A stretch of 64,000 bases of DNA. Source: Leucoraja ocellata. Taxonomy: Eukaryota. Location: contig JAWMAR010000143.1 of assembly GCA_036785375.1 (NCBI GenBank), positions 3,968,001-4,032,000 of the forward strand, in the 5' to 3' direction. The notes under the pieces are model-generated. The model had not been told where the DNA came from and did not search any database. It was given only the letters and a program-made list of their open reading frames with translations. The position numbers were made by a program, and so were the translations under genes. Numbering within the stretch: the first letter of the stretch is position 1; each line of letters starts with the position of its first letter. This document shows, one piece after another, positions 1 through 64,000 of this stretch.

Positions 1-850
1 TGAGTGGAGAGATGCGTCTTCTTCGATTCACACCAATCTGAGATGTTTTTGTAGAGTAACTAAAGGATTTTATTTTGCCTTGTTTGGCTAACTTATAATG
101 TAACCCAAGAAGGGGTAGCACCTGTAAAATCCTGACCAAGGTTACTGCAATGCGTCTGGATAAAAGCAGTGAGTGGAGGGCAGCAGCATAATACAAATGA
201 TGTGCATACAATCAATTCTTGTCTCTTCAGTCATGCAACTTCTTATTTTTGGTAGGAGAATTACCAAATAATGTCTTTCCAACTGGATCTTGTAGACTTG
301 TTTAAACTATTTATAATGCTGAATAGCATGCTGTGCATCAAATTCAGACAACATCTGATGGAAACCAAACAATGAGGGGAAAAACAAAAACATTAAAAGG
401 AATATTTTACAATATGATTGGAAGAGCACTGATTGTAACATTCTGAAATCCCTTCAGGGTCCCTGTAGCACATTAACTAATCTCCAGTTTACTCCATGAA
501 AATATCTAAGTGTAAACTAATATCATAAATGTTGAATTGTAAAACTTCTAAAATATTTGGCAGTGTTCAAAATTTATTCCATTAGAAATAATTGTTTTCA
601 GATGTTCAGAATTATTGATTTCTGAATCATATTACTGCATTTTATCATAAGTATAACCGGTAAACTTTTTTTCATTTATATGGTACGTGACGCAATAACA
701 TTATTCTCAGTATATAATATTTTTGGGCAGCAATATGTACTTGAAGAATTCTAAAATACTAAAGAAAGGGTTTTCTTATTATATAAATTCTCTTGCGCAA
801 CAAGTCTGATCTGGAATTCAGAGATCGGTTATACATCTCGATGGCAGAAG

Positions 851-947
851 ATAGACACAAAATGCTGTAGTAGCTCAACGGGACAGGCAGCATCTCTGGA
901 TAGAAAGAATGGGTGACCTTTCAGATCGAGACCCTTCTTCAAACTCT
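851..947 (-). mobile_element. Penelope pLTR-derived short unit (single inverted arm) with degenerate hammerhead core
   Basis: tagacacaaaatgctg...gagacccttcttca matches the reverse complement of the 3' terminus of the Penelope copies (e.g. 6460-6588, 12290-12370). Flanked by gatggcagaag (840-850) and gaaggcagaag (948-958), a 10/11 direct repeat. Confidence 0.75.
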
Positions 948-999
948 GAAGGCAGAAGTCAGTTCTGCTTTTACAAGAGTAAACTCTCGGAAAGCAGCC

Positions 1000-1887
1000 A
1001 GCCCAGATGGAGTTCCCGGATGAATTCTGGAACCTGCATCAACCAACTGACCACAGTCTTCACCGACACCTTCAACTTCACACTACAACAGTCTATTGTC
1101 CCCATCTGCTTCAAGGAAACCTCCATCAGTCTAATCCCTAAGAAAAATAAAGTGACCTGTCTCAATGACTACCATCCAGTAGTTTTAACATCGACCATAA
1201 TGAAGTGGTTTGAAATAATGAATTTGTTATCAGTCTCCATCTCCAACTGGCTGCTGGACTTCTTCACCGGCCGACCTCAATCAGTTAGAATTGGTCATAA
1301 CGTTTCCTCCACCCTGACGCATAGTGTACAGGGCATCGAGCAAGTAATCTTTACGTTCTCTGATGATACCACTGTCGTTGGCCAGATAAGCAATGTTGAG
1401 ACAAGGTACAGGGAAGAGATTAAGAACATTTGTGTCATAGGTAAGGGTAAAAACCGAGCCCTTAATGTCAACAGGATGAAAAAAAATGGTTGTTGACTTA
1501 ATGAAACGAGGGGGTGAATACAATCCTCTCCTCATCAATGCAGCTTCTGCTGAGAAAACGCATCAGTGTATTCACTTTCTTATGCGTTTGAAAAGATTTG
1601 GCATTTGACAAAGATTTTCTTAAGCTTCCATAAATGTGCTATAGAAAATATGCTTCTCAGCCTGGTATGACAACTGGTGAACACAGCCCTGACCATCGCA
1701 ATCTCATCATTTCCTTCCATCCAGTTGTGCATCAGAAAGGCTAGAAATATCATCATAGATGCTTTTCACCCTGACCATTTCTTTTTTTCTCTTCTACCTT
1801 TTGGGAGAAGATACAGGAGCTTGAAAGCCTGGATGTCCAGACTTAAGAACAGCGTCTTCCCCATTACTATCAGACTCCTGAACCAAT
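1000..1887 (+). mobile_element. Rex1/Babar-type non-LTR retrotransposon, degenerate RT fragment
   Basis: ORF 909..1496 has QLTTVFTDTFN, PKKNKVTCLNDYHPVVLTSTIMKWFE, NWLLDFFTGRPQSVRIG and FSDDTTVVG. ORF 1677.. ends FSLLPFGRRYRSLK...RLKNSVFPITIRLLN, the typical Rex1/Babar ORF2 C-terminus. Contains frameshifts and internal deletions. Confidence 0.85.
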
Positions 1888-2049
1888 NNNNNNNNNNNNN
1901 NNNNNNNNNNNNNNNNNNNNNNNNNNNNNNNNNNNNNNNNNNNNNNNNNNNNNNNNNNNNNNNNNNNNNNNNNNNNNNNNNNNNNNNNNNNNNNNNNNNN
2001 NNNNNNNNNNNNNNNNNNNNNNNNNNNNNNNNNNNNNNNNNNNNNNNNN
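1888..2049. other. Assembly gap (162 N)
   Basis: Run of N between the Rex1 ORF end and a CR1 3' fragment. Confidence 1.
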
Positions 2050-2545
2050 GAGAGTACAGAGGAGATTTGCTAGAATGTGGCCTGGGTTTCAGCAACTAAG
2101 TTACAGAGAAAGGTTGAACAAGTTAGGGCTTTATTCTTTGGAGCGCAGAAGGTTAAGGGGGGACTTGATAGAGGTTTTTAAAATGATGAGAGGGATAGAC
2201 AGAGTTGACGTGGAAAAGCTTTTCCCACTGAGAGTAGGGAAGATTCAAACAAGGGGACATGACTTGAGAATTAAGGGACTGAAGTTTAGGGGTAACATGA
2301 GAGGGAACTTCTTTACTCAGAGAGTGGCGGCTGTGTGGAATAAGCTTCCAGTGAAGGTGGTGGAGGCAGGTTCGTTTTTATCATTTAAAAATAAATTGGA
2401 TAGTTATATGGACGGGAAGGGAATGGAAGGTTATGGTCTGAGCGTAGGTATATGGGACTAGGGGAGAATATGTGTTCGGCACGGACTAGAAGGGTCGAGA
2501 TGGCCTGTTTCCGTGCTGTAATTGTTATATGGTTATATGGTTATA
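2050..2545 (+). mobile_element. CR1 (HER1-like) LINE 3' end
   Basis: LSYRERLNKLGLYSLERRRLRGDLIEVFKMMRG...TRGHDL...NFFTQRVAAVWNKLP is the CR1 ORF2 C-terminus. It is followed by the 3'UTR ggcctgtttccgtgctgta and a (ttatatgg)n tail. Confidence 0.92.
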
Positions 2546-4116
2546 ACCCCGTTCCCAGATATGCTACCACATACTGTTACCCTTATCTCTACTTCATTTG
2601 ATTAATCTGTTATTGTACTGTGATGTATTTTGCACGAATTTGGATTACGCTTCAACCTTGCACCATTCTGCAGTTTTGCACTCGTCATTGCATTTATTGT
2701 GTTTATCATTACTGCTGTTTACTCTGTAAGATTCATGTGAATTTCATTGCATTCTAGTATATATGACAAACTAATCTTCATCTGTATTTTCTTTCTCTGC
2801 CCCACATCTTGCACAGTTCAGCAGGAGCTTCCCATTAGCCTTGGCAAAGCTTTGGCAATCCTAAACAAATATTTTGTTCATTTTCCTTTAAAATTCAGAA
2901 ATCGTTTTACTAAACCTTAGATCCTTGAATACATGCTCAACAAACAAAATACAGGTTGTTGAAAATCTGAAAAATGCCCTGAAAATATTGGAAATATACC
3001 GGAAGCTGGGCAGCATTTGTGGGGAGAGAAACAGAGTTTAATATTTTCTGTCCATGACTGATCATCATAACATGTGCTCTGCAGTTCCTTCACTCAAACC
3101 GTACAACTGTATTTCAATATTCTTTCACGATTTCTATATATTTACATTGCCACATATGTGTTGTTACGTTTCATTTTATATTGGGTGGCATTATAACAAT
3201 AGCATAATAAAACTCGTGTGTTCTAGCTCCCCCCAACAGATATTGCAGATGCTATTTAGCCAATCAAATGTTATTTTTGAAATTGGGTGTGATTGGATTT
3301 ATAGTCTCTTGTTATGAAATATTGTCTCCTATCTGTCATGTGAAATAATGTTCAATATCACTAATTGAAGGTCATGTCACTTCAGAAGTGACATTTGCAG
3401 CCTCTTTATTCCCTGAATTCCTCATTGGGCTTTAACTGTCTATTTGTTGAGCTTTTTTCATCTTCAGTTGTACAACAAGATGCAAAAACAAAGTGACCTA
3501 TTACATGTCCAGAAAGACAAGGAATTATTCCAAATGACTTGAATTTTCTATTTTCTTCAGGAGGTGGTGATTGTCAGAATAAGGATTCTTTGAAAAAAAT
3601 TATAATTAGAAACAAACTTCCGAGCAACGATGACTATTATTACATCAAAACCTCAACATATATTGTGGTTTTGGATGCACATTGGGAATTATTGTATTCC
3701 CCAAGATGAAAATTAGATAAGTGATAGTTTCACATACAATATGATTAGCTTGTAACGTAGGTGTCAAATATATCCCCAACACCCACATTATACTGAGGTT
3801 GAAGTATAATTAGTTTCAAACTTACAGTAAAATAATAAATAGTTGTGTGCACACGTGTCTCTGTCCATTTGAAGAACCAGTATTCTATGTTAAAACATGC
3901 TGTGTTGTTTCTGTCCATATTCTCTCAATAAGTTAATGTAGGATAAAGAAACGCCCAAAATGAGAGACTTTCGCAAAACATTTAACCTATAATGATGTTT
4001 AAAATCAAGCAATTAAAATTGACATTTATCTGTATAGTTTATATGTTGAAAACAATGTTTTAATATTGTAACAATATAAGCTGATTTTGTTTACCATGTC
4101 TCTTTTTTTTTTACAG

Positions 4117-4304
4117 CAAGTCCTCATGCAACAGCTTCAACTCTACATTTTCCAACGTCTCCCATCATCCAGCAGCCAGGTCCTTATTTCTCACACACGG
4201 CCATCCGTTATCATCCACACCCTAGTCAGGAAAGCCTGAAGGAGTTTGTCCAGCTTGTCTGCCCTGACACCAGCCAGCAGTCAGGACAGGTGGGGTTCCT
4301 AAAT
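4117..4304 (+). CDS. NFIA: NFIA internal coding exon (vertebrate exon 8), 188 nt, phase 1 to phase 0
   Basis: Polypyrimidine tract and ttacag acceptor, then (A)[62 protein letters not shown], then donor aat|gtaagg. Near-identical to the NFIA peptide as I recall it; VGFLN is characteristic of NFIA among NFI paralogues. Confidence 0.97.
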
Positions 4305-4786
4305 GTAAGGCCACATTTTATTTTTCATGTTGCTAGACAGACAGTTTGTTACATCATTCTAGCTTGATGCGCTTCTAGATATCACTGGAAACTTGCACAT
4401 TAATGTCATGTTCCCTTTAATAAAGGTTATTGAAGCTGTAATTTACAAATCTGTAAACTATGAAACAACAGCAAATGTAAGGTTAAACCTTCCCCGAAGA
4501 TTTAGTTTAGGCTTCCCAAGATACTGAGGTTTAATGATTTTGTTACTTTGTGTGAATTTGTATTTGTTTAACATGCTTGTAAGTGGTGGGTGTTTTTCCA
4601 CTCAGCATCGCTGGTAATGGCCTGTCTTCATGCATTTAAAATTCCAAAATAACATGGATTATACAGATGCGGCAGTGGGAATGTCTCAAACTTTGTACTG
4701 TTACATAGTGATTCATCAATGACAAGGAGAAAGCATTCATTCTATCAGATCATGTAGGTGAAGAATGAGATCACAAATAGCCATGT

Positions 4787-4880
4787 ACAGGCTATCCTAG
4801 GGTAATGAATGGGTTCCATTTTTATGGACATCCTTAAGTCGATTTTGTCCGTAAATTGGAAATTATACAAACATCACCCA
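4787..4880 (+). mobile_element. Possible Tigger/pogo-type terminal inverted repeat remnant
   Basis: tacaggctatcctagggtaatgaatgggttcc...gtccgtaa resembles TA|CAGG Tigger-like termini. No partner TIR was found, and it is cut by the Penelope insertion. Confidence 0.35.
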
Positions 4881-4885
4881 AAATG

Positions 4886-6588
4886 ACCGAACTCATTTCA
4901 ACATACCTTGATTCCATCCTATCCCACCTGGTTAAATCCCTCCCTACCAATGTTCAAGACACCTTAGACACTCTCCGCCGTCTCCGGTCATTCCATTCTC
5001 TAGGCCCCCATCCCCTCATCTTCACCATGGACGTCCAGTCACTCTACACCTCCATCCCCCACCAGGAGGGTCTCAAAGCCCTCCGGCTCTTCCTCGACCG
5101 GAGAACCAACCAATACCCGTCCACTGAAACTCTCCTCCGCCTAGCAGAGTTGGTCCTTATCCTCAATAACTTCTCGTTTGTCTCCTCCCATTTCCTCCAA
5201 ATACAAGGCGTAGCTATGGGCCCCAGCTATGCCTGCCTCTTTGTAGGGTACATCGAACAATCCTTGTTCGAGGCGTACCAGGGCCCCATCCCCGACCTCT
5301 ACCTCCGCTACATCAACGAATGCTTTGGCGCCACCTCCTGAACCCACCACAACTGACTGACTTCATCCGCTTCACCATTAACTTCCATCCGGCACTCAAA
5401 TACACCTGGACCATTTCTGACACTTCCCTACCATTTCTTGACCTCACTATCTCCATCGCAGGTGATAGACTTCTGATCGACATCCACTATAAACCCACTG
5501 ACTCCCATGGCTAACTAGACTACACTTCTTCCCACCCTGCTTCCTGTAAGGACTCCATCCCCTACTCCCAATTCCTCCGTCTACGCCGGATCTGCTCCCG
5601 GGATGTGTTCCACACCAGGGCATCGGAAATGTCCTAATTCTTCAGGGAACGGGGGTTCCCCTCCCCTACTATAGATGAGACTCTCACTAGGGTCTCTTCA
5701 TACCCCATAACACTGCTCTCTCTCCCCATCTCCCCACTGGTAACAAGGGCAGAGTCCCCCTAGTCCTCACCTTTCACCCCACTAGCCGTCACATATAACA
5801 AATAATCCTCCGTCATTTTCGACACCAACGTGCCCCCACCACTCGCCACATCTTCCCATTTCTCCCTCTATCTGCTTTCCGCAAAGACTGCTTCCTCCGT
5901 AACTCCTTGGTCAATTCTTCCCTTCCCTCCCGCACCACCCCCTCCCCGGGCACTTTCCCTTGCCACCACAAGAGATGCTACACTTGTCGCTTTACCTCCG
6001 CCCTCGACTCCATTCAAGGACCCAAGCAGTCATTCCAGGTGCGACAGAGGTTCACCTGCACCTCCTCCAACCTCATCTATTGCATCCGCTGCTCTAGATG
6101 TCAGCTGCTTTACATCGGTGAGACCAAGCGTCGGCTTGGCGATCGTTCCGCCGAACACCTCCGCTCGGTCCACATTAACCAACCTGATCTCCAGCTGGCT
6201 CAGCACTTCAATTGCCTCTCCCATTCTGAATCCGACCTTTCTGTCCTGGGCTTCCTCCATGGCCAGAGTGAGCATCACCGGATATGGGAGGAGCAGCACC
6301 TCATATTCTGCTTGGACAGTTTGCACCCTAGCGGCATAAACATTGACTTCTCCAATTTCCGGTAGCCCTTGCTGTCTCCTCCCGTTCCAGCTCTCCCTCA
6401 ACCCTTGGGCTCCTACTCTTCCTTTCTCCTTTCTTCCCCCCCCCCCCCCCCCACATCTGTCTGAAGAAGGGTTTTGTCCCGAAACGTTGCCTATTTCCTT
6501 CGCCCCATAGATGCTGCTGCACCCGCTGAGTTTCTCCAACACTTTAGTCTACCTTTGATTTTCCAGCATCTGCAGTTCCTTCTTAAAC
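4886..6588 (+). mobile_element. Penelope-like element (Neptune type), 5'-truncated: RT, Cys knuckle, GIY-YIG endonuclease and 3' pLTR
   Basis: RT motifs IFTMDVQSLYTSIPH, QIQGVAMG, LYLRYINEC (YIDD decayed), FLDLTI and HYKPTD. Linker FPCHHKRCYTC (CxxxxCxxC). GIY-YIG NLIYCIRC...LLYIGETKRRLGDR.AEH. ORF ends at tag 6363-6365, followed by a pyrimidine-rich tract and the pLTR. Several frameshifts and stops. Confidence 0.93.
6461..6488 (+). ncRNA. Minimal hammerhead ribozyme-like core in the Penelope pLTR
   Basis: CTGAAGA-a-ggg(ttttgt)ccc-GAAACGTT: CUGANGA box, stem II, GAAA box and palindromic ACGU stem III. This fits the known minimal hammerheads of Penelope-like elements. Stem I is weak. Confidence 0.6.
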
Positions 6589-8179
6589 CAAATATGGTTT
6601 TCCTTTCTCCACAATATTGCAATGAATGGCTTAAAAAGCAAATAAAGCTGTTAGGAAAGAACAATTATGAAAGGTGGAGACTGGAAACAAATTCTGCCAT
6701 TTGTAAGAATGAACATATGTCAGACTTTTGAATTTAATAATATTATGTGAGCTGCATATAATAATATGGAGAGCAGTTCACAGTCGGGTATTTATAACCC
6801 AGACACAGCCTGTGGCTTTTAAAATTGAAGAGCATAATAGACACTTCTGACCCCAGTGAGAAATACTGAAGTAGGTATATACCATATCTGATCTCTTAAA
6901 ATCGTAGTTTTGAGCTGTGTAATTCTTTTCTCACTGTGCCAGTGTTGCAAACCATGCGAGAACTCTGACCAAATGAGGGGCCATTCACTTTTCACGCTGT
7001 ATTTCTGAGGTATCTAACAGTGGAAAGCGAATGTCTCTGTAAATCTCCCATCCAAGGCTGGCACCTTCTCACCCCAGTGTAGCTGAGAACCGGAGATAAA
7101 TACCTTCAGGCGTAGGTTTGAAGTGGCATTAGCTGAACATCAGCCCTGAGCCAGAAAACTCTCAAGAAACGTAACAATGTTAATATATCAGAACTGTGCA
7201 ATGCTAATACTTCATTGAGCTCGGCTCTCAAAGGAATAAAATGCCACAAGTGTGTCATGGAGAAAAAACATTTGCATTGTAACTGGTCGCTTGTCCTTCC
7301 ACGCAAATATTCTGTTTGCCAGTTATTTTTTAAGTGCATCTCTTTCCCATCTTCAGAAAGAGGTAAAAGCTAGATGTGGTTAATGCATTGTTCGACTATG
7401 CCACGCAGATCATTTATTGAGCCCAGACATGCACAGCCAGCTGGAATATCAGATGTCAGATTCAATAACATTTGCAGCAACTTAAAGCAATAGATTTCAG
7501 CTGGATTGTGTAAGCTTGAATATTCAGATAGCAGGAGGGAGCTGTGACATGGGAGAGTGTTTAGATTAATAGGACTGTGTGACTGTGTCACATTTCCAGT
7601 CATTTTGGGGGGGAGGGGTTATGGTTATATGGGTAATTTGGTCATTAAGAACCATTGTAACAAAGAAAATGAAGTGAGGCTTTGGCTCGCAGTGAGGAGG
7701 AAGTAGCTCCAATAGAGGCGCAATGGCGAGGGAGGGGCAAGAAGAGTGGAACTGGCAACTCTTGATGGGTTAAAACAAGAAATACAGCTGATAGGAAATG
7801 CTATTTGAGCTTATGGCAGTAATGATGGAGTTGAACAGGTGAGTGTTTTTTACTGACTTGTCACTCTTAACTGTAATATTGTAATTGCTCCACTGTGATT
7901 TGCTGTTTCCTATCCTTTATTTACCATCATTTCTTTATGGAACTACTGCCTCATGTTTTACAATTGATGAGAGGGTGGAACAGTGTGACTGGAATGGAAA
8001 CTAGTGCCTCATTCAAAGGAGCAGTGAGGCAAATCAGTTGATCCGCTGAGCTTTTACAAACACAAAGATACAATTCACAACCAGTAGAGAGTAAAGATAC
8101 TAGGAGTAATGGAGTCCAACTAAAACTTTCAGAATATGGTAAATTTGGAAATTTGTTCCTTTGAGGGAATGGATTTTTT

Positions 8180-8750
8180 TTTGTCCATTCATAGGATGTC
8201 GATGTTGTTGGTGACGCTGGTATTTTTTGTCCATTCCTAATTTCCACCTGTACTGTGAAGGTAGTTAAGAAAGGATATGGATTCACAAATTGGACTGATC
8301 ATTGTAAGGATAGCATATGTCTTTCAATGAAGAAATCCTCAAGGACATTTTTGTACCAGATTTATTTTGTACGACAATCCGGTGGCTTCTTCGTTTCCAA
8401 TGCTGAGATGAATTTTTTAAACAAACTAGGTGTATAGGATGAAGGTAGACAAAAATGCTGGAGAAACTCAGCGGGTGAGGCAACATCTATGGAAAGAAGG
8501 AATAGGTGACGTTTCGGGTCAAGACCTGAAGAAGGGTTTTGACCCAAAACATCATCTATTCCTTCGTTCCATAGATGCTGCCTCACCCGCTGAGTTTCTC
8601 CAGCATTTTTGTCTACCTTTGATTTTTCCAGCATCTGCAGTTCTTTCTTAAACATGGATTTAGTCAGATAAGTTTGTATTTCCCAACTGATATTATGGGT
8701 ATTAATCTTATGTCTTCGGATTAATGGTCCAGATCTTTGATTGCCCTCCA
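8180..8750 (-). mobile_element. Old chondrichthyan SINE-like element, interrupted by a hairpin unit
   Basis: Degenerate reverse-complement similarity to the + strand copy at 53860-54150 and to a shark SINE as I recall it (ggattgtcgtacaaa, aggaatggacaaa...gcgtcacc). Split at about 8430-8654. Confidence 0.45.
8441..8654 (+). mobile_element. Fold-back (hairpin) Penelope pLTR unit
   Basis: An arm of about 85 bp (aaggtagacaaaaatgctggagaaactcagcggg...) is followed by its reverse complement (...cccgctgagtttctccagcatttttgtctacctt) and an unpaired tail gatttttccagcatctgcagttctttcttaaaca. ctgaagaagggt lies at the centre. No clear TSD. Confidence 0.88.
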
Positions 8751-11237
8751 TTGAACCCTAAAAGTGTGGTAAATGTATTAAGCAAATGCAGGTTGCCAAA
8801 AGTCCATTCTGTCAGATGAAAGGGAGGTAAATCAAGAAAATGTTACATCATGCAATAGCTGGAATTTAAATCATCGAGTTCATGGAATCGAAACAGGCCA
8901 CTCTTTCCATTTTATTTCTGTGGTTTAGATTACTCCTGCATCACAGCTCTGTTTTTGGCCTTATAAAGCACTCATGAAACTATACGCATCTACATGGGAT
9001 GAAGTTGCATCCAATTCTTCACTTTAGCAGTGAAACACGCTGCCCAAAGATATTGGAGGTCTCTGAATACCATGGTTGTTATTTTACAGTTTTGGTTACA
9101 TGGTAGATCAGATTTGTGTACGAAACCTTACTCAAAAATAGTTCGATTGAAAATGCTAATGGATCCACGTTTACTTAGCTATCACTTTGATATTGAATAC
9201 AAATTGGAGGAGAGTAATTCGATGTAAAAGTTGGGAAATGTATACATTGTCAATCCATACATTTAGAATTAAAACTGCTGTTATGTCTTATGAGCTGGGT
9301 TAAGTATCATACTGAAAGTATTGCTTACAGCCTTAATATCTGCATATAATTTAATACATAATTATGGATTTTGGTGGTCATAGATAATGAAAAAATGGCC
9401 AAACATTTGGAAAAGAAAACTGAGCAAATTCATACAGCTAATTTTGAGATTTCATTTTTCACAAGTTTGAGAAAAGATATGTAATTGAAGCCAGCCATTT
9501 TAAGTGTTCTTGAAATCATCCACAAGAAATAGAGGGAATGAATCTTCATCTTATCTTACTAAACTTGTTGAATCGTTGAGCAGCCTTGAACAACCTGGGG
9601 AAGTGTTCCTAATGTCATTTCAAAAAGATTCGGCACAAGGGTTTACTAGCAAAGAGCAAGAGTAAATCAATTGATTGTAATCCTTTAACATGGTTCAAAA
9701 ATAAAGGATGTTTACAAGGGGAAGGGATTACACATTCATAATGTGTTAGCTAACAACTCAGTAAGCGGTGGAGCAATGAGACCTGAAGTTAATCTACTGA
9801 GGTTTTACAAACATGGAATGAAGACATCATGATGATGGAAGATATGACATTTTAGTACATGTCATGAAATGATGGAAAATAGAATCCTCCCCCCTTTAAA
9901 TGTGGCCCAGACCAGAGCTGCAAATCGCTGACCGAGGCCAACTTTGCAGGTCGATATCTTAGCCCCTGGGTAACCTAGGCTGACCATTCTGGTACCAATG
10001 GAGTTCTCTCAGAAGTCATGAACTCTGTTGGTCCAGCAGAACAGGTAATCCAGAACGGCTCTGGCACTAAGGGTACCGGGAAAATCGGTGATGGGACTGT
10101 ATCGCAAATGACAAAGTAAACAACACAAAGAGGTTGTCCATGCCATCAACAGAAAGGCAGGGTTAAATAGAGTGATGTGTATCTATTGATGGAGCTATTG
10201 TGCATTCATTTTTGATTACGCTTTTTCAGCAAGATGCAATAATCCATCCCAATATTGTACAGAGGATTTTCGCTAATCTATCAGTTTTGTCCTTGTGAAC
10301 CTATCTGCCAAGAGAGTTTACAAATAGGGATGCCTCCTAGAGTTTGGACTAACCTGGATAAAAATAGAACAGTTTCCTGGTGCCAATTGGTCTTGCACTG
10401 TAACTGAGTGACTGATGACTTACTTAATATTCAAATAGGAAGAACCGAGCAGCTTTCTGCTCACTTTCCCATTTAAAAACTAAGTAGACATTGTGACTGT
10501 TGTGGCTAACCTTCCTAAATCTGTTTAAATTAATTTTCACTATTCCCTCTGCGTAATGTATATTTTTCTATGTTAGAGACCAAAAAAAAGATGGCAATGC
10601 CCCTGGTCTCTGGTCACAGTGTTGTTTCTCATTCAGTGCTCTCAGGACAAATCTCAATTGGGATATTTTATCTTGTGAGGTTTTTCAAGTCATTGAATAA
10701 GATTTATTTTGACAATGATACTAGTTCCTGCAGTAAATCTGCAACCAATACTGCTGAAGCAACTTGTAGAGGGATGTACAAAATAATATATGTTCATACG
10801 TAAGTATAACATTCAAATGATCGATCAATTATTTACCATTAAAACACCTAACATAACAAAACATCTTATGTGGCGGCAGGATACTAACAGACAACTTGAG
10901 ATCCGATTTATAATTGGCATACAAAAGACATTATATATTGAGACATTATTTTATGTAACCATGCTTTCAGACATTCCAGACACCACATAGTGGATATTGT
11001 CTGCAATGTTAGAAGATACCTACTTGTCCAGACATCAAAAATCAATATACCAGCATTCATATTTGAGGATTCATTTGCTTAGATCATCTGAAAACTCGTG
11101 AATTATTTAACAGTACAAGTGCAGATTCAATATTGTAAAAATCAGTAGGTTAGCCTAAGCTTCCAAATAATGTGCAAAAAAATCCTCATTACGGTTTTCT
11201 TGATGTAGATTTGCAGACCAGTTGAGATTTAAGTAAT

Positions 11238-12370
11238 ATGAGGTGTTCCATACCAGGACATCCGAGATGTCCTAATTCTTTAGCGAACAGGGGTTCCCCT
11301 CTCCCAATGAGGTGTTCCATCCCCGGACATCCGAGATGTCATCATTCTTTAAGGAATGGGGATTCCACTCTCCCATCATAGATGAGGCTCTCACTTGTGT
11401 CTCCTCGGTACCCTGCAGCTTCGCCCTTGCTCCCACTCCCCCTCCCTCTCCCCATCGCCCTCCCCCTCCCCCTAGTCACAACAGAGACAAAGTCCCCCTA
11501 GTACTTACCTTTCCACCCATCAGCCATCGCATACAACACATTATCCTCCCAAATGTTTGCCTCCTCCAACAGGATCCCAACACTAGTCACATCATCCCAT
11601 CTCCACCCCTTTCCGTCTTCCACGGAGAACGTTCACTCCGCAACTCCCTAGTTAATTCATCCCTTCTCACCCAAGCTACCCCCTACCCAGGTACCTTCCC
11701 CTGCAACCGCAGAAGATGCAACACCTGTCCCTATACCACCTCCCTCAATTCTGTCCAGGGACCCTGACAGTCCTTTCAGGTTAGGCAAAGGTTCACTTGC
11801 ATCTCCTCCAACCTCATCTACTGTATCTGTTGTTCAAGATGTGGACTCTTACACATCGGCAAGACCAAACGTAGACTCGGCGTTCATTTCGCTGAACACC
11901 TTCGCTCAGTCCGCCTGAACATACCTGATCTCCCGGTTGCTAAACACTTTAATTCTCCTTCCCATTCCCACACTGACCTTTCTGTCCTAGGCCTCCTCCA
12001 TTGTCAGAGTGAGGCTAAATGCAAATTGGAGGAACAGCATCTCATGTTTCGCTTGAGCAGCTTACAGCCCAGCGAATATTGATTTCTCTAACTTCAAGTA
12101 ACCCCGGCATTCCCTCTCTCTCTATCCCTCCCCACTTGTCGCACTAGCTTCTTGTTTTCACCCAACAATAAGCTAGCAATGGCCTGTTTCCTTTATCATC
12201 ATAACTTTTCTGCATATCTTTCATTCATTGTTCCTTTATCTCTCTACATCATCATCTATATCTCTAGTTTCCCTTATCCCTGGCCTGTCTGAAGAACCGA
12301 AATGCCACCCATTCCTTCTCTCCAGAGATGCTGCCTGATCCGCTGAGTCTCCAGCTTTTTGTGCCTATCT
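11238..12370 (+). mobile_element. Penelope-like element (Neptune type), 5'-truncated
   Basis: RTSEMSSFFKEWGF...DKVPLVLTF, GTFPCNRRRCNTC, GIY-YIG region (atctactgtatc...tacacatcggcaagaccaaacg) and a pLTR with deleted hammerhead stem (ctgaagaaccgaaat). Starts with a 69-bp tandem duplication. Confidence 0.9.
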
Positions 12371-15149
12371 GTGAGTAAAGTAAATTAGGGTAGAACCCCT
12401 TCTATGGAGCGTCCTGTTTACTCCAAGGTGACGTGAAAAGGCCAATAGAAATACTGAGCTTTATTACTTATGCTATTAAACATTCAATTCCCAGGCACAA
12501 TAAAGAGAAATGATGCTCACAGCACTACCCAGAATTTCTGGGGCTTTACCCACTTGGTGTTCTAAGCCTCGCCTTGCAGTTTGCAAAGAGGTTGCATCAT
12601 GGGATTTTTCTTTGGATCCTGGAAATCAAGGATTTCAATTTGAGCAATTTGAAGATAAATCAGTGGATAACTAAAGGAAATATGAGAATATGAGGATTTT
12701 GTCCCCTCCAGTAATACCTATGGGTGCTCCCCCAACACGGAGTCCTCGCAGGATCTTGCAGGCATACATTGCTGATCACGTGTCAAGCGGAAGTGCAGGA
12801 GAGGACAATTAGCCCCTTAGCTTTGATCTTGACCACGTAGATGCAGTCAGAGACTTGAATTTCTCTCTTTAGCTTTCGTTGACTCGCCATTTGTTCCATC
12901 ACCCAACCCAAGCCATTGCTTTTAGCGCAATATGCCCAGCACATATCCAGCCATAGTTTCCAGGTCATTGTAGTATTAGTAGTCATTCTGTGACTGCATT
13001 GCTCACCGTGTGATCTTCAGAGGCAGCAGACATTTCCATTTAAAATAGCAAATCTTAGGCCTGCACAAAAGAGCTCATTGCTGAACGGAGAAATTGCAAT
13101 GCATTTACAAAGCCAGATTCCATTATTTATGTGTCATAAGAATTTTTTATGGAACAGTTTGACACATAAAGGATACTTTACCTTACTTTACTTTAAATGG
13201 ACTAAATGTGATGATAGGAATGTAGTTTTGTACTTCAACAAAATGTGGGAATTTCTTGGTTCACATTGTAGAGTGTGAGGCCAATTGCAGCCATATTTAT
13301 TTGGGGGAGAATAAAGCAACTGTTGATTGTGAAGCAACTTTCAGGGTGAATAAAATATTCAGAGAGAGCAACTGTATAGAGAGCACAGCCATATTTACTG
13401 TGGAGACTACAGAAGGAAGGAATGAAGAACGGAAGCAACATCACCGACATGGAGAGCTGCTAACCGCCAGTTAGCAATGGCAATGAGGCCATCCCTTCTT
13501 CCATTGCTAACTCCACCACAGCCAAATAGAACAATGTTGACCAAAGTTAAATGACTTTAACTAAGTTAAAGCAGTTCAGGGTTAAAAACACACCTTCCTT
13601 TAATGTATTATGCAAAGTTGCCTGTCAGTTGCTTTTATCTGATTCTAATACTGCCCAGCAAAGCAGCAGGATGTCCATCCCACATCTGATGTTATTCCTG
13701 CTCTTGTATGTTTACATTTATCCAGGGCATAAGATCCCTTCTATGCATTGGAATTACTTGTTATCCGTGGCAACTGATGAGCATGTTCTCAATAGGTTAT
13801 ATTATAAAAGTTGGATTTTATAGATTCATTTTAATGATAATTATATAGTTAAATTGAGCTTTTAATGTGGATAAAAATAACAATAAGTGTACTCAATAAT
13901 TGCAACAGAAGATGAACAACCGCAATGTAACTTTTACGCTACTTTTTGAATCACAGTTATTGTGAGAAGCAGTTTAGGTAGCAAGCAACTTGTGAACTCA
14001 AATCAAAACAAACTGCAAGGCTAGTTATTTTATTTGTTGGTGCTGCCACATGGCAGATAACAAGAATCCAAGACATTTTCACCAGGCTATCATCAGGAAC
14101 AGTTACAGGCTCCTCCGAATGTGCTTGTTACGTTGTGAAGAAGTGTCCTTACCCGAAATGTTATCTGTACATTTCCCTCCATGGAGACTACTTAACCCAC
14201 TGACTTGCTCTACTTTGGCTTTTGCTTAAGAATGTCAGTGTTGTGCTTTATAACTATGGCCATGCCCTGTATCTCATATTCATGTTCAGTTTGTGTAATG
14301 GTAAATCCAAGCAGTCATAGCCCACCGCTGCAGAAGATTGGTTTGAGCCTCCAGGATTTACACTAAATCTTGTTCTCAAGGTAAAGATTTCCAGAGACCA
14401 CCAGTTGATAGCATTAAAGGCATTGCAAATACTCTTGTGAAAATATGCGTCTTCTTTGCCATCGGTTACAGACGCATTGAGGGGAGAAGTGAATATCTTT
14501 GTGATTTGTATAAATAGTAGCAAACCGTGATAGAATATTTGGGTCATGTGATTCAATAACCACGAGCACTTTCAGGAATCCTGCCACCCTGTAGTTGCAG
14601 ATCTCTGTTAAAGTGCTGTTGATTGTCCATAGAAAGAGAATGAAATTTGATGCTCAAGCAAACCGTGCCATAGACCAGCTTCACATATCAGTTACACTCT
14701 TGATTGGCTAATATTTTCAATGTTTCCAGTGGCTGTTTGATCTTGATACATCTAAATCGATGCAGTTATCACTGTGTTAGTGCCTGGCTGCAAGCTCCTT
14801 TCTGCTGTGTAATGTTGCTTTTCATAATTGCTACTCTGATGAATTGGACCTCATTCTTGTACAGGTATATAGACATCTACCTGAACATTCTGATTTTGAA
14901 GTACAAGCAGATGTGTGCCAGTTACCTGAGCTACATCATGACCTACTCTGACTTGTTTCTTGTCCTTTTAAGAAAAGCAAAGTTTCAATTGATTTCCTGG
15001 ACAGCACCAGATCAAACGTTGCGAAGGCTCTTGAACACCTCGGTTAAAAAAGCTAGGATGAATTAAATGCTAAGAAGCCTCAGCAATGGGTTCTTCTTCA
15101 CAATGTTGTCATTGTCTTGTTAAACATTTGATTTAAACCTGTAGATAAA

Positions 15150-15760
15150 TGAGAAGGCCGTTCAGCCCCAATGAGTCTACGCCAACTTTTTTGAAAAGTA
15201 ATTCAATTAGTCCCTTGCAAAAGTGAAATATTGTGAATGCTGAAATCAGTAAAAGGTCACTGACCTGAAACTTTAATTGTTTCTCCTGCTCCATAGCCCG
15301 TTAAGTATTTCCAGCCTTTTTTGTTTCAATTATATTAGTCTATGCCTTTGTTCTTTTGTATTCCTGTAATTTTTCTCCTTCAAGCATTTATCCTTTTTTG
15401 TTTTGAAGTACGCTGTTGAACCTGCCTCTCCCAATCAGTCAGGCAGTGCATTCCAAATCCCAGCCACATGTTGCAGAGACAAGTTGAGCTCATCATTCTG
15501 GTGGGACTTATTTTCCTAATCATCTTGAATCTTTGCCCTACGATCCTTTAGAAACACTTTTTCTTTACCTACTTGAACTGAATAATTTATGGGTTTTTAA
15601 AACATAATTTAAGTAAACCTACCCTTCTTATACTCCCTTGCTGTAAGAAAAATAATCCTTACTTCTCCATTGTATCCACGTGGCTATAATCTCTTGTTCG
15701 TGGAAACGTTCTTGTTCAAACTCGAGATCATCTTCAAGTGAGGTGCCCAGAATGTAATAT
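15150..15760 (-). mobile_element. Old CR1-like 3' fragment with an embedded old pLTR remnant (about 15225-15325)
   Basis: aggccgttcagccc...aggcagtgcattccaaatcc resembles the reverse complement of CR1 3' ends. aaggtcactgacctgaaac is a decayed pLTR core. Confidence 0.5.
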
Positions 15761-15829
15761 TATGGAAAGCAAAAATCCATTAAAAGAGCATTTTTGTATA
15801 AATGAACAATGTCTGCAGGCCATGGAAGT

Positions 15830-15975
15830 GACAGTCAATGGTCAGTTTGATAGTGCTTCTGCCTCACAGCTTGAGTGACCTGGATTCTGTACTGACCTAT
15901 AATACTGTGTGGGGAATTTGCATGTTCTCCTGACTGTTTGTTTAATACCGGGTGCTCCAGTTTCCTTACATTTTT
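15830..15975 (+). mobile_element. HE1-type tRNA SINE, 5' portion, old
   Basis: tgcctcacagc...gacctggattc...gggaatttgcatgttctcc...ccgggtgctccagtttcc; same family as 46396-46709. Confidence 0.65.
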
Positions 15976-16976
15976 TACATAAATACTAAACCTGATGGAT
16001 GAAATGGATAAAGCAGACTGGAATTTAGGCTGCAGTGTAACAGTATCATAATGCCAAGTGTGGAACAACTGCAAAAACTATTGAATATCTGAACTAAATT
16101 TTAAAAAGCTAGAAATATTCAGCATATCAGGCAGCACATGTACAGGAAGAGAAACGGAGTCAATATATATTTCAGGGTGATATTTTATTGTCATCTTATT
16201 TCTGGGTAAAGGTGATGGATTTAACAGTAGTCAAAAAACAAAAGAAGCAGTCCATATGAAAATCTTCAACCTGAACCATTAGTTCTGCTTCCTTCTCCAT
16301 AGTTGCTGCCTGAACTGCTAAGTATTTCCTGTGTTTTACATTTTCTTTTCACATCATTATATATTGCTTTATTCATCTGCTTTCTCAATGTGGAAGGTAT
16401 TTTCCTCAACTAATTGAAATCCAAAAGAGAAAAAGTAGCAAAATGGGTTAGAATCCTTCAATAAAAAAACTCCAAACAGCTTTCTGCTCAAAAGTGCAGA
16501 CTTGGATGCTCGCAGCAGATTTATTTCTAAATAAAGTAAAAGTTATATATTTTTGTTTAATATGGAATAACACAAGGATTGTGTTTAATGTGCTTAATTC
16601 ATTGCAGATACATTGATGAATTGAAATGAAAGACCAAAATTTCATTGGAATTCTGGTAGATAAACTGTGTTATGTAGCTATCACCAATAACAATGAGGTA
16701 ACCATTGCCAGTTAGCCTTGACAAATGTGGAGTAGGAGAACATAGTAGATTAAGAATTTCGGACCTGTATACATACAACAGCACAAGCTTTTCCTTCAGA
16801 AATATAAATACTTGAAACCCACAAGGAACAGTATGCAATAAGGTTGACATTCAAGAGAGGTTCTTATTTTTAGGGTACTTATTGTATCATAGTTGCTGTT
16901 ACTATGAATGTTATACTTCAGATAGCATCACAGGATAGCATCCCTCTTTATTGCAGCAAAGAAGGTTTTACTGATG

Positions 16977-17212
16977 TGTAGAAAGGAACTGCAGATGTTG
17001 GTTTACATCGAAGAATGCTGGAGTAACTCGGTGGGTGAGGCAGCATCTCTGGAGAAAAGGAATAGGTGATGTTTCGGGTCGAGAACCTTCATTAGACTGA
17101 AAGTTTGAGTGAGACTGAGGGGAGAGGGAAGGCTGACTCCTTTCTTCTCTCCAAAGATGCTGCCTGTCCCACTGAGTTACTGCAGCATTTTGTGTATCCC
17201 TCTCCCCTGAGT
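16977..17212 (-). mobile_element. Fold-back Penelope pLTR unit (reverse orientation)
   Basis: Full reverse pLTR plus a partial inverted arm (ttcttctctccaaagatgctgcctgtccc...). Flanked by ggttttactgatg (16964-16976) and ggtttaacagatg (17213-17225), 11/13 identical. Confidence 0.8.
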
Positions 17213-17979
17213 GGTTTAACAGATGCTCTGCTTTGTATAGATCTACCAACAGCATTATCAACAGGAACTGCCATTTAGAGCATGAGAGGGTGCAATCTTA
17301 CCAATGACTCATTCTCCCAAGTTGCAGAGCATTAGTGATTGTATCTTTTCATGTTTGCCAACAATATTTGACATCCTTTGCAGAATTATTACCCCAGGAA
17401 CATGTAAATGGAGGATTAGCATTATCAGTACAATCCCAGTTACTCATAGAGAAAATATTTGAGAAGCATAAATTACCTGATGTTTCCCCCTTCTGACACA
17501 CATTTGTCAAACAATGACAGTCAACACCTTCTCCTCCGATTACCATTTTGACACAATGTCATATAATGATGCCATTGTTAAGGACCTGAATAAAAAGCAT
17601 GTAGAAAAAGATCAATAAAATAAAAGCATTCATCGCAGAAAGGGAGAGAGTTGCGTGAGTCTCACTGTTACATTCATTCCAAGATCTCTGCATTAAACAG
17701 GCACTTTTATATATTCTTTTTGCCAGATTTATGATCGTTGAATTCTTGCTGTTTTTATTTCAATGTTATCACTGCATATGTTTAGTGCATTTTTCATTTG
17801 GTTGATGGACACTGCTTTTGAACAGTGATTAGCTAATGACAGGAAGACCTATTTGCATGTAAACTAACCTAATAGAATTGGGTTATGATTTTTATGGCTT
17901 GTCATTGTGTGTTATTTCTCTGTTGTCTTTTTGTGTTATATTATTTTCCTTGATTTTGAAAGATATTGTAAATCACTTT

Positions 17980-18730
17980 GTCGTAGAATCAGAGAGTTAC
18001 ACAGCATAGAATCAGTCCCTTCAGCTATCATGTCCATGCTGACCTTTTTGCTCATCTATACTAATGTCTTGTGTTCTGTATCCTTCTGGGCCTTGTCCAT
18101 TTAAGTACTTCTTTAAATGTCTCTTGATGGTGCAATTATATATGACCATTCAGCCCACGAGTCCGTGCTGACCTACCGTCGCCTACACACTAGTTCTATG
18201 TTTTCCCAGTTTTGCGTTCTACACACCAGGGGCAAATTACAAAAAACATTCCACTCAAATCTGCTTTAAAATTACTTCCCTTAAACGTATTCCCTCTTGT
18301 TTCTGACAGCCTTACCATGGAAAAATTATTCTGACTATATCCTCTCTGCACATCTCAAAACTTAATATACCTCTATGTTACCCCTCAGGCTTTTCCACTC
18401 CCAGGGAAATCAACTCCAGCATATCAAATTGCTCCCATAATAAAGTCTTGTAATCCAGGCAACATCATATGGAATTTTCTTTACTCCCCAACATAACCAC
18501 ATTCTTCCCATAGTGCAGCAACTAGAACTGCACACAGTCCTACAAATGCAGTCTAACCAACATGTGTAGGAAATAACGGCAGATGCTGGTTTAAATTGAA
18601 GATAGACACAAAATTCTGAGTTACTGCAGCATTTTGCGTCTATCTGCAGTCTAACCGGTGTTTTGTAAAGTTGCAACAGAACTTCCCAACTTTTACATTC
18701 TGTGTCCAAACTTATGAGGGCAAGCATGTC
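17980..18730 (-). mobile_element. CR1 3' fragment with a nested SINE piece (about 18145-18245) and a pLTR unit
   Basis: Minus-strand ORF 18410..18727 reads ECKSWEVLLQLYKTPVRLQ (CR1 EYKSWDVMLQLYKTLVRP). The 3' tail matches the CR1 end. Confidence 0.75.
18563..18644 (-). mobile_element. Collapsed fold-back pLTR unit (82 bp)
   Basis: tgtgtaggaaataacggcagatgctgg...gatagacacaaaat followed by ctgagttactgcagcattttgcgtctatc. Direct repeat tgcagtctaacc at 18547-18558 and 18645-18656. Confidence 0.8.
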
Positions 18731-18736
18731 ATATGC

Positions 18737-19061
18737 TTTAGTTTACTTTACAACACAGCACAGCAGATACAGCACAAAAACAAGCTTTTCCACCCACTGA
18801 GTCCACACAGACCAGTGATCACTCCATACACTAACACTATCCTGCGCAGTAAGGCCAATTTACAATTTTACCGAAGCCAATTAACCTACAAGCCTGTATG
18901 GCTTTGGAGCAAGGGAGGAAACCGGAGCACCCGGAGAAAACCCACGTGGAAACAGAGAGAACCTACAAACTCCGCAAAGACATCACCCGTAGACAGGATC
19001 AAACCTGGGTTTCTGATGCTGTAAAGCAGCCAGCAATTCTGCTGCTGCCCCACTGCCGCCC
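18737..19061 (-). mobile_element. HE1-type tRNA SINE
   Basis: Core ccggagcacccggagaaaacccac...acaaactccgca, head ggatcaaacctgggt (B-box on - strand) ...ctgccccactgccgccc, and a (ttta)-type tail. Confidence 0.85.
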
Positions 19062-19820
19062 TTCTGCACCTTCTTCCCCATCCTATTTATTTGTGCTGCC
19101 ACATTCAGGGAACTATCAACTTTGAACCACTAGATCCCTCGTTTGTTAACATTCCTTAGCGCCTTATCCATTTACTTCATATATCCAATCCCATCCTGCA
19201 TGTCTTCCCTGAATGATCAATTGCAGCAACCCCGTAGAGTTGCTGTTTGAGGACTGTTTGAGTCACTGTTATCATCAGAGTCACATGTTTGAGGATAAAT
19301 AGTCCACACCTGTGACTGCCACTGGTGGAGGGCTTGCTTTATTGATGTAGCCATGGATAAAAACACCATTGACAAGAATAGTTATTGAACATACTTCATT
19401 GTCCTTGAGAAGATGGCATGAGGTGTGCCTTAAACAACTACGATCCATGCAATGCCACAGGATCCTGTGGAAGATGGGAAATTCTGGGATTTTAACGGTG
19501 ATGAATATAGAATAACAACCACATTTTCAGGTCCCTATTACATGTAGAATATGAGGGTGCTTGAAAGTGCTGGAATATTTTATTCCATTCAATAAACTAA
19601 ATCCAAGATAGTGTCATATTAGTGGTGATTTCATGCTGTCACTACGCTTCTGGGTGGTTAATGTTGCAGGTTTAGGAGATGCTACTGAAGAAATGTCAAT
19701 GGGTTTGAGCTTCGCACCTGGTGGATAGTATATGTTGTACACTTAACACACCCATGATGAATGTTTCGTGGTCATTTGTCGGTCAAACAGTCTGCTTTTC
19801 TAGATAGTAGAACAGGACAT

Positions 19821-20270
19821 GAAGGATACAAAGTGTTGGAGTTATTCAGCAGTTCAGGCAGCATCTCTGGAGAATATTGATAGTGAACATTTTGGTTGCG
19901 ACCTTTATTCAGACTGATTGTGGGGGGGGGGGGGAGGAGCCAGAATAGGGGAGAGGAGGGACAAAGAGTGGCAGCTGGACACAGGCAAGGGGGATGTTTG
20001 ATAAGCAGATGATTGGAACAAAGGCTAGAGATAAAGGCAGAAGGTATTAGGCAGGATTGAAGTTGTGAACTGTGAAGCTTGTGGGTGGAAAGTCGCAGGA
20101 GGGGAGAAATATGTGGGAGTCTAGCTGGGGCACCGGGGGGGGGATGAACAAGGGTGGTGTGGGGGAGAAGGGGAAGTGGGTTAGTACAATACCTAATATT
20201 GAAGAATTCAATGTTCATAGCATTGGGTTGTAAGCTACCCAAGCGGAATATGAGGTGCTGTTCCTCATGT
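19821..20270 (-). mobile_element. Penelope 3' end (GIY-YIG C-terminus and pLTR)
   Basis: ORF 19772..20326 contains EEQHLIFRLGSLQPNAMNIEFFNIR, matching the ORF end at 6290-6365. A pLTR follows. Confidence 0.85.
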
Positions 20271-20871
20271 TCACAGAGACAGGGAGAATTGGGGGAAACT
20301 ATTGGAAAGACTGTAATAGGTTCCAACTAAAGTTGTCTAAGTAACAATCACTTTTTTTTTAAAGGCCATTAGATACAAAAAACAAACAAATTGAAAATGA
20401 AAAGTTCAAATATATCTGTGAAAGGAAATGAAAGCATGGTTCCTTGGAATTGTTATTAACTTAACTGTTGGGATTGGCTGTTGACTTATGAATAAGTTTT
20501 TTGTGGCTTTTTCCATTGACATTTGGTCCAGAATATGACATCATATATGTCTAGTGAAAATAGAGATATTATAACAATTGTAGTTCCTAAATCTATAAAG
20601 TTTGTTATTAATTTTAATCTATCAAATAGTGTGTGTCCTCAGTTTATCCAGACAGAGATGCCACATTATTGTCAGTTCTGCTGTGTGGAAGAAATTGATA
20701 TTTTTTTCAAAAGTCACTATTTAATTTTATAAATGCCATAAAAATGTGCCTGCTTTGGGAAAGAAATGTTGTAGTTTAGCTTACTGCAATATCACATTTC
20801 ATTCACATCGATGCTGCCTCCATTAACTATAATCGTTGCTTACAAATCCTTTTCTTTAGCTGTGGTTTTGA

Positions 20872-21105
<234 letters not shown>

Positions 21106-21931
21106 TGAACATAGATAGTGCTGGCCTTCTAAGGTGGTCCAAGCAATAGGTCACATATCTAAATGCACAGAGATGTTAATGCGGAAAGCTAGATAGTTCA
21201 TCCTTTTTCTATATAAAGTTACTTTGCATCATTTTCATTATTATCAATGGAAAACATCAAACTTTGCTAAAATCATTTTCCACTGAGCATAAAGATTTTC
21301 CTCCTGCAATTATCTGTTTGCTGGCTTCCAGATAAATGGTGCCTGTATTTAAGTTGTTAAGTGACTTTTCTTCAACAGTGTTTTCTCCCTTAAACAATAA
21401 ACATTATGACATGTGAAAACTGTTCAGGGTTTTCTTTGCATCTGTTTTCAGAAATAGTCCTGTGGTAGAGAATTAATTAGCAATGTACCTTTTGTCCATG
21501 ATTTGGAATGAGACATCTGCTTATGGCTTGTTAAATGGGAAACCAGCACAGGAGAACATAGTGGCCAACCTTGGACTCCCATCTGTGCTTTTGATGCAAT
21601 TTTCAGGCCTGTCTCTAAATAGTAATCGGCTTCACTGCTGAAAATGCACAATTTGATGTATGACCCCAGAGAATGCCCAATGAATTTTTCCCAGGGATAC
21701 TTGGTGACCTTTAAGAGAGAGGTAAGTTTTCGAGCGATTTTAAGGACTAGCAAGCACATTAATGCTCCTTCCTGACCTGGAAAATAAAGTATGTCCACGT
21801 CCAGATTATTCATTTCTCCATCCCAAAGGCCAACAAAGGATCCTGGTAGAGATGCAATTCCATGCAGGACTCAGCAGCGATTTGCCATCTGAAACCTGCA
21901 ACTCTAATATTCAAATGAGGCTCAATTCCTG

Positions 21932-22017
21932 CGGTAGACAAAAATGCTGGAGAAACTCAGCGGGTGAGGCAGCATCTATGGAGGAATAGGTGATGTTTCA
22001 GGTCGATTCAGATTCTT
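21932..22017 (-). mobile_element. Collapsed pLTR unit with perfect TSD
   Basis: ggtagacaaaaatgctggagaaactcagcgggtgaggcagcatc arm. Direct repeat ctcaattcctg at 21921-21931 and 22018-22028. Confidence 0.85.
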
Positions 22018-23879
22018 CTCAATTCCTGACAATGGCTTGCCTGATTGTCAATTATAGTGATGCACTGCTAACGCACACATTGGGTCCAAGTTAACAATCA
22101 CACACCGCCCATGCAGGGGTCAAGCTTCTTTTACTCCTGCCTGTCATTCAGTCAACAATTTAGTATACAAATTGATCAAATATTGATCTGTTAACTCCCC
22201 ACAAACATTATCCCACAGTGTGTCAGAAGCTTGGAGTCACACGCATCGCTGACACTCAGTCACTTGTGTTTTCTAACTGAGATGCATGCTTTTGGGCTCT
22301 TCAGCTAATACAGTCATTAGAATGATAGATTAGAAGGCATAAGCATAGATCAGATTGTTTTAGGCTTATTCTTGGGATGGTGCAAGACCATTTCACTATT
22401 CCAAGCTGCCATGTTAGTGATAGAAAATAAAAATAAGTAAATCTTGCATGCATGATGGCAGATTGGGAGTTGTTATTTGCTTGTGAATGACAGTAGATTT
22501 ACTATATAAGGTTGTACATACATGTTCTGAAGTAAGTTGAGGTTAAGTATGATCATATATCTCATGATTGTTTACTGAAGAATTCTACCAATGCTGCTGG
22601 TAGCATAATTGAAATTATACTTAAAAGATGTTTCTCTGCCAGTGAAAATGAGGCAATAAATGTGGTCGCATATTTCTTGCAAATTATTTGACTACATTTC
22701 AGCTTCTTCATTAGCATGGATCAAAACGGAAGGTCAACTGCAATTGGGCGTAAATCAACTTTTTAAAAGATATTATTACCTGTCCATATTTTACATCCTG
22801 TTAAGTTTAAAATATATAAATATTTTCAATTTGAAGCCTGATGTCCTTACACTAGACGTTTCACCTTCGTATTTGTAGGTGAGCTTGCATAACAGAAATA
22901 ATAGGATGTATCTTGTCAGTGTACCTTTAGCTGCAGGTGGGTGGCAAAGTGGTGTTGCAGCCAGCTCAGCTCACTGCATGCAGCAATTGAGATGAGAATT
23001 CTTCTGGCTGTTGTGTGCAGCAACATGATGGAAATTGGGAATTATTCCTCACACTTTTCACACGTGCATTTCTAATAACACAGGAAATACCCAAGAAGAA
23101 CATTCTGGCCTATTTACAACTAGATCAAATTTTACTCAAACATTTGTAAAATGTTCGTCAGCAATTTTCAGTAGTGCATCATTAAATATCAAGGAGATTT
23201 TATCCGATAATAAATTGAATGAAGATTCAATTGTAAAATCCTGTAAAATCACAATTTTATCCCTTTCTTGCTGTTATTTAGCTCCCAGGAAGCAATGGAT
23301 ATAGCCCAAGCAGTTTTCAACATTCTAAAATCCTAGTCATTGTTTATTGCAATAAATTATTGTTAATAGTAACATTAGCAAATGCCTGCCTATGCTCTGT
23401 AGTGATATGTTGCCTTTATTGTATACTTTGAGTGATGATTCCACTTGACATCTATTGTTTTTGTTGTTTTAACTCATTTGTTTATATTGCTTCATTATTC
23501 CTCAGATCCTTGCATTCCAGATAATAACAGATATTAACTAGCGGCATTTACTGTGACCCTTGATAGATTTGTTTCCCCAATGATACATCTTGTAAGAAAT
23601 AAAATTAATTTACTGTTTTGCAATGGAAAATTGTAGCGCTGCAATTATCACCCTACAAAAAGAAAAGGTTGTGCCTTTCTATGTCTGTTTTTAAAAATAA
23701 ATGTTAGCCAAAGTTCTTCAAGCTTTGTTCTTAATCAGGGGGTTTAAAAGGTGCACCATGCATAAATGTGGGTGAGTGCTTCTACAGACCCTGCTGTCTT
23801 TCAATCAGGCTTAAGATGTGTGTTGTTTGTGTGCGACCCACTGCTTCTTCTTGAACGCATGTATCCCTTCCCTTCACAG

Positions 23880-23971
23880 CCTACTCGACACCCAGCACCT
23901 CCCCTGCAAACCGATTCGTGAGTGTTGGACCACGGGATCCCAGCTTTGTAAATATCCCTCAACAGCCACAG
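23880..23971 (+). CDS. NFIA: NFIA coding exon (vertebrate exon 10, cassette), 92 nt, phase 1 to phase 0
   Basis: tcacag acceptor, (T)YSTPSTSPANRFVSVGPRDPSFVNIPQQPQ, donor cag|gtgggc. Phase is compatible with exons 9 and 11. Confidence 0.96.
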
Positions 23972-24539
23972 GTGGGCAGCTTTGAACCTTTTTGTATCCA
24001 GTGTAGCTTTTTGTGGTCTTGTCATTTAGTGCAGTGAGCTGCAATCATTTGCTACAATTGTACTGCACGTTGGAATTCTTGAACTATATGTTCGAGCTAC
24101 GAAGCCATCTGGACGTAAAATCCACGCATCCTCTAATGTTGCCGAGCAAAAAAATGTAGTGTTGTAAGTCATTATAAAGTAGTAAAATGTTGCCAAGTTT
24201 GTTTTTACTTTCATAATCCATAGGAAGTACATCAGTTGGCTAGTTTTTAATTTGTATTTCTTTCTTCTTTAACCTTTCATGTTCCAATGAAGGAAAAACA
24301 GCAAAGTGGTGTGCAGATTCTTGTTTACAAAGTGATGGCTGCAATTTCTGTCTAAGTAGTCTCAAGACCTACAGAAATTCAATCTGTCTAATTTAGAAGA
24401 GCTGTTTTAGTTTAGTCAGTTATTTTAATGTGTACTTTTATAAAATACCTCTAAGCTGATGATGTAGCTTCAAATGTATGAGCCTGAGAATAGAATCAAT
24501 AATTTAACATTAAGAATATTCATGTTCAGATCACATAAT

Positions 24540-25460
24540 TCACATGAACCTAAGGACGTGAATCGGGAGAAGGCCTCTCATTTCTTCACCAATCTCCACC
24601 AATCAATAAACTTATGGCTGATCCTTTACCTCGGCACAGTTTCCTAATTAAACCCCATGCCTCCTGATTCCCTTAAATTACGAAATTTTATCTATCCTTT
24701 TCCTAGCCATACTCAATCATCAAATGCTCTTGAGCAGAAAATTCCAAAGATTCACTACGCTTTGGTTGAGGAATTTTCTTCTAATTTCAGTACTGAATGG
24801 CTGATCCATAGTTTCGAGTGTAACCGCTGATTCCAGATACCTCAGCCAGGACAAACATGATCCATGCATCTACCCTGTCAGGCCCTGTAAGAATTTTGTA
24901 TGTTTCAATGAGATCACCTCAAATTTGTTTAAACGCATGAGAGTGTGTGGTGTAATCTCTCCTCAAAGGACAACATTTCCAAGCCAGGAATCAATCTGGT
25001 GAAGGTAGACACAAAAAGCTGGAGTAACTCAGCGGGACAGGCAGCATCTCTGGAGAGAAGGAAAGGGTGGCATTTTGGGTCAAGACCCTTCTTCAGACCC
25101 GAAATGTCACCCATTCCTTCTCTCCAGAGATGCTGCCTGTCCCATTGAGTTACTCCAGCTTTTTGTGTCTATCTTTGGTTTAAACCAACATCTGCAGTTC
25201 CTTCTACACATCAATCTGGTGAACCCTGATTAAACTTCATCTATCATAGGTAGACTGTTCCTTAGGTAGGGTGGCATGACCTGTCCACAATATTCCAGGT
25301 GCATTCTCACCAACCCGCTGTATAATTTCACTGAGGTGTCTTATTCTTGTATTCAAATGATCTTGCAACATTCTGTTTATCTTCCTATTTATCTGTTGTA
25401 TCAGTAGGTTAACTTTAATTTATGTACAAGGATACTCAAGTCTTTCCAAGCACCAATCAT
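24540..25460 (-). mobile_element. Old CR1 3' fragment interrupted by a hairpin unit
   Basis: The minus strand reads FTRLIPGLEMLSFEERL across the insertion (CR1 FTRLIPGM..LSYEERL). aattccaaagattcactac is the reverse complement of the RVVNLWN region. Confidence 0.75.
25004..25209 (+). mobile_element. Fold-back Penelope pLTR unit with 14-bp TSD
   Basis: Inverted arms tagacacaaaaagctggagtaactc... and ...gagttactccagctttttgtgtcta, plus a tail. Perfect direct repeat atcaatctggtgaa at 24990-25003 and 25210-25223. Confidence 0.93.
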
Positions 25461-25670
25461 TTATACTCTGTTACTATTTACATTTTGTCGTTATTTTCTG
25501 CTGTTTATTCATTATTCATTCTATCGAAATTCCTCTGAATTTTCTCTGCATTCAACTCTAACTATATTAATTAAAGAGGTGCTTATCAGTTTATTTAGCA
25601 ATTTATTTTCATTTATAGTGGGCAGGGAAGTGTCTTAAAAATACAGCAAATGTTGGCATATGAATCCAGT

Positions 25671-25898
25671 ACAAAATACAAAGAGCAGATCAGGCAGCAT
25701 GTGCGGGGAGACAAGGGAATGGACAGACAATGTTTTGGGTTGAGACCCTTCTTATGACCCATCATCTAAATCTGAAGAAATGTCCCGACCCAAAGCATTG
25801 TCTGTCTATTCCCTCCACAGATGCTGCCTGACCCACTGTATTCCTTCAGCACTTTGCATTTTGCTTAAGATTCCAGCATCTGCAGTTTCTTGTATCAC
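25671..25898 (+). mobile_element. Older fold-back pLTR unit
   Basis: caggcagcatgtg...gggaatggacagacaatgttttgggttgagaccctt against tctgaagaaatgtcccgacccaaagcattgtctgtctattccc...gatgctgcctg. Flanks catatgaatccagt (25657-25670) and catatgcatctaat (25899-25912), 11/14 identical. Confidence 0.8.
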
Positions 25899-27089
25899 CA
25901 TATGCATCTAATCTCGCTACTTTCATATGAACCACTAATGTTTCTCTTTCCCATTCAGATAGTATAATCTCTCAAAATAGGGGCTGTAAAAAAAAGGCAA
26001 GTGTTGCAGAAAATCTCAGTGAAATATTATGAATGTAGTTAGTGCTGAAATGTAATTTCTTAATCTGAAAAATGTATGTGTCTGAGGCAACTGAATGAGA
26101 GCGTCAAACTACTTACTAATAGAAAGTCAAGATGATTCTCCTTTCATCTTGTGTTCAACCTGAGCTGATTCTACAGATAACCAGTGATTGATGACCAGAT
26201 AGTTCATGGAGTTTTAATACCATCAATTGCAGACTAGAGTGCCCTAGAAAGTGGAAGTGCTGTGGCTTACAAATTACATTATAAATGGGTAATTGAACCT
26301 TCTTGTAATCTTTAAAGTGATGGTTCATCCTGGTAGTCTTGATTGTTTCTGTCTTTAAAGATTGTTTTCTTTTTTTTTTGTCTGCACTCCAATCTTTTAA
26401 TAAAATATATATTCAAGCATTTCTTAATCATTGAAGTGGTATTGGATCAGTGCAGGGATTCTTTAATTTATAAAAGGGCAGCTTTCCTAAAAAGTGTTTT
26501 GTGTCATGAAATTGTGTAAGTCAAAAGGGTCAGCAGTTGTCATTATGGAAACTTGGGTCCATTTGTTTGTTTGCAGAGAGTGATGTGCTTGCTATTCGTT
26601 AGTGCAAAAATTGCTTTCTACAGTACATCAAGAACATTTATTCTTAAGGGTCATTGGTGTTATAGTGAAAACTTGTTTATAAATCAAGGAATCCCTTTAG
26701 TAGGGTATGTTTGGTGAGGTTGAAGCTCACTAAAACTGTGGATCCCCTCAGTTCGATGCAACAGAGTGGTGGGAGGAGACAGATAAAATCATGATAAAAT
26801 TGTGAACTCGGGTGTCTGCAGGAGGGAGGAGAAGATGCAAATCTCTGGCATTCTTGAAAGAATAAGAAATGAAAACCATTAACTGTTTCCTAGATCACTT
26901 CAAACCCTTATAAAAATGACTCAAGTTTAGTCTTGTAAACATATTTGGCTATGAAATGTGAGACGGTGATGAGAATATGTAAAAAAAAATCGAGTTTAAG
27001 GAAAAAGAAATGAAGCTGAATCGCCAAAATAAATTTCATTTTTTTACAGAATTGTTAATTTATAATTGCACTGCCCTATCCCATATGTA

Positions 27090-27800
27090 AATTAAAGTCA
27101 AAGAGTTGTACAACCTAGAAATGAGCCTACCGCCCGTGATGTCTTACCAACCATTATGCCTTCTACACTAATCCCAACTTCCTGCACTAATTCTAATTCT
27201 CCCGTTGCATTGCTCATTTAAGCACCTGTCTAGATGCCACTTTATTATTGTTATTGTCCCTCCTTCCACCATCTTCTCTGAAGGCTCTTTCCTGATACTC
27301 TTTATGTGGGAAAGGAAATGCCCCTCAAACTCCCTTTTAACTTGCTTGTGCTCTCTCTTTGCCTATGCACTACATTTTTCAAAACCCCAACATGACATTG
27401 TCAATCTACCCTTTCTTTGTCACATAATTGTATATTCTGCAATCATATCACCTCTCAGCTTCCTTCCCTTCAGGGAAAACAACCCTATCCTATACGATTT
27501 CTCCTGATAAATTAAGCCCTCTAATCCAGGCAACAGTTTATGAAACTTTTTGGCATCCTCTCTGGCTTAATCATGTCCTTCCTTACAGTGTGGTGATTAA
27601 AACTGCACACAATATTTCAAGTGTGGCCCAACCAACATTTTGTACAATGGGAATATGACTCTCCAATTCTTAATGCCTTGTCCAATGAAGGCAAGCATAC
27701 TATACACCATTCTCACTCCTCTGTCTACCTGTGTTGGAAACTGTCCTTTACTCCAAGGTGTCTCTGTTCAACAATACTCCCCATTCACTGCCATTCATGG
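27090..27800 (-). mobile_element. Old CR1 3' fragment
   Basis: aactgcacacaatatttcaagtgtggcc (reverse: RPHLKYCVQF) and gggaaaacaaccc, as in other minus-strand CR1 remnants. Confidence 0.7.
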
Positions 27801-29914
27801 GGAAGTGTATTTAATTAAAAATCTGACCATGAACAAGTTTATTTGCTGTTGATGGGGATACTTTGATACTTTCTCATCAATCATAAATTATGAAATTAGA
27901 TCAATGATTCAATTCAATTCAAACAACAAATTTCTTGAAAATTAGAACAAATCATAATATTGCAAAATGATAGCTAGTACAATCAAATATGAAAAATACA
28001 TTGGTTACACAATGTGAAAAATATGAAATATGAAAAATACATTGCTATACTGGACTGAATTTACAGTTTTGTTGTGACTTATCTGTGACGCAGCACATTT
28101 TCTTGCTATCTTTGTACTTGATAACTCGATTCTAGGTTACAGCGTTACAATAGGTCAGTTAGTAGACATTAAGCAATGTTTAAACCCTTTGGAGTGGGAA
28201 TGGAAGAGTCACAGAAAGAATAATGTTGGCTGAAGGATAAAACACCTAAAGCTGCAGGATTCTTTTCAGGGACTTTTATGTTAAATCAAAACCTTCAACA
28301 TGTGTTGAGTAATATATCTTCTCACTAAAACTTAATTTAGAGTTTATTACATGTATTTTTTTTTTTATGTAATAAATTCTAGCTTAACCAGAGAATGGAT
28401 CTGTCTGTTTAGCTGTTAACCTGCCACATAAATAAGTAAAATGCCAGCAGCATTCCACTGCAGGGGCAGGTTTTATCGGCCAGTTACAGCATTTAAAAGA
28501 AAAATTCCCAATCTTCATCTTGACCTTTATTGACTTAATGTTTCCATGCTCTGATTAAATATTTAAAAGTCAACTCTATCTACTTTCTCAATTTTAAGTT
28601 TATTTCAAATAATGTCAACTATTTATAGGAAAATCCGGTACGGTTGCAAAGAGACCAGTGGGTAACTATCCTTGACAATGACAGGAGACCTGAATTAACG
28701 GATTGTAGAGATGCTGAAACTTTAAGGCAACTGAGCACAAGTAACATGTGTTTGCAACTAATCAGGCAAGGAGGAAGCTGGTTCTGCTATTTTATTAACA
28801 GTTCCACTTTATATGTAAATGCCAGAGACACTTGTGGTTCTTTATGACCAGCTGATGCTGCATTTCAGATCAGATTGGACCCATGATCTGACCTCTAGAA
28901 TGCAGTATATTAATGCTGATTTATGTGCTGGAATTACTTCATAAACAAGGCCTACCTCAGAGGCTGAATTCACACCAGATCTGATCAGAAACTGATAACA
29001 ATCCTACCAGTTGGAAGAGCATAACATTGCCCACTCTCTGCCTTTTCAAACTGTCTACCTTTTATCTAGTCTGTTGTGCTTGGTGGTAGCATTTATATTT
29101 TGTTGAATTGGCAATGTCATGGAGATGCCCAGCATTATGGAGTGGTTTATTTTATTTGGTGCGGGGTGAAACCTTCCAAATGTGGATTGCGTAACAAAAG
29201 CCAACTTTTCAACTTGCCCATTTGGCAAAAACCAAGTGTGTGCTTGTGCGTGTGTCTGTGTGGAAGAGGTGGGAATGGTTGGCTGCGAGTAGTTACAGTT
29301 AATATTACAGTTAAGCCGTGCCTGTCTCCCACTATACTATCTTTGTGAAAAGTCTTTGGACACAATCGATAGCTCAGTGGGTGGAATGTAGTTGAGCTCC
29401 ACAGTAAAAATGTAATTCCAGTGTCAATGTTGTTGGCAGGGCTGGACATGATATGTTTCCTGAAGCTGCCCTCTTAGACCAAGCTAGCCGGAACTGTAGG
29501 AGGCTCAAAAAAAGCATGTTTGAAAATGTGATTCCCCTTATGGGATAAGAAGAGCGGAAGTGAAACCTTGTATTTTCTCTTGACTTTCACCCTCTTTCCC
29601 AACTTCCACCTTAAAATAATTCTTACAATCCACCTTTTCTCTCGATGGCTAGTAAAGCCCAATCTTTAAAGGCTTCAGAGTGATGTCTTATGGCAGCTTG
29701 GGCTTTCTTTGGATATTAAATGGGTATTCATCAAATAATTGTGCTTCACATGATGTAGGCCCCAGGCTGCAGTGGTGGTCAATTTTCTGCCCAACTCTAA
29801 GCGTAGAAGTCTAACTCAGCACTGATGTTTAGCCAACAAAAACACTGCTTAAATAAGATGTTTTTAAGTTATCTGTTCAGAGAAATTATGAGAAGTATGT
29901 AAAGAAGGCCACAT

Positions 29915-30500
29915 TGGGAACACCAAATGCAGTAGACGAGGTTAGAGGAGGCGCATGTGAACCTCCGTCTCATCTACAAGGATTGTTGGAGTCCCTGGAT
30001 GGATGTGAGGAAGGACGTAGACGGACGGTATTGCATCTCTTGGGTTGTTCGCAGATGGTTTGGATGGGAAGGGATGAGTGCACCTTGAAGTAGCAGAGGG
30101 AGTGGTCTCTGTGGAAGGTGGCGTTGGGAAGATGTGAATGGTGGTGGGATCATAATTGAAGGTGGAGGATATTTTGGCAAATGATGTGTTGGATGTGGAG
30201 GCTGGTGGGATGAAATGCGAGGACCAGGAGATCTCTATTCTTGTTCAAAAGCAGAACTAGGTGTCACAACGGAGCCATGGGTGCAGGATCCATCTGTGAC
30301 AGCAGTGGGAGGAGGTGTTGACCAGATAATTGAGAGTCAGTGGGTTTGTCGAAAACATCAGTTGTTAGTCTGTCTCCTGTGATGGAGACCGAGAGATCAA
30401 GAAAGGGGAGAGAGGTATCAGGGATAATCCATGTTAATTTGAGTGCAGGGTGGATGTTGGTGGTTAAGTTAATACAATCAATGAGTTCTGCATGAGTTTC
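29915..30500 (-). mobile_element. Old Penelope internal fragment
   Basis: The reverse complement aligns with 5390-5480 (ccctttcttgatctctcggtctccatcacaggagacagact) and 5750-6090 (atccagggactccaacaatcct...ggttcacatgc). Confidence 0.75.
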
Positions 30501-30629
30501 TATCTATGGTTTCCAAATTCCACACCTGAGAATTTCACATCTGGTTGTAAACTGAAAAAATACATCTAATTGTCATGAATAATCAAGAACCTAAGGATCG
30601 TTTATGGTGAACCGAGGACAATTTTTGTT

Positions 30630-30948
30630 TAGAGTCTCTTGCCCATAGTAGGGAATCTAGGACCAGAGGACATTGGTTCAAGGTGACGGTGAAAAGATTT
30701 AATAGGAATCTGAGGGGTAGCTTTTTCACACAATGGTTGGTGGGTGTATGGAACACGCTGCCAGAGGAGGTAGTTGAGGCTGGGACTATCCCAATGTGAG
30801 TTAGACAGGTACATGGATAGGACAGGTTTGGAGGGATATGGGCCAAGCGCACGCAGGTGGGACTAGTGTAGTTGGGACATAGTTGGCCAGTGTGGGCAAG
30901 TTGGGTCGAAGGGCATGTTTCCACACTGTATCACTCTATGACTCTATG
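30630..30948 (+). mobile_element. CR1 LINE 3' end
   Basis: SRTRGHWFKV...FFTQWLVGVWNTLPEEVVEA, then gggcatgtttccacactgtat and a (ctctatga)n tail. Confidence 0.88.
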
Positions 30949-32329
30949 TGCTTCCATGTTGTCAGCAGCAGCTTTGTTCTGCATAGCTGTCCTTGTATTG
31001 CCAGTCTTTAAATCACAACTAGGCCAGGTGTGCAGCATTAAAATGTATCCATAGTTCTCGGCGCACAGTTCATTTCTGACCATCAATATATTGTAGCTGC
31101 AATTGGTTTTGCATTGTCAGGACAATGAAATCTGCATCACTGGACAATTTTGTTCCTGTTATTTTGGAAGCAAATCCAATATTAATTAGTTATGAATTAG
31201 CCATAAGATCTGTTGGTAATACTGCATTATGACATTCTTATTGTGCAACTCTGGTTAGATGGCCATTTTTGAGGAATTTGATATAATTTTAAGATTTGAC
31301 TCTGTAGATTGGTGTCAGAAGAGATAAGAGATGTGCATATATTACGTGTCTCTCCCATCCATCTTCTCTGATTATTTTTTACTGCAGATAACACAGTATT
31401 GGATTAGCTTGCTGTACAGCACATCAGGAGGAAGATCAATTTATTGACTTTGTCATCATAGTAAGTAATAGTTGAAGGAAAGGAATAGAAGGCAAGACTG
31501 CACTGCATCAAAAATAAAATGTGCCATCTACTTTTTCTATAACTTATGCATCCTTAACTGTTTACACAGGAAAGAGCACTTCAGTAATTCAGTGGTTGTA
31601 CATTATTAATTAACTCCACCTCAGTGCTCGGCAGAATTGCATGGTTTTGCAAAACTGCACTGTTTGATTTCTTGTAGGTGATGGAGACATTGACCAACTT
31701 TCAGCATTTCCTTTCCCTCTGCTGCTTTCCTCAGACTGCAATCAGATCACATTTTTGCACAAGTGACATTATAGCCTATCAATAAAATAGATTAATGGCG
31801 GCATGGCTGGAACAAAACTGGCACATTTTCTTTCCCAGGTGTTTTGAATTGAAATTCATCCCTAATGACATCTGATGACCTACAGGCGAGTCTAGATGGG
31901 CTGCTTCTATTTCATATTAAATTATAATACTAGAGATTTCAAGGCGAATATTCAATGATTTTCAATATTATTAATTCTGTATATAATCCAGGTTTAATTA
32001 TTAAAAAAATAATTCCAGGTTTAATTTTTTCACCATTTTTAATTTCATCAAATTATAGGTGATTGGTTTATAAGGCTAAGCTTTATATCTTAAAATGGCC
32101 TGTTGTGGGTCACGCAATTTGGAAAATTAGAATCTACTGAAAATTATTGCTCTCATTCCCAATACGTATTCGACAAAATCATTGCGGAATCTTTGATCTG
32201 CAGACTCTGGTAATGCCACCTGCCAAGCATTTTGAGTCATGTTAGCTTCCAGGTAAAGAGAGGTGCAAAACTCTGAGAACTAGTTTCATATTTATATTTT
32301 CATATTCCTTTACAATATTGAAGAATGCC

Positions 32330-32642
32330 ATTAAGCCACTGAGCCTATCTATGCCAACTCTCATGAATTCCATTCCAGATTTATTTCCCCATAACCTATT
32401 ATTTTGAACGTGTCTAGTAACTCCCACCTGAATCTCCTCTACCACCGACGTACATGAGAGATAATTTCCATTAGCCAATTAACCCACCAACCAGTATATC
32501 TTCACGATAATGGAATAAACTGGAGCACTGAGATGAAACCCATGCAGTCACAGGGAGAATATATGTACTCCGTATATATAGCATCGAGGTGAGAATTGAA
32601 CGGGGCTAGTGGAGATTGGCACAGCAGCACATCTGTGCCACC
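32330..32642 (-). mobile_element. Old HE1-type SINE
   Basis: gccaattaaccc...aactggagcac...aaacccatgcagtcacagggagaat; same core as 18737-19061. Confidence 0.65.
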
Positions 32643-33499
32643 CAGTTATGTGGAGACATAAAGCTACTGGAGTCTGTGGTAGAAATTGTCAGCAGCGGCT
32701 AGAAATGTGGATCACCGCCCATCTGCCACCTTCATGGCATCATTTATCCTGACTGGAGGTTCTGCCACGTACACACTGACACATACCTGTGTTCTTCTCC
32801 CTTCCTTTCATGGCTTCTTCATGTTTAACAGATAATACTGATTGTAATGCATTTTAATGTTCTCAATGGCTTTCTGCATGAAGGTCATTCGAAAAGTCAA
32901 TGCCCTTAATTGTTTGCAACCAGTTCAATTTCACTCGCTTGCAGTCTACTATTCCTGCACCAGTTTATTCTTCACACACATCCAAATCTAACCCTGAAGT
33001 TTTGATAATGAGCTGACCATGGCAAACAACTTCCTACAATATAAAAATAATTTCTTTATGTGCTATCTGTTTATGACCAAATGATCATTTGTCAGTCTCT
33101 CCTTTCATGGATGAATTGCACCACTCGTTCTCATCTTTTCACAAAGCTCAGTCCCTTCAAAGCAGTGATTCATCTTTCAGTTTCTGTTGCAATGCCCTCA
33201 AATCTTTGCATTAGGCCAAATGATATCCCACAGTGTTGCTTCAGGTCTGCACCTGGTTGCCTCTACTGCTTCATTTCACTTCATGGGCATTCTGTTGGGA
33301 TCAAAGACACATGGCTTGCACTACAGTCTATGGGTTCTGAGGGGATTGAGGTCAATAGTGTAACCTATAGGCCCTTGCACAGCATGGGGTGGGTGGTCTT
33401 TTATGTGGTGGGTGGAAGAATGGGGTTTTAGATGTCAAACATTTTGCTTATATTTTCGGGCTTCCACTTGCTTTTGTCATTGAAAAGTCAAGCTGCTTA

Positions 33500-33760
33500 G
33501 TGCTTTCCCAGATGCTCTTGTTGATTTTAGACACTGATGAGCTGAGGATTCCCATGTGTCAGTATGGGCGTACACTTTTTGCAGGAGGGTTTGAGAATGT
33601 TCTTGAGCCAGTTTCTCTGTCCTCCTGGACATTTCAGAACTCATATGCATGCTGTTCCAAGAGTGTGCATCAAGCATGCTGATGTTGTGGCCATTCACCA
33701 TAACTAATTGAGCTTGATCCATGCAGCAGACATTTCTTGGTGAGTGGTTGCTGGATATCA
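33500..33760 (-). mobile_element. RTE (BovB-like) RT C-terminal remnant
   Basis: Minus-strand frames give GGQRNWLKNILKPSCKKC and TDTWESSA, resembling RTE GGQRKRFKDxLKASLKKC..WE.LA. Heavily decayed. Confidence 0.5.
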
Positions 33761-34159
33761 ATTTTCCTGGCCAGCAAATGGATTTGGGGGATTTTACAAT
33801 CATCTGTTGGTGTTATAATTTGAGTGCGATGAAGTGCCTACTGCGTTAGTCTGCGAAAACAGGGATGAACTATTTTGACTCCAACTCCTAGCCTCTTTCC
33901 CACAATCAGTTAGAAACTGTGCTGGCACACTGGAGCTGACGGTAGACTTTGTCATTAATGTATGTCTTTGATAAGGAGTGTCTCCCGAAACATAGTTATT
34001 GATCTACGCTTTCCTTGATCCCAATTCTGAGTTGATATTCATGGGAGGAGCTGGGGTGTGTTCTGCTGTTATGCTTAGAATGGCCAAGGAACTTCCATTA
34101 GCCATTGGTAAAATGATCAATTCCACTTACAATTCCCTGACAATTGAAACAATACACAC

Positions 34160-34680
34160 TAACTCACAAGAAGACTTGGATAATTGGCTGACATGTGGCG
34201 AGTAACATAAGTAGCAAGTAATAACCACTTACACGCAAAAACACGAGAGAATCTAACCATCTCCCCCTTGTCTTCGAAACTTCTCCTGGAGAGATCACCA
34301 TTGACTAGAGATTCAACTGGACCTGCCACTTAAATACGCTGGGTGCAAGAGCAGTCAGAAGCTGGGTATTGTGCAGTGAATGACTCCCCTCCCGGTAGAC
34401 TAAAGTATTTTCATAATCCACATGACACAAGTAAGGGACATGATCAAATGCTCATGACTTGCCCAATGTGTGCAACTCCAATAACATGCAACACAATCCA
34501 GGTCAAAGCAGCCCACTTGATTGCTACCCTGTTCATCATCCATACCCTTCATTCCCTCTTCCTACAGACCCACCGCGTCTGCAGTGTGAACCATCTACAA
34601 AATAAACTGCATAAACTTTCTTTGGCTATTCCAACAACTCCTATAAAGTGCTTCAAAACTCTAGCCTAGAAATTCCAGAG
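34160..34680 (+). mobile_element. L2/CR1-group non-LTR RT C-terminal remnant
   Basis: Peptides across frames (SQEDLDNW, ITID*RFNWTCHLNTLGARAVRSWV, NTIQVKAAHLI...TLHSL) resemble QQDLDNI..W, LGVTID.KLNW..HI and DTIQDKAARLI. Confidence 0.6.
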
Positions 34681-34770
34681 CATCCAAGAAGATGTGCTTG
34701 ACTGGAATTGAAGATGGACCCCAGTGGTGTTTTCTCCAATGTAAATGTGTTATCCAGAGGTCAGGACTAG

Positions 34771-34904
34771 TGTGTAGGAAGGAACTGCAGATGCTGGTTT
34801 AAACCAAAGATAGACACAAAAAGCTGGCGTAACTCAGCTGGGCAGGCAGCATCTCTGGAGAGAAGGAATGGGTGACGTTTCGAGTTGAGACCCTTCTTCA
34901 GACT
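34771..34904 (-). mobile_element. Solo Penelope pLTR (134 bp) with perfect 11-bp TSD
   Basis: gtcaggactag at 34760-34770 and 34905-34915. The minus strand starts agtCTGAAGAagggtctcaactcGAAACGTCaccc and ends ttccttcctacaca. Confidence 0.93.
34874..34901 (-). ncRNA. Minimal hammerhead ribozyme-like core
   Basis: CUGAAGA-A-GGGU(cuca)ACUC-GAAACGUC. All catalytic-box positions are intact; predicted cleavage after GUC; stem I only about 2 bp. Confidence 0.65.
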
Positions 34905-37900
34905 GTCAGGACTAGCTATTGATGAGGGGACTAGTGAGATTTCAAGATTAGGGATTGGGAAGGACCCATAAGGAACTCGTAATGGGAGGAGATGTGGTTC
35001 ATGTCATATTTTCAATTGGTAATTAGATATCTGGCCAGAAAGGGACTAGATTCTAATTCTTCCATTGTATTAGTAAGATCCAGTCATTGGAGAAATGACA
35101 GACAATGGTCACTCAGAGGACACCTTTGTCCAGATTCCCTCTCAGCGCTCCAGAAGTCAGTTGAATGAGAAATAATGCTAACATTTGAAATCATTTCTGA
35201 GGCCCATGGGTGATTCAGTCCAGGAGATGCCCAGTCAAATTTCAGGAGAAACCCAGAAATTGCCATTATTGTGTTTCACTGCAGGTAAAATAATCGATTT
35301 TCATTGCATAATGCTGAAAGAGCAGCACTTTATGATTGAATTTCCAGTTCACAATGTTTCACATTGCAGTTCACATCCAAAATTCCCAATATAAAATATC
35401 TAATGTTATGAATAGTAACAAAATATTCTCTCACCTATGCCCCTAACATTTTAGTGATTCGGGCAACAGTATTATCTTTAGAGGTTTCCCAGTGGTGCTT
35501 TCATAATCAATAATAGCTTTCACAGACTTTGTGCAGCGATGGAGGATTCTGCTTTCCTGCCAGGTTTAATTTTCTAGAAGGTCTTTCTGATCATCCAAAG
35601 TGGACTGATTAGAAATAATTGAATAAGCCATCATTTAAATTTGGGAACCACAAATAGCATTGCTTTTTTTTTAGCCACTGGACTGAATCATGAAGCACGT
35701 GTCTTTTTTTCAGGGATCAGGCACTCTTTAACCATTTTGGTGTTTGATAAGTTTTTGAACAAGGTTTTGAACAGTTTCATGCACAGTTTAACTCCTTACT
35801 TTCTTCCTATGAATAGTAGGTGGAATTTATAGCACTCGGAATGCTAGGTTCTCTGCACTTCATTAAAACACCAACAAAAACATCAGAACATTTTAGAAAG
35901 GCAGAAATGGTTTACTTCTCCCTGTGAATCAAACGTCCATGAAATGGCTGCCTTGCTTTGAATATGAAAATATCTCTTTAAGAGCTGAAGACCTTGCAAT
36001 TGTTCATCATGTCACTCAATTGGCAATCTCCTCATACCAGCCGAATATAGGAAAGTTTATCATGTATTAATAACAAGGGCAACTTTGAAAAATCCCAAAG
36101 GTCAGTCCAACGCATCCTCAGTGATCACTAAATGTCTCTGCACTCCAGCCTTGTCAACTGACATGACAGTGTAAACGCTACAGTTAGATGCAAAAGGTGG
36201 GATGTGTGCACAAATGTTAATACTGCTAGCTTTCAAATTATATTTAATTGTAGTAAGTAAATACTGTCACAGTACAAGCCAATTTAAATGTCTTGGGGGA
36301 ATTAAATATCTAAATGTTTTCCACAGTAGATAACTATGGCATATTTAAAGTAATAACTCCAGAACTAAGTGTCTTTAAATTCAGTACTTACAAAGGAAAA
36401 CACAGACATACAACCTGTGATAACCAGAGTTAATATCTCACTCCTGAGGCCATGGTACTTAGTTTTGTGCTGGTAAATCTTTTATATAAAAAAAAACACA
36501 AGAAAATTCCTTTCAACGGCCCTGGAAACAACTTTGCTGTGGCACAGCAGAGGTTCAGAGGGATCACATGCAAATGAGTTCTCTTGGCAAGCAGCTCAAT
36601 AGTGTCTTCCTGCGGCATGAACTTGAACTTGTTGCAAAGTTGCATGCCTCAGCAAAAGAGGTTGTGGGATGCAGGAAGAAAGAAGCGACAGTGTTTAGCA
36701 TAAGAATGAATTTTGGACCAAAGTGCAATCAGGTTCTCTCAGACTAACTCCCAGAGACATGGCATCGCTGTGGGCCAATGTTAGAAACAGGACAAAAGAA
36801 GTAGTTGTACAACAGACGCATTCAGAAGTTTCATACCTTGGGTTCAGACAGTACAAATATCTATTAGCAATTAAATAAATAAATTGGGGGCTAAACCTGG
36901 AACTAAAAATGCCGATGCTTTGGGTTTAACCAAGATCAAATCACACTTTAATTTACGCTATGGCCTATATTTTTACTTGAACATGATAATTGAGTGATCT
37001 ATCTGTGCTGGTGCTGATGTTGCTTATTATTTGTGACTAAGAATAAGCAATTAACAAGAGTTAGCTGCCCTTCCTGTATCTAATTGCTCACCTAATGCTG
37101 ACCATATTTTCTAAAAACTAAAACTCATGATTCGCTGCGCCTGTTAATCACAGTTACATGTTTCCTGCTCTTTGTGATTAACCGGAACCGGGCATTTTCC
37201 CTGTAATCCTAACGCTGTGAATGCAGTTGTTGTAATCATTTTCCAACGAGAGCGTAATCTTTTATTTTTTTTTAAAAAGAGAAAGGCGGGGGAAAAGCAG
37301 GAAATGAGCTGTCTTTTGTCAAGAGATTTCCGAAATGTAATGACTGTTGAAATATTTGTGTTGAACTGGCCTGTCGGCAGGGGTCTGTCCTGTCTGCTGC
37401 TGACACTTGGGTTCTTTAGAATTCACACCACAATATCCTCAAAAACCCTTCTGGTAGATCAGGTAGGCCAGCGGTGCTCTTTGATGGTTTTTTTCATGAG
37501 CAAAGGAACAGCATAATGAGAGGAAGCTATTGCTCAAGCATAAAATACTCTTTGAGGTAGCGAAATGGCAGAGTTAACACTGTCTAAGAAGCTTTTTCTT
37601 TCCTTTATTTCTCATTATTTTTTTTGTCCCTGTGCATGTTCCATGATGGGAGATGTTTTGTCTGCAAAGCAGTTTTGCAACTTCCCGCACCTGCCTCTGA
37701 AAGAAGAGGTTCATGTGACTGTGCTTGAATCAACAATAAAACAATAATAAGGGAATTGGTGAATGCACCCCTGTGTGTTTGCTGCAGGAAAACGATAAAA
37801 CAGACTGGTTGATTTGTGTGTAATGTAGTCATTAAACTTCATTATTCAATGGACAATTGGAATAATCAACGGTGTTTGTAAAAGAAGTAAAATGTCTAGT

Positions 37901-38489
37901 GCAAAATAGTAGGGATGTGAGTGCTGGCCACCATAAAGCAACTGTGAGCCAAGTTAAATTGCCGAATGGATACATTTGTTAGCATTGTAAACTTACCTGC
38001 AAAACTCTAAATCACCCAGAATATGGTATTTTCTGGGAAAGGATGTCCTTTGATATAAATCTAGAGGGACTCTGGGGTGAACGTATGCTTCTAGTGCAAC
38101 ACCCAAACTTTAACTGCTGGGTATTTAGTCGCCAAAAATCTTAGCTTTAGTTTTTGTTGTGGTTTTTATTGGGAGACATTAGTCATGTTACCAATCTTTG
38201 CAGTGCAATCACAAAGAAAATATGACAATGCTTACTGTTAGACCAAGAAGCAAAGCAACTTGGTTGAGCAGCTAAATCCTTGAACATTACTACATGTGTT
38301 TCATTTTCTGAAATTGTATTACCTAATTTAAGGCAATTTTGAGATTGACTGGAGTACAATTGACATAAGTGCAAACAAATGTTGTCAATGGATTGCCAAT
38401 GAAAATATTCTTGCAAGGCAGCTGTCAGTAACATCGGCTCAAATTCTGGCAAGTATTAAAATGCAAAACCAATAACGGACTGGCATTAA

Positions 38490-39172
38490 AAATGACCATA
38501 CACCTGTAGAAGTCCAGAAGAGTATTCGGTGACATGCTGAATCTCCTGAATCTTTTATGGAAGTACAGTCTAGATGAGCATTTGCTGCGATTACATCAAT
38601 ATGCTGGGTTGAGGTTAGATATTCAGAAATGTGCTGACCGAAGAGCTTGAAGCTGTTGGCTCTCTTCATCACCATCCCTTTGCTGTGCCCACAATTTGTT
38701 GCAATTTCTTGCGGTTTTGATGGAGCTGTTCCCAAACCAAGCTGTGGTGCATCCTAATAAAATGCTTTCTATTGCACAGCTGTAGAGTTGTTGGGGACAT
38801 GCCAAACTTCCTAAGTATTCTAAGGTGTGCTTTCTTGTTCGTTGCTTCAATATGGGTGGTCCAGGAGAAGTTGTTGGTGATATTGACTCTTAGTAATTTG
38901 AAGTTTTCAGCCTTCTCTACTTCGACGTGGTCAATGCAAACTGGGGTATGTTCGCTTCCTCAAGTTGATCACTATCTCACTATCTCCTTTGTCTTGCTGA
39001 CATTGAGAGAAAGGTTGTCGACTCGACACCAGGACACGAGGTTCTCGATCTCCTTCCTGTACTCCGTCTCACCATTATTTGATATCCAGCCCACAATGGT
39101 GTTGTCATCTGCGATTTTGACAATTGAATTAGATTTGTACATGGCTGCACAGTCGTGGGTGTACAAGGAGTA
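38490..39172 (-). mobile_element. Rex1/Babar RT fragment
   Basis: YTHDCAAMYKSNSIVKIADDNTIVGWISNNGETEYRKEIENLVSWCRVDNLSLNVSKTKEIV and LYSCAIESILLGCTTAWFGN. Confidence 0.88.
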
Positions 39173-39599
39173 AAAAGGGGGAATGATTTAAACAAAGAAT
39201 TTATGTATCGTAAATAAGTTATGAAAATGTCATATTGGAATGTTTTCATTTTCTGAGACATACCCAGATGCTATCTTATCTGAAGCTTTATTTTTTCCAA
39301 AGCTAATTGCAGCTGTTTCTTTTCAGATAATGATGATGTTTCTTGGCATGAATGAATTACCTGGCTTTATTTCAACATTATTGTCCTTGTATTTCTATGA
39401 ATTCCAGAATGGATTTTTAAAAGACCCAAACAGTCTTCTATCTAGGTTTTAATTTTTGCGATATGTGATTTAACTCATGAGTTTCTGTTGATTGTAAAAC
39501 AACTGCAACAATTGAAAGACACTATGTTTTTTCATTGACATTTTACTAAGCCACATACAATGTATTTAAGTACACATATGTGAGCTGCGTAAATGTTGA

Positions 39600-40370
39600 G
39601 AAAGGGGGGGGGGGGGGGGAGGGGGTGCACCACTCGGTGAAAGTAAGTATGGAGCTGCAGCAGAAGATTAAAAAAAAGCAAATGGTGTATTTGCCTTCTT
39701 GATGAGAGGATTGAATCAAGGAGTGCAATTGTAATTAATGCAACTGTTATTATATCAAAAAAAGTAACATCCCGAGAAGACTGAACAGACTGATGCAGGA
39801 ATGTTGTTCCCAATAGTGGGGAAGACCAGAATCATGGCTCACAACTTAAGGATATGAGACAGCTATTTAAGATTGAGATGAGAAGTGATTTCACCATCCA
39901 AAGAGTGAAATACCTGTGAAATCCTCAACCAGGGATGGTGGTTAAGGCCAATTCAAAAATATTTTCGTGAAGGAGTTAGATATGGTTCTAATGGCATGTA
40001 GACAAAAAATGCTGGAGAAACTCAGCGGGTGAGGCAGCATCTATGGAGAGAAGGAATTGGGTTGAGACGTTTCGGGTCAAGACGTTTCGGGTCAGTCTGA
40101 ATAAGGGTCTTGACCCGAAACGTCACTAATTCCTTCTCTCCATAGATGCTGCCTCACCCGCTGAGTTTCTCCAGCATTTTTTGTCTACCTTTGATTTAAC
40201 CAGCATCTGCATTTCTTTCTTAAACAAATGATTCTAATGGCTATGAAGATAAAGGGATATAGGAAGATAACAGTAACCCAGAATTCTGGATGTATAGCCA
40301 TGATCACATTACATGACGGGGCAGGCTCAAAGGGTGGAATGGCCTACTCCTATTCCTATTTTGTATGTCA
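39600..40370 (+). mobile_element. Old CR1 3' fragment interrupted by a hairpin unit
   Basis: gatgcaggaatgttgttccca...accagaatcatggctcacaactta and the 3'UTR agccatgatc...gcaggctcaaagggtggaatggcctactcctattcctatttt. Confidence 0.7.
39996..40227 (+). mobile_element. Fold-back Penelope pLTR unit with 14-bp TSD
   Basis: Arms gtagacaaaaaatgctggagaaactcagcgggtgaggcagcatctatggagagaaggaatt and its reverse complement. TSD atggttctaatggc (39982-39995) / atgattctaatggc (40228-40241). Confidence 0.92.
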
Positions 40371-41328
40371 TGGTAAATGTGTTCATTAGTAGGCTTTATT
40401 ACATTTCATTTAAAAATGAACTCATAAAAATTGGATCCACAGTTTGACTGACAGCTATTGCATTGAATTGTCCCTGTTTAGGGGCTTGCTTGTGTTCTCT
40501 AACAATGACAGCTTTTTGGTTAAATTTTGCTATTGTTTATGTCTAAACAGGCACTCTGTTACTGTGCATTGATTAGGGTGTCAGCCTTATTGATGTGGCC
40601 AAAATCCAAGCGAAAATGTTTCAGAAAGATCAGTCACTCGAGGGAAATAGATTTTAAATAATAATGTAATAAAAAATACACCTATGGATGGGTAAAAAAT
40701 ACTTGTCTTGCCGACAATCCCTACATTCCATTGATAAGTACAAAGAAGCTCCGGTACTCAGGCAGTTATCACAAAGCAGCAACTGCAAACACTCAGTCCA
40801 GTGGTAAGATAGTATTGTCAAAAGTCATAATTTTGTGTGATTTAATGTTTGCAGTGCACTGAGATTTTGATTCCTAGTGCAACAAGTTATACATTTTGAC
40901 TGGATTTTGAAAAAAGCGTTTACATTTTTAGTAATAGCAGATAAATACTTCATTCATTTGCATAGCTGTGAAGTCTAGGACAACCAAAATTCTCAGACCT
41001 GGGGTTCATTTTTATTCTGCAAGTGTATTAGACCACTGAGCAAGGTAGGCAGAAGGTGAAATATTGATCAGCCATGATCGAGCTGATTGGCAGAGCCACA
41101 TCAGGGGCCTGAATACATACTTTTATTACTAATTAGGGCTAATTAGACATCAGACTGACTTCTTGACAAAACCCCAAAATATGCCTGTGGGTGCAGATAC
41201 AAAATATTGAAGACTTGGCTGGATGCAGCAAAAGTAATTCCTTGCAAATAAAGGACATTTACTTAAAACATTCAATGGTACTTACCTGTGGGCTTTCCAA
41301 ACACCTAATAAAGATACTTAGTATCAAT

Positions 41329-41555
41329 AGACACAAAATGCTGGAGTAACTCAGTGGGACAGGCAGCCTCTCTGGAGAGAAGGAATGGGTGACATTTCGG
41401 GTCGAGACTCCTTCTTCAGAAGGTCTGAAAAACAGGTCTCTACCCGAAATGTCACCCATTCCTTCTCTCCAGAGATGCTGCTTGTCCTGCTGAGTTACTC
41501 CAGTATTTTGTGTCTTATCTTTGGGTTAAACCAGCATCTGCAGTTCCTTCTTACC
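41329..41555 (+). mobile_element. Fold-back Penelope pLTR unit
   Basis: Inverted arms of about 90 bp meeting at cttcttcagaaggtctgaaaaa. Flanks tacttagtatcaat (41315-41328) and tacattgtatcaat (41556-41569), 12/14 identical. Confidence 0.9.
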
Positions 41556-41683
41556 TACATTGTATCAATGTCCATTTAACCACTTACACGTCATCATTAT
41601 ATGTTTTCACTTTTGCACCTTGATGTGTCAGACATCGCAAATATGTATAACACTATAGGAAAAGTGCATAAACAAAGTATTTT

Positions 41684-42537
41684 CAACCAGGGCATCGGAG
41701 ATGTCCCCATTCTTTAGGGAACGACTATAGACTACAGATGAGGCTCTCACCAGGGTCTCCTGTATATCCCGTAGCTCCACTCTCACTCCCCATCCCCCCC
41801 CATATGTAACAAGGACAGAGTCTCCCTTGTCCTCACCTTCCACCCTACCAGCCGTCACATACAACAGATAATCCTCCGGCACTTTCGCCACCTCCAACCA
41901 GATCCCACCGCTGGCCACATCTTCCCATATGCTCCCCTTTCGGCTTTCCACAGAGACTGTTCCTCCGTAACTCCCTGGTCAATTCGACCCTTCCCACCCA
42001 AACCACCTCCTCCCCTGGTACTTTCTCTTGCAACCGCAGGAAATGCTACACTTGTCGCTTTACCTCCCCCCTCGACTCCATCCAAGAACTCAAGCAGTCT
42101 TTCCAGATGATGTCGAGGTTCACCTGTACCTCCTCCAACCTCATCTATTACATCTACTGTACCAGGTGTCAACTGCTCTACATCGGTGAGGCCAAGCGCA
42201 GGTTTGGCGATCGCATCGCCGAACATCTCCACTCAGTTCGCAATAATCAACCTGACATCCGGTGGCTCAACTCTTCAACTCCCCCTCTCATACCGAATCC
42301 GACCTTTCTGTCCTGGGCCTCCTTCATGGCCAAAGTGAGTCCCACCGCAAATTGGAGGAGCAGCACCTCATATTTTGCTTGGGTAGTTTACACCCCAGCG
42401 GTATGAACATTGACTTCTCCAATATTCAGGGAGTCCTTGCTTTCTCCCTCCTTCCCCTCCCTTTCCCAGTTCTCCCTCAGCCTACTATCTCCGCCTCTCC
42501 CCCCCCCTCCCCCACCTCGGCCTGAAGAAAGGTCTTA
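41684..42537 (+). mobile_element. Penelope-like element fragment (Cys knuckle and GIY-YIG), ending inside the pLTR hammerhead
   Basis: CNRRKCYTC; NLIYYIYCTRCQLLYIGEAKRRFGDRIAEHL; EEQHLIFCLGSLHPSGMNIDFSN; terminates at ctgaagaaaggtctt. Confidence 0.9.
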
Positions 42538-44330
42538 GAGCCTGATTCTTAGAGCCCGGCAACCTGAGAAGGGCGACTTTCCCTACTTATTGCTTTCTTT
42601 CTGTGGACCAACTCTCAATCCACACTAGTATATTACCTTCAATTCCACGTTCGAACAGACTTGATTAGACTTGCAAAGACTACTGAAAATCACTATACAG
42701 GCATGTCACATCCACTGGTTCCCCTCATCTACTCTACAAAATGTATTCTCAAGATTACTCAAACATGATTTGCCTTTCATAAATCATATTATTATCTTTT
42801 AAGCCTATTGATTTTATATCTTTTTTTATGAATATCAGCATTTTCCCTGATGTCAGTCTCATTCTTTCTTTCAGTTTTTTCCGCCTCGCTCTTATGCCCA
42901 GGTAATATTCTGTACCCGAGTTTTCCTGGAAACATTCCGCCCACCGTGTTGGGAAGTGGACAATCCTTGAGACTTGAACTGATTGTGAGTGTGATCTAAG
43001 CACACGGCCACATCAGCCACTCGTAATGACTTTTGCAGTGGTTCGACATTTCTATCATAATTGTAATTGAGTGGCAGAACTTTTGGAAACCATTAATATT
43101 CAGTCCTTTCAATTTTAATTGTTTCAATTTAAACCCATTAGAAATTACACAGATCTCTGGAACATTGACTGATGAACAATATAAACTGTTGTTTTACTCA
43201 GCATAGCAATGCAAGATCAGGATTCAAGATTAAAACAGTGTTTTATCATCGTATTCAATGGATGATTGTTTTGCATTACATGAGCTGAATACCTTTGAAA
43301 TGACACACACATGCAGGCCGTTATTAAATGCTTAGTCAGCACTTTTGGTGAGGATGAGATTACATTGCTTTTTGAATAGCAGTAGAAGAACTAAATCTGC
43401 ATCTTAAACTGCAAAATTTCCACTCACGTTTCACCTTGAATACTGAGGAAGGACAGCCAGAAGATTTTTAAGATGGGTTTCTTGAAAGATCCTTTGCAGT
43501 AATGTGATGGTGTAATATTGTACAGTTTGAAAAGGAAGCTAAGATTGTTAAGGGAGTATTCCTGATTTGTAAGATGCTATTAGTAAATTGCTTCCAAACG
43601 CACAATTTTCTGAAGTGCATACATAATTGTTTTACATGGAGACAATTTGGAACCAAGATAAATGCAGCCCCAATTTCATTCATTTTTTTAGTCAAAACCA
43701 CAAAGATGCTTTAACCATGCCTTTACCATTATATATTAATCATATAATATTCACATATATATTCTTACTCTAATTACCACATACCATTCTTCAATAGGCC
43801 CCACAAATGTCTTGCATTGTTGACTTTATACCAACCATATACTTATTTGTATTATTTTTTTAAATAGCCAAGTAATCATTTAAATATTTTATGAATGTTA
43901 GATATCCCTTGTTTCAATTCAATGCGATCTGAATTTTACAGGTAGCTGTTGCATCTGTATAATCCACAAAAAGTTCATCAACTTTATATGTGGTACATTT
44001 CGTCCTCTTTGGTCACCTGCTATGGCTATGCACTTTGTTAATGCCAACTTGTTATTTTTTTCCTTTTCCAGTCTTATCCTGTGTGATATTGCCCAAGTAT
44101 TTTCAACTAATGTTAGGAATTTAAACCAGGTTAGAAGATGTTGGCCTTTAAAGAAGTACTTTAAAAATAATCAATTTAATGTACTTCCATAAAAATGGGT
44201 CGTAAGGGTCTCGATTTATTCCCTAATTTGAAGGTCATTACCCCTCACCACTGCACTTTGAATGTATGCAGAAAAACTTGCAAGAATGGGGAAAACAAAT
44301 GGAATATCCGTGATAGAGTGAGACCAAATG

Positions 44331-44614
44331 AGTTTAGTTTAGGAATACAGCCCCTCAGTCCACTGAGTCCACATTGACCACTAATCACCCATACACTAGT
44401 TCTACGTTATCCCACTTTTGTATCCTACACTAGTGGAAATTTACAGAAGCCAATTAGCCTATAAACCTGCACATTGTGTGGGTGGAAACTGGAGAACCCA
44501 GAGAAAACCCACGCTTTCACAGGGTGAATGTAAAAACTTTGCACAGACAGAAAGGATCAAAACTAGATCTTTGGTGCTGTGAGGCAGCAACTCTACTGCT
44601 GTGCCACTGTGCTG
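44331..44614 (-). mobile_element. HE1-type tRNA SINE
   Basis: (agttt)n tail, gaagccaattagcctataaacctgcac, gaaactggagaacccagagaaaacccac, and head gctgtgaggcagcaactctactgctgtgccac. Confidence 0.85.
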
Positions 44615-45191
44615 TTAATGTAAGTTAGAATCTCATTATCCATATTTGTCTATGTGATGTGTTGTTTATAGCAATGCAGTAGGACATGCTCAACCGGCCA
44701 GATTATACTAATATAAAAAGGAAAAACTGTGCCAAGATGATTACAGGTACAGTTGGATCATTTCGTTCCTGTCACTTTATCAATCATATACAAATTCAGG
44801 CAAATTAATTATCTGAATTGTTGTTTCTTCTCTGACGTTATTTAATTGCCCTTTTATAGAACAGTACATGATCAGAACCTTCCAACCACAATGTCTGTGC
44901 CATTGTTGGATTTATTCCTTTATTTCCATATATAATATATACAGTGCCCTCCATAATATTTGGGACAAAGACCCATCATTTACTTATTTGCCTCTGTAAT
45001 CCACAATTTGAGACTTGTATTGGAAAAAATCACGGGTTAAAGTGCACATTGTCAGATTTTAATAAAGGCTGTATTTATACATTTTGGTTTCACTATGTAG
45101 AACTTACAGCAGTGTTTATACACAGTCCCCCATTTTAGGGCACCATAATGTTTGGGACACAACAATGTAATGTAAATGAAAGTAGTCATGA

Positions 45192-46189
45192 TTAGTATTT
45201 TGTTGCATATACTTTGCATGCAATGACTGCTTGAAGTCTGCGATTCATGTACATCATCAGTTGCTGGGTGTCTTCTCTGGTTATGCTTTGCCAGGCCTGT
45301 ATTACAGCCATCTTTAGCTTATGCTTGTTTCTGGGGCCTAGTCTTCTTCCGTTTTCTCTTTGGGTGATTGACTTGGAATTGGGTGATTGACTTGGAATCT
45401 GAGGAATTAACCATTTTTTAGCTTTGAAAAACCCATTTGTTGCTTTAGCAGTATGTTTGGTATCATTGTCTTGCTGTAAAATGAACCGCCAGCCAATGAG
45501 TTTTGAGGCATTTGTTTGAACTTGAGCAAATAGAATGTGTCTATACACTTCAGAATTCATTATGCTACTAACACCACCTGTTATATCATCAATGAAGACA
45601 AGTAAGCAAGTAACTTCAGCAACCATACATGCCCAGGCCATAACACCCCCACCACCGTGTTTCACAGATGAGGTGGTATGCTTTGGATCTTGGGCAGTTC
45701 CTTCTCTCCTCCATACTTTGCTCTTGCCATCACTCTGATATAAGTTAATCTTCCTCTCATCTGTCCACAAGACCTTTTTCCAGAACTGTGGTTGCTCTTT
45801 GAAGTACTTCTTGGCAAACTGTAACCTGGCCATCCTATTTTTGTGGCTAACCAGTGGTTTGCATCTTGCAGTGTAGCCTCTGTATTTCATGAAGTCTTCT
45901 GCGGACAGTGGCCATTGACAAATCCATAACTGATTCCTGAAGAATGTTTCTGATCCGTCGGACAGGTGTTTGGGGATTTTTCTTTATTATAGAGAGAATT
46001 CTTCTGTCATCGGCTGTGCACGTCTTCCTTCACGATTAGTAAGCCCACCAGTGCTCTCTTTTTTCTTAGTGATGTTCCAAACAGTTGCTTTTGGTAAGCC
46101 TAAGGTTTGGCTGATGTCTCTAACAGTTTTATTCTTGTTTCTCAGTCTCATAATGGCTTCTTTGACATTGGAACAACTTTGGTCCTCAT
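45192..46189 (-). pseudogene. Tc1 transposase pseudogene
   Basis: Likely ATG at 46189. N-terminal HTH (KEAIMRLRNKNKTVRDISQTLGLPKATVWNI) is frameshifted from ORF 45192..45890, which carries VLWTDE, KHGGGGVMAW and LQQDNDTKH. The third catalytic (SPDLNPIE) region is destroyed. Confidence 0.92.
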
Positions 46190-46395
46190 GTTGATAAACA
46201 GCAATAAAAGTTTCCAGAGGTGATCGAAAGATTGGAGGAAAGACTAGGTGCTGAGAGCTCTCTTATACCTGCATTAAGGAGGCAATTAAACACGCCAGAG
46301 CAATTACAAACACTTGTGAAGCCATGTGTCCCAAACTTTATGGTGCCCTGAAATGGGGGGATTATGTATAAACACAGCTGTAATTTCTACATGGT

Positions 46396-46709
46396 TTAGT
46401 TTAATTTAGAGACGCATCGTGGAAACAAGCCATTTGGCCCACCAGGTCCACACCGACCAGTGATCCCCGAACATCAACACTATCCTACACTCACTAGGGA
46501 CAATTTTTTTTAACATTTACCAAGCCAATTAACCTACAAACCTGTATGTCTTTGGAGTGTGGGAGGAAATCGAAGATCTCGGAGAAAACCCACGCAGGTC
46601 ACGGGGAGAATGTACAACTCCGTACAGACAGCATCCTTAGACGGGATCGAACCCAGGTCTCCAGCGCTGCCTTCGCTGTAAGACAGCAACTCTTCCGCTG
46701 CCACCCAAA
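46396..46709 (-). mobile_element. HE1-type tRNA SINE inserted in the Tc1 right TIR
   Basis: Minus-strand head ggtggcagcggaagagttgctg...GGTTCGATCC (B box); CR1-like tail aatggcttgtttccacgatgcgtctctaaattaaactaa. Confidence 0.92.
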
Positions 46710-48594
46710 TGAAACCAACATGTGTCAAAATGGCCTTTATTAAAATCTGACAATGTGCAATTTAACCACATGTGATTTTTTCTATTGCAAATCTCAAATT
46801 GTGGAGTACAGAGGCAAATAAATAAATGATGGGTCTTTGTCCCAAAGATTATGGAGGGCAATGTTTCATCCTTCCAGTCCCCTGTCACCACTCACACCCA
46901 TGCTCCTTCTCCTTCTCAATGATTTGGACCATGTATCTTTGAGTATTGCCAAATAGCTTCAGCATCAACTTTTATCCATTCAATATTGTTATAAATTAAT
47001 CTCATCCTTTACAGCCACATTGGTATCACCCTCTTCTCTAACAAAGATAGGTCGGTGCAAAGTATTCATTTCGTATCACAACCATACAGTCTGTCTCCAG
47101 AACGTTTCTTGTTTATTGTCTCATTCTTTGTATATATTTATAAATGGTTTTTTTTGTTTCTCTTTGACGTTAGCTACTAATATATTTACATATTCATTTT
47201 TTTAAGTATTTACCCATTCTTTATGTAAGATCTTCGTTCTAGTATTTGTATTCATTTTGATTTTTGCCACGATTCTCCTTGCTTTATTTTAATCTCTTAA
47301 GTCTTTAGCCATCCAGAGAATTTGAGCTTTAAATGCATTTGCTTTTCCCCTTGAATTTCCTCCATCTCTATTTTGCCATTTTGAAGGGTTCTTGTTGATC
47401 AATCGCTGTATTGCTTTTCTGTTTTGGTTTCAATACTTCTTGGGAAGTTCCCCTTTTAACTCATTGATATAAGTCTACCTACTGTGTTATTGGAGCCGAC
47501 CTTGGGATAGACCACAGTTGACCTGCATGTGCACAGTTTAGCCTAATCTCACATATCACTGACTTGACTGTGCTCAGCATGACAGCATGCTCAGATAGAG
47601 TTACCTCGTGGTGTCTCGTGGGGATTGCTGCACTCCTTCTAGAGGAAATCAACTTCAGAAGAAAAGGATTACCACCATAGCTCTTGAGTCTTTTTGTATC
47701 TCTTGCACTATTTTGTGGATTGCCCATGCAATCCTTTATCCTGTATTTGTATTGATCAACCCACAACACTAGTATTTGGTTATGCTGCAAGCAGTCTTTG
47801 CTAAACACATTTTTTTTTGTTTCCTTAAAAGGGTCTCACCTCCACTTTTAGATATTTCACAAGGTGCCAAAATAAATAGATGTGGCCCGTTAGTCTCTGC
47901 CTATTGTATCTTTAATGCAAAATCACACTATTTGAACAGTAAATATGCTGCAGTGGATACATATTTTGGTCATGCTGTCTCCGTGCACTGTAATTAGTGT
48001 GTGATGATCCTGTCATTGCTCAGTTACTTAATATAATGAATGCAATTTCATCAAGTGAGAACCTCTAGTTGTTAGGAGGTAACACAATCAGTTTATATTT
48101 TGCTAGTGTGTTGGAGAGAATTGTACATCGTCAATGGGAGGTATTGTACACAGGCAGGCAAGCAGATATTTTCTCATGTGTCTCCTGTGATTTCAGCTGA
48201 ACTGTGCAAAGGAAGTCTATACTCAGAAAATTATGTTTCATATTACTTTGGCAATTGTGATTTGGACTAATTTGTAATTTAGTTTAGAAGGCAATTCCAA
48301 TCACATTTCTCACTCTTATCAATTGTGGTTTTAGCAGTAATTGTACCTGAACGTAGTACAAGAGGTATGGCTTTAGAATTCCGAGGGGTTGGAGCCATTT
48401 CTTAGTCTAATGGGACCTGCCACTGAGCAGGCTTCACCCCAACAGACCGTGACACTATCGCTGCATGGAGGAGGGGTGGGGGGCTGCTGAAGCTATAGGG
48501 AGAGTTTCATCTTGTTGAGGAGGAAGATAGGAATTGAAATGAGAATTTAGGAAGAAGAGAAACAAAATGTAAAGCAAATTAGAACAGTAGTTGT

Positions 48595-48735
48595 AAACAT
48601 AGAAACATAGAAAATAGGTGCAGGAGGAGGCCATTCGACCCTTCGAGCAAGCACCACCATTCATTGTGATCATGGCTCATCGTCCCCAATCAACAACCCG
48701 TGCCTGCATTCTCCCCAAAACCCTACATTCCAAGC
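48595..48735 (-). mobile_element. CR1 3' terminal fragment
   Basis: (aaacatag)n tail and aataggtgcaggaggaggccattcgacccttcgagc...gatcatggct. Confidence 0.85.
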
Positions 48736-49458
48736 AATCAGAAAAAGGTTAGGATGTCAATACTAAGAGTGCTCTATCTGAATGCTCATGTTATTCACAA
48801 CAAGGTAAATTAAAGGCACACATAGTTGATCTAATTACCATTGCATAAATAAAACGTGCAATTGTTAGATACATTTTACAAGTCAAGCAGCATCTGTAGA
48901 AAAATAAACAAAGCTAACATTTCATGTTAAATATCCCTTGCCTACCCTGGGAAAGAGATATAAAAGAGATTGCTAAAACTTTTATGAACACATAAAAATT
49001 GAAAAGACAGCAATGGTTAATGTGGGTCCCATACAGACAGAGTCAGGAACATTTGTTGAATGGAAATAGCAAAGGATTTAAACCATTACTGCCAGCTACC
49101 GTTGTAGAAGAGATCACCTAAAATATGCTGTATATATTACAGAATCAAGGATCTAATGAAAAGAAAGTGAAGGAACCAAGTATTAGTCATAAAGTTGTAC
49201 TAGAGAAGTTTGTGAATTTAAAAGCTGACAAATCCAAAGAAACTGATGATTTCCATTCCAGAAAAGGGTGGCTTTAGAACTAGTGAATGGTCTTACTATC
49301 TTCCAAAGTTCCATCGACTCTGGAATTGTTCCTGTGAGATGGAGTAGCTAATGTATCCCCATCATTTAACAAAAGAGGCAGAGACTGCAGGGAACACGGA
49401 CATGTTAGCATAATGTCAATAGCAGGGAAAGTGTTAAAATCACTAACAAAGAATGTAA

Positions 49459-49616
49459 GGTAGGCAAAAATGCTAGAGAAACTCAGCGGGTGAGGCAGCA
49501 TCTATGGAGCGAAGGAAATAGGCAACGTTTCGGTTCGAGACCCTTCTTCAGTCTGAGTTTCTCCAGCATTTTTGTCTACCTTCAATTTTCCAGCATCTGC
49601 AGTTCCTTCTTAAATG
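49459..49616 (+). mobile_element. Partly collapsed fold-back pLTR unit with 10-bp TSD
   Basis: Left arm runs to cccttcttcagt (intact hammerhead core on the - strand), then jumps to ctgagtttctccagc and the tail. TSD aagaatgtaa at 49449-49458 and 49617-49626. Confidence 0.9.
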
Positions 49617-49686
49617 AAGAATGTAATAAAGGAACACTTCGAAAAGAAAAAAATGGTTTGAGCAGAGCCAACAAAGATTTAAGAAA

Positions 49687-50760
49687 GATAGACAAAAAAG
49701 GCTGGAGTAACTCAGCGGATCAGACAGCATCTCTGGAGAAAAACAATAGGTGACGTTTTGGGTCGACACTCCTCCTCAGACTACATCTCCTTCCACACTT
49801 CCTTACTCCCCCTTACTATCACATTCTCTATCCTCCGCATCTGCTCCCAAGATGAGGCTTTCCGCTTGGGAACATATGAAATGTCTTCTTTCATCAGTAA
49901 ACGTGGTTTTCCCCTTGCTGTCATAGATGGATCCCTCGCCTGTGTCTCCTCTGTGAACGGTAGTTCTGCTTTCGTTCCCTCTCCCCTCTGACATAACAAG
50001 AATAGAGTTCCCCTGGTCCGCACCTTCCCTAACCTCACCTGCTGAATTTGGTGCCTCCGATGTGGCCTCCTTTACATCAACGAGTCCAAACGTAGATTAG
50101 GCGACCGTTTCTCCGAACACTTGCACTCAGTCCACCGAGGCCTGCTGCATCTCCTCGTTGCTAATCATGCAACTCCTCTTCCCATACTGATCTTTCTGTC
50201 CTGGGCCATCCCCAGTCCGTGTGGAGCCACATGCAAACTGGAAGAACAGAACCTCATTTTCTGCTTGGGTAGGTTACACACCAGCAGAATGGACATTAAA
50301 TTCTCCAATTTTAAGATAACCCCCCCCCCCCCCCCTTCTTCTCTCTCATTTCTGTGCACCCCCACCCTGATGAGCACCCATTTCTCCCATTATCCTGGCA
50401 CAGTTTTCCTCCCAACTTCACCCTCTTCACTCCTCTGCCCCTTCCACCTAAATCCCTCCCTCTGGCTTGACATTTCACCCCTCTTCTCTCCTTATCTGAC
50501 ACACTATTGTATCCTTTTCATCTCTCTGGCATTTGCCTGTCCATCTGCCAATCAAACCCCACTCACCTGTATCTACCTATCACTTGCCAGGCTTGGCTCC
50601 ACCTCTACCTCTTTTCCAGCTTTCTACTCCTTACAACAACCAGTCTGAAAAAGTGTTCTGTCCCAAAACATTGCCTATCCATTCACCCCACAGATGCTGC
50701 TTGACCGCTGTTACTCCAGTTCTAATCAAGATTCCAGCATCTGCAATTCCTTTTGTCTGC
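49687..50760 (+). mobile_element. Penelope element: inverted 5' pLTR, internally deleted body and 3' pLTR
   Basis: Inverted pLTR 49687-49782 is fused to DYISFH...LRICSQDE (RT thumb), a GIY-YIG remnant, CKLEEQNLIFCLG...DIKFSNF and a 3' pLTR (ctgaaaaag...ccagcatctgcaattcc). Confidence 0.85.
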
Positions 50761-51204
50761 ACGAATAAGTTGTTTATTCTGTCTGTAGCATGTTACAGCA
50801 GGGATCAGTATTTTGCCCTCAGCTTTTCACAATGTACATCAACAATTTGGCAGAGGGAATGAAATATCACATTCCCAAGCTCACTGACGATACTAAACCA
50901 GGCAGGACTGTAAGAATGGAAGGGGGAATAAGGGGCCTCTGTCACACAGAGAAACTGAGTGAGAACATGGCAGATTGAATATAATGCAGAAAATGTGGGG
51001 TCATTCACTTTGGTGCACGTTATGAAAAAGCAGAGTGTTTGTTAAATGGTGAGAGATTGGTCCATGACTGTTCACTGGAACCTGGATGTGCTTGTACACA
51101 AGTCACTGAAGGCGAATAAGCAGGCGTAGAATAGGAATGCAAATAGTATTACTTATTGTGAGAGGATTTGAATACGGAAGTAAGGAAGTCTCATTGAATT
51201 TATG

Positions 51205-51420
51205 GAGTCACAAGAAACTACAAATGCTGGACTTTTGAACAAAAGAACAGTACTGGAAGAACTCGTTGGGTTAAGTGGCATCTGTGGATGGAATGGACAG
51301 ATGATGTTTTGGGTGAGGACTGGAGGAGGTTGGGGGGGGGGGGGGATTCTAGAATAGAGAGATGGAGGTGGGAAAAGCCTGACAAGAAATGGTTGGATAC
51401 ATTTACCTAAGGAAGGATGT
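51205..51420 (-). mobile_element. Old pLTR remnant
   Basis: cacaagaaactacaaatgctgga...gcatctgtggatggaatggacagatgatgttttgggt. Confidence 0.6.
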
Positions 51421-53859
51421 ATTTGATGCAGAGAGAGCATAGCAAAGGTTCGTAGACTGGTTCCAGGGAAGGTAGATCTGCATATGAATAGTGATTGAAT
51501 AAATTGGGAATGTTTTTTTTCATGTTTCAATGAGGAGATCCCATTGAAACATACAGTACTTTTAAAGCTCTTGACAGGCTCGATGTAGGGAGGATGTCTC
51601 CCTGGCTAAGGAGTCTAACACTAGGGAAAACAGTATCAGAATAAGGGGTAGGCTGCTAAGGACTGAGAGGAGGAAAAATGTCTTCACTCGAAGGTTGGTG
51701 ACCCTTAAAGAATTATCTTCCATCCTGTGATTATGTTCAGTGAAAACAGGGGGTGGCAGATTTCTGGACATGGAAAGAATCAACGATATGGGAATAGAGC
51801 TGGAAAATGGTGCTGAGATAGAAATCAGTCATGATCTTGATGAATGGTGCAGTAGCTTAGAGGGGCTGGTTGGCATGTTCTAGTTCCTATTTCTTATCTC
51901 TTTATGCAAACGTGATTATTTAAAATAGCCCAATATGCTAACAGAAAACGTGTTCTACATTCTTAACCAAAGTGCAAGGAAAACAGATCAATCTAATTTT
52001 TATTGCACACTTTTCTGGAAGGAGCCTTTCTTAGTGAACGGGCTTCTAGTTGTCCCAATTAAGTGCACTAAAGGGTGTTAATTACAATAAGACATTCAAA
52101 CCATAATGCTGAATTGTATTAACTGAAATGGAAGTGTATGGTAGGAAAGAGGGGCCATGCAGGAGGGAGCAACACTGGAAAGTCGAGCAATACTGTGGAG
52201 AGTGGTGTACGTCTGCATTAGAAAGAAAAGTTCCTGTTATTTGCTTGGTAAAATTTACTCCACAGTGCCATGTACCTCAGCAGTTCTTCAAATGGCATCT
52301 TGTTATTGATGCTGTAAGACGTTTCCTAAAGTAACAGTGAGGCGAGCACAAAGAAGCTGTACTGCGTGGCAGAAAGCAGAGTCAGCAAGTTCTATTGATT
52401 AAAAACCTAACTTTAAAGTGGCTTTGAGCATGTAACGTGGTTGTTAATGAAAGAAAAAGTCACAAGTTGATTTGCTAAATGAATCAACCTTCACTTTGAT
52501 TTAAAAAATAATAAAATGCAAACGCAGCTTAAGTATTTCATCAAATGTCAACATATTAAAATCTGAGAAAACCAGCCTCGAGTTTGTAGGTTCTTTCCCT
52601 GTGTACTAAGTACTTTTCTTTGGGGGGAGGAGGTTGGGGGGGGGGGGGGGGGGCTAGCAGTGGACTTGTGTGTGTTTGGAGAAAAATGCAGTAATTGAGT
52701 CATTGTCTAATTTACCCATATGTTTGAAAAGGGCTGATTAATTAAATATACAACAGTGTTGCTCTTTGGACTGTATTCTCATTTACAGCATGGGCCATAA
52801 ATTAGACAGAATAAATACTTCAATGTGTTGACCAAAGTGCTGCTACGTCAGAACCGCTTGAAGGCTGGTGGGTGGAGAGCAGAGTGTTTCTTGATAATGA
52901 TAGTCACGTCTGGGTCTGTCTGGTAACCAATAGAAACCAGACATGATGTAACACCAGGATGAACTTGAACTTGGGGGACTTAAAAAGGGAACAATAGACC
53001 AGAGTAATCAATAAAGTAGATTTCTGTGAAGGATTACAGGACTGCTCTCGGGTAACCTTGCCTGCCAGGCAGTGAATAGCAAGGAGTGGGAAAAAACCTT
53101 GTATTAATTTAAAAAGGAGGGCAGAAACACTGCAGGCTTGCGTGTGCAGTGGAGAAAGGTGCTGTGTACAATTACACCCTCTATTGACAAAAGCTGGTAT
53201 TATTTGGCAAGGATCCTCACTCTTTTAATTAATTCAGAGACTGGAAGTAATAAAAAGTTTACACTTTATTTTGAGTTCTTGTCCATTTAAATCGTAAATG
53301 CAATTTTAAAAGAAAGCCCTCAGCGAATATTGTATTCTCTGTTTCTCTTTTAGTTTTTGAGAGTTCACTACTGCAGACGCATTTTTAAAGATCTGTGGCT
53401 GGCCACATATGTTAGGGAAATATATGTTGTGTCAAATAATTTTTTTTTTTTTAAGCTGCACTAAAATAAGTACTTGTACCTCCAAAGATTTGAAGTATGT
53501 TAACCATGAGACAATAAATGTTCAAGTACTTCATTGTTTATTGGCTGTAATCACATTATTGAAAAAAATATAGATTACTTTTCATACAATGAAATATGAA
53601 ATTTCGGACAATCCAGAACTAATCTTTTTCACTATAACTGTACTTTTATTTCAATTAACAAAGCAGCTTAAACAGCAGGTTTGAATACCAATTTTCCAAG
53701 CATACATACTAAATACCAGCCATCTGTGGTTGTGCTGAAGCTGCAGTATTCCCTTCACATTGATCAGCTAATTGATGTTGAGTTGCATTAAGGTCTGTGG
53801 ACTCGTGCTGGTTTTGAATAAAGAACCTTATACTTTCAAGCTTAACCCTTTCCAGCACA

Positions 53860-54150
53860 TGGTGATGTAGTGGCAATGTTACTGAGACGAGACCTACAAA
53901 GTACCTGCTGTAGAATTTCGCTTTTTTTTAAAAGGAAAAACTGATATTAAGTCGGCCAAGTCTGGACAGTCATCCACAGCCTGTATTTAAGATAGCCGGT
54001 CATCCTTATACAGCTTGGCCTATGGGTGAATCCAGCCCCACACCTAATTGGTTGAATTTGAACTGTTCTCTGAAGTAACCAGTAAATTCCACCAGTAAAT
54101 TCCCTGGGTTAGTGCAGATGGGTGAGAAATGGGAGCCTTGAATAGGCGGG
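53860..54150 (+). mobile_element. Old tRNA-SINE-like element
   Basis: Head tggtgatgtagtggcaatgttactg (A-box-like) and core catccttatacagcttggcctatgggtgaatccagcccc...ggttgaatttgaactg. Confidence 0.5.
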
Positions 54151-54629
54151 TTGAGGGGGGAGGCAGCTCAATTACTTTTGTTCTACAAATTTTTGCAGAC
54201 TAAATCATTGTTTGTATTTATTTCTGAATCAAAGATTAAAGGTAAGGATGTTAATGAACAGTTGGTGGGTAGGTATACCCTGGAGTAATTGCCAGATGCA
54301 GTCACTGGTGACATGATTGGGAAGGCTGGAGCTTTTTCCTCAAGAAAAGCGAAGACAAGAAAGAGATCTGATGAAGGGTGTTAATTTTGAAGAGGTTCAC
54401 ATGTCGGATGTGCAAAGACTGAGTCTGCTTACTGATACAGCTGTAGCAAGGAGAAATAAACATAAGATAACCAAAAGCAGATCCAAGTAAGAAAACCGTG
54501 AAGGAAGTTGTTTGGACTTTGTTGGGGATGTGGGACTTACTGCTATGCGGTAGTTCGAAAGGGAGAGCATTGATGCATTAGAGAGAGGCTCAGTACATGT
54601 GCCAATGTGTGAGAAATGGAGGGAAGTGA

Positions 54630-54755
54630 GAGCAGAGACACAGGGAATTGTAGATGCTGAAATCTTGAGAAAAAGACAAAGTGCTGGCGGGTCAGGGAGT
54701 ATCTGTGGAGGGAAGGCATAAACACTGTTCCAGTCTGGTTCCTTCTTCAACTCAG
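54630..54755 (-). mobile_element. Old pLTR remnant
   Basis: gagacacagggaattgtagatgctgaaatcttgag...gcgggtcagggagtatctgtggaggg...ccttcttca. Confidence 0.65.
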
Positions 54756-54849
54756 TTTGGGAGAAGTAATTAATTGGAGGGGGGGAGGGGGCTTGATTGG
54801 GGCATTAACACTGGTATAGATCAGTTGGGCTCTATTTAAATAAATATTG

Positions 54850-55800
54850 CTCTCTCATTCTTCCCTTCAAAATGGACAGTCTCGGGTTTTCCCACTACCT
54901 ACATCTTACCCATTTGCTAAACGTATTTATATCCCTCTGCAGATTCTTCATATCCTCCACACATCCTGCTAACACAACAATCTTTCTATTATCATGTCAT
55001 TCAGCTAAAATTTCCGTGTCCCTTTTATCTAAGTTATGAATACAACTTGTAAATAGTTTAGACTTGTGTGGCACCTCATTGGTATTATTGCCAAACTTTT
55101 ATCCAGACTGCTAGCTACTTGCCTCACGCCATTGCTCTGTGCAGTAGCCTTTTATGACCCTTTAATGAATGACTTCCTGAAAATCAAAAAACCTTTATCT
55201 ACTTGTTCCCCTTTATCTACACTGTTACCTCCTCAAAGAACTCAACCATAATTTTCCATTTATAAAACCAGGTTAACTTGTATAATTTTCAAACTGTTCT
55301 AATCTCACAAATAATGGGTTCTCGAATTTTCCCAATGCCAATGTTAGCCCAACTGCCCTATAGTATTCTGCTTTGTGTCTCCCTCCTTTCTTGAATAGTG
55401 GCATTATTTTTGTGGTTTTCCAATACTCTAGGACCTCTCCTGAATCTAAGAAATTCAGCTCATACACCATCTATGCAAAGATTTCTTAGAAGAGACTGGA
55501 ATGCAGACCAGTTCTGGGGGATCTTTTATTCTTTAGGTCCATACATTTAGCTAGGACATTTCATTTCAGTGAAAGGAATTGTTTCCAGGTTCTCCCTCCC
55601 TTTAGCTTCGTGATTATCTTTTATTAATTTTTTTTTACTGTCTTGTGTCATGGAGGTTGATGCAAAATAAAAGTTCAGAATCTCTATAATTTCACTATTT
55701 CCCATTATTGATCCTCTGTCTTAGGCTCGATATGACCAACATTCACATTATCGTCCCTCTTTTTATATCACCGTAGAAACTCTTATGCCTCTCCATCAGA
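54850..55800 (-). mobile_element. Old CR1 RT fragment
   Basis: ORF 55273..55470 LDSGEVLEYWKTTKIMPLFKKGGRHKAEYYRAVGLT matches CR1 WKxANVTPLFKKG...NYRPVSLT. Confidence 0.8.
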
Positions 55801-56399
55801 TTTTGGACTTGGTTCGGCAAATCTTGATTCCCTGCAGTAGACTGAGTACTGGGCATCTAAAACTTACATTCAAGGACCTCGTCCAGAATTTAATACAATT
55901 TAGATTTCAGGTGATTTGTCCATTAAAAAAATGCATGTACTTTAATTGAAATTCAGATTATTCTTCTTGCTATTTACAAATCTTCACCTTGATTAGAAGA
56001 AGCCCTGGTGTCACAATGATAGTGAGACATCGGCATCATAGCAAAATGATGTTTTGTAGTGTACTTTTGAATTCAATAAAAGTTACTTCTAGGTCATTTC
56101 CATTTAGAATCAATGCCTGTTTGCCACAAAAATAAAAGCCACACTAAGAATTTTATGAGCAACAAACATATCATGCACGACAAGAAATACCTTAATTTCT
56201 TTCAGGAACTAAACTGACTCCATTCTAATGACCCATGTTCAACTATTAGTTCCTTCATGGAATACAATTAAAAATAATTTAATATGCACTCAAAAACTGT
56301 GCTTGACAGCCTCTTAGGATAGAAAATGTATAAAAAGATGAAATGAAGAATTCATGCATCGTAATGGCAGAATCCATTGATGGAGGTGCACAAATATAC

Positions 56400-58180
56400 G
56401 ATCATACAATATAAATATATGTATGGTCCTTTAAGCCTTTTCATCTATTCAATAATATCATGGCTGATCTGATTGTAATCTTAACACATTACTACAGTAA
56501 CCTTGCACCTCCTTGATGATCAATTATCCAGTTAAATCAGCCTCAGAAATATTCAGAGTCTGCCTCCACTGACCTTTGAGGGAGTGTTCCAAAGAACCAT
56601 GACCCTTTAGGAGAAAATAACAAGCCTCCTCTTTTTTAAATATGTGTCATCCTATTTTTAAACAGTAGCCTCTATTTATAAGATGAGATCTCCTTTTCAC
56701 ATCCACATCATTGAATCTTTGCATGTTATGTGTTTCAATCAAGTCCCCTCGTACTCTTTTAAAAACTCCAGTAGATACAAGCCTAGCCCATTCAATCTTG
56801 CCTCATAAAGCAACTTGCACATTACAGTCTAGGAAACCCTCTATGAACTTACTTATATATTTCCATAACTAAGGAGACCAGTACTGTACAGAGTACCAGA
56901 GTTTTAATGCCCTATATAACTGATTTTATATTTATTTCCATAGCAATGAACAACAATAATATTCTGTTAGCTTTCCAAATTATCAGTTTTTATGGGGAGA
57001 AGGTAGGAGAATGGGATTAAGAGATTTCAAGATTTCAAGGTCAGTTTATTGTCACATGTACCAATTAATGTACAGTGAAATTCGAATTACCATTCAGCCA
57101 TACAAAAAAAAGCAACAAGTCACACAACTACATACGAATTTACATAAACATCCACCACAGCGGAGTCCCCACATTCCTCACTGCGATGGAAGGCAATAAA
57201 CCTTCTTCCTCTTTTATTTACCCGCGTTCGGGGCAGTTGAACCATCTGCAGTCGGGGAGATCAAGCTCCTTGATGTTAAGTCCGCAGGCTCCTGCGGTTG
57301 GAGCTCCAAGGTTGACCCCTGGCAAAGGGATCGCGAGCTCCACGATGGTAAGTTTTCAGGCTCCTGCGGTGGATCTCCCGAAGTTGGTCTCCAGCAAAGG
57401 CCACCGACTCCTCGATGTTAGGCCACAGTGTGGACGGAGATATGAGATGGAAAAAAATCGCATCTCCGTCGAGGTATGAGATTAGAAAAAGTTTCCCTTC
57501 ACCCCCACATAAAACAAGCTAAAGAACACTAAAACATACATTTAACACATACAAACAAACAACAAAAGAAGGAAGGGAATGACAGACTGTTGGCGGTAAA
57601 GATAGATCAGCCATGTTTGAATGCCGGAGTATATTTGATGTTCCGAATGGCCAAATTTTGCTACTATCACCTATGAACACTTATTTGTTACGTCTGCTTA
57701 ATATCCTTTTGCAAATCATGCACTGGACACCCAATTCTCTCTGTACCTTTGAAATAAATGGAAACATTCAGTTAGTCGGGCTGCGGCTGTGGAAAGAGAA
57801 ATGGATTTCATATTTCAGGTTGACCTGAAATTATTCACCCTGAAACATTATCTCCATTTCTCTTTCCACAGATGCCCGACCAGCTGAGCACTTGTATCAT
57901 TTACTTTTAATTAATGATATCTAGCATTTACATTTAAAATAAATCCTTCTGTGCCTCTAAAATCTGTAATCTCTCACCATTTAGATGGTAGACTTTACTT
58001 TTTGCCCAAAATGGAGAGCTCACATTTTCCCATTTGTCAGAGCTGTGTCGTATCATAATCTGTCTTTAATACTTTTATGGCTTCTTAGGCACCCTTTACA
58101 ACTGACCTTCCTACCTATAGTATCTTTGTGTCGTTAGCAAATTTAGCAATCATACCATAGTCATTTGTATAAATTGCCTA
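56400..58180 (-). mobile_element. Nested cluster: minus-strand CR1 containing a plus-strand CR1 tail, a non-autonomous element (57021-57595) and an old pLTR hairpin (about 57750-57930)
   Basis: CR1 3'UTR reverse (atcatggctgatctg) at about 56460 and gtcgttagcaaattt (reverse: KFANDT) at about 58130. The inner CR1 tail ggggagaaggtaggagaatggg|...|gatagatcagccatg is split by an element with an (agatttca)n tail. Confidence 0.65.
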
Positions 58181-58759
58181 TTCCTATTCCAGTGCTACTT
58201 TGATGAATTATTCTTTGCATTATATATGATTAACGTTGTAAAACTGTAACATAAATGGAAACACTTAAAGCTGAATCTTGATTGTTGCTCTTTCTGGAAT
58301 GGTACTTTTGTGAAAGAAAATAGTTTTGAAGGAAATTTAAAACTTAAATAATATAGCTATTATGTATCCATTTAGCTAGCATCTAAAAGAGAAAGCTAAG
58401 TTAATAATTGAAGTTTGAACCATCAGGAATATCTTTGCTGTTAGGCACTGACCTGCTACAAGAACTGGAAAGGGCACATGATTATAGATATTCTTCTCCG
58501 CTTACAGTCTTTCTTTTAGGATCTTGGATAAAGGACAACTAAAGTACAATGTCAAAGCTTTTGCTTCTGCAGAGTGAAGAGAGATGTCATTGTGAACAAA
58601 ATCAATATTCTATTCATATTTCATCCTCTCCGATTCAACTGCTGAAGAAATTGACTGTGATATTAAGAAAAACTAAGAAATAAGAAGCTACCTTTGTTGC
58701 ATTGCATTTGATTGATTCCCATTTAGTCTAACTTTGTGTCTTTGTGTCTTCTCTTCCAG

Positions 58760-58777
58760 TCCTGGTACCTGGGATAA
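58760..58777 (+). CDS. NFIA: NFIA terminal exon coding part, exon-10-included frame: SWYLG*
   Basis: Acceptor tgtcttctcttccag, then tcc tgg tac ctg gga taa, the canonical NFI C-terminus. Confidence 0.97.
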
Positions 58778-58836
58778 AGGCTATAGCTTCCCGCCACCCA
58801 GCAGACAGACCACCTGACCCCTTCCCAACTCTGTAA
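58760..58836 (+). CDS. NFIA: NFIA terminal exon, alternative frame (exon 10 skipped): [25 protein letters not shown]
   Basis: Exon 9 (ending ...ccc a) joined to tc ctg gta... stays open for 25 codons to taa at 58834-58836. It resembles the mammalian NFIA isoform C-terminus [25 protein letters not shown] (recalled). Confidence 0.88.
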
Positions 58837-59591
58837 CATGGGAGCAAGACAACTTCACTTCAAGCTGTGGGGGGAGGGGAGATCAATAGAATTTCAACAG
58901 AAAAAAATGACATGAAACAGCACGCCTAAAAGCTGAATGATGAAGACCATAGCAATGGATTTACTTAATAAGAACTGGTCATTCTCGTCATTTTCGTTAC
59001 CGTGCTATTGATATTTAAGGGTCTGTTACTGAGGTACTGAAATACTTAGGCTCTTAGAAAATTCTGAAGTGGTTTAATGTAGATAGGCATAGCAAGGTAG
59101 TCTCTCATACCGGATAGAAATAGTCCGCTATCACTTACCAACTGTGTGATTATCACACAGTTACGTAGAGTCTAACTATTTCAGGCAATCTCCAGCTAGC
59201 AGGAGACCCTCAACAGATAAAATATTAGTGAAAGATAATGAAACACGTATTTTGAGGTTCCATAGCTAAATCCTGCAAGATATAAAATACTACAACACCA
59301 TGGAAATAGCTATAGGGCAGCTTTCTCTGCAACATATCATAAAATACAGCTCTTCTTTTTTTCCAGAAAATTTATTAAACACAAACCAAGCTATATACCG
59401 ATGCACATTAATTATCATAGCTCCGATAGGCATCCTGAAAGGTATATAAAATTAAAACATCTCACACCAACAAGGTTGAAATGCTGCATTCACACCATTT
59501 TTGTTTTTTTGTTTTTCTCCGACAACAATAAGATAAATAGCTAAAAATGAGAAATCCATGCAAACTGGGGAGGATGGTCTGCTTTGATTGA

Positions 59592-59599
59592 AACTGACA
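59592..59599 (+). promoter_or_regulatory. miR-223 8mer seed match
   Basis: AACTGACA, complementary to the 5' end of miR-223 (UGUCAGUU). NFIA is an established miR-223 target in mammalian granulopoiesis. Confidence 0.7.
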
Positions 59600-62500
59600 G
59601 GAATCAATCAAAAAGGTTTAATTTTTTTGATTAATTGAGTAAAGTGCAATTTCATTGGATAGTTAAATATCTTTGTATGATAGAGATTGTTGAAAATTCT
59701 ATTTTTGTTTTCCAAGTCCTCCCACCCCAGGACTCTAAACTATCGGGGTAAAATCATAGCCTTGCAAGAAAAAAAGGGGAGCTATTTTTTGCTTTTTTTA
59801 TTTTTTTTAAAATAAACTTGCATCCCTCAAGTAAACTGAAGGAAGATTTAAAAAAAAATTAAAAAAAAGCTAATGGTGCTTTTACCAGATCATGTAAACT
59901 ACATTCAAAATTATAGCTACACATTGTTTTAACTAAGCACATAATAGAAAATCGCCACATCGTACTATAAGTAAAGTTCTTTCTAAGTTCAAAGACACAG
60001 TACGCAGATTCAAATCTTGATGAGTTTTTCATTGTTCCACCTTGGAACATTCGAATTCAGATCCACATGTTGTATCTAGGAATCTATCCGTATCGATTTA
60101 AGTAACTTGTACATGTAAGAAACAAAAAAAAACACTGCATTGAAATAGATTTTTGACCAAACAGCAAAGCAAACCCTCAACCATGCTATGAGGCATGCTT
60201 TGCCAATATTTAACAAACCATTTTCCCATGGTATACCAACCGTATATATTCTCTGCTTGGCTTGCCGGCCACCCAGACATTTAAAATGCATGATCTAGTG
60301 TTAGTGACTAATTTTTATATAGACAATGTAGGAGAAATGTATAGTGCATTAAGACACAAGAAATATAATCCCTATTCCGGGCACTTGCCTTTTGAACTGT
60401 ACTTGTTGGGCCTAAGAAAAGGGCCTCTACTACTGTCCTATACAATCAGTAAACAGAAAGTCTTGGGAAGACACTTTTGCTCCTCACTTTTTCCCTAATG
60501 GAATAAGTTTCTTGATTTGCACGAATTTAATATAAAAAATTCCGCATCAATGTGCCTTGCCCTGGATAGCAATTATACGTGGAATCATTGCACATGTTCC
60601 TATAATGTAACAATCCTCTTGGGTCTTTTCCTGGTGTAGCAATCAGAGACACTTTTTAAATGCGACATTGATGTCAGCCATTGTAAAGTTTCGACATGTA
60701 GAAAACAAATCAGTTTTTGCCGCAGATAGGATTAGATTTCATTGTCCTTTATGGTCAGTACTTTTGAAATTTGTAGATGCTAGTGTATCAGTATTTTTTG
60801 GATGTTGCTACATTTTAATATTATTTGGCGTCTTCCTTTGTTTTCCCAGATATATGAAAAAAATATGCAATACCTGATTTATCATGTAGAAATGCTTAGC
60901 AAGTTTTACTTTTAATTTTTTTTAATTTGACCAAAGTTGGTGCTGCTGTTAATGCAGTCTGTTAGATGTTTGTCTTGTAAATTGTAAACGCTGAATGCAC
61001 AGACAGGAAGGGCTCTCCTTAGAGTTGCAGTAGAACTGTGAAGCACTAAGCTGAACCCTGCTCTAACAAATTTCAGAACAGTTTGTTCACATTTGAGCCT
61101 TAAACTTTCATTCAAATCCCAGACCCATATTTTTCTCAGCATAGCAGACTGCAAGGAATTTGCATTCAAGAAAAACAAAAAAATGCCCATTTTATATGCA
61201 CATTTGAAACTTCCAAGTTTTCAAATTGTTTACTGATTATGTATATTAAAATGATTAAAACAAGTTTCTGGATTTTGATAGGTGTCTTCTAAGTGGTGAG
61301 TAAGTGTTCCACAATACCGTATTGTGTGATTGTAATTGTTTGATGTAATTTCTTGTAATCCACATCCTTAGCCTTCCTTTAGCACGTAGCTGGGCATTAC
61401 ATTGACATATGTGCACTATAAAGAGCAGCTTGCAGTGCTTCACAGTGAAGGGAATAGCACGGACAAACTTTTTTTGTAGGGACCTTGTTAAATGCCAAGG
61501 TTTATGAGTAGAATTGGTTGTACATACAAAATAATAAGTAAAAAAAATGCACCCTGTTTTTAAAACAGTTTTTAAAAAAAAGCAATAGTTCGGGCAGTTA
61601 ATTTTTTTAAAATTTATTTTGTTGGTGAGTGTGATTAGTCATGGCTGCAAAGCGAGGAAAGAAAAAAAAAGTTGAGCTGCCCATTCAGCAGAATTGTAAT
61701 TTGTATGTTGTATAGTTGTATTAATTACACTGATTTAATCTGCCCTATTTTGTAATGCAGGAATTTTTGTAACATTGTTAAAATGAGAAAAAAAATCTGT
61801 CAATTTAGCTTAGTGGATCTTCTGATTGTTGGTTATAAGGCAGCATTCGTAGTATTGCTATTCCTCTGGGAACTGGATTTGAGTTATAAACTTTCCTGTT
61901 TCCTTTTTTGTATGTATTTAAGTACTTTATTTTTCTTCTTTGATTGGTATGGCATATTCCTATACTTATAAAGTATAGGCTACTGAGAAACCATTATAAA
62001 TGGACATTACATGCTGTATTTTTGAAGGTATTTGTTGTTTCAAGTCTGAAAGATGCTAAGGGAACCTGAACAAATTTAAAGTTTTAAAAAAAGGAAAAGT
62101 TTTTTTAAAAGGTATGGAAAAAAGATAGTATGTAGGTAAAAGGGTAATGGATGAAACAGACTGGGGTCGTAAGTATTATTAAGCTAACTCACTTTCACAG
62201 TATCAAGAACACAACAAAATGAGAATTCAGTTTCATTTAGGTATGAACAGCATATCATTCTTTTTAATAGAAAGGAGATGTGATTATGTTTTCTTTACTC
62301 CCCCACCCAACCATCAGGCTGGGTACAACAAACGTAACCCTTTGATTATTGAATTATCTTTGCACCCTCTTTAGAATGTAACCCTAAGAATGTTGCTGAG
62401 GTACAACAAGCAAGCTTAGAGTCTACAGTATCAGGTTAGAAATGTATGTTTCTGTTTTTAGTTACTTTGCAAAACAATAATCATGGGTTTTTGTCTGCCA

Positions 62501-63262
62501 ATAAGTTAGTAGTTCTGATTGACTGACTTCAGAGTCAAAGTTGAACTTAGTCAAATAACAGTACAGAAAGACTAGAAATTGCCTGAAGCTCTAGATCAAC
62601 TATTCTTCATAAGAAAGGATGGGAGAAGGGATAAAGACCACACACGAATGAAAATTCCTCTGGAAAGCATAGTTTGCAGAATTCAGTCAGCCCACAGTAA
62701 TATGCAAGTTCCATGACAGGTTCTCTCACCTATTTTCTTCATGCATATTGCAGCTTTGTAGTGGCAGTGTTGATAAAATATATACAAAAAAAAACAGACA
62801 CACAGCTTGAGACAGTTTTTTTTTCCTTGTAGTGATTTTTTTGAATGTCAAACAATATTACACTTTGAATTGTGTCTCTGGAAATATCTTTGATAGAAGG
62901 CCTCCATGGAACAAAATACCATACGAACATGACTTTGAGATTGGCTTGATAAGGAGAGCTTTAATGGCACCTGGCAGGATTCAGATGCACTAAATTAAAA
63001 AGTCTTGTCTTGAGAGTAATGCATGCATCAGCGTTTGACAGTAAAACCCAGCTTTGCAATTGCAAACCAAGGCTGTCCAACAGTTCAGAACTAAGAAAGC
63101 CTTTTTAATTAAAAAAAGTTCAAAAAAAGTCTGCAAACAGTACTGAAAATTGCTTTGATGTGTAGCAGGTAACATCGAAGCTATTCCATAGCACTTAATC
63201 GTAATGAATACTGTGTCACCAAGTTTATAATTAAATTTACTGTTAAATGCAAATCCATTACA

Positions 63263-63270
63263 TGGTGCTA
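63263..63270 (+). promoter_or_regulatory. miR-29 8mer seed match (7mers also at 59874-59880 and 60938-60944)
   Basis: TGGTGCTA; three TGGTGCT matches in this UTR. Confidence 0.5.
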
Positions 63271-64000
63271 TTACAGGCTGGCAATGAAATGTGACAACTT
63301 GGGCTCATTTCACTTGCTTTATTACAGTGTAAATGCATAGCAGTGTTTTCTGCATGAGAACTATGCACAAAATCTATGGTTAACCTTGGTATCTATTGAG
63401 TTTACGTCAATCCTTGCCTTTTGTCATTATTATAAATGCCAGCTTTAGATAAAATAAAGAAATAAGAATACCAGCATATTACCTGAAACATTACAAAAAA
63501 GTGGTGCCTGTGAAATCTGTATTATATGAATCTTCTGAACTACAATTTTCTACAACTGTCGCCTTCGCTGTCTGTCAGAACCTTCTCCTGATGATTAAGC
63601 AAATGTAAAATAACCATACAATATTACTGCATGCTATTCCATAATGCTTATTGAGCTGTATAAATATTACTCAAGTTTATGTTAGTCATTTTTTTTCCTG
63701 ACTTGGTTCTTGTCAGATAGTTTTAAAGATATTTCACTGAGAACCCATCTGTCTATTTTTTGGGGTGTTTTCAGTTTTTTTTTTGAGGTAATACATTTAC
63801 TTTTTTAAAACATTTTCAGTATTACTTTTTTGTTGTTGTTTATTTTGCTTCACCCTAGGGGGTGGGCACAGTTCCAAACTTAGAAACTGTGTACCCAATA
63901 AAACTTACCTGACAGTTACCTATAAGTGGCATCGCACGCGATTCAGTTTAATTTTTTTTAATGACGTCTGTGCATTTACCGTCCCATTACTGTGCAGCAG

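Follow-up and report, generated by a model that had tools for sequence, protein, structure and literature searches.

Short hairpin units in a Leucoraja ocellata contig are end-pieces of Neptune-type Penelope elements in a known layout, with a sharp 5′ stop at the hammerhead core

An earlier note described a family of short, hammerhead-centred hairpins in a 64,000-nucleotide stretch of Leucoraja ocellata DNA (GenBank assembly GCA_036785375.1, contig JAWMAR010000143.1, positions 3,968,001 to 4,032,000; hereafter, the window). These units are real insertions, and they are end-pieces (pLTRs) of Neptune-type Penelope elements in a layout that has already been published. Each of them probably (at roughly three in four) arose anew as a dead-end insertion, produced by the Neptune-type Penelope reverse transcriptase (RT)/GIY-YIG protein, a reading that is based on target-site duplications (TSDs), two fixed 3′ ends, a long and a short arm per unit, variable junctions, and subfamilies in common with ORF-bearing copies. 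Retro-insertion by such an enzyme, already proposed, is supported, and so is the suggestion that the units are a stereotyped abortive insertion product. What stands apart is the sharp 5′ stop at the hammerhead core, which is unlike random 5′ truncation and would also be compatible with a dedicated short RNA.

All 11 units were found where the earlier note had placed them, and all are composed of pLTR sequence (Table 1). Not all of them are hairpins: 851, 21932, and 34771 are single arms. A long (tailed) and a short arm are present in all eight two-armed units, clearly so in seven. An inverted, 5′-truncated pLTR occurs in 8 of 11 units and in the ORF-bearing copy at 49684-50755, which is capped by a short arm of the same kind, inverted at 49684-49782 and ending at -3. 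This last copy is absent from the original list. TSDs of 10-14 bp, claimed for ten units, were found in ten, and the five described as perfect are exact; searching the flanks of 8441..8654, the sole remaining unit, gave no TSD, and none was found at the flanks of the ORF-bearing copy 49684..50755. Among 400 random intervals, only two had 10 or more nt at no more than one mismatch and one had 13 or more nt at no more than two mismatches, and against this null the TSDs are enriched far above chance.

Table 1. Units, ORF-bearing copies, and intact hammerhead cores in the window. Arm positions are counted from the C of CUGAAGA (+1).
Feature	Position	Strand	Arms and other characteristics	TSD
Single short-end pLTR arm	851..947	-	5′ end at -3	840/948; 11 nt, 1 mismatch
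Two-armed unit, subfamily B	8441..8654		short arm on -, stops +10; long arm on +, starts +1	none found
Two-armed unit	16977..17212		minus-strand long arm, plus-strand short arm; 44/56 positions identical between arms, which differ at diagnostic sites; ~45 nt upstream pyrimidine-rich sequence and additional 15-nt piece	16964/17213; 13 nt, 2 mismatches
Two-armed unit	18563..18644		joined far downstream (~+80 / +66); no hammerhead part	18547/18645; 12 nt, perfect
Single short-end arm	21932..22017	-	5′ end rearranged	21921/22018; 11 nt, perfect
Two-armed unit, subfamily A	25004..25209		short arm reaches -2, long arm begins at ~+17; 3-nt microhomology	24990/25210; 14 nt, perfect
Old two-armed unit, subfamily C	25671..25898		both arms end at -1 to -3, short filler between; arms 59/79 identical	25657/25899; 10 nt, 1 mismatch
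Single long-end arm	34771..34904	-	from -3 to tail	34760/34905; 11 nt, perfect
Two-armed unit, subfamily B	39996..40227		arms 80/82 identical; long arm from -3; 15-nt duplication at junction	39982/40228; 14 nt, 1 mismatch
Two-armed unit, subfamily A	41329..41555		arms end at -1 and -2	41319/41560; 10 nt, 1 mismatch
Two-armed unit, subfamily B	49459..49616		joined at centre of palindrome before core; long arm resumes +66	49449/49617; 10 nt, perfect
5′-truncated ORF-bearing Neptune-type copy	4838..6588	+	RT remnant, CX4CxxC linker, GIY-YIG endonuclease; then pyrimidine tract and pLTR with tail (6459-6588)	
ORF-bearing copy	11240..12376	+	ends at short end	
Older ORF-bearing copy	19821..20266	-	endonuclease C-terminus, UTR, pLTR; ends at short end	
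ORF-bearing copy	41686..42536	+	pLTR breaks off at ~+15	
Copy with canonical Penelope layout	49684..50755		inverted short arm joined to ORF-bearing body with tailed pLTR	none found
Intact minimal hammerhead core	34874-34901	-	within unit 34771..34904	
Intact minimal hammerhead core	6461..6488	+	in ORF-bearing copy; predicted cut after 6488	

Judged from domains and motifs, the parent is an EN+ Penelope-like element (PLE), probably of the Neptune rather than the Nematis type. As in EN+ PLEs, an RT is followed by a C-terminal GIY-YIG endonuclease; RVT_1 matches 4838-5338 with E = 0.0088 and GIY-YIG matches 5799-6362 with E = 0.0018, both below the Pfam cut-offs, and Atlas matches to GIY-YIG clusters reach 0.96-0.97. 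The translations of 5799-6365 and 41810-42406 contain the CX2-5CxxC linker and two cysteines between GIY and YIG, which together belong to the definition of the type (PMC8557442). According to bioRxiv 10.64898/2026.07.22.740005, Neptune and Poseidon are the only PLEs reported in vertebrates.

The end positions of 25 arms and copies define two 3′ ends, at +88 to +97 for the short arm and at +123 to +131 for the long arm. The two ends lie about 33-38 nt apart. The tail is on one end only, clearly in seven of the eight two-armed units and, in 25671, as judged from its TSD. At the other side, 11 of 20 arms stop within 6 nt of each other, at -5 to +1. Unlike what was first described, in 8441 and 39996 the short arm stops inside helix II (+6 to +10) and it is the long arm that reaches the core. 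The junctions differ in all eight two-armed units of this window. The two arms of a unit agree in subfamily in seven of eight cases, two of these resting on only 15 and 28 nt. In 8441 and 39996, a near-private variant is common to both arms; this is as compatible with snap-back as with two cDNAs copied from a single source.

In the favored reading of fresh, dead-end insertion, a staggered target cut of 10-14 nt would provide two primers. One cDNA would begin at the tail site, its partner at the short site. Both would usually stop at about -3 to +1 and be joined head-to-head at microhomologies of 1-4 nt, either within helix II or within the palindrome that precedes the core. Extension of a single primer would give a single arm, and a long cDNA from the downstream pLTR of a tandem transcript would give the classical copy with inverted pLTR, ORF, and tail. 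The scheme borrows from PAc, a Poseidon element of Anolis carolinensis for which both strands are cut and extended in vitro, two internal RT start sites bracket and define the tail, and the hammerhead upstream of them is not needed, with no reads starting at its cut (PMC11167929). The units resemble PAc in their two ends bracketing a tail, the start sites here being deduced from copy ends, and differ from it in being Neptune; the main text of that paper describes neither head-to-head joining of two cDNAs nor a fixed 5′ stop.

Published EN+ insertions offer a second comparison. Complex ones consist of an inverted, 5′-truncated pLTR plus a 30-40 bp tail, and TSDs in rotifers are 8-10 bp (PMC8557442, PMC3846280). 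The units share with them the inverted pLTR arm, the one-end tail, a short variable TSD, junction palindromes, and heavy 5′ truncation; here, by contrast, most insertions are reduced to the pLTR alone, TSDs are 10-14 bp, and 5′ ends cluster within 6 nt. A statement of 5′-end clustering was not found in the available parts of either paper, and the formation of inverted and tandem PLE ends is called undefined in PMC8557442.

As to the individual steps, we lean towards two separately primed cDNAs as the origin of the arms, and snap-back self-priming is possible, if not likely. The 5′ stop may, tentatively, mark the 5′ end of the RNA, where synthesis would run off; a block at a splice acceptor or pyrimidine tract is nearly as likely, and palindrome-driven fold-back somewhat less so. 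In a speculative version to which we give only a minor chance, the RNA would start at the A at -3, with the ribozyme sequence as internal promoter, and the RT would run off the cap, producing paired "strong-stop"-like cDNAs, one per nicked strand, that are joined head-to-head. The RT, perhaps as a dimer, would bind its own 5′ pLTR and start about 95 or 130 nt inside. If true, paired strong-stop products would make up the majority of Penelope insertions in this genome, and the inverted pLTR, long a puzzle, would represent the strong-stop cDNA made from the second primer. A template spliced to a common first exon was discarded, as the units show no common upstream sequence.

Alternatively, the monomer pLTR (-3 to tail) could itself be a short non-autonomous element with an internal Pol II promoter, transcribed from solo copies, re-inserted in trans and forming hairpins at insertion, which we consider improbable. 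A Pol II initiator-like register at the unit 5′ end is no more than a lead: the sharp end coincides with the A of a YYANWYY motif, and MTE-like and DPE-like matches follow at +18 and +28 in the same register. Nevertheless, the hammerhead core by itself dictates roughly half of this promoter-like match, and all three motifs occur together in no tested copy. Non-autonomous pLTR derivatives have been proposed (bioRxiv 10.64898/2026.07.22.740005) and described for Chlamys; on the other hand, the PAc protein requires RNA beyond the RT start region, namely the first 172 nt of the ORF (PMC11167929), which solo copies would lack, and ORF-less arms interleave with ORF-bearing copies (see below). Reads from the related run X22 (a poly(A)-selected library; 6 in 100 of the run sampled, 10147 reads aligned) have a depth of 4967 at the pLTR versus 657 at 6220-6379 and 213 at 5500-5899, a 7-23-fold excess of pLTR over ORF that agrees with the favored reading as well as with a pLTR element but may be inflated if other subfamilies align to the pLTR at 80% and not to this ORF. 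By contrast, pLTR reads are about 1:1 by strand, and no pile-up of RNA molecule starts or ends was found in this poly(A) library, whose reads are interrupted at the C-run 6424-6463. In line with the favored reading, loose ends whose flanks are heterogeneous occur at 6588 (1314 reads) and 6555 (431 reads), 33 nt apart, and X15 contigs show ends at 6588 and 6554. On the other hand, no strand change occurs among the 15 listed of 253 joints in X22. RNA-editing signals in these reads are indistinguishable from copy divergence.

It is far less probable that the units belong to a SINE- or retrozyme-like family mobilised in the form of a pre-formed hairpin RNA, the other suggestion of the earlier note. 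Their overall shape is common and they fold strongly, although the value for 25004 (z = -20.6) is trivial for an inverted repeat; in five monomer pLTR copies, folding does not exceed that of shuffled sequences (z from -0.79 to 0.36), and no covariation was found in the only consensus helix. However, no junction is common to any two of the eight units, and the left and right arms do not form the clades expected of such a family: in a tree of 21 rows and 98 columns with one starred branch (excluding 18563L, 18563R, and 49459R, which are the shortest three arms, as well as the pLTR that is broken at 42536), clades of short arms and of long arms are rejected with p-AU of 1.5e-33 and 5e-11, and arms are instead subfamily-matched within units, as described above. 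An ORF-less clade is weakly rejected (p-AU 0.035), and ORF-less arms are mixed with ORF-bearing copies in at least three subfamilies. No pLTR-length tandem array was found among the six tandem-repeat rows examined, and no tRNA gene or head in the units. A pre-formed hairpin family is thus unsupported. Non-LTR retrozymes, reported in a chondrichthyan (bioRxiv 10.64898/2026.07.22.740005), consist of at least two units repeated head-to-tail, each of which holds a complete hammerhead (PMC7229834 and the same preprint). The units are likewise non-coding and pLTR-related, with a type I hammerhead, but they are head-to-head or single and mostly miss an intact core; moreover, to judge from PMC4209133, the head-to-tail dimer used in cis by minimal hammerheads would be out of reach for an inverted pair.

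Searches for relatives gave little. DNA pattern scans of viral contigs, metagenomes, and GTDB genomes had no match, protein scans of GTDB and IMG/VR found no relative, and a second metagenome scan gave six loci that each match only 19-29 nt of the pLTR and were treated as chance. No description of cartilaginous-fish hairpin units was found in the literature available; the supplements of bioRxiv 10.64898/2026.07.22.740005 may list such a family. No account of twin priming in PLEs was found in the same literature, and a link to crocodilian Chompy elements was not supported.

The units are less hammerhead-centred than proposed: an intact minimal core is present in only one of 11 (34771), and 18563 has no hammerhead sequence. 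Still, two intact cores in the window compare with 0.03 expected from shuffles, and the predicted fold has the core motif, extra base before helix II, G-C pair, and palindromic 15.2-16.2 pair of the minimal type I; an Rfam search reported no hammerhead at E up to 1. The same CUGANGA motif, extra base, G-C closing pair, and palindromic helix III pair characterize the minimal hammerheads of metazoan PLEs, which are mostly solitary and truncated, with dual opposite-strand motifs 100-700 bp apart also noted (PMC4209133). Unlike those, helix I here has only 2 bp, and the predicted cores of most copies have decayed. That self-cleavage makes the RNA end that fixes the boundary, also proposed earlier, is very unlikely. 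The boundary does adjoin the core, and on one reference the alignment of a single arm, 16977R, begins at +29. Cleavage, however, predicts arms from +29 without the core, whereas at most one of 20 starts at the predicted cut and the 11 clustered arms stop about 30 nt upstream of it, keeping the whole core. Furthermore, no molecule-end pile-up is listed in X22, and cleavage is dispensable in the Anolis element. Consequently, a boundary set by ribozyme cleavage is not supported.

Finally, a DNA-transposon MITE, suggested by short, non-coding, inverted arms, is ruled out by variable TSDs of 10-14 nt with no fixed sequence, by ends that are asymmetric by 33-38 nt instead of symmetric, and by arms of the same kind as the pLTR of RT/GIY-YIG copies.

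The claim of a family has little weight, as the units are Penelope insertions that were truncated and follow an already published layout. Their value is that they naturally record how PLEs insert: a genome-wide census of thousands of TSD-bounded short copies, with two fixed 3′ ends and a sharp 5′ stop, could distinguish twin priming from snap-back and tell whether transcription begins at the stop. Otherwise, the units would chiefly disturb the annotation of repeats and pre-miRNAs; plant miRNA models match three of the hairpins, below threshold.

The eleven short non-coding insertions described in the earlier note, named here by their start coordinates, were all recovered in place. In a self-search with three window copies they proved to be built, as had been claimed, of the pLTR, the terminal repeat of the longer Neptune-type Penelope elements (PLEs) of this window; a profile search found 32 pLTR-like segments in the 64 kb, counting older relics. 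Five target-site duplications (TSDs) had been described as perfect and are so. The wider claim of flanking repeats around ten units holds for the others with imperfect copies: four have 10-14 nt with one mismatch, and 16977 has 13 nt with two. No TSD was detected for 8441. Among 400 random intervals, two were flanked by repeats of 10 nt or more carrying no more than one mismatch, and one by repeats of 13 nt or more carrying no more than two. The TSDs are genuine, variable in length and not fixed in sequence. Three of the eleven units (851, 21932 and 34771) have a single arm, and 18563 is without any hammerhead sequence.

Counting the C of the CUGAAGA hammerhead core as +1, arms end on their 3′ side either at +88 to +97 (short) or at +123 to +131 (long). 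Every two-armed unit (8/8) joins one long and one short arm, clearly in seven and, for 25671, as inferred from the TSD. ORF-bearing copies show the same two ends, the long one in the copies at 6459 and 50644 and the short one in those at 12290 and 19825. The pattern extends past the window, since the same ends recur when reads of four public runs are aligned to positions 5500-6699. X22 is a poly(A) RNA run from the same or a related organism, and from the 6% of it that was read, 10147 reads aligned; the loose ends with heterogeneous flanks listed include 6588 (+128; 1314 reads) and 6555 (+95; 431 reads), and at two more listed piles, 6538 and 6545, the consensus letters appear to continue to the short end. 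Contigs from X15 end at 6554 and 6588, and those from X1 and X3 at 6588. In X22 the pLTR is covered 7.6 times as deeply as the last ORF bins and 23 times as deeply as 5500-5899, ratios that may be inflated by other subfamilies aligning to the pLTR alone. The two-end pattern is the published PLE "tail", mapped in PAc, a Poseidon element of Anolis, between two reverse transcriptase (RT) start sites, where the protein cuts and extends both strands (PMC11167929).

An 8-bp helix (about +50 to +57 with +112 to +119; alignment A1 columns 59-66 and 118-125) is near-invariant over three subfamilies, with no covariation across their alignment. It encloses the short end, with its 3′ strand inside the tail, and is a candidate structure for the choice of RT start site. 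Separately, the X22 strand ratio is 2.2-3.3 to 1 for ORF reads (5500-6379) and 1.1 to 1 for pLTR reads; if the library orientation is of the usual type, the ORF RNA would be mostly antisense.

At the other end, 11 of 20 arms (19 from units plus that of 49684, with the ambiguous 16977L and 21932 excluded) begin at -5 to +1, in 8 of the 11 units. Were starts evenly scattered over 100 nt, such a cluster would have p ~4e-9, or ~7e-8 with five ORF-bearing copies added; these values are a guide only, as the interval was picked post hoc and arms within a unit are not independent. At its start the pLTR carries a minimal type I hammerhead showing the features listed in PMC4209133. Only two intact cores exist in the window, at 6461 and 34901 (shuffles expect 0.03), and Rfam detected neither. 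The suggestion that the ribozyme sets the boundary does not hold for its cut, which is predicted after +28, where no more than one arm begins; likewise, in the Anolis element cleavage is dispensable.

Three explanations of the stop remain. It may mark the 5′ end of the RNA. The A at -3, which is +1 of a YYANWYY initiator match, is the first aligned base of four arms (851, 34771, 39996R and 49684), and in the same register partial MTE matches (up to 8/10) lie at +18 and DPE-like ones at +28. This match is post hoc, about half of it is dictated by the sequence of the hammerhead core, and in no copy of the nine tested do all three motifs occur together. In D. virilis Penelope, moreover, helix I is where the intron ends, with transcription starting 121 nt upstream of that end, which speaks against an RNA 5′ end if the architecture is common. 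The stop may also be a splice acceptor, as a pyrimidine tract and CAG precede -1. The ORF stop region (6360-6460, and other ORF ends) is splice-donor-like and CAG closes the pyrimidine-rich UTR ahead of the core, an arrangement like that of the intron in the D. virilis Penelope pLTR; no spliced read is among those listed. Finally, it may reflect the palindrome before the core, for which a role in self-priming is proposed in PMC3846280, although single arms stopping at -3 fit this less well. Among X22 reads, which were cut at the C-run (6424-6463), no site is listed where many molecules begin or end.

The head-to-head junctions differ in all eight cases. Several show 1-4 nt of microhomology, a little filler sequence or a minor duplication, located in the TCAG-T-CTGA palindrome preceding the core or in helix II. 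Trimmed to the stretch that they share, 21 arms give a 98-column alignment whose tree, with one starred branch, clusters arms by subfamily; 18563L, 18563R, 49459R and the broken copy at 42536 are omitted from it. A short-arm clade is rejected at p-AU 1.5e-33 and a long-arm clade at 5e-11, so that, with eight different junctions, the proposed family of pre-formed hairpins finds no support. Identity between arms of a unit ranges from 59/79 to 80/82; thus, the hairpin shape formed repeatedly over a long period. The two arms belong to one subfamily in seven of the eight units, two of which are judged on short overlaps. The exception, 16977 (44/56 identical), suggests that two templates were used at least once. 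A near-private variant common to both arms of 8441 and of 39996 fits a single source RNA or snap-back. The terminal 15 nt of 16977 (17198-17212) match its own internal pyrimidine-rich segment (17113-17129) on the opposite strand, suggesting another template jump.

A copy at 49684, missed earlier, carries an inverted short arm of the same kind joined directly to an ORF-bearing body; a TSD was looked for and none found. This is the classical PLE layout of PMC8557442 and PMC3846280, and puts the units at the short extreme of one continuum. Most likely, the GIY-YIG domain would make a staggered cut of 10-14 nt and its two 3′ ends would both act as RT primers, the tail site serving one and the short site the other. 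Both cDNAs would halt near -3 and be joined head-to-head via microhomology, with repair leaving the TSD. Of this course, the window itself documents the insertions, their ends, the variety of junctions and the mixing of subfamilies; the two-primer step is modelled on the Anolis biochemistry. Because the Anolis protein requires RNA beyond the start sites (PMC11167929), solo copies are probably dead. A self-propagating pLTR monomer is an unlikely alternative; an ORF-less clade is weakly rejected in the 21-arm tree (p-AU 0.035). There is no tandem pLTR array in the window, so the units fall outside retrozymes as defined in a 2026 preprint.

The layout, tail, hammerhead and pLTR-derived non-autonomous forms are already published. 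The preprint proposes non-autonomous pLTR derivatives and states that most PLE insertions retain one terminal repeat, and paired minimal hammerheads on opposite strands appear in PMC4209133. No description of a tight 5′ stop or twin priming in Penelope elements was found in a search lying outside Dfam, Repbase and most subscription papers. The units are real and for the most part ordinary; what they offer is a single mechanistic lead that can be tested.

Rfam miRNA models, plant and animal, match hairpins at 41346-41499, 8468-8593 and 25038-25141, all under gathering scores, with a risk of spurious pre-miRNA annotation.

Other features of the window
Feature	Position	Strand	Remark
Inverted short arm (stops at -3), ORF remnant/body, tailed pLTR	49684-50755		adjoins 49459 unit
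Older, diverged pLTR relics	2949-3028, 14135-14217, 15246-15325, 16096-16344, 51208-51320, 54639-54749, 57754-57932		two are inverted pairs
Sequence gap	1888-2049		sole gap in window
LINE-like RT remnants	855-2461		beside 851 unit, around gap; presumably Rex/Babar and CR1, by motifs; no Pfam match
Tc1/mariner-type transposase remnant	45192-45983	-	Pfam HTH_Tnp_Tc3_2, E 6.7e-06, under cut-off
69-nt duplication	11238-11375		5′ end of ORF-bearing copy
GC-rich 72-nt tandem pair	57264-57400
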